Part shown: in pieces, positions 1-64,000 of the stretch | Numbering within the stretch: position 1 is the stretch's first letter | Layout: every line of letters begins with the position of its first letter | Source of the DNA: a virus | Virus record (IMG/VR): IMGVR_UViG_3300021077_000115 | Span: 238,064 to 302,063 of that record | Strand: one strand, 5' to 3' | DNA: 64,000 nt | Program-made: the position numbers and the translations under genes | The notes under the pieces: model-generated | What the model was told of the DNA's origin: nothing | The model's input: only the letters and a program-made list of their open reading frames with translations | Databases searched by the model: none

Positions 1-159
1 GAATACTAATCGACAATCCTATATTTAAATTCTTTCCATATTTCTTTGAGGATTTTACTATAGTTATCAATTGATTTTCAAGTTCGTCAAGCGCCACCGA
101 AAGATCTCCGCCAATTGCCCGATTAAGTGCCTCTTCTGCTTTTTTGATATCGTACATAT
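1..159 (-). CDS. hypothetical protein, partial: the ORF starts at ATG 159 and runs off the window start
   Basis: The minus-strand reading frame from the ATG at 157-159 is open to position 1 (MYDIKKAEEALNRAIGGDLSVALDELENQL...). It lies in the same orientation as its neighbours. Confidence 0.35.
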
Positions 160-212
160 TTACTCCTAATATTTAACTTATAATTCTATTATGAACCCAC
201 GGCCATCCTCGA

Positions 213-581
213 TTAGAAGTTCTTAACTAACTTAACTAATGATGTATTGGCATCTTTTACAGTAATCTTCTTTCTAAGTAATCTTGGTATATCAAGCTCT
301 GGTTTCTCAAGCATGCTTAGTAAATGTGGATTATCTAATTGTTTGAGAGCCTCTGCTTCATCTACTGCAAATGTTTGGAAGCGTATCTTGGCAGGAACTA
401 ATCCCTCAACTAATACAATAAACCTTTGTCGAGGTTTTGGAGCCTCCGCCTTCTTTTGAACTGGCCTTTTACTTTCACCTTTCTTTTCTACCATAACTCT
501 CCTATGTTTTAGATTGTCTTCCAGGTCTGACACACGTTCCTTTATATGGACGCCAAGTTTTCCAAATCTTGTACAATTCAA
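213..581 (-). CDS. hypothetical protein (122 aa, Lys/Pro-rich middle)
   Basis: ORF from the six-frame track. The overlapping plus-strand ORF 247..459 has low-complexity Ser/Phe-rich content and looks like a shadow ORF. Confidence 0.45.
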   Translation of the reverse strand: MNCTRFGKLGVHIKERVSDLEDNLKHRRVMVEKKGESKRPVQKKAEAPKPRQRFIVLVEGLVPAKIRFQTFAVDEAEALKQLDNPHLLSMLEKPELDIPRLLRKKITVKDANTSLVKLVKNF

Positions 582-1434
582 ATTTCCTAGATAATGAGAA
601 GTTTGAATTTTCGTATATATGATTCAAAAAAGATAAAGCGTGTCTTCCAACAAAATACACATCAGTTTTACCAACACAACTATTTATATCATACTTATCG
701 CAAAACTTCTCAATATCAAATCTCATAGCATCTGAATATGATGTTATCTTACATCTTGGAGATGTACATCCGAACCAAGGATTTGTAATACTACCATCAC
801 TATCACTCAGCCCCCTAATAAAGTGCCACATTAATTCATCCGGTAGGTTTGGTAAAGATAATGAGTAGCATTTTTTACCAGGAACTATCCTAAGATGACC
901 GCAAATATCTTCTACAATTCTTGTTGAGTTTATTTTCACAGATAGGCAGTTTTCATCAGGTACTATATTGAGTGTCGGCGCAACAAATGATCGTAGTAAA
1001 TTCAAGCTCTCCACATCGTTTTTGTTGGCGTGAAGAGCAATCCGTTTGTTGTCGATGCTGCCATCACCAGCTATCAAACCTAATAGGTAAGCCTTGATTT
1101 CCGAGTCTATTTCTAAGAAACACGTTTCATTCTTTCGGTGTACAAACGCACCATTTCTTTCCCCAACATTCACCGACTTGTTATAGCAGTATGTGCAAAT
1201 ATCTTTATCTTGATTTTTTAATCTAGACTTTACAATCCACCTGTATCCCTTTAAATATCGACCCTTACATTTGATAGAAGATTTTAAGTCACACTCTATC
1301 AGTACCTTAGAATTTGTATTTTTGTAACTAGATAGGTCTACAATAACCATGACATCCCTCACATTTTCCACAAAAGAAACGAAAATATTCAATTTATTGC
1401 TATCCGTAGTTACTACTAAAACACCAAGTACCAT
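502..1434 (-). CDS. free-standing LAGLIDADG homing endonuclease with a Cys-rich N-terminal extension. The true start is probably an internal Met near 1350, because the annotated start overlaps the divergent cca gene.
   Basis: Two LAGLIDADG-type motifs are visible in the translation: YLLGLIAGDGSIDNK and HFIRGLSDSDGSI. A C-x2-C...C-x-C cluster sits N-terminal to them. The gene lies between unrelated genes and is not inside an ORF. Confidence 0.75.
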   Translation of the reverse strand: MVLGVLVVTTDSNKLNIFVSFVENVRDVMVIVDLSSYKNTNSKVLIECDLKSSIKCKGRYLKGYRWIVKSRLKNQDKDICTYCYNKSVNVGERNGAFVHRKNETCFLEIDSEIKAYLLGLIAGDGSIDNKRIALHANKNDVESLNLLRSFVAPTLNIVPDENCLSVKINSTRIVEDICGHLRIVPGKKCYSLSLPNLPDELMWHFIRGLSDSDGSITNPWFGCTSPRCKITSYSDAMRFDIEKFCDKYDINSCVGKTDVYFVGRHALSFLNHIYENSNFSLSRKFELYKIWKTWRPYKGTCVRPGRQSKT

Positions 1435-2941
1435 TCTACGAGTAGCTGGGGGTTATATTAGGGATAAGTTATTATGCCTAGATTCCAATGACATAGATAT
1501 TACCGTTGATAATATGACTGGCGAAGCTTTTGCCAATTTAGTCAGCAACTACATGACTGAACATGGACTCAAAAAGCAGAACGTTACTGTTGTAGGGGCA
1601 AACCCAGATCAATCGAAACATCTAGCTACTGCTATGATCAAACTGTTCGGGCTGCCGATCGACTTCGTGAATCTGCGTACAGAGACATACGCAACAAGCC
1701 GAATCCCAACCATGAAAATGGGCACCCCCGAAGAGGATGCTCAACGTAGAGATCTTACCATCAACTCGCTGTTCTACAATATTAATAATGGCGAAATTGA
1801 GGATTATGTAGGCGGAATCAAAGACCTTCGTGCAGGCATTGCGCGCACCCCTCTCGATCCGATGCAAACATTTCTTGACGATCCTTTGCGCATTCTTCGA
1901 ACGGTTAGGTTTGCGGCTAAGTACGGACTGGAACTTGATCCGGCTATCATTACAGCTGCTCACAAACCAGAAGTCAAAAAATCATTCAAGAACAAGATTT
2001 CAAATGATCGCATCTGGGCTGAGCTTGCCGGCAAGAAAGAAGGCGACAAGTACAAGGCCGGTGCTCTGATTGGCCAAAACCCAACACGCGCCATCGAGCT
2101 GCTAAAAGAGCTTGGCTTGATGGAGGCGATATTTGACCCCACACCAGAAGAGGTCAAGAACCTGGCTCCGCCCCCAAAGCCGCCAGAAGACCCAAACGTC
2201 CCTGTTGAACCACCGCGCGAAGAACGAATGGTTCCATGGGAAACTCCACAGAACAACCCTCATCATCAGTTCGATATTTGGAATCATACTCTGCAAGTGG
2301 TGAAGAATCTAATTGATCAAACACCACAACCAATTCGTGAAGACCAAGAGACGTACCTTGTGCGTAACCTAGCAGCATTGCTGCATGACATAGGAAAACG
2401 ATACACTGGAATTCAACGCACTTCGGAGAACGGCGGTCATACCTCATATCATGGACATGAGGAAACCTCTGCTAGATTGGCTAATGCCGTACTAAACAGA
2501 TTGCGAGTTCCACAGAATATTATCAAAAGAGTTATGGATTTGATTTCTGTGCACTTGCGCCCTCATACCCTATTGGATCAGGGAAGTTCCAGGAACTATC
2601 GAAGATTCGTTCGTGATTATCCTGATTGGGAGCATAGTGTCGATCTTGCTATTGCTGACAATCTTGGGAAGCAAAACTTCACTCAGGAACAAGTAGAAAC
2701 TGAGAAACAAAAGTACGAAGACTTGCGTGGAAAAATCCAAGAATCCATGCAGTGGTCAAACCATAACCCACGACACAACCGGACTATTCCTCGTCCAATT
2801 ACTGGCAATGACCTCATTGCCATTGGTATAAAGCCAGGCCAAATCATGGGTCAGATTATGGCGGCTCTCGACGAAGCCCTGCTGGACAATCCAGGTATGA
2901 GCAAAGAAGAAGCTCTTGATTTAGCAAGAACCTTTATTTGA
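1349..2941 (+). CDS. cca: CCA-adding enzyme / tRNA nucleotidyltransferase (class II polymerase-beta head) with a C-terminal HD phosphohydrolase domain
   Basis: ILRVAGGYIRDKLL...DIDITV matches the GG-x-x-RD / D-x-D head motif. RRDLTINSLFYN matches the class II signature RRDLTIN. LLHDIGK is an HD motif near residue 345. The 530 aa length fits. Confidence 0.85.
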   Translation: MTSLTFSTKETKIFNLLLSVVTTKTPSTILRVAGGYIRDKLLCLDSNDIDITVDNMTGEAFANLVSNYMTEHGLKKQNVTVVGANPDQSKHLATAMIKLFGLPIDFVNLRTETYATSRIPTMKMGTPEEDAQRRDLTINSLFYNINNGEIEDYVGGIKDLRAGIARTPLDPMQTFLDDPLRILRTVRFAAKYGLELDPAIITAAHKPEVKKSFKNKISNDRIWAELAGKKEGDKYKAGALIGQNPTRAIELLKELGLMEAIFDPTPEEVKNLAPPPKPPEDPNVPVEPPREERMVPWETPQNNPHHQFDIWNHTLQVVKNLIDQTPQPIREDQETYLVRNLAALLHDIGKRYTGIQRTSENGGHTSYHGHEETSARLANAVLNRLRVPQNIIKRVMDLISVHLRPHTLLDQGSSRNYRRFVRDYPDWEHSVDLAIADNLGKQNFTQEQVETEKQKYEDLRGKIQESMQWSNHNPRHNRTIPRPITGNDLIAIGIKPGQIMGQIMAALDEALLDNPGMSKEEALDLARTFI

Positions 2942-3109
2942 TGCTTCTGCCTTTGCTTTAGAAAACTCCTCTATAAGTTCTGGCTTGGCAGAAAATACAC
3001 AATTTTCATCACGCGCTGTATCACGGCATCCATTTTCATGTTTACAGTATTCACAAGTCCATGCCCTGTGAAGTTCATATAAAGTTTCTGGTTTCCAGAG
3101 TCCCATCAT
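2921..3109 (-). CDS. small Cys-rich hypothetical protein (62 aa)
   Basis: ORF in operon orientation. Motifs CEYCKHENGC and C..F form a possible zinc-binding arrangement. Confidence 0.3.
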   Translation of the reverse strand: MMGLWKPETLYELHRAWTCEYCKHENGCRDTARDENCVFSAKPELIEEFSKAKAEASNKGSC

Positions 3110-3115
3110 GTTTCC

Positions 3116-3367
3116 TTACTGCGTAGATTGGTTTCGATAATCGCGCAACCTGCGCCTAACGATTCCCAGATACAATTCAACCTCCTCTTCATCCTCAAGT
3201 GGTCCGAAGAGGTACATGACAACAGCCAGACAAGCTGTATGCTCTAGGGTTTTTGTGTCTGGGAATTGCTTTTCGAAGTTTTCGACAAGCTCCACTATAC
3301 GCGGCTTGTATCGACTATCATCATTCCACGATTTATTCTTGCAAATCTCTTCCCATTCTTTAATCAT
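3116..3367 (-). CDS. hypothetical protein (83 aa)
   Basis: ORF in the same orientation; its ATG overlaps the stop of the upstream ORF. Confidence 0.4.
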   Translation of the reverse strand: MIKEWEEICKNKSWNDDSRYKPRIVELVENFEKQFPDTKTLEHTACLAVVMYLFGPLEDEEEVELYLGIVRRRLRDYRNQSTQ

Positions 3368-3621
3368 TTTTCATCTCCAACAATAACTGTCCTAATAGCC
3401 CTAGGATGGCCGGATAATGCGCGAGGATTAATGAACCCAATTCCAATACGCTCAACTATTCTAAATTCTCCACCCAGTAAGTCAGGTAATACTTCTGGCT
3501 TTGGCCCCTTCCAGATATGTCTTTCAGGATTAATTGGAGTCATCTCAATTACAATCTCATTAGCAGGATGAAGATCATCCTCGGTAATATCTGGGTAGCC
3601 TTCTCTTTTAATAACAATCAT
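3364..3621 (-). CDS. hypothetical protein (85 aa)
   Basis: ORF translationally coupled to the guaC stop (4-nt overlap). Confidence 0.4.
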   Translation of the reverse strand: MIVIKREGYPDITEDDLHPANEIVIEMTPINPERHIWKGPKPEVLPDLLGGEFRIVERIGIGFINPRALSGHPRAIRTVIVGDEK

Positions 3622-4652
3622 AGTATGATGCTATGTGGATGTGATTCTTTCAAGCCAGCATTGGATATTACTACAAACTCAGGATCTAATTTCAGTTCTT
3701 TAAGATTGCGCGCACCTTGATATGAGCACCCACTTCTTATACCCTCAGTAAGTTTAATAACAACGTCAGCAACTTTTCCCTTATAGGGGACAAGGGCAAC
3801 AACACCCTCTATATGATTTTGTTTATGGGTAGAGCTACCCTCATACTTCTTGAATTTTGAACCTCCATCTAAGATGCCTGTGGGCCTATAACGATCATCA
3901 ATAACCGAACCTGGCGCTTCATCAGTTCCAGCAAATAGATTGCCAATCATTACCAGATCTGCAAAGGCCAAAGCCTTCACACAATCACCTGCGCTCTTGA
4001 TTCCGCCATCGGCTATAAATATTGGCCATTCGCCATCGTGCTCACCATAGCAACCATTGCATACGTTGTCTAAAGCGCTGAGTTGTGGATATCCATTGCC
4101 AGTCTCAATTCTTGTTGTGCAAAGAGATCCTGGCCCAACACCAATCTTGATAATATCAGCTCCAGCACTCCACAGATGATTGGCCCCGGTCTCAGTAACC
4201 ACATTACCAGCTATAATAAGAATGCTTGGATATTTGGCGCGAATATCTGCAACAAAATCATATACTTTATCATGATCTCCATGGGCAACATCTACGCAAA
4301 TTACATTGCACCCAATGTTATAGAAATCACTTACTAATACTTTATCCTCATCCTTTATACCAACTGAAACCCCAATCAACCCATCAGATACCGAGTTCCT
4401 AGCTGTATCGAAGTTCTTTAGAAGAGTTATATGGTCATCAAACCGATGAAGGATAGGGAGCCCGCCAAGATTGGCTATGGCAATTGTCATCTTAATTTCG
4501 GTAACAGTCTTCATATTTGCCGAAAGAATAGGCAACTTCAAACTATTACCTTTTGGTAACCTAACTGATAAATCTACATCATCGCGAGATTTGAGAGAGC
4601 TGCGTTTGGGGATTAGAAGCACATCGTCAAAAGTATATCCTTGAGTGAACAT
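3618..4652 (-). CDS. guaC: GMP reductase (IMPDH/GMPR family without a CBS subdomain)
   Basis: The N-terminus FDDVLLIPKRSSLKSRDDVDL is nearly identical to E. coli GuaC [21 protein letters not shown]. The catalytic loop IKIGVGPGSLCTTRIETGNGYPQLSAL matches [27 protein letters not shown]. The 344 aa length fits. Confidence 0.9.
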   Translation of the reverse strand: MFTQGYTFDDVLLIPKRSSLKSRDDVDLSVRLPKGNSLKLPILSANMKTVTEIKMTIAIANLGGLPILHRFDDHITLLKNFDTARNSVSDGLIGVSVGIKDEDKVLVSDFYNIGCNVICVDVAHGDHDKVYDFVADIRAKYPSILIIAGNVVTETGANHLWSAGADIIKIGVGPGSLCTTRIETGNGYPQLSALDNVCNGCYGEHDGEWPIFIADGGIKSAGDCVKALAFADLVMIGNLFAGTDEAPGSVIDDRYRPTGILDGGSKFKKYEGSSTHKQNHIEGVVALVPYKGKVADVVIKLTEGIRSGCSYQGARNLKELKLDPEFVVISNAGLKESHPHSIIL

Positions 4653-4701
4653 GTGTACTAAATAGTACGGCGAAAAGTATGCGCTCTCGACGATTCTTAT
4701 A

Positions 4702-4730
4702 TTGACAGCTCTAAATTGATGTGCATATTG
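4702..4730 (+). promoter_or_regulatory. candidate sigma70-like promoter (TTGACA, 17 nt spacer, ATATTG) in the divergent guaC/groES intergenic region
   Basis: TTGACA at 4702-4707 followed 17 nt later by ATATTG. The -10 element is weak. A GAGGAT Shine-Dalgarno sits 6 nt before the ATG at 4813. Confidence 0.2.
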
Positions 4731-4812
4731 AAACCCAACGAGGAATCCAGAAGGGAGCCCTAGGTATGCTTAGAGGTAGCTCGATACCTTATAAATCGAG
4801 ACGAGGATAGTC

Positions 4813-5154
4813 ATGATTATTAAAATGAGAAACGGTAATATAGCTCTCGAAGAGTTAGCTTCTAACGAAAGAACGTCTGGTGGAATTTACATTCCAACAA
4901 CAGCCGCTCGTATAGGAAGTCTACGGCACGGTAAAGTAGTTGAAGTTGGCCCCGGTGAATTGGTTCAGGGTCAGTTCGTAGCGGTAGATTTTGAAAAGGG
5001 ACAAGAAGTAATCTTTGATGTTTCGCGCTCAGAAACCATAGAGGTTGACGGCAGAAAATTGACCATATGTAATATGGTTGATATTATAGCTATCGTAAGC
5101 GCTAAGCACTTGTCAGTAGTTCCGACAGCCACAATCCCAAATGAAACCGCTTAA
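4813..5154 (+). CDS. groES: co-chaperonin GroES-like (Cpn10)
   Basis: ERTSGGIYIPTTAA..GKVVEVGPG matches the GroES pattern (TAGGIVLPdsA...GeVvAVGpG). The 113 aa length is slightly long for Cpn10. Confidence 0.7.
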   Translation: MIIKMRNGNIALEELASNERTSGGIYIPTTAARIGSLRHGKVVEVGPGELVQGQFVAVDFEKGQEVIFDVSRSETIEVDGRKLTICNMVDIIAIVSAKHLSVVPTATIPNETA

Positions 5155-5351
5155 TTAGGCGCTTCATCTGAGACGGCATCTGGCTCTACGGCGTATACTT
5201 CTATCGAACCATCACTGTTAAGTTCGCACGTGATTTCTCCATCGAAATCATCTGGGAGATCTCTATACCAGATTGCAAAGGAAATGTATTCAAGCGCTTC
5301 TTTAACAGAAAGAGTCTTGTGTCGTGTTACTGCCGGCATAACTATCTCCAA
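5151..5351 (-). CDS. hypothetical small acidic protein (66 aa)
   Basis: ORF convergent with groES. Confidence 0.3.
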   Translation of the reverse strand: MEIVMPAVTRHKTLSVKEALEYISFAIWYRDLPDDFDGEITCELNSDGSIEVYAVEPDAVSDEAPN

Positions 5352-5392
5352 TAGTGATCTTGCGTAAGCAAGTGTCTATTAGATATATAACA

Positions 5393-6094
5393 CTATGCCA
5401 AGGAAAGATGTGTCCGCATATTTTTTGCGGCCTCTTCGTCTGACCTAAAATTATTGATATCAAACAATATACCATTATGGTATTCATTACCCATGGTAAT
5501 ATTATCTTGCCTATCATCAAAATACTTTACTTCTCTTCCCCATCCATAATTAATTAAGAAGCTCTGGAAAAACAATCTAGTTGGTTTTCTTGCCCCAACA
5601 TCACAAGAGAAGTGTTGGATACACTTATTAAATATCTTGCAATTATCACGAACGAAATAAGCGTGATCTGGTCCTATATTAGATAGAAGGGCAACATCAT
5701 AATTATTACCAATCAATTCTTCTACAAGATCTATCATTGGTAATGATGGTGAGAATGTTTCCATCCATCTGTCATGAATATCCTGTAGTGTCTTATTTGA
5801 TAGATGTGGATTTAGTTGATAGAAGCTTTGCTTTATATCGTATAACCCAATTTCCTGAGAGTGCTGAAAGCTGCCTCCCATGAACTCATAAGCCAAACTG
5901 GTATTCTCAACTATATTGAGACCAATCAACAGATCTAATAGTGGGGTAAGATCAAAATGAAATAAGACATTCCCAATATCAAATGCGACCTTCCTAACCG
6001 GACTAATCTGAATGTAATCTTTCGTCAAGCTGCCTCCATTTTTGAACAGATAGAGATGGGTGGGGAGCTGAACGCTCGACCTGCCTCTTGACAA
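5393..6094 (-). CDS. hypothetical protein, possibly a HAD-like hydrolase. The annotated start overlaps the upstream gene by 92 nt, so a downstream alternative start is likely.
   Basis: VAFDIGNVLF resembles a degenerate HAD motif I (D-x-D, with the second Asp replaced). SCDVGARKPTRLFF resembles HAD motif III (K-P). Confidence 0.4.
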   Translation of the reverse strand: MSRGRSSVQLPTHLYLFKNGGSLTKDYIQISPVRKVAFDIGNVLFHFDLTPLLDLLIGLNIVENTSLAYEFMGGSFQHSQEIGLYDIKQSFYQLNPHLSNKTLQDIHDRWMETFSPSLPMIDLVEELIGNNYDVALLSNIGPDHAYFVRDNCKIFNKCIQHFSCDVGARKPTRLFFQSFLINYGWGREVKYFDDRQDNITMGNEYHNGILFDINNFRSDEEAAKNMRTHLSLA

Positions 6095-6854
6095 AATCCA
6101 TATTCATTGATCTGCCAATATTAATCGCAACTCCATACCACTGCAACAATTGCGCATTTAGCACTTGTTCAATTTCTGATGGATTGGGACTTATAAAGAA
6201 AGACTTCCCAGAATACAAACAATCTGATACAAAGCTTGTTTCGCCTGTAGTTACCAAAGAGTTTTCAGGAATTAGTCTTTGAATATTTGATATGTCTATT
6301 TCTGATGTCAACTCTTTAGGGCTTGTAGTATATGGTCTTACCCACTCAAAGCCGCGCTTCAATAATGGCCTAGCTGAAATATCACAGAGTGGAGAATACA
6401 CTAGATAAGCGTCACCACGCGGTAGTGATTTGAGATACAGTTTCGTTGTATCCATTATCTTGGTATTCAGCTCTTTTCGTTCATGCTCAATACCAATCAT
6501 CTGGAGCATTGGACTGCAATACCATAGCGGAACTTCCAATACTTTTGCAACCATCGCTGTGAAGAACTCACAATCGCTGATCACTAATTCTGGTCCCCAC
6601 TCCAATAGATCATTGATGATCATGTCTGCCATATCATGATCCACTGGTGGTCCGGCAATCCCATACTTATCTTTGAAGTAGTTCTTCTCACATCGGACAG
6701 ATAGTGCATCCAAACACCAATCTATAGATTGTAGATATATACTATTTCTATAGTAAGCGGCAATGCTAACCTCATGTTCCTGAGCATGCTGAAGAAATCG
6801 AGACAACATGATATTGGAACCTATGTTATTGTTAGCTCCAAACAGAATTTTCAT
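6003..6854 (-). CDS. GT-B fold glycosyltransferase (GT1 / MurG-like C-terminal domain)
   Basis: The C-terminal segment TTGETSFVSDCLYSGKSFFISPNPSEIEQVLNAQLLQWYGVA resembles the GT-B nucleotide-sugar binding motif (hGGxgT..Eal..G.P.i..P...dQ..NA). Confidence 0.5.
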   Translation of the reverse strand: MKILFGANNNIGSNIMLSRFLQHAQEHEVSIAAYYRNSIYLQSIDWCLDALSVRCEKNYFKDKYGIAGPPVDHDMADMIINDLLEWGPELVISDCEFFTAMVAKVLEVPLWYCSPMLQMIGIEHERKELNTKIMDTTKLYLKSLPRGDAYLVYSPLCDISARPLLKRGFEWVRPYTTSPKELTSEIDISNIQRLIPENSLVTTGETSFVSDCLYSGKSFFISPNPSEIEQVLNAQLLQWYGVAINIGRSMNMDFVKRQVERSAPHPSLSVQKWRQLDERLHSD

Positions 6855-7066
6855 GCATTTCCAGTGTCATAGGCATTGAAGATCATGTCATCTTCTATTT
6901 CTACAGAATCACCAGGACATAGCGTTCCTGCACGCTGCATATCACCAACAACTTTGCCTCTGTAAGTTACACTTATGATTCTACTGGGATTATATCCAGC
7001 ACGAGAAAGTATCTCTTCATAAGTAAGTTTCAGTGGTTTTTTATTACCGTTTATTGTAATTTCCAT
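6851..7066 (-). CDS. small beta-grasp (ThiS/MoaD/TGS-like) protein without a C-terminal Gly-Gly
   Basis: MEITINGNKKPLKLTYEEIL...LCPGDSVEIEDDMI resembles the ThiS/MoaD/TGS beta-grasp fold. The protein ends ...DTGNA rather than GG. Confidence 0.35.
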   Translation of the reverse strand: MEITINGNKKPLKLTYEEILSRAGYNPSRIISVTYRGKVVGDMQRAGTLCPGDSVEIEDDMIFNAYDTGNA

Positions 7067-7446
7067 TATTCTTCCTCATTCGCAATCCAAGCTAGAACAT
7101 GACCATGGCATAGCTTAGGGCTACAAAAGCAGCCGAGCACTTTAGATTTCAATTCTCTCTTAATCATAGCCATCATTTCTGGCTGTGATCGTATCCATTC
7201 CTCATATTTTTTTACGGCCTCAGCTCTTGATTCAACTTTGAATTTTGCTAAAGTACCATCTTCATGGGAGAACGGATTTCCATATTTCGAAGGACGTCCA
7301 ATATAGACATCATAAGGTTTTTTACCTTTATTAACTACTAGATGCCAAATTTTTCTAAAATCCATATCGAAGTCCCAGCCCCAAATATCTATCATATCAT
7401 GATCAGATATATACAAACTTTCCTGTAACATATTATTTAAATACAC
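7066..7446 (-). CDS. DUF4326 family protein
   Basis: VYIGRPSKYGNPF ... KVLGCFCSPKLCHGHVL matches the DUF4326 hallmark (GR...GNPF and a C-x-C-x(4)-C-H motif). Confidence 0.6.
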   Translation of the reverse strand: MYLNNMLQESLYISDHDMIDIWGWDFDMDFRKIWHLVVNKGKKPYDVYIGRPSKYGNPFSHEDGTLAKFKVESRAEAVKKYEEWIRSQPEMMAMIKRELKSKVLGCFCSPKLCHGHVLAWIANEEE

Positions 7447-7476
7447 CTAATTTTAGACCATGTGGTCTTACGCGCA

Positions 7477-7644
7477 TTACGCTACCCTCGGATATAACAA
7501 CCAAATGATTTTTTTCTTTATAACCCTTGCCTTAGGAAGCTTGCTCTTATACAGAAAGAATAACCATTCCAACAGCTCATCATTTGCATAGTAAGCCACA
7601 TTGAATATTTTATCACTAATTCTTTCGTATTCTTTGTCAGTCAT
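7477..7644 (-). CDS. possible small ORF (55 aa) in a 220-bp intergenic gap
   Basis: ATG at 7642-7644, frame MTDKEYERISDKIFNVAYYANDELLEW... open to about 7477. It is not in the ORF track because it is under 60 aa. Confidence 0.2.
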   Translation of the reverse strand: MTDKEYERISDKIFNVAYYANDELLEWLFFLYKSKLPKARVIKKKIIWLLYPRVA

Positions 7645-7667
7645 CACTATCAACTATAGTTGTCAAA

Positions 7668-8195
7668 CTACATTTTATGAGCCATCAACTCAGAGCGAAT
7701 TTCCATCCACAACTTCCCCAATTGATTCCTACCATCCCTATTAGGTCCCCAGCCCCAGAAATCATCACGCCAAGAATTCTCCACAAGCTCACGATCGCCA
7801 GTAGCAAGAAGCTTGCGGCGTACATATTCATGCTGGTTGACTTTGGCGCGTAGAATATCTCGCATGATGTCAACCTTAACAAGATCCCAATCAATCAGAC
7901 GTATCGCCTTATTTTTCTCAGCAATTTTGAATGCTTCGTGAGCGCTTGGGGCTGTTTGAATAGCCGCTCGTACAATGATCTCTCCTGGAAATTTCTCCCA
8001 GTGGTAAGCAGCTTCGCTAGTGTCGAATCTCAAGTTCTTCCAACTTAAAGTAAATGCCGAGAAGTTGGATAATACGTAGAAATCTTGCTCGTAAAAGCAA
8101 ATACGCTCGTCAGTATCTAGGCCGTGATTCATATCAATTCCTTTCTGAGTAGGATTCACTAAATGCTGCAATGATTGGATCTTTGAGAACTGCAA
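7668..8195 (-). CDS. NADAR (YbiA / DUF1768) domain protein. The true start is probably the Met near 8132.
   Basis: FYEQDFYVLSNFSAF...FDTSEAAYHWEKF matches the NADAR signature (F...LSNF...F.S.EH/AY...KF). The annotated N-terminus overlaps the exonuclease gene by 62 nt. Confidence 0.75.
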   Translation of the reverse strand: MQFSKIQSLQHLVNPTQKGIDMNHGLDTDERICFYEQDFYVLSNFSAFTLSWKNLRFDTSEAAYHWEKFPGEIIVRAAIQTAPSAHEAFKIAEKNKAIRLIDWDLVKVDIMRDILRAKVNQHEYVRRKLLATGDRELVENSWRDDFWGWGPNRDGRNQLGKLWMEIRSELMAHKM

Positions 8196-8784
8196 TAATC
8201 TTCTCGAATAATTCCTTGGTCATCTTAACGTCACCGTCAGCTCTATGGGCCGTAGCCTTAGTAATGCTGAAGTCTTTGACCAAAGCTCCGAGACCATAAC
8301 GTGCTCGCTTCTTTCCAGTGCAAACATCGATCAGTCGAGCAAGCTGCATCGTATCGATGATGTATCCCTGATTGCGTCTCTTGCCTTTGCCCTCGATCCA
8401 ATATCCGAATGGAAAATCGTCTTCGGAGCCGGCCTTGCGCCACAGAGCAAGAAGGAATTGATAATCGAAGTCAGGATTCTGACCGATGAATACCCGCTCT
8501 TCCGCAGCTGCCCCATCCTCCATCAGCCACATTTCGATCTCTGGAAGAACTTCGCTTGGGAGCCTATATGTTTCCCTTCCCTTTTGAGTTTTACAAAGGA
8601 TATCTTCCAGAAGATGTCCATTGACACGAAGAGCTTCATCTTCGATATTCTCCGGAGATAAAGGCTTAAGACACCAAGTCTTGCTTTCGACGTCACCTAT
8701 ACGCCAAAGGCAAAGTTCAATGACATCGTGTTTTTCTGGATCTGTACCTGTTGTTTCTACGTCACAGACATATTGAACATACAT
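8134..8784 (-). CDS. DEDD-family 3'-5' exonuclease (DnaQ/RNase T-like)
   Basis: The N-terminal exonuclease motif I is VCDVETTGTDPEKHDVIELC. Later there is an H-x-A-x-x-D-like motif (ATAHRADGDVKMT) at the C-terminus. Confidence 0.75.
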   Translation of the reverse strand: MYVQYVCDVETTGTDPEKHDVIELCLWRIGDVESKTWCLKPLSPENIEDEALRVNGHLLEDILCKTQKGRETYRLPSEVLPEIEMWLMEDGAAAEERVFIGQNPDFDYQFLLALWRKAGSEDDFPFGYWIEGKGKRRNQGYIIDTMQLARLIDVCTGKKRARYGLGALVKDFSITKATAHRADGDVKMTKELFEKIIAVLKDPIIAAFSESYSERN

Positions 8785-8967
8785 GTCATTTAGACGGACT
8801 CAGCGAATCGCTCTCGACTGGCTTTGTTGGCGGAGATAAACGATCGAAGTACCGCATAAACCAGATCATTATTTCCTCAGCAACAGGAATATCAATCGTA
8901 GACCCTAGTTCATTAGAGAATCGAAGGAAATGATCATCTCTTATACTTCTTGTTCCTTGGAATATAA

Positions 8968-9321
8968 TCATACCTTTACCTGCAACTGTCTTTTGAATTC
9001 AGAAACAGATTTCCATCCATTTTTAATTCCACTGATGATGAACATCACTCCATCTGTTGTTCGAAGAAATTCTTTTTCCTTAGATGTGAAACGTATTCCC
9101 TTAAGAACAAGAGCTTCTTGTTCGTTTATGAATATCTTCCAATCCTCATGAGAGCTGTTAGCAACTCTCTTTACTCTTACAGAATTACCTGGAATATAAT
9201 CTTCATCATTGAAGAACTCGGAGTCTTGTTTTATAAAAGACCCTTTCTTACCAGCTTTTTCGTCATAGGCAAATTGATCATCATCTGCATATTTATTGTA
9301 AGCACTTTCGCTTCCATTCAT
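8968..9321 (-). CDS. hypothetical protein (117 aa)
   Basis: ORF in operon orientation; its stop overlaps a downstream 61-aa ORF (8786..8971). Confidence 0.4.
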   Translation of the reverse strand: MNGSESAYNKYADDDQFAYDEKAGKKGSFIKQDSEFFNDEDYIPGNSVRVKRVANSSHEDWKIFINEQEALVLKGIRFTSKEKEFLRTTDGVMFIISGIKNGWKSVSEFKRQLQVKV

Positions 9322-10565
9322 CTTGCAGCTCCTTCAGCTGCCACCGCTCCCATAATGCCGGCAGCTGCTATACCTTTAATTCCTGCACATTCTCCAGCGA
9401 CAAATAAACCATCAACCTCGGTTTCTAAGTTGTTAGCTATATTTATCTTGCTTATATTTGTATCAATATCTGGAACATGGAAATATCCTCTATTGATAAT
9501 ATTAGGGAATACTGGCTCAAGAGATTTTAGAACTCCTCCAACCCAAGAGTATTCTGGCATTTCTGCCAAATCTCCAACGCCATGAGTAAAGCTCTTTATC
9601 TTCTCTCTACCTACCCTATCACCAGATAACAAATGTGATAGTTTTGCAATCCTATCCACATGCGCACATGGACTGGTATTCACTTCAATGCTTTTCTGTA
9701 CTGAGAAGAATACCTTGTCTGACTTCCACCTATCTTCATTAGATCTGAAAGCGGCGATAGTCATGTCGTCATGATCTTCTTGTATTACGGAGCCCATCCA
9801 TTGAAGAGGGCCAATATCCAAATCACCTTTTACCAAAGAGCAATGAGATTTATGGAACTCTTTCAAGGCCGATGATGGCATTTCGACTCTGACGCCATAC
9901 CTTGCTATATTATCTTGCTGTAAGAGACCTAGGTTTTTGTAAATGTTATTAACCCAGCGCCAGCCGCTTCTACCAACTCCCAGAATAAGCTTCTTACAAT
10001 TGAAATCTCCTTGAGAAGTATTGACAACGAATTTCTTATCGTTCTTCAGGAAATCGAATACCTCAGTGTCAAAGCTTAGGTATACATTACCAGCGGATTC
10101 AATCTTCTCTGAAGATATCTTTGATAACTGATGTATCTGATCTGGATTCCATTGATCATAATTATGTACAACCAAATCAAATCCATTATCAGCAATAGTC
10201 TTCTTAATAGCCGGAGATGGTTGTTTGGTTTTTATGTTTCGTTGGACATTTACTTCACTCAATTGCAAATCTAGCCAGTCTTTTATTGCACGGACTCGCC
10301 TACCATCAGCAATTTCCAAAACCTTATCAGCATCCTCATCTAAGTAGATCTTACCATCCCCTGTAGGGAAACATCCTAGATATCCTTCTAATTGGCGACG
10401 TCTACGTTTCACATGGATTGGATCTTGGCGCAAACAATTAGGAGGAGGTGGCCCGAACTCGAACACAACAACTTTCAGGCTCTTGTGTCGTTCGGCTAAT
10501 CTTAACGCCGCGAATACGCCAGAAACACCAGCACCAATAATTCCGATATCATAATTATAGTTCAT
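9318..10565 (-). CDS. FAD-dependent oxidoreductase (COG2509-like uncharacterized FAD dehydrogenase)
   Basis: The N-terminal Rossmann motif is DIGIIGAGVSGVFAALRLAE. The C-terminal GECAGIKGIAAAGIMGAVAAEGAA is typical of the FAD-dependent C-terminal domain. Confidence 0.7.
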   Translation of the reverse strand: MNYNYDIGIIGAGVSGVFAALRLAERHKSLKVVVFEFGPPPPNCLRQDPIHVKRRRRQLEGYLGCFPTGDGKIYLDEDADKVLEIADGRRVRAIKDWLDLQLSEVNVQRNIKTKQPSPAIKKTIADNGFDLVVHNYDQWNPDQIHQLSKISSEKIESAGNVYLSFDTEVFDFLKNDKKFVVNTSQGDFNCKKLILGVGRSGWRWVNNIYKNLGLLQQDNIARYGVRVEMPSSALKEFHKSHCSLVKGDLDIGPLQWMGSVIQEDHDDMTIAAFRSNEDRWKSDKVFFSVQKSIEVNTSPCAHVDRIAKLSHLLSGDRVGREKIKSFTHGVGDLAEMPEYSWVGGVLKSLEPVFPNIINRGYFHVPDIDTNISKINIANNLETEVDGLFVAGECAGIKGIAAAGIMGAVAAEGAAR

Positions 10566-11229
10566 AGGAGGATGTGGCGCTCAAATAAGATTGCCTTACA
10601 CAATCATATATCGCGTCTGTTCCTGATATAACATCATCCTGAATATCTTTGATCTTATTCTCTAATTTACCAGATACTCCCAATGGCCACATAAACCAAT
10701 AAGCAGAGCTTTTGAAATATTTGGTATCTATTTTTGTGGCATCCGCAGAGAGTAATTCAGCTATCTTGCTAGGTTGATTTTTTAAGAATTTGAGTTGTGA
10801 GTTCGATACAAACAAACTCATCGCATATGCATCAATCTCAAAATAAGTTCTAAATGGCGCTGGTAATGGAGCTGCACAAACCAAGAATAGCAAAAACCAT
10901 ATAGAAAATGGCGCTAAGAGAGCAAGAATAACCAAGCATTGCGGAAATAAATACAATAGACCAAATAGTATTTTACCATACTTATTAGCTTGCTTCACAT
11001 GAACTAATTCATGAGCTAATAATATAATTGAAGATTGGTCATTATTTTTGACAAAATCTTTACTTGGGAAATATATAGTACTTCCAATAGTTGATACGAA
11101 ATTAGTCATGAAGCTTTTGCTAAAGAATAATAGAGCTCCAAGGAACTTCATAAACAATGATTCATTTTTGTATTTGATATCGAACTTATACAACTTATGC
11201 ATGTTGTCTTCGAAAGCTTTAAAATACAT
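10555..11229 (-). CDS. membrane-associated HExxH protein (putative zinc metallopeptidase)
   Basis: HELVHVKQ HExxH motif followed by two strongly hydrophobic segments (LLYLFPQCLVILALLAPFSIWFLLFLVCAAPL). Confidence 0.45.
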   Translation of the reverse strand: MYFKAFEDNMHKLYKFDIKYKNESLFMKFLGALLFFSKSFMTNFVSTIGSTIYFPSKDFVKNNDQSSIILLAHELVHVKQANKYGKILFGLLYLFPQCLVILALLAPFSIWFLLFLVCAAPLPAPFRTYFEIDAYAMSLFVSNSQLKFLKNQPSKIAELLSADATKIDTKYFKSSAYWFMWPLGVSGKLENKIKDIQDDVISGTDAIYDCVRQSYLSATSSYEL

Positions 11230-11235
11230 AACATC

Positions 11236-12801
11236 CTATGATTTTTCAACAGCAAAACATAGTCTTGTCAGACTAACTTCTGGTGTGATTATATTACCAC
11301 CTTGAGATTCAGCAAAGAATTCTAATGTAGCTGCTGTTAGACCTGTTATTATGACTAGTAATTCGACACCATTTGTTACAGTTGGAATTATAGTCCTTTC
11401 GGTGCTGGCTCCTGGCTGAGAGGTCTTACTTCCACCATCTATTATGTAAGATACTCTGAAATCTAATATATCAGCATTTGGTGAGTTTACATCCAAGCTC
11501 AATCTACAAATCCAAGAATTTGTAGGAACCGACTCTCCTACAATAACGCTATACGCTCCCATGCTTGCCCATGATGGAGCATCTATTAATGTTGGTGTTG
11601 TAATTGAGTAGGATCCTGCATATTTAATATCACTATTGTCATTGCTACAATTTCCCAAAATATGGTTGAAGTATAATACCTCTACAGTATCACCTGGAAT
11701 TAAAGATCCAGAAGTCAGCGTAATAGTATTTCCGACAACTATATAATCTGTCTGCTTGATTCCATCAATAAACAAAAGAACAAAATCATTCCACGCTTCA
11801 TTTGATAGTGTTAATATCATTTGACCAATCATTGTAACTGTCAATGATTCTGTAATTGGCTGCCAGATATCTCCTTCCGTATCTGTAACAGTATAGTAGG
11901 CCTCAACTACATCGCTTGTAATTAATGAAGGAGTGCCTGTCCAAGTAAGACTTTGACCAATCACGGTGTAGCTACTTATTGGTTGTTTTAGGCCGCCAAT
12001 GAATAGGGTAACAAGACCATTTTTTGGTACTAATGATAGTGTAAAGGCAGTCTGACCATTTATCAAAACTGGAAGGACTTCAAGAGTTGGCCTGTATACA
12101 TTTCCTAAGTTAGTATCATGGAAAACTTCATAGAAAACTTCAAAATTATCTGATGTAGAGACGGCTTGTCCAGACCATATTAAGCTGGAACCAGATACAA
12201 TGTAATCATCAACTTCTTGCTTGATTCCATCTATGAAAACCATTACTATGTGGTTGTAAGGGACAAGAGATAAAGTAAAGCTTGTCTGACCATTTGATGT
12301 GACTGGTAATGATTCTTGAATTGGCTGATAACCATCAATACATTTACCAGTACCGCCTCCACAACAAGGAATATGAACATTCACACGGCCATTTATAGCA
12401 AAGTCTATATCTTCGGTTACTGTTACTCCATCTCCGAAGAAATTGATCTGTTTAACTTGAGCATTATCAGTTACTGTTGCCGAATTGTAAAAAACTCCAA
12501 TACCAATAGATGCCCAAATAGAGCAGAGCAATGCCTCCATTGCGTCTAAACGGTCTCTTACAGTTGTATAAGTTCCACTGGGCTGAATTCCCAATTCGCC
12601 TTCAACCGCCAGAATTGACTCTCTATGGCGGTTTACAACTTCAGCTTTTACCGGAGTCTGCAAGTCTACAATTACGGGCAAACCACGGGTATCCGTAGGG
12701 CGCGGGTCATCCTGATCGCACGGATAGCGGGTATAGGTATATGCCGGATTCACCCCGCAAGGTACTGGATTACTAAAATCGCATGGGTTGATAGTTACCA
12801 T
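11236..12801 (-). CDS. virion structural-like protein with three tandem ~70-aa repeats
   Basis: Three repeats of the pattern (L/V)xxNGQTxFTLSLVP.N..V..FIDGIKQ...Y.V.G..L... at residues ~159-227, ~237-306 and ~314-379. A CCGGGTGKC Cys/Gly cluster precedes them. Confidence 0.5.
   Translation of the reverse strand: MVTINPCDFSNPVPCGVNPAYTYTRYPCDQDDPRPTDTRGLPVIVDLQTPVKAEVVNRHRESILAVEGELGIQPSGTYTTVRDRLDAMEALLCSIWASIGIGVFYNSATVTDNAQVKQINFFGDGVTVTEDIDFAINGRVNVHIPCCGGGTGKCIDGYQPIQESLPVTSNGQTSFTLSLVPYNHIVMVFIDGIKQEVDDYIVSGSSLIWSGQAVSTSDNFEVFYEVFHDTNLGNVYRPTLEVLPVLINGQTAFTLSLVPKNGLVTLFIGGLKQPISSYTVIGQSLTWTGTPSLITSDVVEAYYTVTDTEGDIWQPITESLTVTMIGQMILTLSNEAWNDFVLLFIDGIKQTDYIVVGNTITLTSGSLIPGDTVEVLYFNHILGNCSNDNSDIKYAGSYSITTPTLIDAPSWASMGAYSVIVGESVPTNSWICRLSLDVNSPNADILDFRVSYIIDGGSKTSQPGASTERTIIPTVTNGVELLVIITGLTAATLEFFAESQGGNIITPEVSLTRLCFAVEKS
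11665..12327 (-). repeat. three tandem protein-level repeats (~210 nt each) inside CDS 11236..12801
   Basis: The repeat units align: SLPVTSNGQTSFTLSLVPYNHIVMVFIDGIKQ / VLPVLINGQTAFTLSLVPKNGLVTLFIGGLKQ / SLTVTMIGQMILTLSNEAWNDFVLLFIDGIKQ. Confidence 0.6.
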
Positions 12802-12879
12802 TGATCCTCAAAAGCTAGCCATGGTTTCATTTTATATGGCAGATTATGTATACCCGGATCTAACGGATTAAACGAAATA

Positions 12880-12905
12880 ACCCTGGAAGTTTTCACTTCC
12901 AGGGT
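12880..12905 (-). terminator. candidate intrinsic terminator: perfect 10-bp stem, 6-nt loop
   Basis: ACCCTGGAAG-TTTTCA-CTTCCAGGGT. On the minus strand the hairpin is followed by TTATTTCGTTT. It lies 26 nt downstream of the stop of ORF 12931..13239. Confidence 0.45.
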
Positions 12906-12930
12906 CATTTACCACAAATGTTGTCAGCAA

Positions 12931-13239
12931 TTATTCTGCTTGGAACAACGTTTTGATTTGCCGCTGAGTTACTTTGCTCGGATTGATGCGGTAATAGAAC
13001 GTCCTCCGGCTGGTCTTGCGAGCTAGGTCATCAGAGCTTTTACACTCAACCCGGAACCCACCAAATTCAGCCTTTCGCAGATCTCGTACCCTGGCAGTTG
13101 CTGACGGAATCCTACTCAAACGAGAACGTGGGATCCATTCGCCATCAGCTGACAATAGGCGTACACCAACGCGCTGGGTGTTATTGGTTATCTTGGTCAT
13201 CTTCTGAATTGCTTGGATTGTTGTCTTCAATGTTTTCAT
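12931..13239 (-). CDS. Arg-rich hypothetical protein encoded in a GC-rich (~52% GC) islet. It may be a horizontally acquired gene, or the ORF may be spurious over a structured RNA.
   Basis: Hand-counted GC for 12961-13200 is about 50-55%, against about 36% background. The ORF is uninterrupted and Arg-rich (MKTLKTT...GFRVECKSSDDLARKTSRRTFYYRINPSK). Confidence 0.35.
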   Translation of the reverse strand: MKTLKTTIQAIQKMTKITNNTQRVGVRLLSADGEWIPRSRLSRIPSATARVRDLRKAEFGGFRVECKSSDDLARKTSRRTFYYRINPSKVTQRQIKTLFQAE

Positions 13240-13438
13240 TTTGTCTTCCTTGTTGTACGATTGGGCCTGAAACAGACTTCACAGCTTCAATCAATTTTGC
13301 TAATGATACTTCAGCCGAATTTACTAGTAACTCCAGATGATTGTCTGCTTTCCTAACCGCGACTAGCACATGAATATGATGTGCCTTTTTTGATCGCTGA
13401 AGTTCTAAGTACCCACCATCACCGAAAGAAATTCGCAT
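13181..13438 (-). CDS. hypothetical protein (85 aa) with an acidic C-terminal tail
   Basis: ORF that overlaps the start of the GC-rich ORF. The C-terminus is NENIEDNNPSNSEDDQDNQ. Confidence 0.35.
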   Translation of the reverse strand: MRISFGDGGYLELQRSKKAHHIHVLVAVRKADNHLELLVNSAEVSLAKLIEAVKSVSGPIVQQGRQNENIEDNNPSNSEDDQDNQ

Positions 13439-13447
13439 TGCTCGACC

Positions 13448-14251
13448 TCAAAAATCTTTGGCACTTATACCGTGATCAGTAATAATATGCCTGTTTCCAT
13501 CTTCATCAATGGTTACACTATGTTCAAAATGACATCCGATGTCATGAGTTACAACTGTCCATTTATCAACCAATGTTCTTGCCCGAGTATTATTACCAAG
13601 GACAAACATAGGCTCTATTGCAATTGACATTCCTGGTTGAAGCTTCACCCCTTCATTAACTCCAGATTTATTTGATACAAATGGATCTGCGTGCAATTTA
13701 TCATTGTCGATTCCATGACCGCCAAAATCTGTAATTACTCCAAACTTGTCTTGCTTAGATCTTTCCCAAATCGCCTTGCCGAGTTCGCCAATACGCCTAC
13801 CAATCTCTACAAGCTTTATGGCATCATGCAAAGCTTCTTGACAAGATATTAGCATACGGCCAATTTCAGGATTGGTTATCTTACCATATACATATGTTAC
13901 GGCACAGTCTCCAATTGCCCCTTCGAAAGTTGCTCCGATATCTACTTTTAGAACGTCCCCATCCTTCAAATTGATATCTCTGGTGCCAATGCCATGAACA
14001 AGCTCTTTATTCAAAGAGGCACAAATAGAAGCCGGGAATCCTCGATAGTAAAGGAAAGTTGGAGTACAATTATTATATCTAATCAACTCCTCTACTAAGG
14101 AATTAAGCTTGGAAAGCGTTAGGCCACTGGCCGTGCCTTTCAACATAGCATAAATCTCATTATGAGCCTTAGCTACAACACGACCAGCAATCTTCTGCCG
14201 CTCAATCCACTCTTTGTCCTTCAGAACAATTATTTCACTCTTTTGGGTCAT
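13448..14251 (-). CDS. map: methionine aminopeptidase, type I
   Basis: FGGHGIDNDKLHADPFV and VTHDIGCHFEHSVTIDEDG match MetAP metal-binding blocks (H-x-D ... E-x-x-E). The 267 aa length fits. Confidence 0.85.
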   Translation of the reverse strand: MTQKSEIIVLKDKEWIERQKIAGRVVAKAHNEIYAMLKGTASGLTLSKLNSLVEELIRYNNCTPTFLYYRGFPASICASLNKELVHGIGTRDINLKDGDVLKVDIGATFEGAIGDCAVTYVYGKITNPEIGRMLISCQEALHDAIKLVEIGRRIGELGKAIWERSKQDKFGVITDFGGHGIDNDKLHADPFVSNKSGVNEGVKLQPGMSIAIEPMFVLGNNTRARTLVDKWTVVTHDIGCHFEHSVTIDEDGNRHIITDHGISAKDF

Positions 14252-15044
14252 CTTCTTTCTTAGAAACCCTCTTGTTGCTGCGACCTTGCTTCTTTAGTAT
14301 TTCTTTTTGTGCTTTGACGCGCTCGGCAATCAATGCCAACTCAGCCTCTTCGGAATCATCAACCGGCTCGGGTTTGGCCTCTCCCTTGAACTTCTTAACT
14401 GCTTCCTTATCGGCCTCATTCTTGAAATAAAAATCATGAATTTCAGCCTTCTCTTTATCAGTTAGATCTCGACAAAGTTTTTCCTCTAACTTTAGTTCAT
14501 CTTCTCTTTGAGAGTATCTAGCTTCATCAATATATCTTCTAGCTTGCTCATCATCTGGATGATCTGGTGCAGTATCAGCATCTTCCCAAAATCCATCTGA
14601 TGACGATGTATCAAGAGATACAGTTGCCTCATTAAGATCACGGATAGCTGAAGAACCAATCTCTATTGTTGGAATTTCAGTATTGGGAACTATAGTTATA
14701 TTGCCATCCTTATTCAACTCGAATTTGACAATATTGACCGCATTATGAGAGAATATTTTGAAGTCAGGATCTTTTTTTGACTCCTCAAATACCTTTCTCC
14801 AATTCTCAAGATCTATTTGAGTTGGTTTATAATTATCATCGCCAATCTTGACCAGAAGTAATTCATTTGGAAACAAATCATCAATATTTGTTTCTCTTAA
14901 TACTTCAATAAACTTCTTATCAAGCTTAATTCTCATATCATTGAGAGGCCTGAAATCATCTTTGCCAGAAACGCCCTTATCATTCATTACTACATTAATA
15001 TGATTACGTACAGTAACAAGGGCGGCCAGATCAGATATCTTCAT
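14235..15044 (-). CDS. hypothetical acidic protein with a Lys/Glu-rich C-terminus (269 aa)
   Basis: ORF coupled to map. C-terminal EDELKLEEKLCRDLTDKEKAE...KKEDDPKE. Confidence 0.5.
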   Translation of the reverse strand: MKISDLAALVTVRNHINVVMNDKGVSGKDDFRPLNDMRIKLDKKFIEVLRETNIDDLFPNELLLVKIGDDNYKPTQIDLENWRKVFEESKKDPDFKIFSHNAVNIVKFELNKDGNITIVPNTEIPTIEIGSSAIRDLNEATVSLDTSSSDGFWEDADTAPDHPDDEQARRYIDEARYSQREDELKLEEKLCRDLTDKEKAEIHDFYFKNEADKEAVKKFKGEAKPEPVDDSEEAELALIAERVKAQKEILKKQGRSNKRVSKKEDDPKE

Positions 15045-15046
15045 TT

Positions 15047-15415
15047 TTACTCTACCCCTTCAGAAGGTTCAACCTCTACCTTTGGATCTTCGACTACCGC
15101 AACCTTCTTATTACGCTTCTTCTTTTCAGGCTTATCAGCAGGGCCTTGCTCATCATCATCCTCAGTTGCCTTTGGCCATTCAACAGTTCCGGTAGAAACA
15201 TCTACACGACAATTTTGAGCAAGCCCCTTAGCCAAGTACAACTGTTGAATTTGAACCTTAAACTCAAGCTCTGACAATCGAGCATCCTTCAATGCCTTTT
15301 CGGCAACAGAAGCAGCTTCAATAGCCTTTGCTCGTGCAGCGACAATAGGTTCCATGTCTTCTTTGCTAATCTGCGTAACTTTAGTCATTCTCATTCTCCT
15401 CTTGATCAAATACAC
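15047..15415 (-). CDS. hypothetical protein (122 aa) with a Lys-rich tail
   Basis: ORF in operon orientation. Confidence 0.45.
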   Translation of the reverse strand: MYLIKRRMRMTKVTQISKEDMEPIVAARAKAIEAASVAEKALKDARLSELEFKVQIQQLYLAKGLAQNCRVDVSTGTVEWPKATEDDDEQGPADKPEKKKRNKKVAVVEDPKVEVEPSEGVE

Positions 15416-15761
15416 TCCATGTATTTACGACCATCTCATAATAAAGCTTCTTGGCTAATGTTCTCGCCTTAATATCTTTTCGCATGATAAATTTAGGCTT
15501 GAACCATTGAGCTAGTTTAGTATCCTGACAATAGATTTCATATCCTCTATCACCATCTTCTATAATCTCTACTTCTAGTTCACCAAGCAAACCACGTAGT
15601 TTTATCTTTTCTTCTACAGTTAGTAATATATCAGGCCAAATATCTTCTAGAGGAACACCTATCTGTTCTAGTATGCTTTTAATAAAAAGGTTTCTCTCCT
15701 CTTCCTCTACAACCTTTTCGTCTCCTCTATCTAGATAAACCGACCGATTCATTACCCACAT
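15381..15761 (-). CDS. hypothetical protein (126 aa)
   Basis: ORF in operon orientation. It overlaps the nrdJ stop region. Confidence 0.45.
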   Translation of the reverse strand: MWVMNRSVYLDRGDEKVVEEEERNLFIKSILEQIGVPLEDIWPDILLTVEEKIKLRGLLGELEVEIIEDGDRGYEIYCQDTKLAQWFKPKFIMRKDIKARTLAKKLYYEMVVNTWSVFDQEENEND

Positions 15762-18700
15762 CCACTATATGTACACTCCTCGTTGGTACAATTACCACAG
15801 GCAGCTCCAGTCTTTCGATATGTTCGCTTGCCACAAGATGGGCACTTTTCCATAGGGACTGCGTTTTTCCTATCAAAATCTTCAATAGTAGATGTCTTAG
15901 ACTCTTCCTCTTGCTGCTCTTCTGCATAAGTTCGCAAGACACGAGCAATATTAGTTGGCAAAGAGAATATATACTGTCCGCCAATCTTATCCAACTGCTC
16001 ACAGATGAACATGATAGGAACACCATGCCTCAAGTTCATGCTGGTTGTTCTTGCTGTCAGCTCTAGGATTTGAAGATCTTTTTCGCTCAATCCAAAATAC
16101 GGGGCAATCACCAAGACCTCATACGGCTTCTTGGTACCAGGGAAGAAGCTCACTGTAACATAAGCATTTCTCGGTTCACCATTACCAAAATCAATTCGAA
16201 TCTTGTGCGTCTCTGAATCCAGAATCTTGTCACGCTTTGGAGCAAATGCCTGACCGGGCGCATCAAAGATTGGTGTAAACCAACTAAGTACATCTTGCTT
16301 CGTATACTTGGGCAATGATATACCATCTGCCGTTTCCCAATCAAAATTGCCCTGAGCTAAACTCTTAGCCTTGGCAATCTCCTTCAATTCCTTGCTGACA
16401 TCTTCCAGCTTAGAGGCGATGGCATCCCACAGATCAAATCCTTCCTTATCAAAGACTTGACTATAATGTCCGATAAGATAGTTTTCGCACTTCAGCGCCT
16501 GCTTATCGCCTGTTACCAAAACTCCATCGCGAGATCCGTCAACATAAACGGTGACTCCTTTGAGGCCATATTTCCAAGCCTCCATATAGATCTTAGAAAC
16601 AACACTATTGGGAGTTCCTGCAGGTAAATTGATAGTACTACTAATCGAATGATCGATATGCTTCTGCTCAGCAGCCTGGATCATGATTCGCTTTGTCCAG
16701 TCTACCTCATCCGAGTTAACAAAGAATTCAGGAAGTGGTGCGCTCTCATCTAGGCCGAACTTCTCTAGATATGCTCTAGCATTGTGTGAGAACTGCTTGT
16801 ACTCTTGCCATGAATCACCATTGACGTCTGTGAAGTCAACACGTACACCAACATCATTTGGATTCACCTTCTTGCGGCGAATGAAGTAGATACGGAAGAC
16901 TGGTTCAACACCCGAAGAAACATTGAAGTAAGAAAAATTGCCTAGTTTGGAAATGATAGCCACCGAACCAGTTGGGGCTTGCGTCAACATAGAAATGTTG
17001 CGCCTTCCATATATAGCCATATCAGCTAGGATGTCTGCTGGTAGGTCTTTGATGAAAGGATTGTCCTTTTCCAATTCCCAATTGAACTCTGGGAAGGGCC
17101 CACGAATTTTTGCCAACTCTACAGATGTTCTATAGGCCGTTTCTTTGAATGTTCGGTAGATTTTATCTACCATTTCAATAGCAGCATCAGAATCATACCT
17201 AATACGAAGCTGTGCTAAAGCATCGGCTAGCCCATGAGTTCCTAAGCCAGTTCTACGACCATCACGCCCGGCATCATGAAGCTTCTGCCAGATAACAATC
17301 TCCTGATCGACATCCTCTTGGGTAGTGCCAGTGTCTTTGATAACCGTTATGATCTTCTCAATCAATTCCAATTCAAGATCAACAAGGTTATCACCCATCC
17401 TTGCTTGAATAGCAACATCGGCAATGAAGCGATCGAAATCGAACTGGGCTGTTCCCTCAAATGGGTTGTTGACGTAATTCGTTAGATTCAAAGATATCAA
17501 ACGGCAACTATCGCTTGCTGAAAGAATAATCTCTGAACATGGGTTAGTTGAAACTGACTTGAATCTTGGATAGCAATGTGCTGGTAATGTTCGTACGGCG
17601 TTATTCCAGAGAACCAAACCAGGCTCTGCTGACTTGGTTGCAGAATCAACAATAGCATCCCAAACACGGCGCGCAGAAACCTTTCGGCTGATCTTCGGCG
17701 TCTTACTTTCACAAGGCCAACGAACTTCATAATCAGTTCCATCTTCAACAGCCTTGAGGAACTCATCACTCAAGCGCAAGGAGATGTTAGCTCCTGTAAC
17801 TTGAGTTAGGTCATGCTTCATGTTCGTAAACTTGAGCACATCTGGATGATGGACATCCAAAGTTATCATCAAAGCGCCACGCCTCCCGCTGTTATGAACA
17901 TAAAATCCTTCGCACCAAAATAGATGTTCTTCAGGAAGCTCTAAATCGAATGTCTCTTCAACTCCGTCCTCTGTAATTGATGATACGGTCGCCTTTATAA
18001 GCAGACCGCTCTGAGCCAGCTTTTCGCCAGCAGACTTGATCTTCAAATACGCAGTGGCCGATACAAAATGTGAGTTATCAGGTATAAAATCATATTGATT
18101 ATGAGTTACGCCAAGTGACTTTGCTTTGTATGGTGTTGTATAATTGTCTCGCTTAGAAATGAAGCGTTCATATATCTTTTCTGCAGGAAAAGTACCACCA
18201 TCAATACAGGCAACCAATGCCTCTTGTGCATGTGTTCCTGTAATCGCTACAGAGTATAAATCTCTCCACTCTTTTGATGTACGATCTTCTGTGTGAATTT
18301 TACTAATAATTCCATTTGCCATCAACATTATCTGAATATCCTTGGCAAAAGAAAATGAAGTTGTTGAAAAAGAATATCCTTTTTTGGATTTACCGTTAGT
18401 TCCATCGGCGTCAAAGAAACCTGCCAAGAATGACATTTGAATCTCTGATGAGGCTTTTAATATACTAGATGGTACCCTAATTTTGGTTGATTTTTCCTTG
18501 AGTAGTGAATTAGCCTTCAACCAATGACAAACCAACTTACTGTTAATTGTGACCTTATTAACGGCACCATCACCGGGCCTAATTGATGCATCAATACCAA
18601 ATACTCTTTTAATTATCTTACAAGCTTGTGCCTGAACCGCCGGATGTTCATGAGCACATGCTATTGAAATCAATAATGGTTCGTTGAATTTATCATACTC

Positions 18701-19678
18701 AACGCCCCCATCACCATACATTAACCCAAGGATATATGCTAAATCAGTATTTATATTACGCGGTAAATTTACATCTTCATTTAATCTATTTGAATTATTG
18801 TATTGCTTCTTTACGTATTCTGGACAAACCAGATCATCAGTTCCAACGCCAACCCTCCAAGCTCCAGGTATTAATACTACAGAGTCACCCTCTTCAAAAT
18901 CACCTAGGCGCTTTTCTATCAGGACACCATCCTCTTCTGTTAAGAATAGATGATCTTCCGACGCCCGAACAGAGAAACCATACGATGTTTGTAGTTTGTA
19001 AATCTTCTTTGAACCATTAATGAATAAATTAGAAACCCCAATAAATCCATTCTTGGTCCATACAGAATCAATACTAGGCCTTACTTCCTCAATTGGAATT
19101 AGCCCATTTCTAGTAAGAACCCTCTCGCCTTTAGCAATACACTGTCCTATCTTTCTGGTAACTTCAGAGAAGAAATCTGCAAAGCTCCATGCTCCAGTTG
19201 TTGTGCGTGCGGCATTGTTCACCGTCATCCCATCTGGGCGCAGGGATGATAAATCAAACCCAACTCCACAGCGTCTTTTATAGAGTTGGGCAAGATTGTG
19301 AGCGGTCCTAAAAATACCAGAAATTGAATCTTCTGGAGATGCTTCAACGACGCAGTTGGAAGCACTCATTGTTTGGTAGGGATTTCCTACCGCCGCCATA
19401 ACTGAACCTTGTGGTACAATGCGTCCAAATTGAGACATGGCATTGTAATATATAGCTGTTTGATTTGTGTTATCAATAGAATCATCGTATCTAGTATCAA
19501 TACGAGCAAACTCTGTAGCCAGCCTATTGTGCATACTCTCTGGAGTTGGTTCTACAATATCACCATCAGAATCACGCATTGCGTATTTGTTCAGGTATAC
19601 GCTGGCTGATATCTCCTCTCCGTTGAAGTAAGCAAGTGCTAGTTTATGGGCATCTTCGTATGAATACTTTTCCGACAT
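15752..19678 (-). CDS. nrdJ: ribonucleotide reductase class II (adenosylcobalamin-dependent NrdJ), intein-containing, with a C-terminal Cys4 zinc ribbon
   Basis: The N-terminus is YLNKYAMRDSDGDIVEPTPESMHNRLATEFARID (the class II signature LRDRYF..D..G...E). It has no ATP cone. The C-terminus is CPSCGKRTYRKTGAACGNCTNEEC. The extein junction ...RKIGQ | SGRRGALM flanks a 417-aa insertion. Confidence 0.9.
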   Translation of the reverse strand: MSEKYSYEDAHKLALAYFNGEEISASVYLNKYAMRDSDGDIVEPTPESMHNRLATEFARIDTRYDDSIDNTNQTAIYYNAMSQFGRIVPQGSVMAAVGNPYQTMSASNCVVEASPEDSISGIFRTAHNLAQLYKRRCGVGFDLSSLRPDGMTVNNAARTTTGAWSFADFFSEVTRKIGQCIAKGERVLTRNGLIPIEEVRPSIDSVWTKNGFIGVSNLFINGSKKIYKLQTSYGFSVRASEDHLFLTEEDGVLIEKRLGDFEEGDSVVLIPGAWRVGVGTDDLVCPEYVKKQYNNSNRLNEDVNLPRNINTDLAYILGLMYGDGGVEYDKFNEPLLISIACAHEHPAVQAQACKIIKRVFGIDASIRPGDGAVNKVTINSKLVCHWLKANSLLKEKSTKIRVPSSILKASSEIQMSFLAGFFDADGTNGKSKKGYSFSTTSFSFAKDIQIMLMANGIISKIHTEDRTSKEWRDLYSVAITGTHAQEALVACIDGGTFPAEKIYERFISKRDNYTTPYKAKSLGVTHNQYDFIPDNSHFVSATAYLKIKSAGEKLAQSGLLIKATVSSITEDGVEETFDLELPEEHLFWCEGFYVHNSGRRGALMITLDVHHPDVLKFTNMKHDLTQVTGANISLRLSDEFLKAVEDGTDYEVRWPCESKTPKISRKVSARRVWDAIVDSATKSAEPGLVLWNNAVRTLPAHCYPRFKSVSTNPCSEIILSASDSCRLISLNLTNYVNNPFEGTAQFDFDRFIADVAIQARMGDNLVDLELELIEKIITVIKDTGTTQEDVDQEIVIWQKLHDAGRDGRRTGLGTHGLADALAQLRIRYDSDAAIEMVDKIYRTFKETAYRTSVELAKIRGPFPEFNWELEKDNPFIKDLPADILADMAIYGRRNISMLTQAPTGSVAIISKLGNFSYFNVSSGVEPVFRIYFIRRKKVNPNDVGVRVDFTDVNGDSWQEYKQFSHNARAYLEKFGLDESAPLPEFFVNSDEVDWTKRIMIQAAEQKHIDHSISSTINLPAGTPNSVVSKIYMEAWKYGLKGVTVYVDGSRDGVLVTGDKQALKCENYLIGHYSQVFDKEGFDLWDAIASKLEDVSKELKEIAKAKSLAQGNFDWETADGISLPKYTKQDVLSWFTPIFDAPGQAFAPKRDKILDSETHKIRIDFGNGEPRNAYVTVSFFPGTKKPYEVLVIAPYFGLSEKDLQILELTARTTSMNLRHGVPIMFICEQLDKIGGQYIFSLPTNIARVLRTYAEEQQEEESKTSTIEDFDRKNAVPMEKCPSCGKRTYRKTGAACGNCTNEECTYSGCG
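17891..19141 (-). mobile_element. intein (417 aa) with a LAGLIDADG homing-endonuclease domain inside nrdJ
   Basis: It starts at Cys180 (CIAKGERVLTRNG, Hint block A). LAGLIDADG motifs are LAYILGLMYGDGGV and MSFLAGFFDADGT. It ends ...GFYVHN followed by Ser (+1) of SGRRGA. The boundaries were mapped to codons by hand (ACA codon at 19139-19141, GTT at 17891-17893). Confidence 0.8.
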
Positions 19679-19684
19679 AATTCC

Positions 19685-20344
19685 TCAAAACAAGTCTATC
19701 AATTCTCGTTTCAGCGTCTTCTTTGCTTCTGTTAATAACTTTATGCAGCTCATCCTAGAAATACTTAATCTATCGCAAATCTTACCAATAGAATAAAGGT
19801 CTCTGCGATTCTCGGATGCTCCGCCTAGTTCATAATGTAAGGTTATTACCTTACGCTGATCCTCTGGCAATTTATCCACCGCACTCCGAATCAAAGTAAC
19901 CGCTTCGTCTTTAGCAATATGATCGAGAGCACTAATCTCTCCGTCGATAATTATTGGAAGTTGAGATACTTTGTACGGTTGAACATGCTTGGCATGTTTC
20001 AGCGGCACCTTGATAGTAGAGTGGCGATTCGCCTCTCGACTAATCTTGGTTTTGATGTACTTATTTGCCCACCAGTAGAAATCGCCCTTTTCGGGCTTAT
20101 AAGTCTGCAATGCCCTATACAAAGCAATACGGCCATCTTGTTTAAGGTCTTCGTAATTTGCGAATCCCTTATATCTTCTAGTACGTGCATCAACTAAGTA
20201 TTCAAGTTCTTTGGTACATTCTGATTGAATATCTTCAAGTTCTCTTTTTAGATTGTTGCTCTTAGACTTTACACATTTCTTTCTAAGGACAACCATATTA
20301 CTCAAAAGAGCATTAATCCTATCTTGATCAATTACATTATTCAA
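19685..20344 (-). CDS. RNA polymerase sigma factor, sigma-70 family (regions 2 and 4)
   Basis: DLKQDGRIALYRALQTYKPEKGDFYWWANKYIKTKISREANRHSTIKVPLKH matches sigma-70 region 2.1-2.4/3.0 (DLiQeG.lgL..A...fdp.kG.kFstYA.wwIr.aI.R.......iriP.h). A C-terminal HTH (SIGKICDRLSISRMSCIKLLTEAKK) corresponds to region 4. Confidence 0.8.
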   Translation of the reverse strand: MNNVIDQDRINALLSNMVVLRKKCVKSKSNNLKRELEDIQSECTKELEYLVDARTRRYKGFANYEDLKQDGRIALYRALQTYKPEKGDFYWWANKYIKTKISREANRHSTIKVPLKHAKHVQPYKVSQLPIIIDGEISALDHIAKDEAVTLIRSAVDKLPEDQRKVITLHYELGGASENRRDLYSIGKICDRLSISRMSCIKLLTEAKKTLKRELIDLF

Positions 20345-20356
20345 AGTTCTCCTATA

Positions 20357-20620
20357 TTAATCGTTATTGCCGTATAAATTACGAGCAAGCTTTTCATCTT
20401 TTCTAGCCTGACGAGCTATATCTTTCCCTTCTTTCCATAGCTTTTGTACAAGATCTCGACCAGTCAATTCAACTTGAGCAGAAACATTACAAGATATTAA
20501 TCTTTTCACTTGTCCTTCAACTCCACAATTAGGACATGCTGTAGGAATAGGTGCATGTATACTGTATGTATCTTCAAATTCTTGTTGACAAGCTTCGCAC
20601 AAATGATCATAAGTTGGCAT
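20357..20620 (-). CDS. FmdB-family zinc-ribbon protein
   Basis: MPTYDHLCEACQQEFED....CPNCG matches the FmdB CxxC...CxxC pattern at the N-terminus. Confidence 0.55.
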   Translation of the reverse strand: MPTYDHLCEACQQEFEDTYSIHAPIPTACPNCGVEGQVKRLISCNVSAQVELTGRDLVQKLWKEGKDIARQARKDEKLARNLYGNND

Positions 20621-20623
20621 ATA

Positions 20624-20800
20624 TTATCTCCTAATTTCCTTGAGTGTTTTACCAAGGAGTACTAATTCAACATCATCCATCCAATTGTCTCGTACTCTTT
20701 GTTTAAAGCTCTCATCAATAACCTTAAATACCAAATACAAATCACCTGTAATTGGATCAACTTCCATTCTAATGGCTCGTGCAACAGTATCAAAGACCAT
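20624..20800 (-). CDS. small hypothetical protein (58 aa)
   Basis: Its ATG overlaps the dnaB TGA stop (ATGA). Translation MVFDTVARAIRMEVDPITGDLYLVFKVIDESFKQRVRDNWMDDVELVLLGKTLKEIRR. It is not in the ORF track because it is under 60 aa. Confidence 0.35.
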   Translation of the reverse strand: MVFDTVARAIRMEVDPITGDLYLVFKVIDESFKQRVRDNWMDDVELVLLGKTLKEIRR

Positions 20801-22251
20801 CAACTATCCTTTGCCTTATTCTTTGCCTCCTGAATTGATCTAATCAGGTCTGGTATATTGGCAGTTACATCTCCAGGAATTTCTCTCTGATCATATGGTA
20901 CATCTATAAGAGATGCATTGGCAAAATTCTTAATCAAATTACCTTGACCCAATGGACCCTTTCGATTCTTGACTACATGAATCTTCAAATCTGGAAAGCT
21001 CATCTCGTTTTGCCTTGTCTCTATTTGAATACCCAAATTTACGTGATGCATTATCAAAGATGAACGTCCCCATCGATGCATACCAACTGCACGATTCTCA
21101 TCCTTGGATCCTGTTGCGTTCCTCTTGAGATCTGTAAGCTGGGCAGCTGTAATAATTGCATTGTCATAAGCTCTTCCGAACTCATGCAATGATGCAGCTA
21201 TCCCTCCAAGCTTCAACCAATCTTGTTCTTTTGCAAGAGCCGTACTGTGCATCAAACCCATATAATCAACGACTACCACGTCTGGACGATATCGTAACAG
21301 TGCATCATGATATCGCAGCTCAACCTCTTCAATTGTAAGGTTTCGTGGGACATCTACAATGTCAAAATAATAGCCGCTTCCTTGATATGCTTTGATAAAA
21401 TCATAAGCCTTTTGTACTCTCATCTCTTCCTCACGAGATAGAGTGGCTTTGGTCAAGCCTCGCTGTGGAACATTAGCTAAGCTGGCAAGGAACCTAACAA
21501 AGCAGTCCTCATAGGGCATTTCCAGGGAGAAATAGAGGATATTGTAACCCTTCACCATTGAGGTGCTGGCAGACGACTCGATTGTATTTCCCTGAAGCCA
21601 AATCTGCTTGGCCATATTGTTAAGCAACTGCGACTTGCCGGCATTGCTCTCACCACCAATCATAATCAGCTCGCCAGGTGAAATGCCCCCAGAAACGGCA
21701 TCAATCATACTGTAGCCGGTCTTGATTTCTACGGAATCTTCGGGGTTAAGCTTGCGCGCCTCGTAAGAATCAATGAATTCAGGGATATAATCGCCGACAG
21801 GCTTTTGGGTATAGGTTCGTTCAAGCTCTATCGAGGTAATTCGGTTGATAGCCAACGATAGCTTGTTGAAATACTCCTCTGGGTTATCTGGAGAATCAGG
21901 ATCATCAGATGACGCCTGCGCACGGATATCCTCTACCGCCTGTTGTTGAAACCTCTTCTTCAACTGTTCGAGATCATAGGGATATTCGCGAGTGTCGTAT
22001 TCTAGCCCTTCTATCTCACTCCAAGCATCCTCTATATTGGCCACGAGCAGTGGATTGCCACTGTGATGTTCGATAAGGGTTCGTTTGGTAGGGGGCGATC
22101 TGAAGTGTTTGGTATAATCCAGGACTAGTTTGGCGAAACGCTGAACGTCAATATCGAACAGAGTATGATCATAACGAGAAACGAATGTGAGCGCGCTTAC
22201 CTTGTCATGTACAAGGGCTTTAAGAATCTTAAGATCTAGTTCCTCTATCAT
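20800..22251 (-). CDS. dnaB: replicative DNA helicase, DnaB family
   Basis: Walker A in the RecA-like domain is GYSMIDAVSGGISPGELIMIGGESNAGKSQLLNNMA. Walker B is DVVVVDYMGLM. The C-terminal arginine-finger region is typical of DnaB. Confidence 0.85.
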   Translation of the reverse strand: MIEELDLKILKALVHDKVSALTFVSRYDHTLFDIDVQRFAKLVLDYTKHFRSPPTKRTLIEHHSGNPLLVANIEDAWSEIEGLEYDTREYPYDLEQLKKRFQQQAVEDIRAQASSDDPDSPDNPEEYFNKLSLAINRITSIELERTYTQKPVGDYIPEFIDSYEARKLNPEDSVEIKTGYSMIDAVSGGISPGELIMIGGESNAGKSQLLNNMAKQIWLQGNTIESSASTSMVKGYNILYFSLEMPYEDCFVRFLASLANVPQRGLTKATLSREEEMRVQKAYDFIKAYQGSGYYFDIVDVPRNLTIEEVELRYHDALLRYRPDVVVVDYMGLMHSTALAKEQDWLKLGGIAASLHEFGRAYDNAIITAAQLTDLKRNATGSKDENRAVGMHRWGRSSLIMHHVNLGIQIETRQNEMSFPDLKIHVVKNRKGPLGQGNLIKNFANASLIDVPYDQREIPGDVTANIPDLIRSIQEAKNKAKDS

Positions 22252-24017
22252 AATTCTCCCTTTTTAATCATGTCTCGCATATCCTGCCCACCAATAACAG
22301 GAACCAATTTAACCACTTTCATCAAACTTTCAATACTTGCTCGCAAAGGTCCAGAGAAACTTTCCTCAACCTTCACGCTGTTGGTACAGAAGAATAGAGG
22401 TACCTTATTTTGAATTCTGGTCCTCATAATTGGCTCAAGAATGCGGCCAAATAGATCGGCGGCATTCTCACTGCCCATAAAGCGAGCATCGAACTCATCT
22501 ATTACCAAAAAGTCTATAGATAGTAATATCTCTCGCGCCTGAGATTTTACCTCTGGCGAGGAATACAGCATGATATGGATTATGTCCGTCAGATTGACAT
22601 ACAGAGCGCTGTAGCTCTTTTCGACGGCTCGCTTCAGGATGCAGCAGGAAACCATCGTATTGTGCGTTGCGATAAAATTGCGCGTAATCAAAAATAAATG
22701 AGATGGGCTATCAACCGTAAGGCATCTCATTGGCCTTGGATCAATTATAGAAACCTTAGTTATGAACCTGTGAGTTGTTCTGGTTTCCTGTGATTTTTCC
22801 AATCTTATATTTTGAAGTTTTCGAGTAATTCTACAGATTGGTAGTTTTGTAGTAAATGTTACTCGATAACGATCCTGGCATCGCTTACCATTGAGAAAGC
22901 TTTTGTTTTTATTGATTGTTGCCTTTATCCCAAAGCTCAAAATCAATTGTAAAAACCCCCTAGCTAATGGCTCAATAACAGAACAGAACTCACATAGGCC
23001 AGTATCAGTTATATGGCCATCAGTATCCATCAATCCCTGAACTAAAGCAAGTCTCTGTTCAAATGAAGAATGTAAATATTCCCAAGGTATATACTTATTC
23101 TGTATTAGCCCAAATTCTCTCAATTCTTTAGCTAATCTTCCGGTTTTTCTCTTAAACTTTCCAACAGGAATCAATTTACCAATTCTATAAAGAAAAGATT
23201 TTGATTTAGAACTAACTGATGAAGGCTTCAAAAACGCTTCATATCCAATCAGCTCTATATTATGAATAATCTCTATATCTGCAGATTCAATCGATCCCTC
23301 TCTACAAGTCCCATCACCAAGCCAGCAACCCAAAACATAAGGATCTATTAGTAGTGATTTGCTGCTGTAATTTATTGGCCTCGAACACTCAATGGAATGA
23401 TTAGATATTTTTTGCTTACCATTAACCTTTTGAGTTAGGAATATTTCCTTAGTAGTCCTTACTTCTGGAGCTGATTTATCAAGTCTGCTTTTTCTAGTAT
23501 GAGTAAGCCATAAATGATCAGCACAAGCATTTACTTTTAAACCATCATCAAACTCTAGTTCATAAGATTCTGGGCTTATCTGTATTGGGTGTAATTTTAA
23601 TACCTTACAAATATTACCATTTTCATCAAATAAAGAATCTCCTTCGCAAAGATCCTTTAGCTTGATAAATCCGGTTGGTGTTGGCAACTCGGTCTCAAGA
23701 TCTAATTGTTTACCGATTCCATGTTTACCGGCAAAGAATGCCCGCTCACCATTCTTGTAAGTCTCCTTGATGTCTTTTGTAACATCTTGATAGACTTTAC
23801 CCAGAATAGCGGGGCCTGACCAATCCGTCATGTCACGCCACCAGTAATCAACTGGTATATTGGCGTCGTAATAGCGCTGGAATGCAGTTGTAAGAGAAGC
23901 ACCAGCTGTGGTTAGTATGCCATCGTTGGATTGACTATCAAGAAGGTCACTGACGGAATCATCTAGCTTTCTTCTTGGGATGTTTAGGAATGGGTTTTGT
24001 AAATATTGGGTATCCAA
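22248..24017 (-). CDS. AAA+ P-loop ATPase (DnaC/IstB-like putative helicase loader) interrupted by an intein in the Walker A motif
   Basis: The exteins join as ...AFFAGKHGIGK | TMVSCCILK..., which reconstitutes GxxGxGKT. Walker B is FLVIDEFD. The combined extein is about 240 aa. The gene lies immediately upstream of dnaB and is translationally coupled to it. Confidence 0.65.
   Translation of the reverse strand: MDTQYLQNPFLNIPRRKLDDSVSDLLDSQSNDGILTTAGASLTTAFQRYYDANIPVDYWWRDMTDWSGPAILGKVYQDVTKDIKETYKNGERAFFAGKHGIGKQLDLETELPTPTGFIKLKDLCEGDSLFDENGNICKVLKLHPIQISPESYELEFDDGLKVNACADHLWLTHTRKSRLDKSAPEVRTTKEIFLTQKVNGKQKISNHSIECSRPINYSSKSLLIDPYVLGCWLGDGTCREGSIESADIEIIHNIELIGYEAFLKPSSVSSKSKSFLYRIGKLIPVGKFKRKTGRLAKELREFGLIQNKYIPWEYLHSSFEQRLALVQGLMDTDGHITDTGLCEFCSVIEPLARGFLQLILSFGIKATINKNKSFLNGKRCQDRYRVTFTTKLPICRITRKLQNIRLEKSQETRTTHRFITKVSIIDPRPMRCLTVDSPSHLFLITRNFIATHNTMVSCCILKRAVEKSYSALYVNLTDIIHIMLYSSPEVKSQAREILLSIDFLVIDEFDARFMGSENAADLFGRILEPIMRTRIQNKVPLFFCTNSVKVEESFSGPLRASIESLMKVVKLVPVIGGQDMRDMIKKGEL
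22659..23708 (-). mobile_element. intein (~350 aa) with a LAGLIDADG endonuclease domain in the P-loop of the AAA+ ATPase. It lacks an obvious N-terminal Cys or Ser.
   Basis: Hint-like start region LPTPTGFIKLKDLCEGDSLFDENGNICKV. LAGLIDADG-like motifs YVLGCWLGDGTC and LVQGLMDTDGHI. The C-terminus is ...NFIATHN followed by Thr (+1). The residue after GK is Gln, so the upstream boundary is uncertain and a class 3-like mechanism is possible. Confidence 0.6.
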
Positions 24018-24384
24018 ATTCTACCTCGGGAAGTACTTCGATCTTCTGTGATCTTTTCAGCAATTCACGAGCCCGCTTTCTTTCCTCTTCCGCTTTGAGC
24101 TTATGCAACTCTGCCAAATTCTTGGCTCTCATATCCTCTCGGGGATAATAACGGTCAGGCTCGGGCTCTTCTTCTAGAAAGACCTTCCCTGGCTCGCTCG
24201 ACCCCGTTGTTTGATGAGTGATCTTAATTGCCAATACATTCTTAAATGGATCCTGCACAATAAACACAGATCTATCAAACAGTTCAAGAACCATCTGCTC
24301 GTCCGTTAGCTCAATCAGCCTACCCGCCTCAATAACGTTGTTCGCACAAATGATCTTGATAACAGATCCAATCTCAATTTCCAT
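23959..24384 (-). CDS. hypothetical protein with a Lys/Arg-rich C-terminus (141 aa)
   Basis: ORF in operon orientation. Confidence 0.45.
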   Translation of the reverse strand: MEIEIGSVIKIICANNVIEAGRLIELTDEQMVLELFDRSVFIVQDPFKNVLAIKITHQTTGSSEPGKVFLEEEPEPDRYYPREDMRAKNLAELHKLKAEEERKRARELLKRSQKIEVLPEVEFGYPIFTKPIPKHPKKKAR

Positions 24385-25012
24385 CTAGTCTCCCTAAAAC
24401 ACTATCATCGAAGCCAATACTCTTCAGATCATCAAACATCTTTGTATATATCTGAAGTTCGTTATTACCAGGATCATTCTCGACAGCAATTTTAGCAAAT
24501 GCTAAATCACCATATGTACTAACATCAAGATTAAGATTATTAACCACGCTCTTACAATCCTGTGGTAATAAAGTTGATCTTGTAATCTTGGTTTCTTTAC
24601 GGAACTTCTTTTTGAATTCAAATATGAAGTTCGTTGTGAAAAAGTAAGCGATAGAACTTAAAGAAACCTTCTTTGGAACTATATACTGATCAAATACGAA
24701 ATCTATATAGTCCTTTATGGTTTGATTATCATCAACTCCTAGAAATGAAATCATTCTCTTTATACAAAATAACTCAGAGCATTTACTTGGTGGGCCGCTG
24801 TAAGAAAGAGTAAAGTCAATGCCCATGTAGTCTTTGTAGCGCTTCAATATATGGCCAAGGAAATGATGGTCTTTCCATTCCGAAATATCATCAAAACTAT
24901 ACCCGGACAATTTTGATTTGAACTTTAGCCAAGAACTATTCGGCGAGCCATCTTCTTTGAGCCCACTCACCTTTCGAACTTTAGTTGTTGCTACTTTTTT
25001 TCCTGTGGCCAT
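24374..25012 (-). CDS. hypothetical protein (212 aa)
   Basis: ORF in operon orientation. Confidence 0.45.
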   Translation of the reverse strand: MATGKKVATTKVRKVSGLKEDGSPNSSWLKFKSKLSGYSFDDISEWKDHHFLGHILKRYKDYMGIDFTLSYSGPPSKCSELFCIKRMISFLGVDDNQTIKDYIDFVFDQYIVPKKVSLSSIAYFFTTNFIFEFKKKFRKETKITRSTLLPQDCKSVVNNLNLDVSTYGDLAFAKIAVENDPGNNELQIYTKMFDDLKSIGFDDSVLGRLDGN

Positions 25013-26469
25013 GTTACATCGAACTCCGATTCGTATATCTCGCGTCTAATTTCGGCATGCTCTGTAAGATATGGAGCTTGATCTGCAAAGTCTATAATAG
25101 CCGACATGTCTTTTCCCTTGTAGGGACGAATGACTCGACCTATTCTCTGCAAAGCTCTTACAGATGATTTACCAGATCCGGCAATAACAAGTCCTGAAAG
25201 TATTGGTAGGTCAATTCCAATATCGAAGATTTTACTTGCAACCAAGCATTTGATTTTGCCAGCTTCCAATTCATCTTTAATTTTGTCACGCTGTTTTGCG
25301 CTGTCTTTTCCACTAAGAAGACCAGTTGGAACATTTTTCTTCAGCGAATCAAAAAGAACATCCCCATGTTTGATGGTGTGGAAGAGAACCAACGGCACAA
25401 AGCCTTGCTCGACCATACTTGTAGCCGCTCTCAAAATCATAGAGTTGCGTTGTTCGTTCTCTACAACGTATTTGGAATAAACCTTGGGATATTTTCCTGT
25501 TCTGAAAGGATAAGGCTTAGGAGCTAGGAATCGTATATTTGGCTGTACAAGATATCCTTGCTTAATTAATGTTTGTGCAGATATATCAACAATTATCTTA
25601 CCAAGAAATGCTTCAATTAGCATATCTGCGTTATCATCTCTCCATGGACTTGCAGACATACCGTATACGTATTCGGCTTTTATGTTTTTTGAAATAACCT
25701 GAACTGTATCACATGCCGCCAAATGGCATTCATCCATAATATGTACAGAGCTATTCAATAGCATCTCTTTGATCTTGCTAAACTTGTTAGGATCTATTTT
25801 CTTTTCAGTTTCACTAACATCATCAAGAGTGATATTCTTCTTCAGACCTAATGCCTGACCAACACTCCAGATTGTTGCGATATTTATGTTCTTTATCTCG
25901 CACTTACCGTCTCCAATGATTCCAATTTCCTCATCGAATATCTTAGAGAAGAACTCTTGCAACTGGTAAAGAAGATCTTTTCCAATTACGTAAACAATCG
26001 TTGGCTTGCCAAGCTTTGCAGTAATGAGAGCGGCGATCAGGGTCTTTCCGCCACCGGTTGCCAATCTGATGATGCCGCGCTCCGTCCCCACGGCCTGATT
26101 GGCGGCATACTCTTGGTACGGTCGAGGTTCTTTGCCAATCGTACGCAGTTTTTCAGAGACATCAATTGGAGTTGATTTTTCTATTGGCAATCTTTCGTCA
26201 ACAATTAATGGATGGATTCCCTTCTGTGAATAGAAGTCCAAAACTCTTGGAAGAAGCCCAACTGGGAATTTTCCAGATGAAGATAGCAGATGCCTCTTCC
26301 CATCCCAAGAAACGAACTCACCAAGTTCATTTACATATCCCTTATACGCAGGAGAAAATTCGGCACCAAGTATTTGAAATGACAACTCTCGATCCAAATC
26401 ACTAAGGATCTCATCATCATCTTCGTCAACAACCTTGCAGGAGTTTTGGTGCCGAATAATTGCTGTCAT
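24991..26469 (-). CDS. superfamily 2 DEAD/DEAH-box helicase (UvsW / RAD25-like)
   Basis: Motif I is PRPYQEYAANQA...LATGGGKTLIAAL. Motif II is HIMDECHLA (DECH). Motif VI is ALQRIGRVIRP. Confidence 0.8.
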   Translation of the reverse strand: MTAIIRHQNSCKVVDEDDDEILSDLDRELSFQILGAEFSPAYKGYVNELGEFVSWDGKRHLLSSSGKFPVGLLPRVLDFYSQKGIHPLIVDERLPIEKSTPIDVSEKLRTIGKEPRPYQEYAANQAVGTERGIIRLATGGGKTLIAALITAKLGKPTIVYVIGKDLLYQLQEFFSKIFDEEIGIIGDGKCEIKNINIATIWSVGQALGLKKNITLDDVSETEKKIDPNKFSKIKEMLLNSSVHIMDECHLAACDTVQVISKNIKAEYVYGMSASPWRDDNADMLIEAFLGKIIVDISAQTLIKQGYLVQPNIRFLAPKPYPFRTGKYPKVYSKYVVENEQRNSMILRAATSMVEQGFVPLVLFHTIKHGDVLFDSLKKNVPTGLLSGKDSAKQRDKIKDELEAGKIKCLVASKIFDIGIDLPILSGLVIAGSGKSSVRALQRIGRVIRPYKGKDMSAIIDFADQAPYLTEHAEIRREIYESEFDVTWPQEKK

Positions 26470-27005
26470 TCAACCTTCAAAACTTGAACAGCTTCTGTTG
26501 AAAGACCTCTACTTCCAAATAAACAATATAGGCGATCCATATCTTTTTGATCATCAGAAGAAACTGAACCAAAACATCCAAAGAATTCTGGATCTGGTAA
26601 TATCATGCAAACATTATCTTCTATATCATCAATTCCAAATACTCTATTTGATTCTATTTGTTTTTTCAAAGAAGTGCTGCACACGATATTACGATCTTGA
26701 ATTAGATTGAAGTTATACTTATTCATTTTCTTCTCAAGACCTTCATTGATGTAATCATCTATGATAAACTTCAAAAGTTTATTAGCCATCTCAACTATAC
26801 CAAAGATATCAGGATCTATAAGCCTCATCATCAACCTATCTCTGACATCAACTTTTCGCTTACAAATACTACCATCTGCTTGTAGTAAATAATAAGTTGT
26901 TTCATCAGCTTCATAGACAGGTTGATAGTAATTGGATAGCCTCCCTAAACAATCACACACAAATATGCGCTGCAGGCTATCAATCGAGCCATGTTTGAAT
27001 TCCAT
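26466..27005 (-). CDS. hypothetical protein (179 aa)
   Basis: ORF whose start overlaps the stop of the tubulin-like gene. Confidence 0.45.
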   Translation of the reverse strand: MEFKHGSIDSLQRIFVCDCLGRLSNYYQPVYEADETTYYLLQADGSICKRKVDVRDRLMMRLIDPDIFGIVEMANKLLKFIIDDYINEGLEKKMNKYNFNLIQDRNIVCSTSLKKQIESNRVFGIDDIEDNVCMILPDPEFFGCFGSVSSDDQKDMDRLYCLFGSRGLSTEAVQVLKVE

Positions 27006-28399
27006 TACTTCTTTCTCCGGTCATGAACGGCAGCGTTGTGTAGCTTGGTAAAGGAAGATGCCTTCTGCTGAATCCTGCGCTTGATTTCCTCAACCTGATT
27101 GGTGCTCTCTTCTCCAACATCAACCTTAATGGTCATGTTGCGCTCATCGTCCTTGCGCTGAGCAGCTCCCATTTTCAACTGGGCCTCGGTCTTCAATTGA
27201 TTAACTCTTTCCTCTGGTAATCCAAGACCGGAGAACATTGAATAGACCTTTACGCAGTCATCCTCAGACTCTTCTTTGTAAATACCATGGAAGGGCACAA
27301 CGCCTTCACACGTATCAAGAATCATCGATTGTGCAAAGTGTAGGCTGGAACTTGGAATTTTGTTCCACACCCTATCAGGGGCCACAAGCATGAATCCAGC
27401 ATATCTAGCCTGACGAATATTGAATCCTGAAGCCAGCAAATTACCCTTGAGAGACTCTAGAATTGCTGAGGCAATTGCCATCTCATCTTCATAATCCGGG
27501 ACAGTGGTAACGCCATATACCGTGAAGCCTTTGCCGTCCATAAATAGCTTACCAAACTCAGAGGAATCAAGAACCTTGACTCCTTCATCTGGGCGGCGGC
27601 TCATTGTATTGAAAACATCCAAAGGCTCTACAATAGCCTTATTCGAAACCTGGAAGAAGTTGAATGGACCAACATCACTATACAATGACTCAATCTTTGC
27701 GTTATCAACAGCAATGATGTTGTGTATCTTGCCAGCGGTAAAGAGCTTCGTAAACGTGCTTAGTGTCTGCCATGCATTGTGCTTCAGCTGAGCATCTTCG
27801 CTGGCTTTTGGTAGAACCGTAAGTACAGCAATTGGCTTTTCTAGCTGCGACAGAATATCAACGACAACTGGCACAGAACCAGCACCAGAACCACCACCAA
27901 GTGATGTGCAGAAAATGAATACTTCTACATCGCTCAAATGACGCTGAATAAGTTGATTGATAGCTGCTCGATAGGCATCCGCAGCATCATGGCCAATGGT
28001 CAGATCTTTTGCAGCGCCTCCAAGACCAAAGTCAAGCAATAGCTTTTGCCGCTCTGGAAGCTTGATATTCTCCAAATCCTGAGGGGCTGTGTTCATGCAA
28101 ACCGCTGGGTAACCAAGAGCAAAGAATTGTTCTGCCAAGCGGCTTCCTGCCTGACCAGACCCAACAATTCCAAAGCGCAGGCTTCGTTGCTGCTCCTCTA
28201 CAATACGTGGTGGCATAACCTCCTCCTTTACCTCCTCTTTTGTCTCGTTGAGCTTGGCAAGTTCCTTTGCTTCTTCTGCTCTCTTCTGTGCGGCTCGCGC
28301 CTTCAGAGCGGCCAATTTTTCTTCATCAACTTGTGGTGTTTCGATATCGTTCACTATTTCCTCTCGATTTAATTTTTCAATCTTTGATTGAGTTACCAT
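27005..28399 (-). CDS. tubulin/FtsZ-superfamily GTPase (phage PhuZ/TubZ/FtsZ-like) with a ~75-aa charged N-terminal extension and a basic C-terminal tail
   Basis: The T1 loop is FGIVGSGQAGSRLAEQF. The tubulin signature is FIFCTSLGGGSGAGSVPVV (GGGTGSG variant). An FtsZ-like T7 region is LTVLPKASEDAQLKHNAWQ...HNIIAVDNAKIE. The N-terminal ~75 aa are K/E-rich and look like a coiled coil. Confidence 0.7.
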   Translation of the reverse strand: MVTQSKIEKLNREEIVNDIETPQVDEEKLAALKARAAQKRAEEAKELAKLNETKEEVKEEVMPPRIVEEQQRSLRFGIVGSGQAGSRLAEQFFALGYPAVCMNTAPQDLENIKLPERQKLLLDFGLGGAAKDLTIGHDAADAYRAAINQLIQRHLSDVEVFIFCTSLGGGSGAGSVPVVVDILSQLEKPIAVLTVLPKASEDAQLKHNAWQTLSTFTKLFTAGKIHNIIAVDNAKIESLYSDVGPFNFFQVSNKAIVEPLDVFNTMSRRPDEGVKVLDSSEFGKLFMDGKGFTVYGVTTVPDYEDEMAIASAILESLKGNLLASGFNIRQARYAGFMLVAPDRVWNKIPSSSLHFAQSMILDTCEGVVPFHGIYKEESEDDCVKVYSMFSGLGLPEERVNQLKTEAQLKMGAAQRKDDERNMTIKVDVGEESTNQVEEIKRRIQQKASSFTKLHNAAVHDRRKK

Positions 28400-28413
28400 T
28401 ATTTACCTAATTA

Positions 28414-29373
28414 TTACATATTTAGCACATATTTATTGCTAACGTACCACTGGCAAGTTTGGGCAATCCCGTCTCTGAATTTGAATTGCGGATTCCATCC
28501 AAGAGTCTTTATCTTATCATTAGACATAGCTAATCTACGATCAAAATTACTCTCGACGTGTTTGATTAACTCATGACCTTTACCAATGGTATTACAAATC
28601 ATCTGAACAACTTCCAGATTGCTAAATTCCTGCTTAGAAGTTATATTGTATATCTCTCTATCAACCCCATTATCAATGATGCTAAATAACGCAGAGCATG
28701 TATCAAATACATGTGTCCACTCTTTAGTATGAGCACCCGAATCATTGATGTTTATATTTTCTTCACTTATATATCTATCATTCAATATACAATCAATAAT
28801 TCTTGGTATTAGATTAGATGCAGTCTGCCATGGACCATAGTTATCACTCAGACGAACAATATTGTAGTGCAAACCTGATAGCCCATAAAAACTAGAAGCC
28901 TTCACCAACAACTCACCAGCCGCTTTTGTAGCAGCAAAGGTTCCTCGCGGATTTGGAGTATCTAATTCATTATATGGGCTATCGTTCTCAGACTTTAGTT
29001 CGCCATATATATTATTGTCGCTGACATAAACCAATCTAGCATCTATTTTCATGCATTCATTGATAATATTTTGCGTTCCAACAAGATTACTACTTACCAT
29101 GGAGGCTTCATCTTTTGATTCTGCGGCTCCATGGATAACAATATCTGGGCGTTCCTTCTCAAATATTACATGTAGGGTATGAGCATCTCTAACATCTGCA
29201 ATATAAAACGAATGATCGGTATTTACGTAGATGTTATGAATAATATGAGAGTCTCGCACCCTATCCATACTAGAAATGGTGTAGGGCAGTTTCGAATAGA
29301 AAACTTGCCGAATGAAGTTCCCGAAAATAAACCCCCCCGACCCCGTGATCAACAATCGCCTTCTTTTAGCCAT
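28414..29373 (-). CDS. RmlB-like (dTDP-glucose 4,6-dehydratase family) extended SDR protein with substituted catalytic residues. Possibly a pseudo-enzyme.
   Basis: It aligns by eye to RmlB along its whole length (LLITGSGGFIFGN / IVIHGAAESKDEAS / PRGTFAATKAAGELLVKA...NYGP / DRRLAMSNDKIKTLGWNPQFKFRDGIAQTCQWYVSN). The YxxxK catalytic Tyr is replaced by Phe (FAATK). The TDE triad is replaced by SDN (VSDNNIYG). The third Gly of GxxGxxG is replaced by Phe. Confidence 0.65.
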   Translation of the reverse strand: MAKRRRLLITGSGGFIFGNFIRQVFYSKLPYTISSMDRVRDSHIIHNIYVNTDHSFYIADVRDAHTLHVIFEKERPDIVIHGAAESKDEASMVSSNLVGTQNIINECMKIDARLVYVSDNNIYGELKSENDSPYNELDTPNPRGTFAATKAAGELLVKASSFYGLSGLHYNIVRLSDNYGPWQTASNLIPRIIDCILNDRYISEENININDSGAHTKEWTHVFDTCSALFSIIDNGVDREIYNITSKQEFSNLEVVQMICNTIGKGHELIKHVESNFDRRLAMSNDKIKTLGWNPQFKFRDGIAQTCQWYVSNKYVLNM

Positions 29374-29460
29374 TAAATAATCCCTTTTTATACATCTCTC
29401 TTAATGTATCTATACTTCTTCCAAAATATACTGGACATATATCTTTGACGCCTTGATATG

Positions 29461-29523
29461 TCACAATGCTACAACCAAAATACCACCACTGCCAGTTACC
29501 AGAACTTTCTTTCTCTTAGCCAT
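29461..29523 (-). pseudogene. 20-codon stub resembling the 5' end of an SDR epimerase/dehydratase gene, which is a truncated paralogue of the start of the downstream gene
   Basis: ATGGCTAAGAGAAAGAAAGTTCTGGTAACTGGCAGTGGTGGTATT...TGA encodes MAKRKKVLVTGSGGILVVAL*. Compare MAKRRRLLITGSGGFIFGN at the start of 28414..29373. Its ATG overlaps the TAA of the upstream gene (TAATG). Confidence 0.4.
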
Positions 29524-31070
29524 TAGGTCCTTAGTATCTCATCTTTAATTGACTTCAAATGGAACAGTATTTTCTTTAGTTTGCTTATACGTGGCAACTT
29601 TGCCTCAAAGGCTTTCAAATCAGCCAACAGAGATGGTGGTTCCACCAGCTTCGCCATCTTTTCATTTGCCATGAACATAACTTCTACGTCAGTAACATTA
29701 CGAAGTGGAGATGAGAATGGTTGTGTGCTTGGTGTGAAAGCTGAAACACCTCGCTTACCTTTATCATTAGGGTTCAGCCTATTTTGACCAATACCAAAGC
29801 GATTCTCATACGCCTCAATGGCCTTTTTATATTCGGCAACAACCTCGGAAGCTTTCTTGACGAAGCGCGGTTTTATTCCATCCTGTTCTACGCGCCTAAA
29901 ATTGCCAGCATGCTTCTGTTTCCTATATTCAGAAGTAAACTTACTCTGAGATTTCGCATTAAGTTCTTCCTTAATGGTTGGCTGTTTAGTAATTGGCAAA
30001 TCAATATTAGTTATCACGGCCATATTTCTAGCTGATTCAGGATCTATTCCAGCACGAACTAATGATTTTACATACTCATCATTTCCACGTACTGCCACTG
30101 ATACCAGCTTACCACGATCAGGAAAGGTTATTTTTTCAACTACCTTACCATCTGCTGATTTCACCTCTTTAGTATCATTGAATGTCGAGTTGATTTTATT
30201 TGCCAACTCCTTCAAGATGCGAGCCTCTTCTGTTTCAGTGTTTTTTATCGCTCTCTCCAAAACCTCACTTATAAATTTGACATCAATAACCTTAGAGAAT
30301 GCCAAATTATTTTCCACCAAAAGAGCAGATAGCAAGAAGCCAAAATTTCCTTTATGCCCAGCCTTATACTCATCAACTTGTCTCGGATGTGCCGCCATCA
30401 CTTTCATGCATAGAGGAATCAATTTAATCTCTTCCAAGATACGCTCATCTTCGGCATCTCGAATGCTTTCAGCATTTTTGCGAGTTATTTCAGACTTAGA
30501 TAATTGAACGAATTTATATCTGAATTTTGTACACACCCCATCCTTATCTGCAGATGTTGACAAAACTTCATAACGACATCCTGTCAGACCAACCAATACA
30601 TCGCCATTTTGAATTAAACTAGAGGTTGTCCAACCTCCAAACTCAGAATCAAATCTAACTTTTGTGATGCCAAGATTTTTCTCAGACCTAACCACGTTAA
30701 CCGTTTCACCTGCCTTTTCCAAAAGTGAATCCAAATGTTCACGCTCACGCCTGAGGCGAAGCTTATTAGCTTCGGCCTCTGACTTCTCAAAATCAGCACG
30801 CAATTTATCCCTATAAGAAGATGATAATGGCAGCTCTAGTTCTGATATTGGTAGCTGGAATGGATAGAAACCATCCATAAAGGAAAGGCGTGGGTGTTTT
30901 TCAGTAACAATCTTTGGCAAAGAATTAAGATCGGGATAGCTCGCCTTGAGAACTTCCCAGCTAATCTGGACGGTAAGTTTTCCATTACCTTCTATGATAT
31001 TAATGTCTGAAATATTTACGTTGCTAGGTATTGTATTACCAATGACCTGTTTAATAGTTGAAAGATCCAT
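29523..31070 (-). CDS. hypothetical Lys-rich protein (515 aa)
   Basis: Long ORF in operon orientation. I recognised no motifs. Confidence 0.5.
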   Translation of the reverse strand: MDLSTIKQVIGNTIPSNVNISDINIIEGNGKLTVQISWEVLKASYPDLNSLPKIVTEKHPRLSFMDGFYPFQLPISELELPLSSSYRDKLRADFEKSEAEANKLRLRREREHLDSLLEKAGETVNVVRSEKNLGITKVRFDSEFGGWTTSSLIQNGDVLVGLTGCRYEVLSTSADKDGVCTKFRYKFVQLSKSEITRKNAESIRDAEDERILEEIKLIPLCMKVMAAHPRQVDEYKAGHKGNFGFLLSALLVENNLAFSKVIDVKFISEVLERAIKNTETEEARILKELANKINSTFNDTKEVKSADGKVVEKITFPDRGKLVSVAVRGNDEYVKSLVRAGIDPESARNMAVITNIDLPITKQPTIKEELNAKSQSKFTSEYRKQKHAGNFRRVEQDGIKPRFVKKASEVVAEYKKAIEAYENRFGIGQNRLNPNDKGKRGVSAFTPSTQPFSSPLRNVTDVEVMFMANEKMAKLVEPPSLLADLKAFEAKLPRISKLKKILFHLKSIKDEILRT

Positions 31071-31117
31071 ACTTTTGTATATATCTATACTTTCGCCACC
31101 ATTTCAGCTTCATGGCA

Positions 31118-32110
31118 TCATTTTGAGCGTTCGATATGAGCTAATCTGGCCCCATAGAATCTGGCGGCCCTCTGTGACACCTTATACCAATTGATGGTTT
31201 CTATCAGCCCATCAATTAATGACGTCCTGGCTTCAAATCCTAAAATCTCTTTAGCCCTAGACACATCAAGGCATCTACGAGGTTGCCCATCTGGATTTTC
31301 ATAGTCGTAAATAATAGTTCCTTTATATCCAACAATATCACAAACAGCAGTTACGACCTCATGAATGCTGGTCTCCACCCCAGTGCCAAGATTGATTATT
31401 AGATTAGTATTTAGCTCTCGTTGAATTGCAAGCAACAAATAATGACTAACATCCTTTGCAAAAATAAAGTCTCTAGTAGCCTTTCCGGTTCCCCAGATAT
31501 TAACACTATCTTGATTGAGATAATGGGCATCGCATACTTTTTTAACTATAGCCGGTATTACATGAGAGTTCTCTAGATCAAAATGATCTTTTGGCCCAAA
31601 TATATTTGATGGAAGAAAGAACACAGAGTTTAATCCATATTGATCCCTATATTTCTCTCCAAGAACAAGTAATGCCTTTTTGGCAAAAGAATATCCACTA
31701 TTAGAGCGGTCCTCTCTCCCATTCCAAAAATCATCTTCTTTAAATGGAGTTGCGCAATTTAATGGATAACCACAAGCAGATCCGCAATTGTATACATTCT
31801 TAATTCTATCCAAATTAGCTTCAATTCCAGAATATAAATTTATACCCATCAACAAGTTTGTATGAGTTAAATTTGCTGGTCTGCGTTTATTCAATCCAAT
31901 CCCACCAACAAAGGCAGCTAAATGTAAGATAGTATCGAAATCATTGCTCTTGAAATAGTCAAGAACGCCACCAACATTTGTAAGGTCCAATTCCTTTGAT
32001 GATGGTGTTAAAATATCCAAACCATTATTAACAGCTTCTTCAACGACATGCTGCCCAAGAAAGCCAGAGGCTCCAGTAATTAATATTTTCACATCACCTC
32101 CATATTCCAT
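31118..32110 (-). CDS. fcl: GDP-L-fucose synthase (GDP-4-keto-6-deoxy-D-mannose 3,5-epimerase/4-reductase)
   Basis: VKILITGASGFLGQHV Rossmann motif. CGSACGYP matches Fcl GSSCIYP. YSFAKKALLVLGEKYRDQYGLNSVFFLPSNIFGPKDHFDLENSHVIPAIV matches Fcl [20 protein letters not shown]...PTNLYGPHDNF...SHVIPAL. Confidence 0.75.
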   Translation of the reverse strand: MEYGGDVKILITGASGFLGQHVVEEAVNNGLDILTPSSKELDLTNVGGVLDYFKSNDFDTILHLAAFVGGIGLNKRRPANLTHTNLLMGINLYSGIEANLDRIKNVYNCGSACGYPLNCATPFKEDDFWNGREDRSNSGYSFAKKALLVLGEKYRDQYGLNSVFFLPSNIFGPKDHFDLENSHVIPAIVKKVCDAHYLNQDSVNIWGTGKATRDFIFAKDVSHYLLLAIQRELNTNLIINLGTGVETSIHEVVTAVCDIVGYKGTIIYDYENPDGQPRRCLDVSRAKEILGFEARTSLIDGLIETINWYKVSQRAARFYGARLAHIERSK

Positions 32111-33042
32111 GCATCTAATATTTCCAACTCTCTTTCACTTACAATTCCATTATTTACCAAAGATATATATATATGATTCATGTTTTGAACCTTATTTTCT
32201 CCCAAATGGCACCTGTCCAATATCTCTACTGTTCTTTCCACATCGGAATACATCTGGATTTCATCCACAAAATCCTTCATATAATCTTGCCTAAATCTAT
32301 TTTGATAGACTATAGATTTAGAAAATCCCAAATACAAATTGTCCTGTCTTAGTAATCTTTGTGCGATGTAAGATCTGAGTATATCAGCGAATCTCCAAGA
32401 TACAGTTGACGGGAAATACATATATTGGAAACATTCTTTATTCCAGAATGTACTTTGAGAATTGAATGGGGCATAAGAATTACTATCCAATACAAATGGA
32501 TATTTTACATCAAAATTCAATTGATGATTGAAAACCAATCGGTAGATAGCATCGACATCAGGGTCCTGGTCTATTAGTGTTTGCCATATACCAACCTTTT
32601 TACTATCTCTATTCGACATAGTGTATGTAATGTTTTTATTGATATAACTTAATGGAAATCCCCTATTCCAAATTTTCTCATTTGAAAGATATCCATATAT
32701 ATTGGCAAATTTCTCAGAGCTTGATAATACATTATCGCACACAAATCCAGTATCAAAATTCCATGAGTCGTATGGAATGTTATCATCATCTGTTTCGTAA
32801 ATTATGTCGCTACCACAGCGCATAGCCATTAGATATCCTAAGTTCTTTCGACTATAGCGATTTGGCCCAATCATATTTGATAGTTTTGAATTTTCTTCAT
32901 AACGCAAAAATTCAATTTGTGCATCATTATATTCTGGAGTTTTCTTATCACCAACAAGAATAAGCTTCCAATTAGGGATATTCTTGAACTTATAAATTGA
33001 TTCTGTTTCAGAGTTTATTGTGGTTATGATTGTGCTATTCAT
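32089..33042 (-). CDS. hypothetical protein, possibly a DXD-type glycosyltransferase
   Basis: It has a DDD motif (IIYETDDDNIPYDSW) and lies inside the glycosyltransferase cluster. I cannot assign a family. Confidence 0.35.
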   Translation of the reverse strand: MNSTIITTINSETESIYKFKNIPNWKLILVGDKKTPEYNDAQIEFLRYEENSKLSNMIGPNRYSRKNLGYLMAMRCGSDIIYETDDDNIPYDSWNFDTGFVCDNVLSSSEKFANIYGYLSNEKIWNRGFPLSYINKNITYTMSNRDSKKVGIWQTLIDQDPDVDAIYRLVFNHQLNFDVKYPFVLDSNSYAPFNSQSTFWNKECFQYMYFPSTVSWRFADILRSYIAQRLLRQDNLYLGFSKSIVYQNRFRQDYMKDFVDEIQMYSDVERTVEILDRCHLGENKVQNMNHIYISLVNNGIVSERELEILDAWNMEVM

Positions 33043-33370
33043 TGTATATTTTTACGCTATCCTCAAATAGCGATTTACCTTCTATGATAGATTTTTCAAT
33101 CAATTTATTAATGGCCTCTACTAACCTTGGTCGCTTTTGTTTGAAACAGATATCTATTTTTCTTTTCAATGCCCCTAATTCCTGATCTGATATGTCTTTA
33201 TGAATCAAATCTTCAAGCATCCAGGTTCGAATGTGAACTATAATTAGCTTGTCAAGAACTTCCCCTAAACTATCAGTCTCAATATATTCTTTAGCTTCAG
33301 GAATCTCTTTCTTACCACAGATTTCTGCAACATACTCTTTTATCCGCAAATCTATAATGTCCTTTGGCAT
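33035..33370 (-). CDS. hypothetical protein (111 aa)
   Basis: ORF in operon orientation. Confidence 0.4.
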   Translation of the reverse strand: MPKDIIDLRIKEYVAEICGKKEIPEAKEYIETDSLGEVLDKLIIVHIRTWMLEDLIHKDISDQELGALKRKIDICFKQKRPRLVEAINKLIEKSIIEGKSLFEDSVKIYNE

Positions 33371-33375
33371 ATAAA

Positions 33376-34185
33376 TTACAATCCTTTTATTTCTTGTTTG
33401 ATCATTTCAGGAGATACGAGTTTTATTTTTAGATTACTAAATGTAACACTTGATGAAAAAAACAGAGGATGCCGTTCACAAAGACATGCACAGTTTTTTA
33501 TGAGCAATAGCTTTGAATCACAACAAATCTGGCAAACTGCACCACCTCCACTTGCTGGTGAAATAATTACATTGCATAAAGGATGATGCATAACAGATGC
33601 CCAATCTTGCAAGTTATCAAGATATGTTACGCCTTTGTCTTTCCAAACCCTTTCAGATCCAATTCCAAAAACAAATACCTGGCTATATTTTGATTTAAGC
33701 ATATCTATAACTGATCGATAATAATAATCATTTAGATTTCTATCAGAACACCAATTTCTAATTCTAATCAAAACTCCTGCAAATTTTTTGGAAATATGAT
33801 ATTTTTCTTCAACATTTGAATAGTCAACTTTCAAAATATCATCTTTACATTCTGGATATTTGTAATGATCAATTTTACCGCAACTATATTCGTCATGTAA
33901 TTCCCCAAGATCTTCAAATTTACAAACACGATCTTCTGTATATTTAAAGACATCTTCTGTATCCGGTAGGTCTTCAATCCCAATAACATTCTTGGCTATT
34001 TTTGTATATAGGAATTTTCTATCGGCTATGGTAACGACAACATCATCTGGAGTCCATATCCCTTTATGCAAATCTCTAATATACGCCAATCTAGAGACCA
34101 TAAGTTCCCAGCCGAGTTCAGTATAGTTTTCTGTTGTTCCAATATCAGATTTTTGGCCAGTACCAGTTATTATATATGTCATCAA
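33376..34185 (-). CDS. hypothetical protein (269 aa), Cys-rich C-terminal region
   Basis: ORF in operon orientation within the glycan island. Confidence 0.45.
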   Translation of the reverse strand: MMTYIITGTGQKSDIGTTENYTELGWELMVSRLAYIRDLHKGIWTPDDVVVTIADRKFLYTKIAKNVIGIEDLPDTEDVFKYTEDRVCKFEDLGELHDEYSCGKIDHYKYPECKDDILKVDYSNVEEKYHISKKFAGVLIRIRNWCSDRNLNDYYYRSVIDMLKSKYSQVFVFGIGSERVWKDKGVTYLDNLQDWASVMHHPLCNVIISPASGGGAVCQICCDSKLLLIKNCACLCERHPLFFSSSVTFSNLKIKLVSPEMIKQEIKGL

Positions 34186-35265
34186 TTACCTCGAATCTGC
34201 TAAGCTCTCAACCATAGTTACTAATTTATCAGTCAGGAAATTCCAATCATTATCCTTGCGATCAAGATGAGTTTGAATTAGTTCTTGTCTTATTTTGTAA
34301 TACTCATCTTTGAAATCATTACTCAAAAGTCTCTTTAGATTGGCTAGATTTTGATCTTGGCGCGCAGGGTCATATGTCCACTTCAGGATATCGTGACCAT
34401 ATGGATCCCACCACTCTTCGTGGCCAAATAGCGGAAGTCCTTGGCAAAGGAACTCATTAGCAAAGTATGGAAACCCTTCTGAATATGAGGTGTGTGCCAA
34501 ATATGCAAAATCGGATAATATCTCTCTAACCGCTCTGTCTGTTTTGTAAATGTGACTTATCACATTATACGATGAACTGTCAAAGTTGTTTGACTTTAGC
34601 ATATCTATGAGCTGTTCTGCATTTTTGCCACCAGCATCTTTCCCACCTCTATTATAGATTAGCATTTTCAATTTAGATAATCTAATATTTCTATTATAGA
34701 ATGTAGAGAAATAGGCTTTGTCTATTGGGTGCGGAACTAGCTCTATATTTTGTATGCTTGATACTAGTAATTGTTTCGTTTCAAGCACATCAATATTATC
34801 TGAATTCCATTTGCGTATTGCTACATCATTAGTTTTGAAGATTGCGCCATAAAGCCCTTCAAGTAAAGATGGGTGAGTGGGATATGTATTAGATCCTATT
34901 CCATACTTATTGAATTTACCATACTTCCACTTATCAACTTCAAAATTATCGTTGTCAATAATAATTGAGCGCTCAGGAAACTTTTTCAATTGGTAAGAGG
35001 GGCGTGCAGAAATGAATACATCTTTATTTGTCATTTGTATTTCATTTTTAGGTAATACAAACTCTTCAGTTGGCCCATTTTTCCAATTGGTATATATTGT
35101 ATTCTTTGGAAATTTTGCTAATATAGAATTGTATACAAAATATGTTATCTGATCCCATGAACATCTTCTGCCATGCAAATAACCATTTGGATTTTCTGGA
35201 GGTAATGATATGTAGATATTCATAACCTTATCCACTCTGGAGGTGCTAGGTCTGTTGTTGACCAT
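34186..35265 (-). CDS. hypothetical protein (359 aa)
   Basis: ORF in operon orientation within the glycan island. Confidence 0.45.
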   Translation of the reverse strand: MVNNRPSTSRVDKVMNIYISLPPENPNGYLHGRRCSWDQITYFVYNSILAKFPKNTIYTNWKNGPTEEFVLPKNEIQMTNKDVFISARPSYQLKKFPERSIIIDNDNFEVDKWKYGKFNKYGIGSNTYPTHPSLLEGLYGAIFKTNDVAIRKWNSDNIDVLETKQLLVSSIQNIELVPHPIDKAYFSTFYNRNIRLSKLKMLIYNRGGKDAGGKNAEQLIDMLKSNNFDSSSYNVISHIYKTDRAVREILSDFAYLAHTSYSEGFPYFANEFLCQGLPLFGHEEWWDPYGHDILKWTYDPARQDQNLANLKRLLSNDFKDEYYKIRQELIQTHLDRKDNDWNFLTDKLVTMVESLADSR

Positions 35266-36005
35266 GCGCTATAAGCGGGACCAAACCAATTGCTAGGCGC
35301 AACAACTACCTTATCTTCTGCCTTACTTAACCACGCCGCCCACCAAGAAAAAGAACTATTTGCTATAATGAAATCGGAACAACTAACCATTTTACTGAAA
35401 TCAGAAATTGTAGAAGATGTCTCGTTTATAGTAAACTCATTGCCCTTGAAGTTTTGTTTGCACCATTCAGTATCATCAGAAAATACCATGAATTTCTTCG
35501 TTGGAATCTTTTCTGCTGCACTCATATAATATTGCATCGTTTGAGTTGGATGATGCTTTGGATAGTTTAAATAATCTCCACGGCGAACATGAATACAACA
35601 ATAATCCTTCATGTCTTCAACTGGAATTGGCGATAATATTTCTTTGATGTAATCCTTGCAATTATCAAAGTATCTCCAGCTTTGAAAATAACCAGATAAT
35701 GAACAGTTATTCTGAAATGGTATCTCTACATAATGATACCCAGATTCTTTGTATTGTGTAGATATCTTAATAGAAGACTTATCAATAAAATACTCGTCTG
35801 GTATGTTTGTCCAACTTTGAAATTCCCATTTTGGAAAGCAAAACTGAACATTGTATCTCTTCGCATATCCAATAGTTGCAGCTATCTGAAATAAGGAATT
35901 ACCAAATCGACCATGATGCCCAAGTTCAATAAATGTAGCTGTCATATCATCTATCCATGATTCTCTTGTATGGAAGCATCGACCTGATTCTTCTTTCTGT
36001 TTCAA
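35220..36005 (-). CDS. alpha-1,2-fucosyltransferase-like glycosyltransferase (GT11 family)
   Basis: CIHVRRGDYLNY carries the HxRRxD motif I that is diagnostic of GT11 fucosyltransferases. The conserved C-terminal hydrophobic/aromatic region is also present. Confidence 0.65.
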   Translation of the reverse strand: MKQKEESGRCFHTRESWIDDMTATFIELGHHGRFGNSLFQIAATIGYAKRYNVQFCFPKWEFQSWTNIPDEYFIDKSSIKISTQYKESGYHYVEIPFQNNCSLSGYFQSWRYFDNCKDYIKEILSPIPVEDMKDYCCIHVRRGDYLNYPKHHPTQTMQYYMSAAEKIPTKKFMVFSDDTEWCKQNFKGNEFTINETSSTISDFSKMVSCSDFIIANSSFSWWAAWLSKAEDKVVVAPSNWFGPAYSAWSTTDLAPPEWIRL

Positions 36006-36705
36006 TTTGCAAACTTCGGTCTACTTTCGCTTCATTAATTGGCGATGTATAATTGTATACATATAATACATCTGGTATAAATGATTGCTTAGGACCGGCA
36101 AGCTCAAGCATTGGGAACATAGTAGCCAAATCTCCAGCCGCCCTAAACCAATCACCTTTGTACATCAAATCTTCTTTGCGTATCATCTTGTAAAGCCAAG
36201 CATAATGAGTTCTTAAGTGAGATGAACACCATTGATAGCGCCTAAACATATTGGAATCAATTATGTTCTTAGGTATCTCACACGAAAATCCATGACTATT
36301 ATCTGAATATGATATCCATTGACCATAGGTAATCCATATATCTTTTTCATTGTACTCTCTATTTACACGAGTCAATACATCATTGTTTGCAAGCCAATCA
36401 TCACCATCTAACAGAACAACAATCTCGTCATCATCACAACTATGTATCATGTTGTATGTATTACCAATTGGTAATAGACGTTTAGTATTTCTAGTCAGAA
36501 TAATTTTATGATTATTGTCATGCTTGGAGATAATGCGTTCTACCTCATCGGCGGTCCCATCAGTTGAACAATCATCTGCATAAATAATCCTAAAGTCTGG
36601 ATAATTCTGGTTCAAGGCAGAAAGAAGATTCTTCTCGCACCAATCTATATTTTGATAGCTTGGAATTACAATAACAAATCGATTAACTTTTGACATACAA
36701 AGCAT
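35947..36705 (-). CDS. glycosyltransferase family 2
   Basis: VIVIPSYQNIDWCEKNLLSALNQNYPDFRIIYADDCSTDGT is the GT2 N-terminal motif. The DxD is VLLDGDDW. Confidence 0.7.
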   Translation of the reverse strand: MLCMSKVNRFVIVIPSYQNIDWCEKNLLSALNQNYPDFRIIYADDCSTDGTADEVERIISKHDNNHKIILTRNTKRLLPIGNTYNMIHSCDDDEIVVLLDGDDWLANNDVLTRVNREYNEKDIWITYGQWISYSDNSHGFSCEIPKNIIDSNMFRRYQWCSSHLRTHYAWLYKMIRKEDLMYKGDWFRAAGDLATMFPMLELAGPKQSFIPDVLYVYNYTSPINEAKVDRSLQIETERRIRSMLPYKRIMDR

Positions 36706-37366
36706 CTCCCCAAGTCATACCATCCCACCAGGTACCAACTCTCTTGAATCCATAGCTACCCAGAAAGCCATCTATCTCACCAACTAAAGCACAGTTTTTG
36801 TATAACTCTGCTCTATTAACCTCAGCATATACATAATCTATGCCCTTCAAAGTATCAATTCCACCTTTAAAAACCTCCAACTCATATCCCTGTACATCAA
36901 TATTTATGAAGTTGTACAAAGCACAATCAAATGGCAACAAATCAAGCTTTGTAACACCAACCTTAATCTTGCCGTTGAATATTATATCTGGATACTGACT
37001 TAGGTGCTGATGTGGCTGTAATAAAGACGATGATTGACCTTGATTGGCAACTTCAGTAAACATATCTGCTTCGCCTTCAAAATTGCCAAGAGCAACATTG
37101 AATAATGTGCACTCGCTCCCAACATTTTTTGAAAGAATGTTGAAGTTGTCTAGTTGTGGCTCTACAAATATTATATTAGTCAGTCCGATGTCTTTGTAAT
37201 AAACATACTCCTGACCACGGTGGCCTCCTATGTGAATTACACCGCGAATATTCAAATCAAAATCAGAAATAAGATTCGGAAGAGGTTTTAGCATATAAAC
37301 CCATATATAACACGATATATTTGCAATTATGGATATTAATATTGTATACGACGCTATCAAAACCAC
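36683..37366 (-). CDS. FkbM-family methyltransferase. It probably starts at the Met near 37294.
   Basis: VIHIGGHRGQEYVYY...ALGNFEGEADMF...IDVQGYELEVFKG matches Methyltransf_21 (FkbM). The annotated N-terminal 24 aa are hydrophobic and overlap the divergent GT10 gene. Confidence 0.6.
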   Translation of the reverse strand: MVLIASYTILISIIANISCYIWVYMLKPLPNLISDFDLNIRGVIHIGGHRGQEYVYYKDIGLTNIIFVEPQLDNFNILSKNVGSECTLFNVALGNFEGEADMFTEVANQGQSSSLLQPHQHLSQYPDIIFNGKIKVGVTKLDLLPFDCALYNFINIDVQGYELEVFKGGIDTLKGIDYVYAEVNRAELYKNCALVGEIDGFLGSYGFKRVGTWWDGMTWGDALYVKS

Positions 37367-38252
37367 CGAGATTTTATATGAAGGACCAGAGGGGAAGGTA
37401 TATTATTCGCCTACTAGAAAAGAAAGAATGCCAAATATTTTTCAAAGCCTATGCAACAACCCAAACCCAAATGATAGCGCTCTTATGGCTGAACCAATAG
37501 TAGTCTCACCAGGAAACTACGATGTTAATTATCTGTCAAGGTTCAGGAAAGTATTTGGATGTTTTGAAAAAGCTTTCGAAAACACCAAAATCAAAGAAAA
37601 ATATGTGTGCGTAAATTATGGATATGATTTGAAAATTCACTCTCCATTATTGCAAATAGATGCAGAATCTATAAGAGAAAATTGGAAATCATGGAACCAA
37701 CGCAACGGAATGATTGTTATTGCCGGTGGTAGTAAGAATTCCACACATCAGGCATCAATTTATTGCCTAAGATTAATGATTGCAGATTTGTTCTATCAAA
37801 ACAATTTTGAAGTAGCATGGTATGGTCAGCAACACTGCAATAGACCATATTACAAAGGAGCGGTTCACGACAAAATTAGTGAAATAGGCAAATACAAGTT
37901 TGTAATATGTTCTGAAAATACATATGACCCAATTTATTCACATAATTATCTAACAGAAAAATTACCTCATGCTATTTACGGAGGAGCTCTTCCTCTTTAT
38001 ATTGGCTGCTATAATATAGATGACCTTGCACCTAAACATACATTTTTTGATCTGAGAAATTTTGTCTTACAAAATTACGGCCAAGTAACACTATTAAAAG
38101 AACCATTGCTAGAAGCTATAAAATCATTTAGTCAAGAAAATTTCGAACGATATCAAGAGGCAGCATATCAATTCATAAAAGATCCTCTTGGTATTAATTA
38201 TCATATGGATCCTAATAGAGTTTACAAAAAAATGTTAGATACATTACAATAG
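37329..38252 (+). CDS. alpha-1,3-fucosyltransferase-like glycosyltransferase (GT10 family)
   Basis: KYKFVICSENTYDPIYSHNYLTEKLPHAIYGGALPLYIG matches the GT10 signature YKFYLAFENS..pDYiTEKlw.nal.aGaVPVvlG. Confidence 0.7.
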   Translation: MDINIVYDAIKTTEILYEGPEGKVYYSPTRKERMPNIFQSLCNNPNPNDSALMAEPIVVSPGNYDVNYLSRFRKVFGCFEKAFENTKIKEKYVCVNYGYDLKIHSPLLQIDAESIRENWKSWNQRNGMIVIAGGSKNSTHQASIYCLRLMIADLFYQNNFEVAWYGQQHCNRPYYKGAVHDKISEIGKYKFVICSENTYDPIYSHNYLTEKLPHAIYGGALPLYIGCYNIDDLAPKHTFFDLRNFVLQNYGQVTLLKEPLLEAIKSFSQENFERYQEAAYQFIKDPLGINYHMDPNRVYKKMLDTLQ

Positions 38253-38969
38253 ATTGAATATCTTATTCAATTCATTGTTATACTTCGAATATGGCCTAAC
38301 CGAATGAATATCATAATAGTAACCTTTGCTAACCAATTTTCTATCGTATCTCCAAGTTGAGCGATCTATCCTGTGCCCATTCTGACCGCCATCTCGCTGA
38401 ATGAAATGAAACAGTGACTTATACTCATAATTATTTATTAGCATTGTTGAAGATACTTCATCAACAGACCAATGCTCATTACCATCATGGTTAGTATTAA
38501 TTCCATTTGAGGATATAATTGCTTTATCTATATACATATCAAAATCAACATTCCCAAGAACCTTGCTGTAAGTATTCCCAGATGCAATATGATAGCAAGC
38601 CGGGATATTGTTTGCACATGGGTTTATGTGAACGTATTTATCGTTCGAGATCTGCTCTAGTTGAGTATTGAAGTAAAAATTTGACAGCGGATACATATCA
38701 ATATCAGAAATAATACCAATCTTATTTCCAAGTTGTGTCGCATACCAATACCTAACAATTTGACATTGTAAAGATATTGAAAATCTTGGAATTGGCTTTA
38801 TTCTAATTACATTACCATATTCTTCTGATATATTAATACTCTCGTTATCTTCTATATAAAGCAATATAGGGTTTATATTCAATCTTCTCCATGCTTTAGA
38901 CACAGAAGGCCAAAAATCCAAATAGAATGAATTTGAGTTAGAACTATTTATAGCAACATCTATTTTCAT
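38244..38969 (-). CDS. hypothetical protein (241 aa)
   Basis: ORF coupled (ATGA-type overlap) to the UDP-xylose synthase gene. Confidence 0.45.
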   Translation of the reverse strand: MKIDVAINSSNSNSFYLDFWPSVSKAWRRLNINPILLYIEDNESINISEEYGNVIRIKPIPRFSISLQCQIVRYWYATQLGNKIGIISDIDMYPLSNFYFNTQLEQISNDKYVHINPCANNIPACYHIASGNTYSKVLGNVDFDMYIDKAIISSNGINTNHDGNEHWSVDEVSSTMLINNYEYKSLFHFIQRDGGQNGHRIDRSTWRYDRKLVSKGYYYDIHSVRPYSKYNNELNKIFNLL

Positions 38970-39901
38970 TACAAGATTTTCCTAAAATAAGATATAGTCT
39001 CCTTAAGCCCATCATCTATATTTACGGATGGCTCCCAAGAAAGTTTGTTCTTAGCCAAGCTAATATCTGGTTTACGTTGCTTTGGATCATCCTGCGGAAG
39101 AGATTTGAATATCAGTTTCGACTTAGCTTTAGTCTGAGTCAATATCTTCTCTGCTAGCTCTAACATCGTAAACTCACCAGGATTTCCCAGATTGATTGGT
39201 CCGGTAAAGCCAGCCTCTGTATCCATCATGCGCAACATGCCTTCCACCAAATCATCAACATAACAGAAAGAACGTGTCTGCCTGCCATCTCCATAGATTG
39301 TGATGTCCTCACCACGTAAGGCCTGCACAATGAAATTGGAAACTACGCGCCCATCGTTTGGATGCATTCGAGGCCCATAGGTATTGAATATCCTAATCAC
39401 TTTGATATCAAGGTTATGCTGCCTGTGATAATCGAAAAACAATGTCTCGGCACAGCGCTTACCCTCATCATAACAACTGCGAATGCCAATCGGATTAACT
39501 CGGCCCCAATAACTTTCAGGCTGGGGATGTACCTCAGGATCACCATAGACTTCTGAGGTTGAAGCCTGAATAATGCGTGCTTTGACTCGTTTAGCCAGGC
39601 CAAGCATGTTGATGGCCCCGTGTACGGATGTTTTGGTCGTTTGCACAGGGTCAAACTGGTAGTGCACTGGGGATGCTGGGCAGGCTAGATTGAAAATTCG
39701 CTCAACTTCAACATACAGAGGAAATGTCACATCGTGTCGCATCATTTCAAAAAGTGGATTATTAAGCAGATGAGCAATGTTCTTCTTGGTACCCGTGAAG
39801 TAATTGTCCACGCAAAGAACTTCGTTCCCAGACTTCAACAGACGTTCACATAGATGCGAGCCAATAAATCCAGCGCCGCCAGTGACCAAAACTTTATTCA
39901 T
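38969..39901 (-). CDS. UDP-glucuronate decarboxylase (UDP-xylose synthase, UXS/ArnA-like SDR)
   Basis: [37 protein letters not shown] is highly characteristic of UXS. The catalytic Y-x-x-x-K is [15 protein letters not shown] is also present. Confidence 0.85.
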
Positions 39902-39903
39902 AA

Positions 39904-40731
39904 TTATCCTTTGAATGGAATATGGATTGGCTTAAAGTGATTCATATACAATCCACAATTCTTCTTGAAAGCATCTACAAGCTCATCATGTTGCTGAGTT
40001 TTGAATTTACGATATTCATTTACCTCACCATTATCCTCACCCAAATGAATGCCCATCTTTTCAACGTATCCCATCTTAAAGTTGGCAACTCTGGCGCGAA
40101 TTCCAAAATCGCTGTCCTCAAGGCCATACTTATTGTACTCAGTATTGAAGAAGCCTATCATTTGGTGTAGCTGTTTGCGAAACACCATACAGGCCGTTCC
40201 CAAATTACCAGCTGGCTTATCCTGGAAGACGCAGCCATTATGAGTTACCAAAGGATAGGATTTTGGTTCGAAGTTTACCCCAATAGCGCCATAGCCTTTA
40301 TTGGACTCCAGAATTTTGATGCTGTCCTCTAACCATCCATTTGGTAGTTGAACATCATTATCAATAGTGCAATACCAAGTTGGCTTCAATTCATCAGCCT
40401 TCTTTAGGGCTAGATTGCGACCAATGGCAATACCCTTATTCTCTGGGAGCAGAATCAACTCTACTTCTTTCAATGGGTCTTTGTCGCGGCCAGGGGCCAT
40501 CATTGAGCTGGCAAGTTTTAACTTCTTGAGATATTCCGGGGTTCCATCACTTGATCCGTTATCTACTATTACAAGAGAAAATGGATGTTTCGTGCTACTA
40601 GATAAAGCAGCTACCGTCTTTTTGGTAAGATCAAGCCGATCATATGTTACCATCATTAAAACAGTGTCAGTTTTCATTATTTTTCCTTTCATGCGGACAA
40701 TAACCATAGGATCCGCGAGATACAGCGGCAT
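39904..40731 (-). CDS. glycosyltransferase family 2
   Basis: [40 protein letters not shown]. The DxD is TIDNDVQL. Confidence 0.7.
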
Positions 40732-40734
40732 CTG

Positions 40735-41694
40735 TCATAAGCCCTCGCAAATCCCAAACACATCTATCGGAGATACATGTCGATCTGTAAATATATCATT
40801 GTTCACCCCAAGAAATTCGGCATTTTTAAACAAACTATACTGATTGTCCAGGTGTCTCGAAATAAGTTTGGCATCTGATATAATAAGAGAAATCAACAAC
40901 CAATTAATATCATTTGATAATACCATCCAAGACTTCTTGATTGTTTGTAATATGTTTCTTAGACTATATTCAATTGCCAATATATTTGTTCCATAAAAGG
41001 CGCTGGTTTTATGTGTAAACACAATAACTTTCCAACCCTTATGAGATGCCAGTTGAGAAAATTCTTTGATGTTCTGTAAGTTCCATCTTAGGATATCTTT
41101 ATTGGTATTGCTTAAGACAATAGATATAACTTTGGTAGTTTGCCTAACTCTACCAGTGTTATGCAGCTCATCAAAGAATTCTGTTCCAAGACCACGAAGC
41201 TTTGGGACATAATTTCTCCAAGGAATCATGATATTTCCAGACATCTGTTCTAAAACAGGAGCCTTAACGACATCCGGATACTTTCCCCAATAACTTTTGC
41301 GAACCAGATAGTTGTTCAGGATGTTTAGGTAGGCATTACCACCGTTATCTAAGAATAACGGAACTGGATACTGCTTCAATATCTCTGGCGTTAGTTTGAC
41401 CGGACTGATCTTGCATAATCCCTGAGCCCTAACAAAAAACGAATACTCAGGATTGCCAAGCCAATAAATCTTGTGAGAAGAATCAAAAGATACAAGAGCT
41501 TCAGCTGCGCTCAAAGAGAAAAACGATTCTAACAAACCGCCGAATGCAGCAATTATAATCTCACGACCATCCAGAACTTTATGCCAAGTTTCGAAATCAA
41601 TTTCTGGAATAATATACTTTCCATTACTCAATTTCCAGGGAATTCCTGGTGAAAATGGAAAGAACCTAGACCTGTATTTCTTTTTCGGCTTCAT
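40735..41694 (-). CDS. putative glycosyltransferase (GT9/heptosyltransferase-like fold?)
   Basis: The N-terminal REIIIAAFGGLLESFFSLSAAEAL and the central ISIVLSNTNK...W...FSQLASHKGWKVIVFT loosely resemble GT9 blocks. This is a weak call. Confidence 0.3.
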   Translation of the reverse strand: MKPKKKYRSRFFPFSPGIPWKLSNGKYIIPEIDFETWHKVLDGREIIIAAFGGLLESFFSLSAAEALVSFDSSHKIYWLGNPEYSFFVRAQGLCKISPVKLTPEILKQYPVPLFLDNGGNAYLNILNNYLVRKSYWGKYPDVVKAPVLEQMSGNIMIPWRNYVPKLRGLGTEFFDELHNTGRVRQTTKVISIVLSNTNKDILRWNLQNIKEFSQLASHKGWKVIVFTHKTSAFYGTNILAIEYSLRNILQTIKKSWMVLSNDINWLLISLIISDAKLISRHLDNQYSLFKNAEFLGVNNDIFTDRHVSPIDVFGICEGL

Positions 41695-42485
41695 TAGTCG
41701 TCATACTTGTAAATCCCAGACCATTTACTTCGAAATAACTTTGCATTAGTACCCATCATTAATTTGTGCATTGGGTTCTTCTTTAAAGTTGCGCTTTCCT
41801 CATGGAATACATTGGTCTTACCACAATACATAATCTTCTTATTCATGCCATACTTTACAGATAAGCAGGCATCGATGTCTTCGAATGACCAGAAGAAGCC
41901 CTCGTCCATTCCAACTCTACCGCTCTTGTTTGAAATGCAGATCCTCCTATAATCGCCAGCCCGAATCAAGACCAATGCTCCAGTTACGGCTTGGAATTCA
42001 CGATTCTTCTTAGCACTTTCATCGGCCACTTCTTGATGCCGATAATGGTATGGGAAATAGTTATACTTCTTGGAAAAATACACACCAGCATGCTGAAGCT
42101 TTTGCCCATCCGGATACAATATCCTAGCGCCAACCATACCTACATCATCAGTTAGCAACTTGAACATTTCCACAACCGAATTCTTGTCATTGAACCACAA
42201 ATCATTGTTGAGCAGCATGATAACGTCATCATCAGCCGGCTTGGTTCGTTCAAATAGAACGTTCATTCCACCAGCAAATGAATCTGTATTGTGGCCACAG
42301 AAAAATGTATCCACTCTATCGCTTTGTATTGACGACAGATACTCAGCCGATCCATCCTTTGAACCATTATCCTTGATCCACCATTTGTAATCATACATCT
42401 CAACGGCTGGTATGAGAGATTTGTAAAGGCGCTCTATTTTTTCCTTAGCGTTCCAATGAAGCGTAAATATCATCAATTTGCTCAT
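41694..42485 (-). CDS. glycosyltransferase, GT2-like
   Basis: The N-terminal Rossmann-like region WIKDNGSKDGSAEYL is followed by the DxD-type motif VIMLLNNDLWF. Confidence 0.5.
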   Translation of the reverse strand: MSKLMIFTLHWNAKEKIERLYKSLIPAVEMYDYKWWIKDNGSKDGSAEYLSSIQSDRVDTFFCGHNTDSFAGGMNVLFERTKPADDDVIMLLNNDLWFNDKNSVVEMFKLLTDDVGMVGARILYPDGQKLQHAGVYFSKKYNYFPYHYRHQEVADESAKKNREFQAVTGALVLIRAGDYRRICISNKSGRVGMDEGFFWSFEDIDACLSVKYGMNKKIMYCGKTNVFHEESATLKKNPMHKLMMGTNAKLFRSKWSGIYKYDD

Positions 42486-43477
42486 AAAGAAACCCTCTCT
42501 GTAATTTTACATTGCTTTTCGTGACAATGAGGACACCAAGTCCCAATATTCCTGACGCTGTGCATTGTAGCCAGCCATTCATGGCCTGACTTACATTTCC
42601 ATCGCAACTTTTTATTTGCCGAGACGTATTCATCGGACAAACAAAACCCACCTCGATTAGAGGCCACAAACTTAGCATCGTCTAATGTTAGTTTCTTCAA
42701 ACCGCAACAAGACGGACACCAACTTCCATTTTCTATAGAATACCCAACCGCACTCCATGTGTGGCCATGTTCACATTGCCAAACCAATGGCTCATGAAAA
42801 TTAATATACGCATCAGATAAACACTTACCATATCTTTCAGACGCCAAATCCTTGTAATAACCAAGCCTATCAAAACCACCTTGAAGCTTAGACATATCTA
42901 CATGTATATTGTTAATGCTTGCTGGCAATGATATCCTCAACCTTTCGCACTCTTTGACCAAAAATTCACCAAGATCCTTTAGCTTAATTTCTCTAAATAT
43001 CTCGGGTATAATCATCAGCTTAACTCCAAGTTCTCTGCATTTATTGGCCTTGAACAAATCTCTCGACTTTTGCTTATTCAACGAAGATCCGTCGCGATGA
43101 AAGTATGGTACATTTGTATTGTGCTGAACTCCATTGTGTTCAAAAGCAATGGCCAACTCATGACAATATCCGTCAAGCTCTAAATTATATTTGCTGTGTT
43201 TCAGCCAAGCTGGCCGTATCTTTACAAATGGCTTTCCGAATATAGCCTCTAAATACAATCTACAAATACCCTCCCCAATATTTGAATTGCATTGGTTGCA
43301 CCAAGACTTATAATATTGGATATGCTTCCAAGCCAGAGAAAACGCATGTCCAAATTCACACTCCCACATCAATGGCTTATTTGCGTTTATATAAATGCTA
43401 CTAAGGCACTTGCCGTTTTTGGATTTGGCAAGTTCATTACAGTCGTTGATTGTTATCTTCCTATATTGATTAGACAT
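42482..43477 (-). CDS. protein with three tandem zinc-ribbon repeats (DUF4379-like 'probable zinc-ribbon' domain)
   Basis: Three repeats: KCLSSIYINANKPLMWECEFGHAFSLAWKHIQYYKSWCNQC / KCLSDAYINFHEPLVWQCEHGHTWSAVGYSIENGSWCPSCC / FCLSDEYVSANKKLRWKCKSGHEWLATMHSVRNIGTWCPHC. Confidence 0.55.
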   Translation of the reverse strand: MSNQYRKITINDCNELAKSKNGKCLSSIYINANKPLMWECEFGHAFSLAWKHIQYYKSWCNQCNSNIGEGICRLYLEAIFGKPFVKIRPAWLKHSKYNLELDGYCHELAIAFEHNGVQHNTNVPYFHRDGSSLNKQKSRDLFKANKCRELGVKLMIIPEIFREIKLKDLGEFLVKECERLRISLPASINNIHVDMSKLQGGFDRLGYYKDLASERYGKCLSDAYINFHEPLVWQCEHGHTWSAVGYSIENGSWCPSCCGLKKLTLDDAKFVASNRGGFCLSDEYVSANKKLRWKCKSGHEWLATMHSVRNIGTWCPHCHEKQCKITERVSL

Positions 43478-43510
43478 AGCATTCCTATCAGTAAGAATAT
43501 ATAATTATGC

Positions 43511-44191
43511 CTATTTATTGCCCCATATTTCTATAAACGTTTTCTTAGACTTCAAATACAGATCTGATAATACTTTCTTCCCGGTAACTCTGCCAATGTG
43601 TCTGACAGGCACATCAACAACTTTAAACTCAATACCAAGGCCCTTAGCTCTAAAGGATAGGTCAGTATCCTCGAAGTAAGATATGAACTTAGTAGAAAAT
43701 GGACCAACATCGCCTTCTAGAATCAAACGATCCCAAGTAGCAACAGAGGCAGTGATATTCCATCCGCTTAGGTAGAAAAGAAACCCAGTCGTAGGAAGCT
43801 TGTTCATCTCACGAACAAAGTTCAAATGAATATCTAACAGCCCAATGGTTGGACCTACAAGGAACCCATTTTGAGCCTCACGAATAATAGGCTCTGTCCA
43901 CACAGAATTTTCCTCGGCAATACGAATATCATTGTTGAGGAACATTATGTTTTCATAACCGAGACTGACAGCCCTTTCGTAACCAGTATTGCACCCCTTA
44001 GCAAACCCAAGATTCTTGGAATGTCGTACGACAGACAATCTGGCTGATGATTGTAGTTGTTTGGTACTGTCTGTGCTTCCATTATCCACTACAACAAACC
44101 CATGGTCTTGTGGAAGATGGGATAGATCTGATAATGCGCGCTTTGTATATGCCCAATTGTTCCAGGCCGGAATAACGATAGCTAAACTCAT
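43511..44191 (-). CDS. glycosyltransferase family 2
   Basis: LAIVIPAWNNWAYTKRALSDLSHLPQDHGFVVVDNGSTDST. The DxD is FLNNDIRI. Confidence 0.65.
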   Translation of the reverse strand: MSLAIVIPAWNNWAYTKRALSDLSHLPQDHGFVVVDNGSTDSTKQLQSSARLSVVRHSKNLGFAKGCNTGYERAVSLGYENIMFLNNDIRIAEENSVWTEPIIREAQNGFLVGPTIGLLDIHLNFVREMNKLPTTGFLFYLSGWNITASVATWDRLILEGDVGPFSTKFISYFEDTDLSFRAKGLGIEFKVVDVPVRHIGRVTGKKVLSDLYLKSKKTFIEIWGNK

Positions 44192-44203
44192 TTATTTCTC
44201 CAT

Positions 44204-45325
44204 TCAAGGTACGCACATGTCTATAATTTTTTGGGCTGCATTATTCCAAGTGAACTTGCTAGCAGTATCTGTCATATTTTGAGCAAACCCAGCTTTCAAT
44301 GAATCTAATTCAAATACAGCCCTTCGAAGTTTTTGGGCAGCGTCATCAGTATCAATCTCAAAATGAACAGCAAATGGATTGAATGCCCAATATTGATGAT
44401 CTCTTGGTGCCCTTGTGATTGTGCCATCTATAAGAATAGAATTCTCATCATTACAGAAATCTAGTTGTCCACCATATCTAGGAACTACATTAACAATTCC
44501 AGAAGCTAGAGCTTCCAATGATGGTAGATGCCAACACTCAGCATAAGTAGCAGAGAAATTTATATCACAAGACTTATAGATGTCTGCGATATTTGTTATA
44601 TATGAATGGACAAACTCTACTTCGGCGTGCTGTGGAAACTTAGATTGAAAAGTTTTAAACAACGCAGTGAAGTCTATGTCAAATGGATGGTCTTTCTTGT
44701 TATGCTTGAATACTTTAGCTATCAAACATACATCATCATCCTTGGTAAAAGCTTTACCAAAAGCCTTAAGAGCTAAATGTAATGCTTTGCGCCGATGTGG
44801 CTGGGCAATATTAAGAAGTATCTTCTTTGTCTTCCTAGTATTTAGCTTGAATGTATTATCACTCTTGAAATCTTCAAGATTTATTCCATGAGGAACTACC
44901 ATCATCTTTTCTATGGGGATACCCATACTAATAAATACATCTCTAGAGAAATTAGATGAAGGAAGAACAAGGTCAGTTGATTTGTAAAACTTAGAAAAAC
45001 CTTGAAGTAATGCTAAGTACTTATCATCTGACCTTTTATTGTTGTATTCGTAATTCCAAATACCAAATCTATTCTTTGTACCCCATTTAAGATAATTTGG
45101 CCAATTATGAGGTGCTGTGTAGCTAATTTGGCAGTCATATAATCCAGATGGTTCTTGTTTAACAAATGGCATTATATCCTCTGGTATAAATCTCTTTTCA
45201 AGTCCATCTGTAGAAATAAACTCTACATTATGTCCTAACTTAATAAGTGATCTGCCTAAATTCTGCCCAACCACACTCCAACTATGATTTTGGCCAAATA
45301 GAAATTGTTGGATTTTTATTCTCAT
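44204..45325 (-). CDS. GT-B glycosyltransferase (GT4-like C-terminal domain)
   Basis: The C-terminal ECWHLPSLEALASGIVNVVPRYGGQLDFCNDENSILIDG resembles the GT4 E-x7-E region. Confidence 0.5.
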   Translation of the reverse strand: MRIKIQQFLFGQNHSWSVVGQNLGRSLIKLGHNVEFISTDGLEKRFIPEDIMPFVKQEPSGLYDCQISYTAPHNWPNYLKWGTKNRFGIWNYEYNNKRSDDKYLALLQGFSKFYKSTDLVLPSSNFSRDVFISMGIPIEKMMVVPHGINLEDFKSDNTFKLNTRKTKKILLNIAQPHRRKALHLALKAFGKAFTKDDDVCLIAKVFKHNKKDHPFDIDFTALFKTFQSKFPQHAEVEFVHSYITNIADIYKSCDINFSATYAECWHLPSLEALASGIVNVVPRYGGQLDFCNDENSILIDGTITRAPRDHQYWAFNPFAVHFEIDTDDAAQKLRRAVFELDSLKAGFAQNMTDTASKFTWNNAAQKIIDMCVP

Positions 45326-45363
45326 ATACTATATGAGATATTGAATTACATATCCTCGACTTA

Positions 45364-45498
45364 TTACTCGCAATCACCTGCATCGCAAGCTACCGCTCCG
45401 GCATCCGAAACAGATGCATCAGCTTGGTGATTTGGCTTGTTGGTACAAGAGACTAATAAAACCGACAAAAACAAAAACAATGCAACGAACCCTTTCAT
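45364..45498 (-). CDS. small lipoprotein (44 aa precursor; an alternative start at 45510 gives 48 aa)
   Basis: Translation MKGFVALFLFLSVLLVSC|TNKPNHQADASVSDAGAVACDAGDCE. The signal peptide is classical with lipobox L-V-S-C. A GGAGAA Shine-Dalgarno lies upstream. The gene sits in a 250-bp gap directly downstream of the 999-aa fibre-like gene. It is not in the ORF track because it is under 60 aa. Confidence 0.5.
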   Translation of the reverse strand: MKGFVALFLFLSVLLVSCTNKPNHQADASVSDAGAVACDAGDCE

Positions 45499-45574
45499 TT
45501 TATTCTCCATTTTAAAGCAGCAATACCCAGTCACTCATAAATGAATGGCATTAGGTAACTACTGTTTTAGTTTT

Positions 45575-48574
45575 TTATGTTACGCCAGAAGCGAACAAAC
45601 CAGCAACTTGATTTGATGGAATCACCAATGGTGTATTATTCCATCCGGCTTTCTTGAGATATACCGTGATCATGATCTTGGTTCTCAATTCGTTATACAA
45701 GGCACTATTTGATATATCATTCATCGTAAGCGTCATCAAGCCAGTAGCCTGGTCCATATTTACGCCAATGATATTATCTACAATAATACCGTAGCCATCC
45801 TGATCCATTCCATCCTGATTTGGGAATATTGATTGAATCGACACACCAAATCTCACTTGATTTTTAACAAATGCATCAAGTTTTACAGTAGTACAATCAG
45901 AAAACCTAGCCGCCGGATATCCAGCTGAAGTAAAACCATCTCCATCGTCTACAACAAGTTTCTGGAACACGTTGATTATAGCGTGATTGAACATTACCTC
46001 TTGCGGAAGTTCCAAGACAATAAAATGAATGTCAACGTCTTGCTTGAAATAGTTGCCATCCTTATCGATGATTTGCCCTTTGCCAATAATAAGATTATCC
46101 GGAACGAAGAAATCATTTCTTCCAGGATCGCATGCGCCTCCGAATTCAAATGGATCTATGCAAACAACAGGAGTTGTATTTGAGCACTGACCAGTTATTT
46201 GATCTACCAAGCTAGCAGTTGAGCTGGGAAATGTAAATGTCGCAGGAACAAGCCTGGCATTACTACTAACTTGAAGCATGTAGTCTTTCCAGAACAATAT
46301 TGGGTTTACAACAAATGGTAGTGGGATAAATGGCACTGCAAGGAAAGCAGGATCATCAGCTGAAATATCCGGTATGCTATTATAACCGTAGTATTGTAGC
46401 TCAATACTAGACAAATTAGATATATCTACTACATTTAGACTATCACCATTGATTCTAATATACCCATCGCAATTGTTGTATCCATCATAACGACAGCAAT
46501 CATAATAACCATCATAACGACCGGTTGGGTTTTGAACCTCTATTTCAAGGTGCGTAAAGCTAGAGCCTGCTGGGAATGAGTGATAGCCGTCCTTAGAAAC
46601 ATATGCTGAAATCCTATCAACATCTGCATGCGTAATATAGCCATCTCCATCAACATCAGCTCGAATGATCTCTAGAGTATCAAAAACCCCAGCATTAATT
46701 AGAGCCTGCGTTGATTCTAAAGATAACGATTGCCCAAGGAGAGCTGTGGCACGATCTATATCGCTTGAGTCAATAACTCCATCGCCATTAACATCTCCAT
46801 ACCCATCTGTGCACAATCGTACGTTAGAAATGGTGTAACCAATACCTGCGCAATTATTATTTGGAATTAGTTTGCTACCAATAAGCTGCTGCGAAATCAA
46901 ATCAGGATTTGGATTTATTACAATAAACTTATTGCCCTTAGCTAATCCAGGGAAGATTTGAGTACCAGAAATTATGTTGTTCACTTTGGCATTGACATCT
47001 CGCGCACAGCCAATGATCAAAGGATCATTAGATTCACTCAATGTAGCCAAGTTGGCATTGGTAACGAAACTAAAACTTGGTTCGAACTGCTGGCGTGAAA
47101 AAACTGGATTGCCAGTACGCTCATCTTGTTGCTGTTGAGATTGTGATTCAATAGCTTCTACTACAGCAGTGTTTAGAGTGTTTTGCCCGGTATCTGCAAA
47201 TGGGTTTTGGCCAAATGAATAATCTACAACCGCACCCAGTTCATTGACTATGGTCTTTGTAATCTGGACACCATTACCAGCATCATAGGCCATACCATCA
47301 GCAACCTTGGCGGCATCTGACCATACTTGATACCAAATATCTTCTTCTGTAACATCTGTCCATTCACTGGTGAATATGGAAAGACGATCATCTGTACTCT
47401 GACTGTTTCCTATTCCCGTAAACAAAGTACCAACGCTACTGTCTCCGGCACGTCCAATTGAAATGGCATAATATTTACCTGGTACAATAACAGGATTTGA
47501 TGCGTTACCAAGAATTGAATTGTTGTATATCAGGTCAATTGGTTGAAGAACATCAGTAAGAATGTAACCTAGATTCTGCAAGCTTTGCTTGTTGATGCTA
47601 AACTGAGTTATCGGAATAGGATTTGGATCAAATTCAATTGCCAACCCAGGCACCAATTCATTTGGAGAAGTAATGGTGCTTTGAAGCTCGTATACACTAA
47701 CTACAAGCTCTCCACTCCAATCGAAATAATTGGCTATAACCGAACCATTCTTACGAACGCCAAGTAGAACGGTAATCTTCTGGATATTATTGCATTTGGC
47801 CAAAAACTTTTCAGCTACACGCGTTGTAACATCTCCAGTAGCAAATTCAAAATCTCGCTTCACAGTTGTATTGATTTGAAGAGCATCAACATTATATTGA
47901 GGCCCAATACCTGCCTGAATCGTTTGAGCTAAGGTAACCGCTGGGTTTGGAGATGAGTTTTTGAAATCTCTGAAAAATAAGTTCGGTTGCACATCTTGTG
48001 CAATCATAATAGGATCGCGAGACAACTCAAGTGCCGTTGTTTCTCGGATAACTACACGTCCCCCTAGAGCACGAGAACAATTGTCATTACCAAGAAAGTC
48101 ATTAAAGAATACCGAAAGTATTCGGGTGTAGTGTTTCTTGGTAACTTGCTTCTCTTTCTTGTAAAAGTAAAAACTATCGTATTGTATGTTTTCCTGGAAA
48201 TCCAAACCAATAATCAATACCTTGGTACTGAGACGGCCTCCAACATTCGAAAACCCATTAGCATCAGAATCAGATAGTTCTACTTCAAGTTGATTTCCCA
48301 ACTTACTATCACTCGGTTGCGCTAATGGCCTCAGACCAGTACCATCTAAATCGTGAGATGCTATCAGTGCCTCTTGATCAGAGAACATATTATCAGTATC
48401 AAAAACTACATTTTGAGCCGATGCAGATGGAAGTACGCCCGAGCCAAAGTGATTTTGTATAATCGAAGCATCAATCTTGACATTCCGATCTTGCTCTGTA
48501 GTCATATCGGTCTGATCGACTTGCTGACCGTCGTACCAAAGAACTTGAATTTGTGATACTGGATTTTGGTTCAT
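45575..48574 (-). CDS. tail fibre / virion structural-like protein (999 aa) with a dockerin-like calcium-binding pair
   Basis: It contains DVNGDGVIDSSDIDRATALL and DVDGDGYITHADVDRISAYV (DxNxDGxIxxxD F-hand pair). Multiple DGY tripeptides. Cys-rich RYDGYYDCCRYDGYNNCDGY. Confidence 0.5.
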   Translation of the reverse strand: MNQNPVSQIQVLWYDGQQVDQTDMTTEQDRNVKIDASIIQNHFGSGVLPSASAQNVVFDTDNMFSDQEALIASHDLDGTGLRPLAQPSDSKLGNQLEVELSDSDANGFSNVGGRLSTKVLIIGLDFQENIQYDSFYFYKKEKQVTKKHYTRILSVFFNDFLGNDNCSRALGGRVVIRETTALELSRDPIMIAQDVQPNLFFRDFKNSSPNPAVTLAQTIQAGIGPQYNVDALQINTTVKRDFEFATGDVTTRVAEKFLAKCNNIQKITVLLGVRKNGSVIANYFDWSGELVVSVYELQSTITSPNELVPGLAIEFDPNPIPITQFSINKQSLQNLGYILTDVLQPIDLIYNNSILGNASNPVIVPGKYYAISIGRAGDSSVGTLFTGIGNSQSTDDRLSIFTSEWTDVTEEDIWYQVWSDAAKVADGMAYDAGNGVQITKTIVNELGAVVDYSFGQNPFADTGQNTLNTAVVEAIESQSQQQQDERTGNPVFSRQQFEPSFSFVTNANLATLSESNDPLIIGCARDVNAKVNNIISGTQIFPGLAKGNKFIVINPNPDLISQQLIGSKLIPNNNCAGIGYTISNVRLCTDGYGDVNGDGVIDSSDIDRATALLGQSLSLESTQALINAGVFDTLEIIRADVDGDGYITHADVDRISAYVSKDGYHSFPAGSSFTHLEIEVQNPTGRYDGYYDCCRYDGYNNCDGYIRINGDSLNVVDISNLSSIELQYYGYNSIPDISADDPAFLAVPFIPLPFVVNPILFWKDYMLQVSSNARLVPATFTFPSSTASLVDQITGQCSNTTPVVCIDPFEFGGACDPGRNDFFVPDNLIIGKGQIIDKDGNYFKQDVDIHFIVLELPQEVMFNHAIINVFQKLVVDDGDGFTSAGYPAARFSDCTTVKLDAFVKNQVRFGVSIQSIFPNQDGMDQDGYGIIVDNIIGVNMDQATGLMTLTMNDISNSALYNELRTKIMITVYLKKAGWNNTPLVIPSNQVAGLFASGVT
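46600..46800 (-). repeat. dockerin-like duplicated Ca-binding loop segment inside the 999-aa gene
   Basis: Two 12-residue D-x-[ND]-G-D-G-x-I-x-x-x-D loops are separated by about 25 residues. I mapped them to 46771-46795 and 46612-46665 by reverse translation. Confidence 0.5.
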
Positions 48575-48576
48575 AT

Positions 48577-51500
48577 TTACTTCACATATTTAATACCAAC
48601 CGTAGAAACGGCCGGCTTGAGGGCATTGATCAAGGCCTCCAACACGGTTTGGATACGAAGATCTCCTGTAACTATGTTAAAAGAATCAATGATATTGATG
48701 TCAAAATTGAAAATGCCGAAAGTTGGATCGTAAATTACCGCGAAATCATCTGTTTTTTGTACAGATTTATCGAAGTCAAGCAAGAAAGTTGTGAAAGCAT
48801 CCGTAATAGATGGGTAGATGAAGTCCGTATTACTGTTGAAGTAAACGTCTCGCGGCTGTCCTGCTATTACAATAGGATCAATTGCTTTGTTCGAAATCTT
48901 CAAGTTATCAAATCTCGCCTGAGCTCCAAAGTTTCCTGCGAAATCTTGTCCAACCGAGAACTGCTGTACAGTATCAGTAAAGTTTATATCAGATCTGAAG
49001 ATTTGGCTTCCCACTCCACCGACAGCCGCCTGGCCCCAGATGACACCTTGCCCGAACAACATATTGCCTTGTCCGAATAGTTGCGCCCCTCGTTCCTCTC
49101 CATCTACGAATAGACGAATCTCATCGTTATTGTCTTTACGATTGAACTTGAATGACGCACGAATTCTATGCCATGTATCGCGAGGCCAGAACACAGGCTG
49201 TCGAACTTGATATTCTTTGCTATTGGCATTTATGGTGAAGCAAATAAAGCCCTGTGGATCTTTGGAGATTGTCAACCTATCTCCACGAACACCAGTTGGA
49301 ATATATGCAACTTTTACCGGAGTGTTCTGATATGGCAATGGAGTATTCAAGATGAGAGTTCTTCCATCACTGGCAATACTTCCACCATTGAAATATTCAG
49401 TTCCCTGCAAAGTTGTATCGTTAACCAAGCGCACATACAATACGCTACTGGCTCGTCTAGATAGTTTAACACGACCCTTCGTGATGCTTACGTCTTCTTC
49501 GATGATATTAGCAGCGGCATCGAAGTATATTCTAACTCCAGGATCATTATAGGTATCATATCTTGGGCTTATCCAGAACTCAATCAAACCTTCGCTGGCT
49601 GTGTTAAGCAAACCGCCATTATCAAATATAAGGCCTCTATCTTTGATTACTATACTGTGACCAAATTTTGAATTGACACTGCTGCCAGATTGAACGTATT
49701 CCTTACTTGCAAAGGTATAGAAATCGCTATCATTAATTAGCGGTAGAGATTCACAATGGAACAAAGCTAGCGTATCTATATTCTTAACAAACGGAGATAT
49801 CTTGGTTGCTCCGGTTGTGATAGATTCCTCATTGTTACCAATCGTTTCGCCAATACGAGTATCCGTAAGTTGTCTGTTCAGAATTCTAATCTCATCAAGA
49901 ATACCCTTTACTGGATTTTGTAATGTGATATCATTTCCAATTATTCCAGTTTCCTTTGTCAAAGGATCAAATGGTACGGATAGATAAGAGGCAAAGTCAA
50001 TATCATACCATCCTGGCGGCAACATAAAGGCAGAATCGGTGAAGCCTGCTATCTCCAAAAATATGAATCCGTTTTGGAATCCACTACGCCCAATGCTGAT
50101 ATTGTACGCAGCATAAGATCCATTGGTGAAGTACCCATCAACACTATGATCTAGTTGAATCGTATAGTTATCTATTTTGTCTATTATCTTGTAGATACCA
50201 GCCGAAGATGGCGGCGAGGTAATTTTGAGCAAGTTACCAACAATAGATGCTGGGAAGTAGCCTTGTAGATCCCTAACTATGGTATAGCCACCATAGCCAT
50301 CAGATTCCAAAGAGCCACCAGACTGAGTTTGGTATGCGAACCTAATAACCGGATACAGGTTGTTTCCGTTAGGCTGTGTAATTGTGTATGCCTCTTTTAT
50401 TTCAACGGCTATACTATCGTCGTAGCCATCAATTGGAGCCACATCTACAATAATCGAATCAACTTCTTGCCATTTATTTACTGTAAGTTTCTTACCAGGA
50501 TATGTAAATGTAAGTGTTTCGCTTGTTACGGATCCCAAGGCAGCATATCCATCTAGCTTCACAGTTACTGGAACTGAGAAATTAACATTATCTCCAGTAA
50601 TACGCACTTCCAATATGCGGCCTTCTGTAAGTAAAGCATTTGAATTTTGCAAGAATGTACTTGGTTGTGTGATATCGGCATTCTCTCCTGGTCCTGTTCC
50701 GAAAATTAAATTATCCCCATAACCGTCAACTAGGAAATTTCCAAAATCATCAATTAAGTAGATAAAACTAGTACCTCCAAAAGTTGCCTCAAAAATATAT
50801 CCATCTATCACGGCTGAATTTTCTGGACCGATTGAAGTCAATGGCAATACAACAGTCTTAATAGACACATCATCCAGATTGATTGGAGGAGGAAGCCCAG
50901 TTTTAAGTAGAGAATTATTACTCCACAGGAATACCCTATCCTTAGATCGCCTATGGTTCAAACCAAACGTTTTGATAAGCACAGTATCGCCGGCTAGGGT
51001 GTTATCAAAAATTGTCAGAATCCTCTGGTTAAGAGTGTTCCTATCAATTGAGTAAGAAGGGACTCCAGCTCTTGTTCCTGGAATTTCACGTTCATTTCCA
51101 TATCCGTCTACAATAAATACACCTATGTTCTTGTAGATATCAATCTCAGTTCCGACAATAAACTGTGGCGGATTAATGATAAATCTAGCATCATTCAAAG
51201 AAGCTGACATATTGGCACTCAAGGTCATCTGAGTCCCCGATGCATTGGATATTACATACTTACCAAACCCTTGTTCCATGATGTCAATAGTGTACCCATC
51301 ATCAAGCGCAGATAGACTTAAGGATGGAGATATTACAATATTAGATCCTTGGGTTGTTATAAGGTCATTGCCAGTTATTGAATTTGCAAATACAACCCCA
51401 ACGATCTGTTCTGGAACCACTGTTCTAAATCTATTATAAGATGCAACATCTGGAATATTACCATAGCGCGCAAGGTTTGGAGTTTCAAAACCGTCAACAT

Positions 51501-54500
51501 ACAGGTGCATTTCATCTCTACGATCTGAGGAGTTTAGACTCCAAGAGATACCAATAGTATGCTTTTGTCCAGAGCCCCAATTTTGTATATCGGCGCTTAC
51601 TTGGTATACATTTTTTCGGTCTGGTTGTACCAATCCAAAGCCACCACGATCCCATACTTCGAAGACCAAATACCCTCGGCCGTCCTTGTATAAAGAGAAT
51701 CGATTCTGAGTTTCATTCTTACCAAAATCGAAGAAATAATGTCGATCGTCTGACATTAATTGAATGCCATCAAACGAAACACCTGGGATATATCCATCGC
51801 CATATTCATACCCATCAGGGCTGAGAACATCATAGCCATCCAGATGGAATTCAAATTCTACTGTCGAAAGCCCAGACCGTAAAATGTCAGTATCCTCTGC
51901 AAGCCCAGGAACAAAATTCACATCATAGAATGAACCAGATGTGGTAACCGTACCCGAATATACATATCCGTCAGGAACATCCTTGGCAAGAATCTTCCAA
52001 TGTTTGATATCAGTGTCATAATAAATGAATATGCCATTTCTGATAAAGATCAAAGCTGGAAGGCCCTCTGGGCTATTCTCATCTGTTCTATTGACAGAGA
52101 ATGTCCCATTCGCAATGGTTGGGTTATAACATCTAGATCCAATATAAATGTTTTCTGCTGGAACTACATAGCCATCTTTGAATAGCTCAAAGGTCAAGGT
52201 GGCATCATTGTCGATACCATCCCAATCAGTAATAACTGACAACTCAAGAGTTCCTTCTTCCAGTCTCAAGTTGTTGGAAATTGGAAGGGTTGCTCCATCT
52301 CCAGCTTTCAAAACTGCCAAACCCTGATCGAAGAATCCGGCAGATAAATATGGCGTTCCAAAAACGGAAGATGGTACCTTTGACAAGAAACTAACGCCTA
52401 AAGACCAAAATGCTGCCTCTACAATTTTAGGATCAATTTGGGTTACGCTGGAAATCAGTTCCTTCATTGCCGGTATTGTTGGACCTTGCGTAAATGTCTG
52501 CAAAGCTCCCTGAAGGATATCGCGGTAGATTTCACGATCCAATTCCTCATCAAATACTTGAAGCTCTGGAATTTGAACTAAAGTTCCGAAGTTCTGAAGC
52601 AAGGAGTTGCGCAAAGCTCCAATAGAATACGTTGTGTAATAAGTATCTCCTTCTTTGAATGTATTACTGGTACGATGATCAATAACATTATCGCCCCATT
52701 CATACGAGACTAAAAGTTCATCTGTTACACTTGAATAATCAACAAAAAAATCTCCACGGTTGTAATCTACAATTGGAGTTGCCTCTCCATTCATTATAAC
52801 GGTGTATTGGACATTAACAACATCACCAGAAACTGCAAATGCGTTACTTAGATAAATGACGTTACCAAGAGAATATGTATATCCATCGACAAGCTGATAT
52901 CCATCACTTACTCTGATAACACTTGTGACTTCTCCTACTTCAATGCCCGCTGATATAAATGGTACAGTAATTGTTAGAGTACCACTTACCACCTCTTGTG
53001 ATGTTTGAGCAATTCCTCCAAGGGTAATTACATTGGCCGAGATGGTTGCCGAATCTGCAAAGTTTATTGGGCTTACATGATTGTTTAGATCGTACGCGTC
53101 ATACAGACTACGAAGCGTATCGATATCATCAGTTACCGTAATCGTGTTCTCAAAAACGAAATAAGGATTCGTTGGGTCTTTGTTTGTGAAGCGCTCATCC
53201 GAAACGTCCATGAGGCTTGGTGTTGGGGTTATGGCCGCTTCTCCAAATGAAATGTAATCCAAAATCTTCGAAGGCCCAAAGTTTGGATTTATACTGTTGT
53301 AGACTTGAGAAACTGAGACAACATGAGGATTTACAGGAGAGATAACAGGAATCTTGTAAGAGACCGTTCCAATGCTAAGGCTTTGATTATTCGTAACTCC
53401 TACATATATAATACCATCGCGATAATTTATTTGATACTGACCAATAGATAGCCTGTTGGTATTAATTATCTCTGATAATTCTTGAGAATCATAATATACC
53501 TCAGTAACAAAAACATCATTCTGACTAAAACCAACGCTAGTATTAAAGCTAGACCCAATCACATCATCGGTGTTACCCATGATATTTTGGTTCATGACTC
53601 TTATTTTTAGCACGCGAACGCTAAAGGCATTGACAAGCTCATTCTCAAGAATCAATGACTCATTCAAAACAGAAGCAAAAGACGCCCTCTCTAGAGTGAT
53701 ATTGGTAATTTTTGGTGGAGTTCTTGAATCAAAGAATATCTTGTTATCAGTGATTCTTCTGAGCGTATATATTTCTCCAGTTGTTTCGTTGTAGATTCTA
53801 AAAACATCTGTAATTGGTGCGTTTATAGTATATAGCGAATCCAATGTTGCAAGGCGATTTTGAACTCGCTCATTCAAACTCTCAACATGTACATTGGCTA
53901 CATAGTCAATACCAGGGACATAGGTTTGCTCAAAAAGATAGTTGATCTTTGCTGTTTGTGTCACCAATTCTCGAAGAGGGGATGCGACAAGATCTCTAAA
54001 CTCAGGAACATAGGTATAGTCTAAACGAGAAATATATGTTTTTCGGTAGTAGTAATTCATGGCCGGAGGGAAATCTCCAGTTCCATCATTTTTAATCGCT
54101 CCGTAAACGAAAACACGACCGGTTGTATAATCAACCGAATATTCTCCAGGATAATTTGGCAGACCGCCTTCACGATACGGAATTTCATTCGAGAAAGCTG
54201 GATGAGTATCAATGAACGGAGTCGCTGAATAAGGATCTAAGAACTGAACACCGCCAGATGTTGGTATTTTATCTCCGGCCGTAACTACCGGAGCATTTTG
54301 CAGCGAAAACATCGTGGTAATTGCAGGAGCAACTTCTCTGATAACCTGATTTACCTGAACAACAGAAACGCTAGTATCATCGATGATACGACCCAACGAT
54401 TTGTATTCGTAAGAAACTACAATCTTATCATTACCGCTAGGGAGCACAAAGGTTGGATCGTCTTTTAGAGTGTCATTAAGTTTGATTTGGTTATTGGCAA

Positions 54501-55374
54501 GTGTAATCAAACGACGACCGAATGCAGTATCATATTTAGGATCACTGATTTGGTATCCTAGCGTTCTAATATCGTAGGCAAAGGTATAGCCATCTGAATA
54601 TTTTATTGTAACTGAAGTTAATTTGGTAACTGGAAGCTTATTCAGCGTCAACGTCAAATCATTATATGTTCCCTTTCCAATACCAAGTACTAAAATCTCA
54701 TTGGTAACAACATCCCGTTGTAGAGTTATTGGGTCTGATGGGAAACTATCGAAAGCAATTACCCCTTGTATTGTTTCGTCTGTTGGGGTTAGTCCAACAC
54801 GCCAAACTTGAAAAGCTCCCTCTTGATTAAGGCGATCCCAAGGACCAAAATTACGAGTTTTCAACTCATCTTTTACGAGAATTTCAAGATAATTAGCTGA
54901 CTTTGCCTGGCCAACATCAGCTTGGGCTTTATTCAATAAATTTGAAGTCTGATTTAATATAGTGCGTACGAATGTTTCACGAGATAGATTGTAAACACTT
55001 TGAGGACCACCCAATAATGTTACTAGGTTATCGCGAGTTGGGTTGTAATCATTCTCGGCTCCTAAGACTCTGGCAACGTTGGCACGCCCATCTTCAAGCA
55101 AGAACTGACGATTGTCTAAGCTTCTGAACTTTACAGCATTTGTAGATTGAAAAACTACCTTGTATCTAGCATATGGAGTTTGAGGTAATGTGCTAATAAT
55201 GAAGATATCATCAGCGACCTCAACTGTAAGAACTTCAACATCTGGAACATTTACAACCTCAGACAACACCAATACATTTGATTGCCCAATATCAACTGCT
55301 AGCGCGGCTGAAAACCTTACCTTAATCGTTCTGCTATCGGCCGCATTTATGTCCAATATTCTAAGATTTGCCAT
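48577..55374 (-). CDS. giant virion structural-like protein (2265 aa), DGY-motif rich
   Basis: Single uninterrupted 6.8 kb ORF. It has more than 15 occurrences of [LIV]DGY (VDGYG, LDGY, IDGY, SDGY). I see no catalytic motif. It has the Thr/Ser/Asn-rich beta-rich composition typical of fibre or baseplate proteins. Confidence 0.5.
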   Translation of the reverse strand: MANLRILDINAADSRTIKVRFSAALAVDIGQSNVLVLSEVVNVPDVEVLTVEVADDIFIISTLPQTPYARYKVVFQSTNAVKFRSLDNRQFLLEDGRANVARVLGAENDYNPTRDNLVTLLGGPQSVYNLSRETFVRTILNQTSNLLNKAQADVGQAKSANYLEILVKDELKTRNFGPWDRLNQEGAFQVWRVGLTPTDETIQGVIAFDSFPSDPITLQRDVVTNEILVLGIGKGTYNDLTLTLNKLPVTKLTSVTIKYSDGYTFAYDIRTLGYQISDPKYDTAFGRRLITLANNQIKLNDTLKDDPTFVLPSGNDKIVVSYEYKSLGRIIDDTSVSVVQVNQVIREVAPAITTMFSLQNAPVVTAGDKIPTSGGVQFLDPYSATPFIDTHPAFSNEIPYREGGLPNYPGEYSVDYTTGRVFVYGAIKNDGTGDFPPAMNYYYRKTYISRLDYTYVPEFRDLVASPLRELVTQTAKINYLFEQTYVPGIDYVANVHVESLNERVQNRLATLDSLYTINAPITDVFRIYNETTGEIYTLRRITDNKIFFDSRTPPKITNITLERASFASVLNESLILENELVNAFSVRVLKIRVMNQNIMGNTDDVIGSSFNTSVGFSQNDVFVTEVYYDSQELSEIINTNRLSIGQYQINYRDGIIYVGVTNNQSLSIGTVSYKIPVISPVNPHVVSVSQVYNSINPNFGPSKILDYISFGEAAITPTPSLMDVSDERFTNKDPTNPYFVFENTITVTDDIDTLRSLYDAYDLNNHVSPINFADSATISANVITLGGIAQTSQEVVSGTLTITVPFISAGIEVGEVTSVIRVSDGYQLVDGYTYSLGNVIYLSNAFAVSGDVVNVQYTVIMNGEATPIVDYNRGDFFVDYSSVTDELLVSYEWGDNVIDHRTSNTFKEGDTYYTTYSIGALRNSLLQNFGTLVQIPELQVFDEELDREIYRDILQGALQTFTQGPTIPAMKELISSVTQIDPKIVEAAFWSLGVSFLSKVPSSVFGTPYLSAGFFDQGLAVLKAGDGATLPISNNLRLEEGTLELSVITDWDGIDNDATLTFELFKDGYVVPAENIYIGSRCYNPTIANGTFSVNRTDENSPEGLPALIFIRNGIFIYYDTDIKHWKILAKDVPDGYVYSGTVTTSGSFYDVNFVPGLAEDTDILRSGLSTVEFEFHLDGYDVLSPDGYEYGDGYIPGVSFDGIQLMSDDRHYFFDFGKNETQNRFSLYKDGRGYLVFEVWDRGGFGLVQPDRKNVYQVSADIQNWGSGQKHTIGISWSLNSSDRRDEMHLYVDGFETPNLARYGNIPDVASYNRFRTVVPEQIVGVVFANSITGNDLITTQGSNIVISPSLSLSALDDGYTIDIMEQGFGKYVISNASGTQMTLSANMSASLNDARFIINPPQFIVGTEIDIYKNIGVFIVDGYGNEREIPGTRAGVPSYSIDRNTLNQRILTIFDNTLAGDTVLIKTFGLNHRRSKDRVFLWSNNSLLKTGLPPPINLDDVSIKTVVLPLTSIGPENSAVIDGYIFEATFGGTSFIYLIDDFGNFLVDGYGDNLIFGTGPGENADITQPSTFLQNSNALLTEGRILEVRITGDNVNFSVPVTVKLDGYAALGSVTSETLTFTYPGKKLTVNKWQEVDSIIVDVAPIDGYDDSIAVEIKEAYTITQPNGNNLYPVIRFAYQTQSGGSLESDGYGGYTIVRDLQGYFPASIVGNLLKITSPPSSAGIYKIIDKIDNYTIQLDHSVDGYFTNGSYAAYNISIGRSGFQNGFIFLEIAGFTDSAFMLPPGWYDIDFASYLSVPFDPLTKETGIIGNDITLQNPVKGILDEIRILNRQLTDTRIGETIGNNEESITTGATKISPFVKNIDTLALFHCESLPLINDSDFYTFASKEYVQSGSSVNSKFGHSIVIKDRGLIFDNGGLLNTASEGLIEFWISPRYDTYNDPGVRIYFDAAANIIEEDVSITKGRVKLSRRASSVLYVRLVNDTTLQGTEYFNGGSIASDGRTLILNTPLPYQNTPVKVAYIPTGVRGDRLTISKDPQGFICFTINANSKEYQVRQPVFWPRDTWHRIRASFKFNRKDNNDEIRLFVDGEERGAQLFGQGNMLFGQGVIWGQAAVGGVGSQIFRSDINFTDTVQQFSVGQDFAGNFGAQARFDNLKISNKAIDPIVIAGQPRDVYFNSNTDFIYPSITDAFTTFLLDFDKSVQKTDDFAVIYDPTFGIFNFDINIIDSFNIVTGDLRIQTVLEALINALKPAVSTVGIKYVK

Positions 55375-55385
55375 TACTACCTAAT

Positions 55386-58300
55386 TTATCTAGTATCAAG
55401 TTTAGCTAAAACATTGTTCGCTTGTATGTATTGATTACTCTGTGCCGTAATACTTAGTACCTGGCCAGCAGCTCCATCCTTGTTGAATTCTAAGATTCGA
55501 ACACGGTCAACTCCATTTACTGTATAAGCCACATTAATAAAATCTGAAGAATCTATGGTCGTAGCCAATGCAGTTGAGTTCAATGAATTAGTGACTGCAT
55601 CCTCTACATTTTGAAGAACAACAGCACTAGAAGTATCAAAACCAGGAGAAACGACAATTGCCAAAGTGATATTAACTAAGATTGGTACGGCGGCCTTGAC
55701 TAAAACATCAGCTCCGATAGGTCTTGTTCTTTCGATGTTGAATGTATTGTCCGTAATTACTTGATTTGCATTATAGTGTATAGTGATTCTTTCATTTGGC
55801 TTAGGAGCTAAATAATCATAATATGCAGTATACCTTGTGCCCTGTACCGGCTGATTCTGAGGCGCAATAGAAAGCGTTGCTGACTGCGAAGTGGTGGAAG
55901 TAAATCCGCTGGAAATTGACACAACATCAACAAATGCAAATCTCTTTTGAGTATACAGAGTCCCACTCTTGCTGAATGATACGTTTTCTATATCGCTGGT
56001 CTTGCTAATATAGAATGTAACTCTGATCTTATCACCAATCTTTGGCAAATTAGCATTGTTACCAACGGTGTTAGGAATTGCTATTTGCGTAGGAGTTAGG
56101 CTTGAGTTGCTAGTAGCCTCAAATTTAGAAAAACTATTATCACGAATCGAATATCCAAATACATCATAGACATGATCTATAGAAATCACTTCCGTACCAG
56201 ATAGTTCCACCTTTTCAAAACCTACCAAACTTATTATTGTAAGATTGGATGGAATTGACTGATTGCTGTTCAAACCCAAAGCTGTTCGTATCAGGGATGA
56301 AAAATCTTGAACCAAACCATTCGCGGTGGCAGTTAATATTTTATCAAAAACTCCCTGGATTGTTGTGCCGGAAACAGTGATTACGCCTGGAGAAATAGTT
56401 CCAGCAATTGTTAGCTTCAACCTAGTTGGAGCCTTTCTAAGATTGAATTCAATTGGAAGAGCTGTGTTTGGTATCGGCGAAGGATTTGGAAAGTATATAT
56501 GAGTTGTCGGTTGAGTTCCAAATATATTACCTGTTCCAAAATAAAACCCATTGTCATTTCTAAAAATTGGCAATGTAGACAATGCTGTCGAAGGAACAAG
56601 TTGATTGATGTTAGCCAAATAATTGACCTCAACAATCGTCCCGGCAACAACATTGGTTGATGATGGAAGGGTGATTACATTATCACTAAAGCTTCCAGAA
56701 ATACCATTGCTTATGAATTGATCAATGGCATTATACCTTATATTTACTAAATCTCCAATCTGCGCAGTTGTGTCCGTTGGTAAATAAACAGTAAATCCGC
56801 TAAAACTTCCATCTTTGGTACCGGTGTTGAAAACCTCGTCATTATTAGAAGACTCAACTACCGAGACAACATTTGATACCAAGCCGGTCACAACAACAGC
56901 CAACCTATTGCTGATAAGCTGTACAAAGCCATACCCATCAGTAAACACATTAATAGATACAACTGCATTTACCGGATGAGTAACTGTAACTGTTTTTGTG
57001 TTAACTCCAGTTACCACAGACTCTTCTCTGCGCACAACGTTTGAATATCCCCAATCAATACTATCTACAACGTCACGGATGTTATCAGAGGATACTTTAT
57101 TATCAAAATCCCAATTTAGATCATAATTGAAAATCCAAACGTAGTCTACTTGAAGAATATCACTTACAGCTGGAAGGGTAGAACCTGAAATTGTAATGCG
57201 GCCGGTGGTGTTTTGGCTCCCTCCGTCTGGATTTTGATTTGTAACTATGTAGCGCTCTCCAGTTGTCTGGTTGAAAACTCTGGTAACCGCAGTGATTGGG
57301 GAGTGAGATAATTGAATGGATGACCGATCTGCCGGACTTACATTGCTATTTTCGTTAACTATTTGAATGTTTTGATTAACTGCACTAATCAAAGTAACAT
57401 CAGAAAAATTGGTAGAGTCCTGGCTATTGAATTTACCCTTAGTAATATCCTCTGCTAAATCTCTAATCCTATCATCGACCCAATGCAAACGATCAAATCC
57501 CCATGGGCTTCCAGCGTACACACCGGTGTCTCGCAGCAATTCATAGTTTCCAGATACAACTCTAGATGCATCTACACTCTTTAGAGCGAAGTTAGAACCG
57601 CTAGAAGATCCGGTAATGCTAATGATATTGGTAACTGGCTGATTTGGCAGTTGTTGATTATTGATATCATCAATTCTCTTTCTAGAGACCGTCTTGTTGG
57701 CATCTGTGGTAATTTGCCCAAGAACAAAGTCATTCGAAGGATCAGTTGGATCATCTTTGTTGCTATGATCAAAGTATATGAATCCGTCTATAATTTCAAC
57801 CAAACGGAAGCCATAAGCGTAAAGGTCTACTTTCCCACCAGTCCCTTCAGACACAATCGTCTTGGTGCCATCTGCCGCCGTGAATACCTGTGTTCCATCG
57901 CGAGTCATTAAAGGATCGCCGGGGCCAACCACTAAACAGTCTATGACATCCGAATCTGCTATAATTGTATTCTTATAGCCAAGAGCAGTTCCGGTATTTG
58001 ATCCGCTGAAAATACCAAGAATTCTACGTTTGAAAGACGAATCAGTCTCGGCTGAAGCTCCACCTTGAAAGGAAGCTGCATTTGTGACATTTGAAACTCC
58101 AGGAATCGTAGTATTATTCAGCGAATAACTGGAAATATTTCCATTACTTCCAGTAGATGTGGCTGTTACCTGGGCCTCAACGGCATACTGATCTGTGATT
58201 GCTGCGAAAGCTAAAGCTGCAGAATACTTCGAGGCAGTGGCTCGATAGGTGTTCTTATTGTTCACAGCTACCGTAAAGGAATTGATGACTGTAAACGAAG

Positions 58301-58643
58301 CTCCATTACTTGCCGTTACCACTCCGCCGGCATTAATTGGAATATCAGCCTCAATTGAATTGAAGGTAAGGATTGCAGTACCAATCGATGGAGACCCTTG
58401 CTTACGAGACGCGCCAAAATTGGATGCTAAGGCGTCCAATTCTGAACCTAAAGACAGGAATAGCGATTGAGCTGATTGAACGCTCTGCAATTCTTCATAC
58501 AAGCTTCCCAATTGAACAGCTGGGCCGTCAATAAGAAGATCACGAGCCACCTGACCAGGTTGTAGGTCAAGTTGTGGCTGCGCAGTTCTGTAAAAATCTA
58601 TACTTCCGAGAACAATATCATTTGCAGTCCTAACCCGTGCCAT
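55386..58643 (-). CDS. large virion structural-like protein (1085 aa)
   Basis: Long ORF with Thr/Ser/Asn/Gly/Val-rich composition (VFTDGYGFVQ, many TGxxxT). It is in the tail module directly downstream of the gp25-like gene. Confidence 0.5.
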   Translation of the reverse strand: MARVRTANDIVLGSIDFYRTAQPQLDLQPGQVARDLLIDGPAVQLGSLYEELQSVQSAQSLFLSLGSELDALASNFGASRKQGSPSIGTAILTFNSIEADIPINAGGVVTASNGASFTVINSFTVAVNNKNTYRATASKYSAALAFAAITDQYAVEAQVTATSTGSNGNISSYSLNNTTIPGVSNVTNAASFQGGASAETDSSFKRRILGIFSGSNTGTALGYKNTIIADSDVIDCLVVGPGDPLMTRDGTQVFTAADGTKTIVSEGTGGKVDLYAYGFRLVEIIDGFIYFDHSNKDDPTDPSNDFVLGQITTDANKTVSRKRIDDINNQQLPNQPVTNIISITGSSSGSNFALKSVDASRVVSGNYELLRDTGVYAGSPWGFDRLHWVDDRIRDLAEDITKGKFNSQDSTNFSDVTLISAVNQNIQIVNENSNVSPADRSSIQLSHSPITAVTRVFNQTTGERYIVTNQNPDGGSQNTTGRITISGSTLPAVSDILQVDYVWIFNYDLNWDFDNKVSSDNIRDVVDSIDWGYSNVVRREESVVTGVNTKTVTVTHPVNAVVSINVFTDGYGFVQLISNRLAVVVTGLVSNVVSVVESSNNDEVFNTGTKDGSFSGFTVYLPTDTTAQIGDLVNIRYNAIDQFISNGISGSFSDNVITLPSSTNVVAGTIVEVNYLANINQLVPSTALSTLPIFRNDNGFYFGTGNIFGTQPTTHIYFPNPSPIPNTALPIEFNLRKAPTRLKLTIAGTISPGVITVSGTTIQGVFDKILTATANGLVQDFSSLIRTALGLNSNQSIPSNLTIISLVGFEKVELSGTEVISIDHVYDVFGYSIRDNSFSKFEATSNSSLTPTQIAIPNTVGNNANLPKIGDKIRVTFYISKTSDIENVSFSKSGTLYTQKRFAFVDVVSISSGFTSTTSQSATLSIAPQNQPVQGTRYTAYYDYLAPKPNERITIHYNANQVITDNTFNIERTRPIGADVLVKAAVPILVNITLAIVVSPGFDTSSAVVLQNVEDAVTNSLNSTALATTIDSSDFINVAYTVNGVDRVRILEFNKDGAAGQVLSITAQSNQYIQANNVLAKLDTR

Positions 58644-58698
58644 GTTACCTCAAAGCTACAAAATAGCATATATCCACTGCTTTCTGAATACCGGATTA

Positions 58699-59127
58699 TT
58701 AGCTAGTTACTACAGCAAAGGAAATAGGCACACTCTGGAAAGCTTTATTGATAACCGTCAGATTCACGAAGTAATATCGAGGATCATCCTTAGCTTGAAC
58801 AATGGAGACGTTTTGGACTGCAGAAATTTGCTCTTCAGCTGTTACAATTTGATTGCTCTTTATTTGGTTCTGTTGGAGATCCTTCAGGCGTTCAATGCTG
58901 GCTCGCAATTGCTGAGTTGCAACATCTTGTGCAAAATCTACATCACTAGTTCCAATCAAAACCTGGCTTACTGGAGACCCATACGCCGGAAAGAAAGGAT
59001 TAGACCCCAATTGAGTGCTGACCAGCTTCAGAATATCCTGGGTTAGCTTGTCAGAATCCTCTACAATAGCCAAATCTCCATTTTGGATAACTAAATCTCC
59101 ACCAAAAAGCTTCAAATCAAATGACAT
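58699..59127 (-). CDS. baseplate wedge protein gp25 / GpW-like (GPW_gp25 family)
   Basis: LTQDILKLVSTQLGSNPFFPAYGSPVSQVL matches the gp25/GpW signature (i..nil.T..GeR...P.fGs.l). Its downstream length and hydrophobicity pattern parallel T4 gp25. The 142 aa length fits. Confidence 0.45.
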   Translation of the reverse strand: MSFDLKLFGGDLVIQNGDLAIVEDSDKLTQDILKLVSTQLGSNPFFPAYGSPVSQVLIGTSDVDFAQDVATQQLRASIERLKDLQQNQIKSNQIVTAEEQISAVQNVSIVQAKDDPRYYFVNLTVINKAFQSVPISFAVVTS

Positions 59128-59141
59128 ACACTTATACTCAA

Positions 59142-60779
59142 TTATCCCTTATTTCTTACATCCCCAATTCCGCCATCCTTGGGAGATCCCTTTAGACGAT
59201 CAAATATATAATCACCATATTGTAGCAAGCTGGAAACTGCCGATGTTAGCGTTTCATAAGCGGTAACAGAGTTTCCTGGACTATTAACTCGATTCTGAGT
59301 TGCGTCATTTGCAAGTTCAGTGATACTATTTAACCTAGCCGCAGCGGAGTCATCAATCAAATTAAGTAGTGTTGGAACGTCCAATGCCCAAAGAGAAAGG
59401 TAAATGGCAATAATATCAATGAGGCCAAGCCCACTTACTTCGCCACCAATAATTTCGATTATTCTTAGAGCATCACTACCCTGTGCTTCCAATGAAGATC
59501 TTTTTGAGTTTTCATCAGCTAAATCATTCTCAAAAGTATTAGCCACATTGCTAAATTCAGATATTGTAAAATCGCCATACACTAAAGATGAATTATCATC
59601 ATTGGTTCCAATATCAACTTGTGTCTTTGCAAGAAGAGATTTAACTTTCAATTCAGATAATCTGCGTTCAATTTCCCAAGAATCTAGGTAATAGCTTGGG
59701 ACAACAAACGTAGAATTAACCACAGAACCAGATTCTGGCCCGCCCTCATTAGGCATTGGAATCCAAATTATATCTTTGCCGATATCAGCAATTGTCTTCA
59801 CTGCATTGTAATATACATTAATAAGACCTTTGTATGTCTTGAATAAATCATTTACTGTATATACATCTATCAATCCCTCTTGGAATAGTCTAGCAGCGTC
59901 ATCTTCGCTAATTCCAACACCAATCAAACCAGCTTGTGTACTAATATTTGGTACCACTGTTTGAGCAGCTGTAAGCAAACTCTGTAAAACATTACTTTCA
60001 CGAAGTTTAGTTCGTATGATAAATTCCAAACCTGGGCGTTTTGCATACTTACCAGATTCATATTCCAAATCTTTTTTATCTAGAAATGGCTGACCAACTA
60101 GCACACTATTAGACCCTGATTTTGGTTCTACATTCGATGTAATAACCAAATCAGTAATGAACGGTGCAAGTGGATGTGATACGGTCTCGAACTTATTGAC
60201 TATTGCAGATCCATCTGAATTCTGGAAAAATCTATTTATATATTGAGTGCGAGCCGGAATTGCCTGTGGTGTTAGCGTAATATCATCAAGTGATCCAACA
60301 TCAATGGAAAATTTACGCTGACCATTCGGAGTTGCTAGCGAAAGCCCAAAAACAGAGGTGTCGCCATTACGTGCTGAAAATAGATTGGTCCTATATTGAG
60401 CCCCATTCTCCCTATCAGAAATAGCCTTCTTGACACTATCAGGTATTTTGCCATCTATGCTTTTCTGATGGTCTTTATCCTTGAGTGGAAAGCCTGGACT
60501 AATTAAACTACCATCAGGAGAAATGGTGGGAAGACCAAGCATTCTATAGAACGTATGACATCTGCTTTCCGAAGGTGAGCTAGATGTGGATAGGTCAGCC
60601 TGAATTAAATCACCATTTACAACCGGAGAAACATGACTTCTATACAAATCAATTGGGCGCATAAATTTGGCCACCAAATCATTGATGTCTAAATCAATAG
60701 CCCTAATATCATCTAATGGATCTTTTGGAAAATGATCCCCGACATTATTAAACCATGTATCTTTGGTAACAGTTACCAT
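59142..60779 (-). CDS. hypothetical virion/baseplate-module protein (545 aa)
   Basis: ORF coupled to flanking structural genes. I recognised no motifs. Confidence 0.45.
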   Translation of the reverse strand: MVTVTKDTWFNNVGDHFPKDPLDDIRAIDLDINDLVAKFMRPIDLYRSHVSPVVNGDLIQADLSTSSSPSESRCHTFYRMLGLPTISPDGSLISPGFPLKDKDHQKSIDGKIPDSVKKAISDRENGAQYRTNLFSARNGDTSVFGLSLATPNGQRKFSIDVGSLDDITLTPQAIPARTQYINRFFQNSDGSAIVNKFETVSHPLAPFITDLVITSNVEPKSGSNSVLVGQPFLDKKDLEYESGKYAKRPGLEFIIRTKLRESNVLQSLLTAAQTVVPNISTQAGLIGVGISEDDAARLFQEGLIDVYTVNDLFKTYKGLINVYYNAVKTIADIGKDIIWIPMPNEGGPESGSVVNSTFVVPSYYLDSWEIERRLSELKVKSLLAKTQVDIGTNDDNSSLVYGDFTISEFSNVANTFENDLADENSKRSSLEAQGSDALRIIEIIGGEVSGLGLIDIIAIYLSLWALDVPTLLNLIDDSAAARLNSITELANDATQNRVNSPGNSVTAYETLTSAVSSLLQYGDYIFDRLKGSPKDGGIGDVRNKG

Positions 60780-62905
60780 TATGTACCATCCTCGGCAACA
60801 TCAGCATCTCCGAATCTCTGCTTATAGCTACCACCCTCTGCGCGATACGAGTAAGATGTCTTATCAATGAATTCATAGGTAAGAACACTATCGATAATCG
60901 CAGTTGGTAATGTATCACTATCTCTATTAACAACTGTAGCAATAGACTCATTATTAACGTAAGCTGTTATCTGGCCACTGCCGGCCAAATCACTGGTAAG
61001 TGACGCAATAAAATCTCCATACCCATCATAAGTAAAGTTAGAGATAGTACCAAATGTTGGAATGGCTTTTATTAAAGCACTTAATGCTGTAGCAGCATCT
61101 GGTGTCACATTCACCGCTAATTGATTGCCTGATTTATCTCTCAATTGAACTGTTACCTGAATATCATTTTTGATAAACTGAATGCTTGGATATAGCGAAA
61201 AACTACTAGAATATCGATCCGTTGCAGCAATCGTACCCGTGGTATAAAAGTCCAAAGACTGATTCTTCAAAGAATTAAGGCAATCTGTAATTTCATTTTG
61301 GAATATTACTGCGGTATCCTCATTTAGATTTCCACGGAATTTTGCAAGGGCCTGTGTCAAACAAGCTATCGCTCCATCAACATCCGGCAATGGCCCAACC
61401 TTATCTAGAACGCTTCTCATATCATTATATTCGGCATTCAATACTGCTGATTCTGAAGCAGTATCAGGTTGGCACATCAAACCAATGAGCCCATATTGAA
61501 TCAGTACCTCGTGATTTATTTTCAGGTTATAGCTAACATCTAAGAAATTGTATCCGTCATCATTTGATGGTAATTGAGATAAATTCTGAGTCGGTTTGGA
61601 TACTAATGTTTGGAGAGTGGCCTGAACTCCATTGATGTAATATGGAACATAGCCATCTGGAGTAATCTCAAATACTGAACCACCCACTAAGTTCAAAGAC
61701 CCAGAAGTAATACTAGTATCAAGACTATTATTCCAAGCCGTAGGATATACATTTGGCTTTGTTGTTACGATTACATTTTGAACGCTCATATGGCGCTCTA
61801 TTCCTAAATCAGAAGGATTTCCAAAATTGCTAGGCTTGATAAATATGTTCATATCAAGCGTGTATGGAATTCGAATCAAAGCTGAGTTGTGATCAAACAC
61901 ATCATTGTTTGGCCAATAAATAAACCCATATTGTGGCGATGGGGTAATGATATCCAAGAATTTAAATTCTGTTGGATGATCATCGACAAATTGCCATCGT
62001 TGAGGCCTGAGAACAAATGCAGCGGATGATCTCAAGAAATCAAACAAAGGATCTAGTGGAACAATTGAGTCAATTTCCCGCTGGTAAATTAGGCGACCAG
62101 TTTTCAGTATCAAACCATCTGGATTATTACGAATGAATGGCGGGCAAAAATCTGGAGTACAACAATCTTCAGCACCATTACCATTCCTATCTCCGCCATT
62201 ACATACAGAGCGGCCCAAAATTCCCATGAGTGGCTGAATAATGGCAAGTAACGCACTGATGCCCATTAGAATCGTGAATAATTGCTCAATTAGACATAAT
62301 AGAAATGATATCTTTTGAACTGCGGCGAGAGTAGCGTCACTATCATGTACCTGTATTGCACGTAAAAGGATTTTGATATTATTTACTATCTGTTTGATGT
62401 AGGCAATGATTACTTTGATGATGTATTCTATCAATGCAATGAGAAGTAATATCAACGCCAATATCATAATCAGCAATGCCAACCATGGAAACATGGATAG
62501 GAAATCTGGTAAGCATCTCTTAAATAAACGCCTAATGGCCTTCAAGGTTGACCATGGATTCATCAGAGCGCAGAAGACATCTATGATACAAAGTATCATA
62601 TTCAACAATGCCTGAATGAATTTGTAGATACCTAAGAATGGAGCTATCTGATTGAATAAGCTGGCCAAGGCATCCCAAATGCCTTTGGTCATAGCATCTG
62701 TATTTGGCTGCAATTTAATCCCACCAGGGAACATGGCAAAGATTGTTTCAATCAGATTTATCAGATCTTCTGGAACGCCAGCTGGAAGGGACAGATCGCC
62801 AAATGGATTCTTTGGTACTGAAAATGGCAAACCAAGGCCTGGGATCTGTGGGCTAGGTCCCGGTGGTCCAATCGTAATGTTAGTATCAGCTGGATTGCAA
62901 ACCAT
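60779..62905 (-). CDS. structural-module protein (708 aa) with an N-terminal Pro/Gly-rich region and several predicted transmembrane helices
   Basis: Hydrophobic helices: FPWLALLIMILALILLLIALIEYIIKVIIAYI, ISFLLCLIEQLFTILMGISALLAIIQPLMGIL and ILCIIDVFCALM. The C-terminal 450 aa are soluble and beta-rich and carry DGY motifs (ITPDGYVPYY, NDDGYNFLD, NFTYDGYGDF). Confidence 0.45.
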   Translation of the reverse strand: MVCNPADTNITIGPPGPSPQIPGLGLPFSVPKNPFGDLSLPAGVPEDLINLIETIFAMFPGGIKLQPNTDAMTKGIWDALASLFNQIAPFLGIYKFIQALLNMILCIIDVFCALMNPWSTLKAIRRLFKRCLPDFLSMFPWLALLIMILALILLLIALIEYIIKVIIAYIKQIVNNIKILLRAIQVHDSDATLAAVQKISFLLCLIEQLFTILMGISALLAIIQPLMGILGRSVCNGGDRNGNGAEDCCTPDFCPPFIRNNPDGLILKTGRLIYQREIDSIVPLDPLFDFLRSSAAFVLRPQRWQFVDDHPTEFKFLDIITPSPQYGFIYWPNNDVFDHNSALIRIPYTLDMNIFIKPSNFGNPSDLGIERHMSVQNVIVTTKPNVYPTAWNNSLDTSITSGSLNLVGGSVFEITPDGYVPYYINGVQATLQTLVSKPTQNLSQLPSNDDGYNFLDVSYNLKINHEVLIQYGLIGLMCQPDTASESAVLNAEYNDMRSVLDKVGPLPDVDGAIACLTQALAKFRGNLNEDTAVIFQNEITDCLNSLKNQSLDFYTTGTIAATDRYSSSFSLYPSIQFIKNDIQVTVQLRDKSGNQLAVNVTPDAATALSALIKAIPTFGTISNFTYDGYGDFIASLTSDLAGSGQITAYVNNESIATVVNRDSDTLPTAIIDSVLTYEFIDKTSYSYRAEGGSYKQRFGDADVAEDGT

Positions 62906-62913
62906 GATTCACC

Positions 62914-64000
62914 TTAGACAGTCCTTCCTGCAGCACCTTCGGTGGCCCTTAATACCAACCTTCCAGTAGCAGGATCTGTTGTATAGAAATAAACGCTTTC
63001 AGCATCGAAATATATATTGCTATTCACTGACTTAAATCTCATACTACCCTCAGACACTATATCAATGTTCTGTGGGGTATGAATCTTTATTCCCTGAGGA
63101 TCAATTCTAATCGTATGAAAACTTCCAGAGTTCCATACTCGGATGTCAATAGTTCCATCCCTGGCTTCATTATTGAAAGTGACTGATGGAAATCTGGAAT
63201 CATCAACAATGGTTGGGCCGCCAACCTGCATTAAAATATCACCATCCAATGTGGCGGCTAATGAACGATTGAACTTATCCCGCCCAACTGCTGCCACCAT
63301 CCCACCAGCACAATCTAACCACAAACTTTGGCGATCTGCGGTATTCGCTCCAATACTCACAGACAACATACCATCCAATGATATTGTTCCACTTCGGCCA
63401 CCAGCATTTGCCCCAGCGCCAGATACTATCAATTTAGAAGACACAACATCTGTAACCGGGGATACAAAGTTTATAAGACTGTTTTCATAGCCAGCGTTAC
63501 CAGAGGATGAATAAGGTTTATCTACCTTGTGGAGGAATAATACATTACTTATATCATGAAATCCTGTTCCGAGTTTTATGACGCTTCCATCTAGCCTATT
63601 TACTGGGGCTGCAAAGTTCTTGAGAGTATCTTCAGTGCTTACGAGAGATACAGCGCCTTTCCCGTGTGGTTCTAGTTGCAAATCTGTATTGTTGGTAACA
63701 TTATACAGAAGCTGACCACGATCCGTCTTATCTATAAACCCTTTGAGATTGGAAAAGTTTTCGTGGCGAACCAACACCGGAACATTACCCGTCTCACTTG
63801 AGGCTGGAACATTCCATTTGAATTGTCCTTCTTTATCTATATCAAAGAAGAACCTGCTACGATTACGAGCATAATCACTTACATCTGAATAATTAGGCAA
63901 ATCCAATCCAGGTTTTCTGGCATTGAGTTCGAAGTGATAAGCTATACTCTTTCGAAGTTGCGTTAGCAGGTTTGTAAATGCTACATTTTGATCATCTGAA
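62914..64000 (-). CDS. structural-module protein, probably 5'-partial. The frame stays open upstream of the first Met at 63906 to the window end.
   Basis: The minus-strand frame continues without a stop from 64000 through the Met at 63906 (...FELNARKPGLDLPNYSDVS...), so the true start is probably outside the window. Confidence 0.45.
   Translation of the reverse strand, partial: SDDQNVAFTNLLTQLRKSIAYHFELNARKPGLDLPNYSDVSDYARNRSRFFFDIDKEGQFKWNVPASSETGNVPVLVRHENFSNLKGFIDKTDRGQLLYNVTNNTDLQLEPHGKGAVSLVSTEDTLKNFAAPVNRLDGSVIKLGTGFHDISNVLFLHKVDKPYSSSGNAGYENSLINFVSPVTDVVSSKLIVSGAGANAGGRSGTISLDGMLSVSIGANTADRQSLWLDCAGGMVAAVGRDKFNRSLAATLDGDILMQVGGPTIVDDSRFPSVTFNNEARDGTIDIRVWNSGSFHTIRIDPQGIKIHTPQNIDIVSEGSMRFKSVNSNIYFDAESVYFYTTDPATGRLVLRATEGAAGRTV

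Follow-up and report, generated by a model that had tools for sequence, protein, structure and literature searches.

A putative cytoplasmic glycan-assembly locus in the slot between the tail-fibre and tubulin genes of a huge tailed phage

The window that we analysed, 64 kb of viral DNA, contains an island of 19 consecutive ORFs (28414..45325, 17 kb) where the preliminary description had counted 18 genes. All 19 are intact and tightly packed, and all except the GT10 gene lie on the minus strand. The island adjoins giant fibre-like genes, as had been proposed, but it is not upstream of them: on the minus strand the fibre genes are transcriptionally upstream and the island follows downstream on the same strand. 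The features are as follows.

27005..28399, minus strand: PhuZ/FtsZ-like tubulin, downstream anchor of the slot
28414..29373, minus strand: RmlB-like extended SDR, conserved pseudo-enzyme, last gene of the slot
29523..31070, minus strand: 515-aa protein, placed where relative L004 has the C-terminal extension of its Fcl fusion
31118..32092, minus strand: GDP-L-fucose synthase-type epimerase/reductase (Fcl/GMER), from NCBIfam and PDB matches
32089..33042, minus strand: STELLO-like (DUF288-type) putative glycosyltransferase (Pfam PF03385, 1.5e-9)
33035..33370, minus strand: small DUF4254 protein (Pfam PF14063, 3e-10)
33376..34182, minus strand: 268-aa protein of no family, unique among relatives
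34186..35265, minus strand: 359-aa protein of no family, with a GT-B-like C-terminal motif seen by eye only
35220..35945, minus strand: GT11 alpha-1,2-type fucosyltransferase (Pfam PF01531, 1.1e-29; IHVRRGDY)
35947..36696, minus strand: GT2 glycosyltransferase, variable cassette (Pfam PF00535, 1e-17)
36683..37294, minus strand: FkbM-family methyltransferase (Pfam PF05050, 7e-15; TIGR01444, 6e-16)
37329..38252, plus strand: GT10-type fucosyltransferase (Pfam PF00852, 26.2 bits versus GA 23.9)
38244..38969, minus strand: uncharacterised 241-aa protein with an invariant D-x-D motif, unique among relatives
38969..39901, minus strand: UDP-glucuronate decarboxylase (UXS), variable cassette (408 bits versus human UXS1)
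39904..40731, minus strand: GT2 glycosyltransferase with a GT7-C-like segment (Pfam PF00535, 1e-15; PF02709, 5e-5)
40735..41694, minus strand: GT9-fold GT-B glycosyltransferase, kept in all close relatives
41694..42485, minus strand: GT2 glycosyltransferase, core (Pfam PF00535, 7e-9)
42482..43477, minus strand: homing endonuclease with treble-clef zinc ribbons (phrog_559 HNH endonuclease, 2e-33)
43511..44191, minus strand: GT2 glycosyltransferase, core (Pfam PF00535, 1.4e-12)
44204..45325, minus strand: GT-B glycosyltransferase, GT4/GT1-like, core, first gene after the 999-aa fibre-like gene
45575..58643, minus strand: fibre-like proteins of 999 aa and 2265 aa and a gp6-like baseplate wedge of 1085 aa, upstream anchor of the slot

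The flanking structural genes match phrog_6 (baseplate wedge, 5e-32), carry dockerin-type repeats and a LamG/ConA-like domain, and are syntenic in all relatives. The tubulin matches TIGR00065 (2e-11) and phrog_4733 (tubulin PhuZ) and has orthologs at 46-80%. The same proteins are found on contigs of up to 392 kb, placing the island in a huge phage, which also carries many nucleotide-metabolism genes. No membrane segments were found among the island proteins, and profile searches of the island ORFs detected no Wzx/Wzy, priming phosphoglycosyl transferase, ligase, or transporter/ABC exporter.

Profile, PDB, and fold searches agreed with the earlier assignments of Fcl, UXS, GT11, GT10, the four GT2s, and the GT4-like, GT9-like, and FkbM proteins. 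For Fcl, the NCBIfam GDP-L-fucose synthase model NF047922 was by far the best family (237 bits), the top 18 PDB matches were all GDP-fucose synthases (up to 184 bits), and the S-x-C, YxxxK, and SHV motifs were conserved in the alignment. The enzyme is predicted to convert GDP-4-keto-6-deoxymannose to GDP-fucose, but its product could be a related 6-deoxyhexose because the score does not reach the equivalog cut-off of 500. It is only 39-44% identical to the Fcl proteins of relatives, and the closest relative has no Fcl. GMD, whose gene adjoins Fcl in L004, gave no match when a relative's GMD was searched by tblastn against the window and was not found by Pfam and/or PHROGs among the ORFs of at least 140 aa outside the island. 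The preliminary description had likewise seen no GMD in the window, and its corollary, that the host or another part of the genome has to supply the 4-keto-6-deoxymannose precursor, is supported.

The GT11 protein is 34-36% identical to the products of cyanophage GT11 genes. For GT10, no match was present among GenBank phages; its homologs (n = 57), mostly PF00852 and mostly on large phage-like contigs, share the invariant residues E55, R148, Y207, E210, and K211. Comparison of its AF2 model (pLDDT 95) with known structures, a check suggested earlier, returned GT10 fucosyltransferases as the best PDB matches, and the best Foldseek matches were Helicobacter pylori alpha-1,3-FucT, AtFUT11, mango FucT13, and FUT9. 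The top match (2NZW/2NZX, H. pylori) is only about 14% identical, and the conserved E, R, and Y-x-x-E-K are presumably arranged as in that enzyme. The island resembles H. pylori (GT10 FucT, PDB 2NZW; GT11 FutC) in its bacterial-type pairing of GT10 with GT11.

UXS matches human UXS1 over its full length, with STSEVYGD and YDEGKR identical, and is predicted to convert UDP-GlcA to UDP-Xyl. Metagenome and bacterial UXS proteins among the matches listed share 84-93% identity with it, and UXS of named genomes from many bacterial phyla 73-86%; it is a bacterial-type enzyme. With UXS this close to bacterial proteins and GT10 and GT11 also occurring in bacteria, the proposal of 'eukaryote-like' glycans is not upheld. 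The start codon of the neighbouring D-x-D protein gene overlaps the UXS stop codon. This protein gave no Pfam, PDB, or PHROG match; it belongs to a family of 954 representative clusters in which D89 and D91 are invariant and some members are fused to FkbM, RfbT, GT2, or GT1 domains. It is a candidate glycosyltransferase, possibly a xylosyltransferase.

The GT4-like protein scores just above GA for Glycos_transf_1 and Glyco_transf_4 (Pfam) and matches phrog_2170 (glycosyltransferase, 4e-32); its orthologs are 65-81% identical in L008-L012 and 39% in L007 (dN/dS 0.07). The GT2 proteins at 43511..44191 and 41694..42485 have orthologs in all relatives including L007 (45-82% for the latter), the GT2/GT7C protein has orthologs in L008-L012 (50-77%), and the GT2 at 35947..36696 has them only in L008/L002, L010, and L011. 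Neither the GT2/GT7C nor the GT9-fold protein was detected in the distant L007. The island GT2s show weak NCBIfam similarity to EPS/O-antigen glycosyltransferases (WcaE, TuaG, EpsD, rhamnosyltransferase). Structurally, the GT9-fold protein is closest to the LPS heptosyltransferases WaaC and WaaF, with a further resemblance to TibC, a heptosyltransferase that is cytoplasmic and modifies a protein. The STELLO-like protein, absent from relatives, covers the PF03385 profile partly (37.6 bits versus GA 27.8). The FkbM protein, which is also a 203-aa gene call on an independent contig, probably O-methylates a sugar. As far as sequence can tell, the island holds fucosyltransferases of two families, no fewer than seven other glycosyltransferases, the FkbM methyltransferase, and what would be the last committed enzymes for two activated sugars, UDP-Xyl and GDP-Fuc, in keeping with the phage-encoded toolkit of fucose and xylose end-steps and paired fucosyltransferases described initially.

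The SDR at the end of the slot (TIGR01181, 212 bits, below the cut-off of 365) has lost the catalytic Tyr and the TDE triad, with FAATK for YxxxK and SDNN for STDE; aligned to 2hun, Y is replaced by F and TDE by DNN. Its description as catalytically dead stands, but as a GMD candidate it is rejected, the closest enzyme being dTDP-glucose 4,6-dehydratase (RmlB-like). Among its orthologs, Y...K is kept in L004, L005, and L006, with L in L002 and E in L007, and the gene is under purifying selection (dN/dS 0.126 versus L002). The triple zinc-ribbon protein, earlier included in the toolkit, also matches phrog_681 and phrog_3339 (homing endonuclease) and DUF4379; on these matches it is a selfish homing endonuclease insert and no part of the glycan machinery, and only a 39-aa remnant of it is present in the closest relative. 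The 515-aa protein had no significant family or PDB match; a 385-aa ORF in L002 matches it in part at 45% identity, and it aligns weakly but collinearly with the extension at the C-terminus of the L004 Fcl (E = 0.015). The 359-aa protein had no family or PDB match and no relatives in viral contigs or related loci, the 268-aa protein had no family or other matches, and the latter and the DUF4254 protein are absent from relatives.

The slot between fibre and tubulin genes is common to the relatives and syntenic with the fibre genes in every one. It holds a conserved core of GT4, GT2s, the GT9-fold protein, and the SDR, with dN/dS of 0.07-0.13, indicating purifying selection similar to that on neighbouring genes. 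L007, only 35-49% identical, still keeps GT4, two GT2s, and the SDR, and all relatives closer than L007 keep the GT9-fold and GT2/GT7C proteins. No ortholog was found in any relative for UXS, the D-x-D protein, and four other ORFs, and the cassette of the closest relative has a DegT aminotransferase and a second FkbM instead. In this phage as in its relatives, homing endonucleases sit within the slot or close to it. The same arrangement is present on 7 contigs with an identical UXS protein: three places listed, from three samples, and four similar ones. The island is real, and its composition varies between related phages.

The suggestion that such a toolkit is not a feature of tailed phages fails, since similar islands have already been described in large marine phages and GT11 is encoded in ∼100 cyanophage records. 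Synechococcus phage S-SCSM1 (MK867354; PMC9602691) has a published cluster ('cell wall synthesis and modification') of Gmd, Fcl, GDP-Man 3,5-epimerase, fucosyltransferases, GTs, and MTs. Like the island, it is a contiguous block with GDP-L-fucose synthase, methyltransferases, at least five further GTs, and several fucosyltransferase families (GT11 alpha-1,2-FucT, NodZ, POFUT). Unlike the island, it has its own Gmd, GDP-Man 3,5-epimerase, and mannose-6-P isomerase, which make its GDP-fucose pathway self-sufficient, it has no UXS or GT10, and it lies among tRNAs, 2OG oxygenases, and photosynthesis genes, not beside fibres. The present lineage is unrelated, with a DnaB about 24% identical to that of any GenBank phage. 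Pelagimyophages and cyanomyophages carry a hypervariable 'host recognition cluster' of tail fibres and LPS-type glycosyltransferases (PMC7029224) that resembles the island in being large and non-syntenic, in lying within the structural region, in bringing fibre genes together with numerous glycosyltransferases and sugar-nucleotide enzymes, and in varying from one related phage to the next. Those phages are T4-like, about 150-200 kb, with GT8 dominant and no conserved GT core described, whereas here a fixed GT4/GT2/SDR core frames a cassette with UXS, GT10, and GT11 in a huge phage with a PhuZ-like tubulin. The freshwater 'moraphages', compared by description, are likewise large aquatic phages, whose core genome includes four GT orthogroups and which carry multiple homing endonucleases; they reach 307 kb, versus contigs of up to 392 kb here, and tubulin is not mentioned (PMC12619734). 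Mycobacteriophages are also tailed phages with GTs of their own, whose targets are subunits of the capsid and the tail tube (Freeman et al. 2023, cited in PMC12619734). They differ in that their genomes are small, their GTs few, and their host actinobacterial, and in lacking genes for sugar-nucleotide synthesis.

Chlorovirus capsid glycans contain fucose and xylose. In PBCV-1, soluble cytoplasmic GTs, a methyltransferase, and GDP-fucose pathway enzymes are all virus-encoded, and the fucose-, xylose-, and methyl-containing glycan is put on the virion protein without recourse to host secretory pathways. The GTs that build chlorovirus capsid N-glycans are encoded by the virus (PMC7826918). PBCV-1 differs in being a eukaryotic giant virus with glycan and acceptor experimentally proven (PMC7826918, PMC9614988).

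We slightly favour virion proteins over the host envelope as the target, which would parallel chloroviruses and glycosylated mycobacteriophages. Taken as a whole, the reading of the island as a cytoplasmic glycan-assembly locus of a huge tailed phage, lodged between tail-fibre genes and tubulin and serving the virion, is tentative, with a probability not far below even. It is favoured because the island comes immediately after the baseplate and fibre genes and shares their strand, because slot and core are syntenic with fibre genes in every relative and the core is under purifying selection like its neighbours, and because the cassette varies between relatives while the same arrangement recurs on contigs with identical UXS. 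The resemblance of the GT9-fold protein to protein-modifying TibC and the precedents of mycobacteriophage virions and chlorovirus capsids argue in the same direction, as does the lack of transmembrane segments and of Wzx/Wzy, priming, ligase, and transporter genes in the island. Missing priming and export genes are weak evidence, because the host could supply both steps, and GTs acting on undecaprenyl-linked acceptors also have no transmembrane segments. Alternatively, the GTs could act at the inner membrane face on host lipid-linked O-antigen, LPS core, or exopolysaccharide, and host priming and export machinery would bring the altered glycan to the cell surface, blocking superinfection by competing phages or changing infected-cell recognition; cassette variability would then track host or competitor diversity. 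We consider this a serious possibility, if short of probable. It is the published reading of the closest analogues as host O-chain or cell-wall modification (PMC7029224, PMC9602691), which counts against a virion target, although function in those analogues is itself proposed. The WaaC/WaaF matches of the GT9-fold protein, the EPS/O-antigen similarity of the GT2s, the fusion of 241-aa family relatives to RfbT-type O-antigen methyltransferase domains, and a reliance on host precursors that fits hijack of an existing pathway point the same way. Against it, the island has no priming transferase, flippase, polymerase, ligase, ABC exporter, or any membrane protein; core GTs syntenic with structural genes across relatives only 35-80% identical fit a virion module better than a sporadic set of auxiliary genes; and, on general reasoning, a lytic huge phage has little time to renew the cell surface.

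We think it unlikely that the island is a partly defunct accretion, a recombination hot-spot seeded by homing endonucleases in which captured sugar genes collect, several no longer forming a working pathway (Fcl without GMD, one dead SDR), and only the core functions. The endonucleases in or near the slot, a UXS that looks like a recent bacterial capture, the absence here of the GMD found next to Fcl in L004, and an SDR without catalytic residues are consistent with it, but the 19 ORFs are intact and tightly packed, catalytic motifs are intact in UXS, Fcl, GT10, and GT11, purifying selection acts on the SDR despite its missing Tyr (dN/dS 0.13), several contigs from different samples carry an identical copy of the island, and GMD activity can be supplied by the host or by another part of the ∼390-kb genome. 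Glycosylation of hydroxymethylated bases for restriction evasion, as in T-even phages, is highly improbable. Phage GTs are able to decorate 5hmC with mono- to trisaccharides, in some cases together with a sugar epimerase (bioRxiv 10.1101/2023.12.21.572611), and this phage has many nucleotide-metabolism genes; yet cytosine methyltransferase, TET/5mYOX oxygenase, and dCMP hydroxymethylase turned up neither in the island nor in the remainder of the window, about ten GTs with two fucosyltransferase families and an FkbM methyltransferase far exceed the one to two GTs of known DNA-glycosylation clusters, that report does not mention fucose or xylose, and the island sits in a structural module.

On the favoured reading, the host, or genes beyond the window, would provide UDP-GlcA and GDP-4-keto-6-deoxymannose. 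The core GTs would build an inner oligosaccharide, which the variable cassette would extend with outer residues particular to each lineage: fucose in two linkages, xylose, and O-methyl groups. Attachment may take place in the cytoplasm, with virion surface proteins as acceptors, most likely the giant fibre proteins encoded next to the island or the capsid, and the outcome would be strain-specific virion 'serotypes'.

The glycan-gene block at 28414..45325 comprises 19 tightly packed ORFs, rather than the 18 genes counted in the preliminary description, with 18 of the 19 on the minus strand and a single exception (37329..38252) on the plus strand. Searches against Pfam and NCBIfam profiles bore out nearly all of the family assignments that had been made by eye, and the assigned features are as follows.

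Features of the glycan island (coordinates, strand, assignment and evidence)
28414..29373, minus strand, RmlB-like SDR, dead (closest family dTDP-glucose 4,6-dehydratase)
31118..32110, minus strand, Fcl-type enzyme (NCBIfam and PDB matches)
at 32089, minus strand, STELLO-like protein (profile matches)
35220..36005, minus strand, GT11 (Pfam 1e-29, IHVRRGDY)
at 35947, 39904, 41694 and 43511, minus strand, four GT2 enzymes (profile matches)
at 36683, minus strand, FkbM (profile matches)
37329..38252, plus strand, GT10 (Pfam PF00852, AlphaFold model, Foldseek)
38969..39901, minus strand, UDP-glucuronate decarboxylase, UXS (408 bits versus human UXS1)
42482..43477, minus strand, homing endonuclease (phrog_559, 2e-33)
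at 44204, minus strand, GT4/GT1-like protein (profile matches)

The island adjoins the fibre genes, as had been described, but it lies transcriptionally downstream of them and not upstream. Scans for sigma-70 promoters and terminators scored no better than on shuffled sequence and so do not inform the operon structure. The protein at 42482..43477, earlier listed as a "triple zinc-ribbon" component of the glycan toolkit, matched phage homing-endonuclease families instead; a remnant of just 39 aa is left in the closest relative, and the gene is a selfish insert.

The UXS assignment was confirmed by a full-length match of 408 bits to human UXS1 (4gll, 2b69), compared with 147 bits for the next family. 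When the GxxGxxG NAD-binding and catalytic S/T...YxxxK motifs were inspected, a 16-residue segment (letters not shown) and YDEGKR were found to be identical to UXS1 in the alignment, and the enzyme is predicted to convert UDP-GlcA to UDP-Xyl. Among the matches listed, the protein is 84-93% identical to metagenome and bacterial UXS proteins, and it is 73-86% identical to UXS in named genomes; a true UXS-level match was found in only ∼10 phage records. Because of this high identity the window enzyme is of the bacterial type and was probably captured fairly recently, and the "eukaryote-like" origin proposed earlier is rejected on the same values. No host can be called from UXS, since the 73-86% identity is spread over many phyla, with Myxococcota MAGs best by a slight margin only.

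The other donor-synthesis gene, 31118..32110, matched NF047922 (GDP-L-fucose synthase) with 237 bits versus 77 bits for the next family, its best 18 PDB matches were all GDP-fucose synthases (≤184 bits), and the catalytic Ser-x-Cys, YxxxK, and His elements are conserved (GSACGYP, YSFAK, and NSHVIPA versus GSSCIYP, YAIAK, and SSHVLPA of 7ll6). The assignment as Fcl was thus upheld at the family level, but because 237 bits is below the NF047922 equivalog cut-off of 500 we call the protein Fcl-type, which does not guarantee its exact product. It is just 39-44% identical to the Fcl proteins of related phages and is missing from the closest relative. In L004, a related locus in an IMG/VR contig, the Fcl ORF (6501-9011) is fused to a C-terminal extension of ∼500 aa; at the same position in the window, a 515-aa ORF (29523-31070) stands by itself and shows no more than weak collinear similarity to that extension (E = 0.015), and the two may represent an uncharacterized Fcl partner. 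The reported lack of a GDP-mannose 4,6-dehydratase (GMD) in the window held, as tblastn with the GMD of a relative gave no match and none was found when the ORFs of at least 140 aa outside the island were scanned with Pfam and/or PHROGs.

The SDR at 28414..29373 had been considered the only candidate GMD and catalytically dead. The second part of this description stands, with YxxxK replaced by FAATK (the catalytic Tyr by Phe) and STDE by SDNN (TDE to DNN), whereas the first does not: the protein is closest to dTDP-glucose 4,6-dehydratase, and TIGR01472 (gmd) is absent from its family matches. Among its orthologs, both Tyr and Lys are kept in three relatives, and the Tyr is lost in the closest relative (L) and in a distant one (E), so that the residue is missing from three of the six lineages, the window included. 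The dN/dS value between two Tyr-less copies was 0.13, compared with 0.07-0.08 for the neighboring glycosyltransferases (a set that excludes the GT11 comparison with L002, the closest related locus, for which the coordinates were out of register). This value resembles those of its neighbors, and the Tyr-less SDR is a maintained pseudo-enzyme rather than a decaying gene; it may bind nucleotide sugars without catalysis. An unusual nucleotide-binding motif, GSGGFIFGN, is common to all of the orthologs.

Both fucosyltransferase assignments were supported. The GT11 protein scored 104 bits against PF01531 (gathering threshold 23.9; 1e-29) and carries the HxRRxD motif as IHVRRGDY, with homologs in 103 phage records, nearly all of them cyanophages. 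The GT10 protein was the weakest call, its PF00852 score of 26.2 bits being marginal relative to the threshold of 23.9, and was then borne out by structure comparison. Its AlphaFold model (pLDDT 95) has a GT-B fold, and the best Foldseek matches in the PDB, at TM ∼0.5, were the H. pylori alpha-1,3-fucosyltransferase (2nzx/2nzw), Arabidopsis AtFUT11 (9s6a), mango FucT13 (7yro), and human FUT9 (8d0w). Only 57 homologs were found among 5.8 billion clusters, most of which carry PF00852 and several of which lie on contigs of 130-460 kb; the subfamily had no match in 50,697 phage records. Residues E55, R148, E196-N197, Y207, E210, and K211 are invariant in the alignment, and the enzyme is a predicted alpha-1,3/4-fucosyltransferase with GDP-Fuc as donor. 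In L010, another related locus, a GT10-like fucosyltransferase occurs in two tandem copies (20131-21051 and 21078-21983), each ∼48-50% identical to that of the window.

The "possible GT9-like" protein (40735..41694) is nearest to GT9 structures in its fold, as suggested, but has no Pfam or NCBIfam profile match. Downstream of UXS, a 241-aa ORF (38244..38969) belongs to an uncharacterized family of 954 clusters in which D-x-D is invariant and some members are fused to FkbM, RfbT, GT2, or GT1 domains. The protein is plausibly a glycosyltransferase and a candidate UDP-xylose user. For the 359-, 241-, 268-, and 515-aa ORFs, PDB sequence searches returned nothing significant and PHROGs returned nothing; scans of viral contigs gave no match to the 359-aa ORF and one truncated match, outside any UXS context, to the 241-aa ORF.

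In all of the relatives, a glycan slot occupies the interval from the 999-aa fibre-like gene to the gene for tubulin; its flanks are syntenic and its gene content differs between related phages, its length being ∼5 kb in L007, the most distant locus, and 16-17 kb in the others. Even L007 has the GT4-like gene, two GT2 genes, and the SDR, and the GT9-fold protein and GT2/GT7C are found in all of the closer relatives. GT10, GT11, FkbM, and one GT2 are patchy in distribution. Six ORFs have no ortholog in any relative, namely those encoding UXS, the 241-aa protein, and the STELLO-like, DUF4254, 268-aa, and 359-aa proteins, the last four forming a block at 32089..35265. In their place, the slot of the closest relative carries genes for a DegT aminotransferase and a second FkbM as well as two homing endonucleases. 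The island was rejected as chimeric or bacterial in origin, as its order of genes was seen again in contigs of several samples and is syntenic in the IMG/VR relatives (131-336 kb); the source samples include SRR35912072 and JGI 3300046484. Identical copies of the UXS and GT9-fold proteins were present on contigs as long as 391,957 bp, and more than 100 contigs bear homologs of the core glycosyltransferases. When the whole island was compared with the 50,697 phage records by megablast, there was no match, and the DnaB is at most ∼24% identical to those of GenBank phages; the lineage is unrepresented among the latter.

The flanks are made up of phage genes. Their structural products are a gp6-like baseplate wedge protein and, directly before the island, the 999-aa and 2265-aa fibre-like proteins; replication and nucleotide metabolism are represented by helicases and by a ribonucleotide reductase that contains an endonuclease insert. 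A sigma factor and a CCA-adding enzyme are also encoded, and directly after the island comes the gene for a PhuZ/FtsZ-like tubulin (27005-28399, minus strand). The 999-aa protein (45575-48574, minus strand) contains dockerin-type calcium-binding repeats and the 2265-aa protein (48577-55374, minus strand) a LamG/ConA-like lectin domain; these are possible receptor-recognition, carbohydrate-binding modules. No tRNAs were found within the window. Five of the genes make up a typical huge-phage accessory set.

Accessory genes of the window (coordinates, strand, product)
1349-2941, plus strand, CCA-adding/poly(A) polymerase-type nucleotidyltransferase with HD domain
3618-4652, minus strand, GMP reductase/IMPDH-family enzyme
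7668-8195, minus strand, NADAR domain protein
13448-14251, minus strand, methionine aminopeptidase
19685-20344, minus strand, sigma-70-family factor

An extra glycosyltransferase gene (6003-6854, minus strand; Glyco_trans_1_3, 6e-10) lies 22 kb from the island beside an unannotated 233-aa ORF, and an ambiguous 589-aa P-loop protein (22248-24017, minus strand) scores about equally against the PHROG families for terminase large subunit, DnaC-like helicase loader, and primase. The lineage is unusually rich in inteins and homing endonucleases. In the 1308-aa ribonucleotide reductase large subunit (15752-19678, minus strand), residues ∼300-485 form an endonuclease-like insertion between stretches that match RNR, probably an intein. 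The tubulin ortholog of L002 is a 930-aa ORF (8504-11296) whose tubulin match falls into two pieces, 8504-8749 and 10100-11293; this split is suggestive of an intein in a phage tubulin. In L004, the intein-bearing ORFs are at 4332-6494 and 12541-15297 and encode GMD, with a LAGLIDADG intein between NHE and SPRRG and located beside the Fcl fusion, and a UvsW-like helicase; the window helicase (24991-26469) is intein-free.

Such a toolkit had been presented as not known from tailed phages, a view contradicted by the 103 phage records with GT11 and by published islands. Synechococcus phage S-SCSM1 has a cluster encoding Gmd, Fcl, GDP-Man 3,5-epimerase, an alpha-1,2-fucosyltransferase, a NodZ-type fucosyltransferase, POFUT, five glycosyltransferases, and two methyltransferases (PMC9602691), the structural region of pelagimyophages and cyanomyophages holds a hypervariable "host recognition cluster" where tail fibres are mixed with many glycosyltransferases (PMC7029224), and the large freshwater "moraphages" have four glycosyltransferase orthogroups in their core genome (PMC12619734). 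Like the host recognition cluster, the window island is situated in a structural region beside tail-fibre genes, and its content varies among relatives between syntenic flanks. We conclude that the locus is a phage glycan island of an already described sort in an undescribed huge-phage lineage; the original observation was real and well described, its interpretation was partly right, and its novelty was overstated. Features that set the locus apart as less common are UXS, the GT10 subfamily, the core protein of GT9 fold, the explicit layout of core plus cassette, and the conserved dead SDR.

The predicted end-step enzymes of the island would yield UDP-Xyl and GDP-Fuc (or a close 6-deoxyhexose), accompanied by two fucosyltransferase families, at least seven further glycosyltransferases, and one methyltransferase; UDP-GlcA and GDP-4-keto-6-deoxymannose would be supplied by the host or by genes outside the window. 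No island protein has a membrane segment, save where the FkbM ORF is artefactually extended at its N terminus, and Pfam and NCBIfam revealed no priming phosphoglycosyl transferase, flippase, polymerase, ligase, or ABC exporter in the island, which does not qualify as a Wzx/Wzy- or ABC-dependent surface-polysaccharide cluster. Given a wholly soluble system and a core that has stayed conserved and in synteny with structural genes over deep divergence, we tentatively and slightly favor virion proteins as the target. Remodeling of host envelope glycans by the island is nearly as likely and is the published reading of analogous islands. Glycosylation of phage DNA by the island enzymes is very improbable: known clusters of that kind place one or more glycosyltransferases beside a cytosine methyltransferase, 5mYOX/TET, or dCMP hydroxymethylase (bioRxiv 10.1101/2023.12.21.572611), no such base-modification gene was found in the island or the other window ORFs scanned, and the scale of the island is wrong for this purpose.

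The core glycosyltransferases would lay down an inner glycan and the cassette would add variable outer sugars. With virion proteins as the target, the variation between strains would resemble that of bacterial O-antigen loci, and the conserved dead SDR would perhaps serve as a nucleotide-sugar-binding scaffold. The complete scenario, in which a huge-phage lineage glycosylates its own giant fibres or capsid through a cytoplasmic, OTase-free pathway involving the dead SDR, with a core-built inner glycan and a strain-swapped outer cassette (two fucose linkages, xylose, and O-methylation) that defines phage "serotypes", is more doubtful.

To our knowledge, the role of large glycosyltransferase islands beside phage tail fibres has never been shown by experiment. 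Papers describing them assume host-surface modification (PMC7029224, PMC9602691). The locus offers a compact, well-defined test case for their function, with predictable, lectin-detectable donors (GDP-Fuc and UDP-Xyl), a conserved core with natural cassette variants in relatives, and candidate acceptor proteins encoded next door. It also provides new enzyme material in the form of a GT10 subfamily (57 members, none in deposited phage genomes), a GT9-fold family lacking sequence-level annotation, a DxD family of ∼950 clusters, and a Tyr-less SDR kept by selection. If the virion does prove to carry the glycan, the known reach of phage self-glycosylation would widen beyond actinophages to take in huge aquatic phages, and a serotype-like diversification of phage particles would be revealed.

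Follow-up and report, generated by a model that had tools for sequence, protein, structure and literature searches.

Atypical, non-catalytic SDRs such as NmrA, HSCARG/NMRAL1, complex I NDUFA9 and chloroplast CSP41 are presumed to bind dinucleotides for a regulatory or structural role. In the window, by which we mean the whole 64-kb stretch of phage DNA analysed here, a 319-aa protein has likewise lost the catalytic Tyr while selection has kept its Rossmann SDR scaffold, but it is related to these proteins at the superfamily level only (it has no NmrA Pfam match) and appears to have originated independently, from a phage sugar-nucleotide dehydratase. The closest described enzymes are RmlB, RffG and DesIV (TIGR01181). 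The 319-aa SDR shares with RmlB full-length homology, the two-domain fold, the NAD motifs, the Lys of Yx3K, YGPxQ and the C-terminal Arg/Asn nucleotide contacts, and intact members of the same phage family bear the full STDE...Yx3K. It differs from RmlB in having Phe for Tyr, Asp-Asn-Asn for Thr-Asp-Glu, a 6-residue loop deletion and DNYGP, and judged by these residues it would be a derivative of the RmlB family and not a functional member. The signature tables of nucleotide-sugar dehydratases give [ST]DE...Yx3K for the RmlB class, and the UDP-GlcNAc 4,6-dehydratases PglF and WbpM, with TDK...Mx3K, are active without the catalytic Tyr (PMC8987622). The protein bears similarities with the latter in that a hydrophobic residue replaces Tyr and the Lys is kept, and a sister subclade in the phage family has a similar STDR...Lx3K; however, with D-N-N and Fx3K the 319-aa SDR lacks the Thr/Asp/Lys of T-D-K...Mx3K, and it has no homology to PglF/WbpM at the subfamily level.

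The second element of the locus is the remnant of a homing-endonuclease gene (HEG). Free-standing phage HEGs, for instance T4 seg/mob and the HEGs of ICP1, lie beside or inside conserved genes and follow a pattern of invasion, decay and loss, as does the cassette described here. The present cassette is unlike them in combining NUMOD3 with a TnsA-like PD-(D/E)XK nuclease, and in its apparent position inside the target ORF at codon 15, where it would restore the ORF with its own 5' segment. It is also unlike intergenic, intron or intein HEGs, since it occupies none of these sites and the target gene is not split. HEG ORFs also flank duplicated C-terminal parts of atp6 and cob in fungal mitochondria, which is similar in that a short dead gene-end duplicate lies beside intact or degenerate HEG ORFs, but there the duplicate is a 3' end in an organelle, whereas here it is a 5' end in a phage and the nuclease family is another one (PMC6279837). 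Overall, our data make it probable that the locus consists of a maintained, very probably non-catalytic SDR beside the scar of a homing-endonuclease cassette. The features are as follows.

27005..28399, minus strand: Tubulin/TubZ-like gene (Pfam Tubulin and TubZ-like_C), 14 nt downstream of the SDR gene
28414..29373, minus strand: gene of the RmlB-derived extended SDR, 319 aa, with a very probably dead active site (ORF list, Pfam, PDB alignments, AF2 model)
29366..29479, minus strand: 3' remnant of the HEG, 37 codons plus stop, FGCSIVTYQGVKDICPVYFGRSIDTLREMYKKGLFNG (BLASTP, tblastn, DNA alignment)
29480..29481, minus strand: deletion junction, approximate, within about 3 nt (global DNA alignment against L002)
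29482..29523, minus strand: stub, corresponding to the original first 14 codons of the resident SDR, MAKRKKVLVTGSGG (match to the native 5' end of L126)
29523..31070, minus strand: 515-aa ORF upstream of the SDR, its stop overlapping the stub ATG (TAATG)

Fold and active site of the 319-aa SDR

The protein matches the Pfam families Epimerase and GDP_Man_Dehyd, and Polysacc_synt_2 in the Rossmann part only. A full-length alignment to dTDP-glucose 4,6-dehydratase had been proposed in the first-pass annotation of this DNA, and this is borne out by end-to-end alignment with solved enzymes of this type (PDB phmmer, 2hun, E=9e-39), by the top 10 PDB matches, which are RmlB-type without exception (10/10), and by a profile match to RmlB structures with E=9e-76. 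The AF2 model has a pLDDT of 90 and TM values of 0.88-0.89 to the RmlB structures 1KEU, 1G1A and 1KEP, so that sequence and model agree on the extended-SDR two-domain fold. The score against TIGR01181, the dTDP-glucose dehydratase equivalog model, is 212 bits and below the cut-off of 365.1, although intact phage relatives, with 328-338 bits, likewise fall slightly below that cut-off. A search of the 64-kb window for a second, intact RmlB-type gene found none; its only matches, at about 25% identity, were the GMD-like and GFS-like SDRs. When 27000..32200 was compared by megablast with 50,697 phage records there was no match, and tblastn against phage records returned only relatives at no more than 32% identity and no cultured relative.

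In the PDB alignments the column of the catalytic Tyr is occupied by F146 (28936..28938), in agreement with the earlier claim of a Tyr to Phe exchange, and the Lys column by K150, so that the dyad Yx3K is present as F146-x3-K150 with the Lys kept and the Tyr gone. The Thr-Asp-Glu columns hold D119-N120-N121 (29011..29019; VS-DNN-IYG against VS-TDE-VYG) in place of the acid/base motif [ST]-D-E. The triad had been read as Ser-Asp-Asn, which is off by one in register, but replacement of all three positions was correctly recognised. Phe at the third Gly of GxxGxxG had also been counted as a degenerate position. F17 is indeed found there (G11-x-x-G14-x-x-F17-G18), but GSGGFI[FLM][GS]NF is common to nearly the whole phage SDR family, including 69 members with an intact STDE...Yx3K; since the variant is present in catalytically intact members, it is probably compatible with NAD binding and is no sign of decay. 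Three changes had been overlooked, namely the deletion of 6 residues in the AAES-x-VD-x-S loop (equivalent to ESHVDRS), the N177D exchange that turns the NNYGP motif into DNYGP, and the relaxation in the clade of the substrate contacts K187, Y210 and H277/D278. The dinucleotide-binding motifs are retained (G11, G14, D37, D60, HGAxE, N96 and K150), as are some of the features with which the C-terminal domain binds the nucleotide (R174, YGPxQ, N243 and R280), and the conservation of the motifs suggests that the protein may bind NAD. Profile-based alignment and the confident structure model placed no alternative, intact catalytic triad elsewhere in the 319-aa SDR. The suggestion that the protein is a pseudo-enzyme is strengthened by the replacement of Tyr and of all three T-D-E positions and by the TIGR01181 score, and the residues present argue that it is very probably non-catalytic.

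The family tree places the 319-aa SDR within a monophyletic subclade of huge-phage SDRs without the active site, comprising at least 18 protein clusters. The catalytic Tyr is absent in 26 of 121 aligned family sequences, with at least five independent losses in the tree. Within the degenerate clade, positions 119-121 vary (T/S/D, D/N/C and R/Q/N/K), 146 is F or L, and no variation is seen at K150 and S118. Among the sites that never vary in the 69 intact members, yet do so in the clade, are the catalytic columns and helix (119-121, 144, 146, 148 and 151), and the same contrast is observed at position 84 of AAES, its neighbour 92 and the C-terminal positions 187, 210 and 277/278. The positions of the NAD-binding motif stay invariant in the clade. 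In a scan of metagenome contigs most matches were RmlB genes of an ordinary cellular kind and just two loci, L045 and L046, were of use; a literature search for huge-phage SDR pseudoenzymes found nothing specific.

We consider it rather improbable that the protein is still an enzyme with a non-canonical mechanism, either Tyr-independent like PglF/WbpM or with another NAD-dependent reaction. PglF/WbpM, which have Met for Tyr, are active using Thr, Asp and Lys (PMC8987622), and the loci of the STDR...Lx3K sister subclade (e.g. P0010) keep a DegT aminotransferase, which needs a 4-keto sugar; the invariance of K150, S118 and the NAD motifs under strong purifying selection would also be in line with such activity. 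However, D-N-N lacks the Thr, Asp and basic residue required by PglF, a new catalytic set should be conserved, contrary to the variation at 119-121 and 146, and the substrate contacts are relaxed. The glycan island in the window, moreover, lacks DegT and makes GDP-fucose with GMD and GFS-like genes of its own. For the wider clade, residual or novel chemistry may exist.

The stub and the endonuclease remnant

In almost all relatives examined the gene immediately downstream of the SDR is the phage tubulin gene, and this synteny, with its tight spacing, is seen in L001, L002, L125-L128, L130 and L133; homologues of the 515-aa ORF are upstream of the SDR in L001, L045 and L125-L127. The gene had been described as heading the glycan island, which it adjoins, but it lies outside it with the 515-aa ORF between, and it is the tubulin gene that constantly accompanies it. 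We also asked whether a Rosetta-stone fusion links the 515-aa ORF to SDRs; L128 and L131 do have one, but its SDR part is the GFS-like SDR and not the 319-aa protein.

Between the 515-aa ORF and the SDR start there is a spacer of 149 nt. It contains a 20-codon ORF at 29461..29523, MAKRKKVLVTGSGGILVVAL followed by a stop, with an ATG that overlaps the stop of the 515-aa ORF in TAATG. This mechanically defined ORF runs past codon 14 to a TGA at 29461..29463 and ends 87 nt ahead of the SDR ATG. TAATG is the native junction, as the HEG-free L126 has it with the real SDR start, and the 14 residues of the stub are identical to those with which the native protein begins in L126 and other relatives, a resemblance far beyond chance. 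The tiny ORF had been interpreted as a diverged copy of the N-terminus of the gene, and in this respect the first-pass annotation was right; the stub and the functional 5' end of the 319-aa SDR are identical at 26 of 42 nt.

The DNA that follows the stub is the 3' end of a HEG. The remnant matches residues 257-293 of the L002 HEG with 25/37 identical (68%; BLASTP, E=2e-17), the window at 29479..29369 being the counterpart of the C-terminus of this 293-aa protein, and tblastn of the HEG against the whole window gave this one match only (E=4e-11). Its position relative to the target gene is also the same, since the end of the remnant, with its stop, and the SDR start overlap by 8 nt, which is precisely the overlap found with the intact HEG in relatives. 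A global DNA alignment of the window at 29600..29300 (minus strand) with L002 6981..8075 has a single gap, in which about 795 bp of L002 (7100..7894, the left end of the cassette and HEG codons 1-256) are absent from the window. The deleted part includes the NUMOD3 repeats and the nuclease domain, and of the nuclease ORF the last 37 codons are left. The locus had been regarded as a gene replacement or deletion footprint, and a deletion did occur, but the part removed belonged to the HEG and not to a dehydratase.

In relatives with an intact HEG (L002, L130 and L133) the order is stub, HEG and full SDR, and the HEG is a free-standing gene with NUMOD3 and TnsA-like (PD-(D/E)XK) nuclease domains in Pfam. 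HEG homologues at 46-100% identity in the three lineages checked are each directly upstream of the SDR with a stub before each. The HEG is intact in L002-4/9, L130-132 and L133-134, a remnant in the window and in L045 (26 nt in the latter), and absent in L001, L005 and L125-L129, which is a patchy distribution of presence, decay and absence at one conserved site among close relatives. In P0003, the closest relative with context (82% identical), the gene table has a 74-aa ORF that overlaps the SDR start by 8 nt and is probably a longer HEG remnant. The stubs in HEG-bearing relatives end at GSGG(F), codon 14-15, and continue in tails that differ per relative (GGILVVAL, GGLYQYLDICIC and GGFHQLSCIFV, each with a stop). 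The window, L002 and L130 encode one and the same stub peptide, with DNA differences that are synonymous throughout, as would follow if in each case the stub had once been the 5' end of the recipient's own gene. The phage genomes of the relatives are rich in inteins and HEGs.

Two other origins of the arrangement were rejected. A group I intron, intein or frameshift that joins the stub to the gene is out, as the gene begins anew with a complete N-terminus of its own, and HEG coding DNA lies between. A transposon target-site duplication, prompted by the TnsA-like domain, is out as well, since the copies are 62-69% identical and differ mostly synonymously or conservatively.

A functional leader peptide or a translational-coupling element for the SDR, the former raised in the first-pass annotation itself, is a very unlikely identity for the stub ORF. 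The overlap of its ATG with the upstream stop and the 14-residue peptide shared by three lineages would fit such a role, but the HEG-free relatives compared have no stub, which is found only alongside the HEG. The tails past GSGG differ, the ORF ends well ahead of the SDR ATG, and the identity of the peptide is explained if each stub was recently a functional 5' end.

Still less credible is the history given in the first-pass annotation, according to which deletion of an active dehydratase, tandem or ancestral, spared just 20 codons at its start and the degenerate gene seen today took its place. In favour of this history, the stub truly is a divergent version of the family's N-terminus and occupies the native junction, and when the SDR 5' end was scanned in sliding windows for co-conversion by the HEG there was a weak hint of an imported 5' end, the first 150 nt being 83% identical to the HEG-linked allele in L002 against 81% to L001, which is overall the nearest relative of the window SDR. 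However, the DNA past the stub is HEG and not SDR, only about 15 codons are duplicated, and in every HEG-bearing relative the stub halts at codon 14-15 with the HEG next. L001, which has neither HEG nor stub, has the same dead active site (SDNK...Fx3K), so that the decay is independent of the insertion, or earlier than it, and L130 and L133 combine the same HEG and stub with catalytically intact SDRs.

Selection on the degenerate clade

The degenerate clade members used are all full-length (18/18), with 100+ invariant positions. Pairwise dN/dS in the clade is 0.05-0.14 at dS of about 1 or more, and these values are approximate since dS is near or beyond saturation in many pairs. For the closest pair, the window and L001, dN/dS is about 0.08-0.11 in each of three gene regions, and for L005 (TDK with Tyr) against L128 (intact), taken for comparison from among the better-preserved family members, it is 0.07. 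The 319-aa SDR has consequently lost the Tyr with its fold kept under purifying selection, as seen from F146, dN/dS and the confident model. The earlier suggestion of a decaying gene is ruled out by the full-length clade and by dN/dS values like that of L005 against L128. An early-stage pseudogene in neutral drift after pathway loss, to which the missing catalytic residues, the variable catalytic columns among close relatives and the repeated loss of Tyr might point, is scarcely believable in view of such dN/dS over such divergence, the complete reading frames with their invariant positions, the confident structure prediction and the conserved synteny with tight tubulin spacing.

Proposed history and role of the locus

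In the reading that we prefer, a maintained SDR beside a homing-endonuclease scar, the 319-aa protein would be the selectively maintained descendant of a phage dTDP/UDP-glucose 4,6-dehydratase, from which every chemistry residue has gone and in which several sugar-nucleotide contacts are relaxed, while the fold and the dinucleotide motifs are kept. Its most likely role would be that of a non-enzymatic NAD(H)-/nucleotide-binding or scaffolding protein co-expressed with the tubulin/replication module. Such a role would have outlived the enzyme activity, which may have turned redundant once the neighbouring glycan island came to be based on GDP-fucose.

As for the cassette, the homing site of the HEG in the SDR gene would be near codon 15, within the Rossmann codons for GSGGF. 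The 3' end of the cassette would carry its own recoded copy of codons 1-15, by which the target gene is rebuilt, and the original 5' end of the recipient would stay upstream as a dead stub. In the window genome the stretch of the cassette that is missing would have been lost later, which joined the stub to the last HEG codons. A bolder version, which we regard as doubtful, is that the SDR is a core tubulin-linked gene with a conserved non-enzymatic role, as a NAD(H)/nucleotide-sensing regulator or a structural partner of the tubulin/replication module, and that a HEG cassette of a kind not described before, "self-healing" by virtue of its recoded substitute for the 5' segment, homes into its Rossmann codons. 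If a core non-enzymatic role of this kind is true, catalysis can vanish repeatedly without loss of the SDR gene.

Annotation pipelines name the protein "dTDP-glucose 4,6-dehydratase" (JGI names). This annotation is almost certainly wrong for the degenerate clade, and predictions of phage glycan pathways built on it would mislead. The clade offers a clean natural case of an enzyme fold strongly selected after erasure of its active site, in uncultivated phages of 200-465 kb, and catalytically intact sister lineages allow comparison with it. The locus also indicates that tiny ORFs resembling gene starts can be scars of homing endonucleases. A HEG family that inserts within a coding sequence and repairs its target with its own 5' copy, as homing at this site would imply, bears on the question of how, with neither intron nor intein, HEGs may enter genes that are essential or conserved.

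An RmlB-type fold with a replaced active site

The 319-aa short-chain dehydrogenase/reductase (SDR) stands in the following gene order:

29523..31070, minus strand: 515-aa ORF, function unknown
29461..29523, minus strand: 20-codon ORF MAKRKKVLVTGSGGILVVAL* (the stub), its ATG overlapping the preceding stop (TAATG)
28414..29373, minus strand: 319-aa SDR
27005..28399, minus strand: tubulin/TubZ-like gene, 464 aa, 14 nt past the SDR

The DNA is that of a large phage, with genes for a baseplate J protein, an intein-containing ribonucleotide reductase, and DnaB and UvsW-like helicases. The SDR protein is also present, identical, on a 215.8-kb JGI contig. The public JGI gene call for 28414..29373 (P0001) has 284 aa, starting at Met36 and missing the Rossmann beta1-alphaA segment, whereas all homologues back the 319-aa start at 29373.

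The full-length alignment with dTDP-glucose 4,6-dehydratase (RmlB) claimed in the first-pass annotation was confirmed. The structure 2hun matches end to end at E=9e-39 by sequence and at E=9e-76 with the family profile, the 10 best PDB sequences are all RmlB-type with the next match more than 20 orders of magnitude weaker, and an AlphaFold2 model built with 68 family sequences (pLDDT 90, pTM 0.90) gives TM 0.88-0.89 against RmlB structures. The signature of the nucleotide-sugar dehydratase class is [ST]DE...Yx3K (PMC8987622). In alignments to RmlB structures the catalytic Tyr column holds F146, as first noticed, while the Lys is kept as K150. The acid/base triad is replaced as well, although the Ser-Asp-Asn read earlier is one register off, the Thr-Asp-Glu columns being occupied by D119-N120-N121. 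No alternative triad was placed elsewhere in the SDR by the alignments or the model. Against the NCBIfam dTDP-glucose 4,6-dehydratase equivalog model (cut-off 365 bits) the SDR scores 212 bits and intact phage relatives 328-338. The replaced Tyr and Thr-Asp-Glu, with no other triad placed, support the proposed reading as a probable pseudo-enzyme.

A search of 5.8 billion proteins returned 595 relatives, the best 120 of which are 45-86% identical and 308-325 aa long, many of them on contigs of 200-465 kb. The Phe at the third Gly of GxxGxxG, F17, is indeed present, but it is not evidence of decay, since the N-terminus M-A-K-R-K-K-V-L-V-T-G-S-G-G-F-I-F-G-N-F is a family trait and 69 members with a perfect STDE...Yx3K share this Phe. 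Active-site loss is concentrated in one monophyletic subclade including the query (18 clusters used), where Tyr becomes Phe/Leu, Glu becomes Arg/Gln/Asn/Lys, Thr becomes Ser/Asp and Asp becomes Asn/Cys; a 6-residue deletion affects the AAES-x-VD-x-S loop, and Asn177 is Asp in about half of the subclade, the query's branch among them. Tyr was also lost independently in at least 4 or 5 other small lineages, and 26 of the 121 aligned sequences are without it. Positions invariant in intact members yet variable in the subclade include the catalytic columns and helix (119-121, 144, 146, 148, 151), AAES position 84, its neighbour 92, and 187, 210 and 277/278 of the C-terminal domain. Invariant in the subclade are the dinucleotide-binding positions G11, G14, D37, D60, H81-G82-A83, E85, N96 and K150 and several nucleotide-contact positions, R174, Y179-G180-P181, Q183, N243 and R280.

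Maintenance of the degenerate gene

The alternative that this is a decaying gene was rejected on its substitution pattern and its fixed place before the tubulin gene. For coding DNA of 7 members of the degenerate clade (the window, L001, L002, L045, L125, L126 and L127), Nei-Gojobori dN/dS is 0.05-0.14 in all pairs with estimable dS, ratios that are only approximate because dS is about 1 or saturated, but whose direction is unambiguous. The closest pair gives 0.08-0.11 in every third of the gene. For comparison, L005 (TDK + Tyr) and L128 (intact), both of which belong to the better-preserved part of the family, give 0.07. In relatives 48% to 81% identical the SDR lies directly 5' of the tubulin gene, usually at 2-30 nt; in the more distant L129, 3 small ORFs intervene.

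PglF and WbpM are active dehydratases in which Met replaces Tyr and a Thr-Asp-Lys motif is used (PMC8987622). A sister subclade with STDR...Lx3K (e.g. the protein P0010) resembles this signature and its loci retain a DegT aminotransferase, so inactivity of the whole clade is not claimed. The query branch (SDN[NQK]...Fx3K) differs in being without Thr, Asp or basic residue. Its catalytic columns differ among close relatives, a pattern that points to relaxation and not to a new catalytic set.

Non-catalytic SDRs retaining the Rossmann fold include NmrA, HSCARG, NDUFA9 and CSP41, from which the present protein differs in having arisen independently, from a sugar-nucleotide dehydratase and in phages.

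A probable homing endonuclease scar upstream of the SDR

The tiny ORF overlaps the upstream stop and is a diverged copy of the SDR's own N-terminus, as had been noted. It had been taken as the footprint of a lost ancestral dehydratase; the relatives lead to a different explanation. In L002, a relative's locus with an SDR of 68% identity, the same 14 codons, MAKRKKVLVTGSGG, come after the stop of the upstream ORF. A 293-aa gene follows, whose product combines NUMOD3 repeats with a TnsA-like PD-(D/E)XK nuclease domain and whose stop has an 8-nt overlap with the ATG of the full-length SDR. Read in the frame of this predicted homing endonuclease gene (HEG), the interval between stub and SDR in the window is FGCSIVTYQGVKDICPVYFGRSIDTLREMYKKGLFNG*, identical to the endonuclease C-terminus at 25 of 37 positions (E=2e-17), with the same 8-nt overlap; when the endonuclease was compared by tblastn with the entire window, 29479..29369 (E=4e-11) was the sole match. 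The DNA of window and L002 aligns collinearly, as two blocks at about 80% identity on either side of a single gap of about 795 bp. From these features the 149-nt spacer reads as the resident SDR's old 5' end plus the last 37 codons of the HEG, a well-supported explanation of the stub.

The endonuclease family comprises 27 clusters. In the three diverged lineages inspected (L002-4/9, L130-132 and L133-134; 46-100% identical to the L002 protein), every HEG lies directly upstream of the SDR, after a stub ending G-[ST]-[GC]-G(-F). Two of the three lineages have catalytically intact SDRs, so the HEG is unrelated to active-site decay. No stub was found in the HEG-free relatives L001, L005 and L125-L129; in L126 this TAATG junction is where the native SDR begins, and its start reads MAKRKKVLVTGSGG, as the stub does. 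L045 has no stub, and of its HEG only about 26 nt at the 3' end are left. The window, L002 and L130 share one and the same stub peptide, all DNA differences among the three being synonymous. The functional 5' ends beside the HEG, by contrast, have been recoded and match their own stubs at 26/42 and 29/42 nt. The SDR after the HEG in L131 is called at 254 aa only (4082..4846, against 3887..4846 in L130), although its N-terminal coding sequence (VRKIKLMITGSGGF...) is present near nt 3905; a frameshift or stop in the allele, or an assembly error, may account for this.

As the simplest model, we propose that the nuclease would cut naive SDR genes near codon 15, and that the mobile cassette would begin just past the cut, contain the HEG and end with a second, diverged copy of codons 1-15. 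Because the cassette carries this copy, repair from a cassette-bearing genome would restore an intact SDR and strand the recipient's own 5' end as the stub. The window would then show what usually comes next in the life of a HEG, an internal deletion.

Free-standing HEGs, present in some phages and decayed or absent in others, are a classic observation, and HEG-flanked partial duplications of gene ends are known in fungal mitochondria, there for 3' ends and not, as here, a 5' end (PMC6279837). A limited literature search found neither this NUMOD3/TnsA-like cassette nor the replacement of a 5' segment described earlier for phages.

Selfish endonuclease elements are frequent in this genome:

15752..19678, minus strand: ribonucleotide reductase large subunit, 1308 aa, with LAGLIDADG intein (Pfam Intein_splicing, LAGLIDADG_3, Hom_end)
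20800..22251, minus strand: DnaB-like helicase
22248..24017, minus strand: 589-aa ORF with LAGLIDADG_3 domain, immediately upstream of the DnaB-like helicase

In L126, Hom_end/LAGLIDADG domains lie within the DnaB gene itself (849 aa); together with the 589-aa ORF this may be a further case of a varying HEG or intein in a replication gene that is conserved. The tubulin gene beside the SDR bears an intein (Intein_splicing + LAGLIDADG/Hom_end) in L002 (8945..11737) and L130 (5217..>6900), with 927-930 aa; that of the window (27005..28399, 464 aa) has none. In L133 a second, unrelated HEG (GIY-YIG + NUMOD3, 225 aa, 4849..5526) lies between SDR and tubulin gene, so that the SDR is flanked on both sides by homing endonuclease genes.

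The neighbouring glycan island

The SDR had been placed at the head of a glycan island; the 515-aa ORF separates the two, and the gene lies outside the island proper. The island and further window features are:

31118..45325, mostly minus strand: glycan island, upstream of the 515-aa ORF
31118..32110, in the island: GDP-fucose synthase (GFS)-like SDR
38969..39901, in the island: GDP-mannose 4,6-dehydratase (GMD)
44204..45325, in the island: GT4/GT1-type glycosyltransferase
45575..58643, minus strand: very large putative tail/fibre proteins, directly upstream of the island
1349..2941, plus strand: CCA-adding enzyme or poly(A) polymerase-like protein, 530 aa (PolyA_pol head + HD domain)

The tail/fibre region encodes proteins of 999 aa (dockerin-like repeat), 2265 aa (Laminin_G_3/ConA-like domain) and 1085 aa (Baseplate_J). 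With further genes for GT11 and GT10 fucosyltransferases, a STELLO-like GT, several GT2, an FkbM methyltransferase and DUF4254, the island is built for GDP-fucose. In the intact-SDR relatives L128 (7527..9995) and L131 (343..2925) the upstream gene is an 822-860 aa fusion of a GFS-like epimerase domain and a C-terminal region weakly like the 515-aa ORF (34%/77 aa, E=1e-5), the window counterpart being two adjoining genes, 31118..32110 and 29523..31070. This fusion suggests that the 515-aa protein is functionally tied to the sugar pathway.

No aminotransferase was found in the window's island; in L002, L126, L127 and L128, by contrast, a DegT aminotransferase, accompanied or not by an acetyltransferase, lies near the SDR. 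What the island contains may go along with whether the SDR is catalytically intact. With a GMD and a GFS-like enzyme in its island but no aminotransferase, this phage may no longer need an RmlB activity.

Follow-up and report, generated by a model that had tools for sequence, protein, structure and literature searches.

The stretch of viral DNA analysed here (the window) is 64,000 nucleotides long. A gap of 249 bp at 45326-45574 separates two of its minus-strand genes, which encode a 999-aa fibre-like protein and a glycosyltransferase (GT) of the GT1/GT4 type, and contains an open reading frame (ORF) for a prolipoprotein of 44 residues (Table 1). The initial annotation had described a 44-aa ORF with a type II signal peptide, an L-V-S-C lipobox and a Shine-Dalgarno (SD) site, wedged between the fibre-like gene and a glycan island. 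The placement is correct, with the 999-aa ORF upstream and the GT1/GT4 gene downstream, and the coding features are confirmed by translation, by pattern rules and by the low frequency of such ORFs in shuffled sequence.

Table 1. Features at the lipoprotein locus, in window coordinates.
Feature	Position	Strand	Remarks
CDS of the 44-aa prolipoprotein MKGFVALFLFLSVLLVSCTNKPNHQADASVSDAGAVACDAGDCE	45364..45498	minus	stop TAA 45364-45366 counted in; basis: translation
Shine-Dalgarno GGAG	45505..45508	minus	6 nt before ATG; read directly
Signal peptide, residues 1-17 MKGFVALFLFLSVLLVS	45448..45498	minus	K2 n-region and hydrophobic core; pattern rules
Lipobox L-V-S-C, residues 15-18	45445..45456	minus	predicted site of acylation and SPase II cleavage at Cys18 (45445-45447)
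Mature lipopeptide CTNKPNHQADASVSDAGAVACDAGDCE	45367..45447	minus	Cys18 and 26 residues; net charge -4; 58% A/G/S/T/D
Conserved stem-loop	45513..45569	minus	within the 76 nt that separate the lipoprotein gene from the 999-aa gene; MFE -17.5 kcal/mol, z = -2.97 vs shuffles
AT-rich palindrome CTCATATAgTATATGAG	45321..45337	minus	overlaps the GT1/GT4 start codon
Upstream neighbour, 999-aa baseplate-distal fibre-like protein	45575..48574	minus	dockerin-type Ca-binding module and CBM-like beta-sandwich domains
Downstream neighbour, 373-aa GT1/GT4 glycosyltransferase	44204..45325	minus	first gene of the glycan island

The reading frame runs from an ATG at 45498-45496 to tandem stop codons, TAA at 45366-45364 and TAA at 45363-45361. 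The GGAG motif is kept at the same distance from the start in eight relatives (L003, L006, L007, L008, L014, L015, L140 and L141), and SD-like motifs precede 24 of the 43 genes in the window, against a background of 13%. Two longer in-frame starts, giving 48 aa (ATG 45510) and 56 aa (GTG 45534), are not conserved because the stop codon of the upstream gene lies only 13-16 nt before the ATG in L008, L015 and L141. On public assemblies gene callers do predict the ORF, and the exact protein is found on five contigs of up to 392 kb.

The N-terminus is that of a lipoprotein precursor. K2 provides a positively charged n-region, and K or R stands at positions 2-3 in all family members. The h-region (GFVALFLFLSV) is an uncharged 11-residue core whose 10 residues ahead of the lipobox average 2.98 on the Kyte-Doolittle scale, and AlphaFold2 predicts a helix over residues 2-18. 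These features lie within the limits for prolipoproteins, namely K/R in the first 7 residues, an h-region of about 7-22 residues and a lipobox [LVI][ASTVI][GAS]C whose Cys stands at positions 15-35. Using our own re-implementations of a PROSITE PS51257-like pattern and the stricter G+LPPv2 pattern, we found that the sequence passes each with Cys at position 18; it is the sole ORF in the window to pass the lipoprotein pattern test. Markov shuffles of the 64-kb window gave 0.25 such ORFs per 64 kb, or ~0.001 for the 249-bp gap. The lipobox Cys and a -1 residue of S, A or G are retained in all ~18 family variants. The residue at position +2 is Thr, not Asp, which by the E. coli +2 rule would direct the lipoprotein to the outer membrane.

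Beyond the lipobox, little of the peptide is conserved in sequence. AlphaFold2 predicts no secondary structure for the mature part, with neither an amphipathic helix nor a coiled coil and a pLDDT below 50, so we treat it as predicted disordered. Across the family the mature part is 23-60 aa long and rich in Ala, Gly, Asp, Ser and Thr. What the family conserves is the N-terminus, predicted to be acylated, and a stretch of ~10 residues at its start, C-T-(T)-N-K-P/T..Q-x-D, within which the N-proximal motif T-N-K..Q-x-D is semi-conserved; the tail is hypervariable in length, charge and Cys content. The initial annotation had pointed to a Cys-containing mature peptide. The window copy does have two extra Cys, but their number ranges from 0 to 3 in the family and they are not conserved (one member, P0003, carries C38Y). 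Pro is scarce, with one in the window copy and 0-3 across the family. The tails carry AG-x triplet-like repeats, a pattern that suggests repeat expansion and contraction. A C-terminal AGV(A/G)GK is common to most long variants. The last residues of the window copy, and of its close relatives, are ...GDCE, with no C-terminal Lys.

Searches of 5.8 billion and 1.84 billion proteins recovered ~18 variants from metagenomes, all of them lipoproteins of 37-83 aa. The source samples were of peat, landfill and lake sediment. Their gene order is fixed: all seven variants that could be located on contigs sit between the ~990-aa protein and the GT. Between sub-clades the mature part is 13-45% identical, below both the signal peptide with its lipobox (39-72%) and the flanking genes (70-82%). 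Among four variants, dN/dS is 0.10-0.19 (P = 2e-5 to 4e-3 against neutrality), and 0.00-0.19 for the mature part alone. Variable sites are distributed 8/5/18 over the three codon positions, a third-position bias, and an indel in L006, a duplication of DAS, is in frame. We are confident that this jumbo phage, itself uncultured, has in the 44-aa ORF a genuine gene for a prolipoprotein.

The gene occurs only where the neighbouring protein is at least ~74% identical, that is, in the closest clade, and is absent from L009-L012, L018, L022, L023, L138 and L139. In relatives without it, the flanking genes abut or HNH-like endonuclease ORFs occupy the slot; in most of them the GT directly follows the fibre-like gene. 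The lipoprotein gene is evidently a lineage-specific accessory insertion, and the fibre/GT junction, judging by the genes it receives, is an insertion hot-spot. Because the junction also accepts HNH-like ORFs, the adjacency of lipoprotein and fibre genes may be incidental. We looked for a C-terminal domain swap in the 999-aa protein or the preceding 2265-aa protein that would track the presence of the lipoprotein and rejected it, as both proteins are uniformly conserved in comparison with relatives. An argument from L003-5 that the lipoprotein travels with the fibre does not hold, since what interrupts homology in those relatives is the insertion of a treble-clef ORF similar to the HNH-like ones elsewhere, and not a change of module. 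The initial annotation had taken the position immediately downstream of the fibre-like gene as a sign of superinfection exclusion, and the lack of a mosaic C-terminal swap and the promiscuity of the slot weaken that sign.

The post-fibre slot of distant relatives holds unrelated exported thioredoxin-like lipoproteins, which fits a slot for envelope-acting accessory genes.

In structure, the 999-aa protein is matched best by the DUF4815 protein of the phi812 baseplate. It and the 2265-aa protein contain CBM-like and laminin-G-like domains, a hint that the receptors may be glycans rather than proteins. On the other side of the gap, the glycan island extends over ~15 kb and encodes GT2, GT4, GT10 and GT11 enzymes, epimerases and a methyltransferase; one 226-aa GT2 in it (43511-44191) has a weak match to GtrB-like O-antigen conversion.

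We examined the gap for signals of transcription. The stem-loop upstream of the gene is shared with L003, L006, L007, L014 and L140, with three of its 14 pairs compensatory. L008, L015 and L141, whose spacers measure just 16-19 nt, do not have it; in these three relatives an SD stands within the short spacer ahead of the lipoprotein gene. The stem-loop is not a canonical terminator because it has no U-run, and an Rfam search that included it returned no match. A sigma-70 and terminator scan of 44800-46200 gave no minus-strand hit and no canonical terminator, and a search of the 76-nt spacer for a possible phage promoter found no motif that is repeated elsewhere in the window. In L003-5, L140 and L141, however, intrinsic terminators consisting of a GC-rich hairpin and a T-run lie directly after the lipoprotein gene, where the window has its AT-rich palindrome, whereas in L138, which is without the gene, the terminator comes after the fibre gene. 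With a terminator in this position in relatives, the lipoprotein gene appears to be the last cistron of a late baseplate/fibre operon, co-transcribed with late structural genes.

The phage is without a cultured relative. Neither a megablast search with 44000-49000 nor a tblastn search with the 999-aa protein matched any of 50,697 GenBank phages. Searching PHROGs, Pfam and NCBIfam with the peptide and 12 family members gave nothing above threshold, and a PDB profile search returned signal-peptide matches only; the sub-threshold NCBIfam and PDB matches are to lipoprotein signal peptides. The peptide has no match to a known family, Rz1 among them. A scan of viral contigs by small-protein alignment, for which the query is short and degenerate, confirmed nothing. 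Hints about the host are few. A UXS-like enzyme is 85-86% identical to genes of Myxococcota metagenome-assembled genomes, a weak hint in an enzyme that is highly conserved across many phyla, and a tRNA search for host inference found no tRNAs. SD usage speaks weakly against a Bacteroidota host, and there is some slight indication of an SD-using, probably diderm one.

The initial annotation had placed the gene in the pattern of T5 llp. The family does resemble T5 Llp (PDB 7QJF, 8A60) in being a small phage lipoprotein with a type II signal peptide, an accessory product probably located in the envelope. The llp gene adjoins a tail-tip or receptor-binding gene (PMC9586334); the gene here adjoins that of a baseplate-distal protein with CBM-like domains, which may or may not bind the receptor. 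Llp, however, has a mature part of ~62 aa with a compact beta-rich fold and a C11-C58 disulfide, and is expressed early (bioRxiv 10.64898/2026.03.26.714494; PMC9586334); the present mature part has 26 residues after Cys18, is predicted disordered, has no conserved second Cys and is apparently late. The PHROG, Pfam, NCBIfam and PDB profile searches found no sequence or profile similarity between Llp and the family, and the PDB search did not return Llp or Rtp45 although their entries (7QJF/8A60 and 9RPS) were expected in the copy used. What stands of the comparison is a small lipoprotein encoded directly downstream of a baseplate-distal protein, and what falls is any likeness to Llp, Cor or Rtp45 in sequence, fold or conserved disulfide.

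In gene position there is a parallel with Cor and Rtp45 of lambdoid and T1-like siphophages, whose genes directly follow the last tail-tip gene (the gpJ locus) at the end of the tail cluster (PMC9586334, PMC12685063). Cor has ~20% identity and a disulfide in common with Llp (PMC9586334), and Rtp45, of ~6 kDa, is fully ordered on LptDE and forms a beta-sheet with LptD (PMC12685063). The present family has neither an Llp-like identity nor a disulfide, belongs to a myovirus-like jumbo phage and neighbours a conserved baseplate protein.

A different kind of parallel is provided by LptM (YifL), a short lipoprotein that binds LptDE through its lipidated N-terminal ~10 residues; these are the residues resolved in LptDE complexes with other partners, and the protein is mostly ordered in a map of LptDE only (PMC12685063). 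This parallels the conservation seen here, which is confined to the N-proximal motif. LptM is nevertheless a host protein, Pro/Thr/Gln-rich and not homologous to the family, and the analogy is functional speculation. Entericidins A and B and Lpp are of the same size class, and Lys is the last residue of the long family members, as it is of Lpp. Mature EcnB, ~27 aa long and G/A/D/S-rich, resembles the lipopeptide (26-27 aa, A/G/D/S-rich). Even so, we rejected homology to the entericidins: hhalign aligns only the signal peptide and 3-5 residues with entericidin A and B, and Pfam gave no Entericidin, glycine-zipper or Lpp match. A weak match to NCBIfam PRK09810 appeared in three of 12 members, with a best E-value of 0.021.

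How might such a peptide act? After Sec export, host Lgt and LspA would acylate Cys18 and remove residues 1-17, leaving a 27-residue acidic lipopeptide of no predicted structure anchored in the host envelope. There it may serve as an envelope-acting accessory factor, produced in the infected cell, that makes later-arriving phages, whether the same or related, less able to adsorb or to get their DNA in. This would cover two roles, superinfection exclusion and keeping progeny from sticking to lysing cells or debris. Small phage lipoproteins that end tail or receptor-binding clusters (Llp, Cor and Rtp45) block FhuA or LptD periplasmically (PMC9586334, PMC12685063). Only the N-terminus and ~10 residues are conserved while the tail is free to vary. 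Activity would accordingly reside in the N-terminal lipopeptide, which would dock on a protein or machine of the outer membrane, with no folded Llp-like domain. By analogy with these systems, superinfection exclusion or prevention of readsorption is our best guess at the function of the lipoprotein, but a tentative one that we think could easily be wrong. The full explanation, a genuine lipoprotein gene whose product is an envelope-acting exclusion factor, is possible and still falls well short of probable.

Several observations bear against exclusion. Late co-transcription would protect little early in infection, yet it matches the position of cor and rtp45 at the ends of tail operons. The glycan island could itself provide exclusion. 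In addition, the peptide falls far below Llp and Rtp45 in length, is predicted unfolded and has no conserved disulfide.

We also considered the possibility that the lipoprotein is a lysis accessory, either the o-spanin half of a pair whose partner lies elsewhere in the ~390-kb genome or an outer-membrane-destabilising lipopeptide like entericidin B or a disruptin, made late and acting as lysis is completed. In favour of this, the lipoprotein is small, of outer-membrane type and apparently expressed with late genes, and its mature length and composition resemble those of entericidin B, although, as noted above, that alignment goes little beyond the signal peptide. Lambda Rz1-type o-spanins are likewise small, late outer-membrane lipoproteins, largely unstructured, often missed in annotation and with frequent periplasmic Cys (PMC6139136); the window copy has its two extra Cys. 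Moreover, 91 of 677 surveyed phages have no recognisable spanin (PMC6139136), and therefore other outer-membrane disruptors must exist. Known two-component spanin genes, however, are embedded, overlapped, or separated but contiguous, with the o-spanin gene within, overlapping or following that of the i-spanin (PMC6139136). Here no i-spanin-like gene, with an N-terminal transmembrane domain (TMD) and a periplasmic coiled coil, is adjacent, embedded or overlapping, and a Pfam scan of 37 window ORFs brought up neither an endolysin nor a holin. Conservation is the reverse of that in Rz1, whose C-terminal part is conserved: the N-proximal part is kept and the C-terminus is the most variable. The peptide is Pro-poor, with a single Pro, and its Cys are not conserved. 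Finally, a lysis gene should be core, and this one is accessory and absent from sister phages. We judge a role in lysis unlikely.

It is equally improbable, in our estimate, that the lipoprotein has some other role in the envelope, as a tether, spacer or competitor, as an Lpp-like link to peptidoglycan, as a load on the Lgt/LspA/Lol pathway, or as a moron that benefits the infected cell. Such roles would account for a signal peptide and lipobox better conserved than the mature part, and for tails of 23-60 aa built of triplet-like repeats. The C-terminal Lys of Lpp is its site of attachment to peptidoglycan, and most long variants end in a comparable AGV(A/G)GK. A Lys tether is inapplicable to the window gene, however, which ends in ...GDCE and yet is under purifying selection, and the family has no Pfam glycine-zipper or Lpp match. 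No phage mimic of Lpp is known to us, nor a phage lipoprotein that jams the pathway.

A spurious or decaying ORF, arising by chance or as the functionless 5' remnant of a captured host lipoprotein gene, would explain why the mature part resembles only the disordered tether of an ordinary lipoprotein and why the gene is so short, its family so narrow and its sister lineages devoid of it. This is very unlikely: ~18 variants with widely diverged tails still retain the ORF, its SD, the start codon and the lipobox, dN/dS is significantly below neutrality, and the DAS duplication preserves the frame.

Least likely of all is that the lipoprotein, encoded at the head of the GT island, is a carrier whose Ala/Ser/Thr/Asp-rich tail is glycosylated by the adjacent phage GTs and shown on the envelope. 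In several bacteria, O-glycosylation typically targets Ala/Ser-rich low-complexity stretches of lipoproteins, but the island and its first GT are conserved beside the fibre gene in many relatives without the lipoprotein; no flippase- or oligosaccharyltransferase-like multi-TMD protein is encoded in 31-45 kb, so cytoplasmic GTs could not reach an exported peptide; and neither the window copy nor P0007-P0009, the members inspected by eye, contain the Bacteroidota motif D-(S/T)-(A/I/L/V/M/T).

Returning to an envelope-acting exclusion factor, small phage lipoproteins are the best-understood route by which a phage can shut off its own receptor from inside the cell, and those that block receptors have so far been folded proteins of coliphage siphoviruses. 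A far smaller lipopeptide, conserved and seemingly unstructured, at the equivalent position would either extend the strategy to another phage group and molecular form or serve a different envelope function. The family might even represent a new class of minimal phage lipopeptides that act by the acylated N-terminus alone, jamming LptDE, Bam or a receptor barrel in a manner similar to LptM docking, a prospect for which we would give long odds. If true, exclusion or envelope takeover would be achieved through a lipopeptide and not a folded protein, and the unrelated thioredoxin-like lipoproteins found there in distant relatives would point to a slot that these phages use for envelope effectors in general. 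For practical purposes, what is gained at present is a well-defined candidate family of ~18 variants. More broadly, gaps of ~250 bp in giant-phage genomes can conceal real, selected genes, and envelope effectors are worth seeking in the slot that follows the baseplate-distal gene.

The 249-bp gap between the gene for the 999-aa fibre-like protein and the first glycosyltransferase gene of the glycan island translates on the minus strand into a 44-residue product, MKGFVALFLFLSVLLVSCTNKPNHQADASVSDAGAVACDAGDCE, exactly the ORF described in the initial annotation. Its ATG follows a Shine-Dalgarno site, as also claimed there. Neither of two longer in-frame starts is conserved, since in three relatives (loci L008, L015 and L141) the stop codon of the fibre gene lies only 13-16 nt before the ATG, with a Shine-Dalgarno site between. 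The N-terminus consists of K2, an uncharged 11-residue core (mean Kyte-Doolittle value 2.98) and L-V-S-C ending at Cys18. It satisfies PROSITE PS51257 and the stricter G+LPPv2 lipoprotein pattern, both re-implemented by us, and no other ORF of the 64-kb window passes them; Markov shuffles predict 0.25 such ORFs per 64 kb, or about 0.001 for the gap. The lipoprotein signal peptide proposed at the outset is the one that pattern rules predict.

The ORF is a real gene. Gene calls on five public contigs, up to 391,957 bp long, include the exact protein, and three further close variants (83-90% identical) lie on independent metagenome contigs. These four alleles differ mostly at synonymous sites, with 8/5/18 variable sites per codon position and a Nei-Gojobori dN/dS of 0.10-0.19 overall and 0.00-0.19 in the mature part. 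Non-synonymous changes are significantly scarcer than under neutrality (P = 2e-5 to 4e-3), and the sole indel, a DAS duplication, is in frame. That the product is a selected mini-peptide, predicted to be exported and lipid-anchored, is well supported.

In an AlphaFold2 model built from a 12-member alignment, residues 2-18, the signal peptide, are helical, and the mature part has no secondary structure (pLDDT < 50). Across the family the mature part spans 23-60 aa, is 54-76% Ala, Gly, Ser, Thr or Asp, and has a net charge of -7 to +2 and 0-3 extra cysteines. It is only 13-45% identical to the window copy, compared with 39-72% for the signal peptide and 70-82% for the flanks (fibre C-terminus and glycosyltransferase). 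The lipobox, an N-proximal T-(T)-N-K-(P/T) ... Q-x-D motif and DAG-like repeats are conserved. The Cys-containing mature peptide of the initial annotation is real in the window copy but is not a family feature: the extra Cys pair is changed by C38Y in one member (P0003) and does not occur in L015 or the long forms. Beside these longer forms the window type looks truncated (compare ...DAGTVDTCDASECDASECDGG... in P0008).

Coordinates of features in the window and in relatives' loci (L numbers)
Sequence	Feature	Position	Strand	Remark
Window	999-aa ORF	45575-48574	-	upstream flank of gap
Window	Conserved stem-loop	45513-45569	-	76-nt spacer, fibre-like gene to lipoprotein gene
Window	Shine-Dalgarno GGAG	45505-45508	-	6 nt upstream of lipoprotein ATG
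Window	Lipoprotein ORF	ATG 45498 to TAA 45364	-	44 aa
Window	AT-rich perfect palindrome CTCATATAgTATATGAG	45321-45337	-	overlaps GT start codon
Window	First glycosyltransferase gene	44204-45325	-	downstream flank of gap, 373-aa GT1/GT4
Window	Glycan island	~31000-45325		
Window	DUF4379 treble-clef gene	42482-43477		
Window	UDP-sugar epimerase/decarboxylase-like gene	38969-39901		
Window	TubZ/PhuZ-like tubulin	27005-28399		
Window	589-aa ORF	22248-24017		
Window	Sigma-70-family factor	19685-20344		
Window	Ribonucleotide reductase large subunit	15752-19678		
L003	Same stem-loop	~870-925		
L014	Same stem-loop	~3775-3825		
L140	Same stem-loop	~3935-3985		
L003	Treble-clef/HNH-like insert	1089-1238		
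L011	Treble-clef/HNH-like insert	9042-9789		
L017	Treble-clef/HNH-like insert	3873-4622		
L021	Treble-clef/HNH-like insert	1141-1761		
L034	Thioredoxin-like lipoproteins	752-1246; 1246-1857		
L042	Thioredoxin-like lipoprotein	1592-2047		
L030	Thioredoxin-like lipoprotein	3379-3885		

Using the 999-aa protein, we gathered 5 viral and 45 metagenome loci. In most of them the glycosyltransferase (GT; MRIKIQQFLFG...) lies directly 3' of the fibre-like gene, down to about 37% identity. A small lipoprotein gene separates the two in the closest clade only (neighbour at least about 74% identical), in forms of 44 aa (window type), 41 aa (L015), 67 aa (L008 and L016) and 73 aa (L014); sister phages at 71-74% identity lack it. 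Profile searches of 5.8 billion and 1.84 billion proteins added only about a dozen members, lipoproteins of 37-83 aa, and the two most divergent of those checked occupy the same slot. A 2094-aa low-complexity repeat protein (P0135) also returned was taken as spurious. The 463,377-bp contig of this phage clade that carries P0006 and P0021 is labelled 'Candidatus Pacearchaeota archaeon' at NCBI and is almost certainly a mis-binned giant-phage contig.

The fibre/GT junction of several other relatives carries inserted ORFs for HNH-like or treble-clef endonucleases, with HNH_4 matches at or just under threshold, and in L011 the GT gene's first 18 codons are repeated on the far side of the insert. 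Judged from these rearrangements, the junction is an insertion hot-spot, which makes the position next to the fibre-like gene a less telling sign of a functional link than was initially assumed. The lipoprotein gene does lie directly downstream of that gene, which is at most a candidate for encoding the receptor-binding protein.

Directly 3' of the lipoprotein gene, L003-5, L140 and L141 have a GC-rich hairpin with a T-run; in L138, which has no lipoprotein gene, an equivalent terminator directly follows the fibre gene. Together with the short, Shine-Dalgarno-bearing spacers, these terminators suggest that an insertion placed the gene after the fibre stop and ahead of the operon terminator, where it would form the last cistron of a late baseplate transcript. 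Production of the mini-peptide by one sub-clade of these phages, probably as a late product, is likewise well supported. The spacer stem-loop of the window (MFE -17.5 kcal/mol, z = -2.97; 3 of 14 pairs compensatory among 6 sequences) has no U-run and no Rfam match, is missing from relatives with a 16-19-nt spacer, and could represent a terminator that has decayed or leaks, or some other regulatory element. The palindrome at the GT start is kept in L006 and L007; other relatives have true terminators there.

The window, part of the genome of an uncultured jumbo phage, has genes for a baseplate J protein, a gp25-like wedge protein, DnaB and UvsW helicases and a CCA-adding enzyme. Its tubulin and sigma-70-family factor are both characteristic of jumbo phages that set up a replication compartment and transcription of their own. 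Neither megablast of positions 44000-49000 nor tblastn of the 999-aa protein against 50,697 phages gave a GenBank phage match. The ribonucleotide reductase large subunit is split by an intein with a LAGLIDADG endonuclease, and the 589-aa ORF, which matches terminase and DnaC-like PHROGs, contains a second LAGLIDADG domain.

The 999-aa protein belongs to a family of at least 415 clusters, all of about 975-1005 aa and aligning end to end. Its AlphaFold2 model (pLDDT 82, pTM 0.75), a chain of beta-sandwich domains with a dockerin-type Ca-binding module, makes 'baseplate-distal, probably glycan-binding' a reasonable label. Neither it nor the preceding 2265-aa protein shows a mosaic swap; both are conserved evenly across the relatives. 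Downstream of the lipoprotein gene, the roughly 15-kb island encodes GT2, GT4, GT10 and GT11 enzymes, epimerases and a methyltransferase. Its content of soluble enzymes only, with no flippase- or polymerase-like membrane proteins, suggests that it glycosylates a phage (perhaps virion) protein in the cytoplasm, not host surface polysaccharide. The island also contains the DUF4379 gene. The product of its UDP-sugar epimerase/decarboxylase-like gene is 85-86% identical to Myxococcota MAG genes and 75-82% to many Pseudomonadota; such identity, unusually high for a phage gene, would reflect either recent acquisition from a host or a very conserved enzyme, and is at most a weak hint of the host.

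The phage lipoproteins Llp, Cor and Rtp45 are small, are encoded beside tail-tip or receptor-binding protein genes, and act from the periplasm to block FhuA or LptD (PMC9586334, PMC12685063). The roughly 62 residues of Llp form a compact, beta-rich structure with a disulfide between C11 and C58 (bioRxiv 10.64898/2026.03.26.714494), and Rtp45 is ordered on LptDE. Our family shares with all three the lipobox, small size and place at the end of a tail/baseplate gene cluster, but does not share their sequence, their disulfide or, in the predicted structure, their fold, and apparently lacks the early expression of Llp, so we do not file it with them. It is a narrow orphan family, akin only in kind to other small phage envelope lipoproteins that end tail/baseplate genes.

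To our knowledge, phage lipoproteins that are small, are not spanins and are encoded at such a position have only one established role, superinfection exclusion or anti-readsorption, and an accessory, fast-evolving envelope protein fits phage-phage or phage-host conflict. For these reasons we rank this role first, if tentatively. The Llp-like exclusion factor originally suggested is plausible, although several expectations were not borne out. If the product does act in exclusion, the pattern of conservation would have it work through the acylated N-terminus and about 10 residues, comparable to the docking of the host lipoprotein LptM onto LptDE (PMC12685063). A role in lysis or outer-membrane destabilisation is unlikely: o-spanins also combine a lipobox with little structure, but they depend on a neighbouring i-spanin gene, and the part of them that is conserved is the C-terminal one (PMC6139136); neither is seen here. 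Likeness to entericidins stops at the signal peptide. Another tether or competitor role in the envelope, which for the long forms could include an Lpp-like Lys link, is similarly doubtful. Braun's lipoprotein is linked to peptidoglycan through a lysine, of which the terminal Lys in the conserved AGV(A/G)GK end of the long forms (P0006, P0008, P0011, P0013, P0014, P0136 and L014) is reminiscent; the window copy lacks this end. That the gene has no function is very improbable, and that its product is a glycan acceptor even more so. Taken together, these readings do not use up the whole probability.

Distant relatives, whose fibre C-terminus is 41-46% identical, carry in this slot unrelated lipoproteins of 150-200 aa with CxxC thioredoxin-like domains, one of them DsbH-like and matching Thioredoxin_2 at 1e-11. 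Their presence suggests that exported accessory genes tend to occupy the slot, and these relatives would export a disulfide oxidoreductase into the host envelope.
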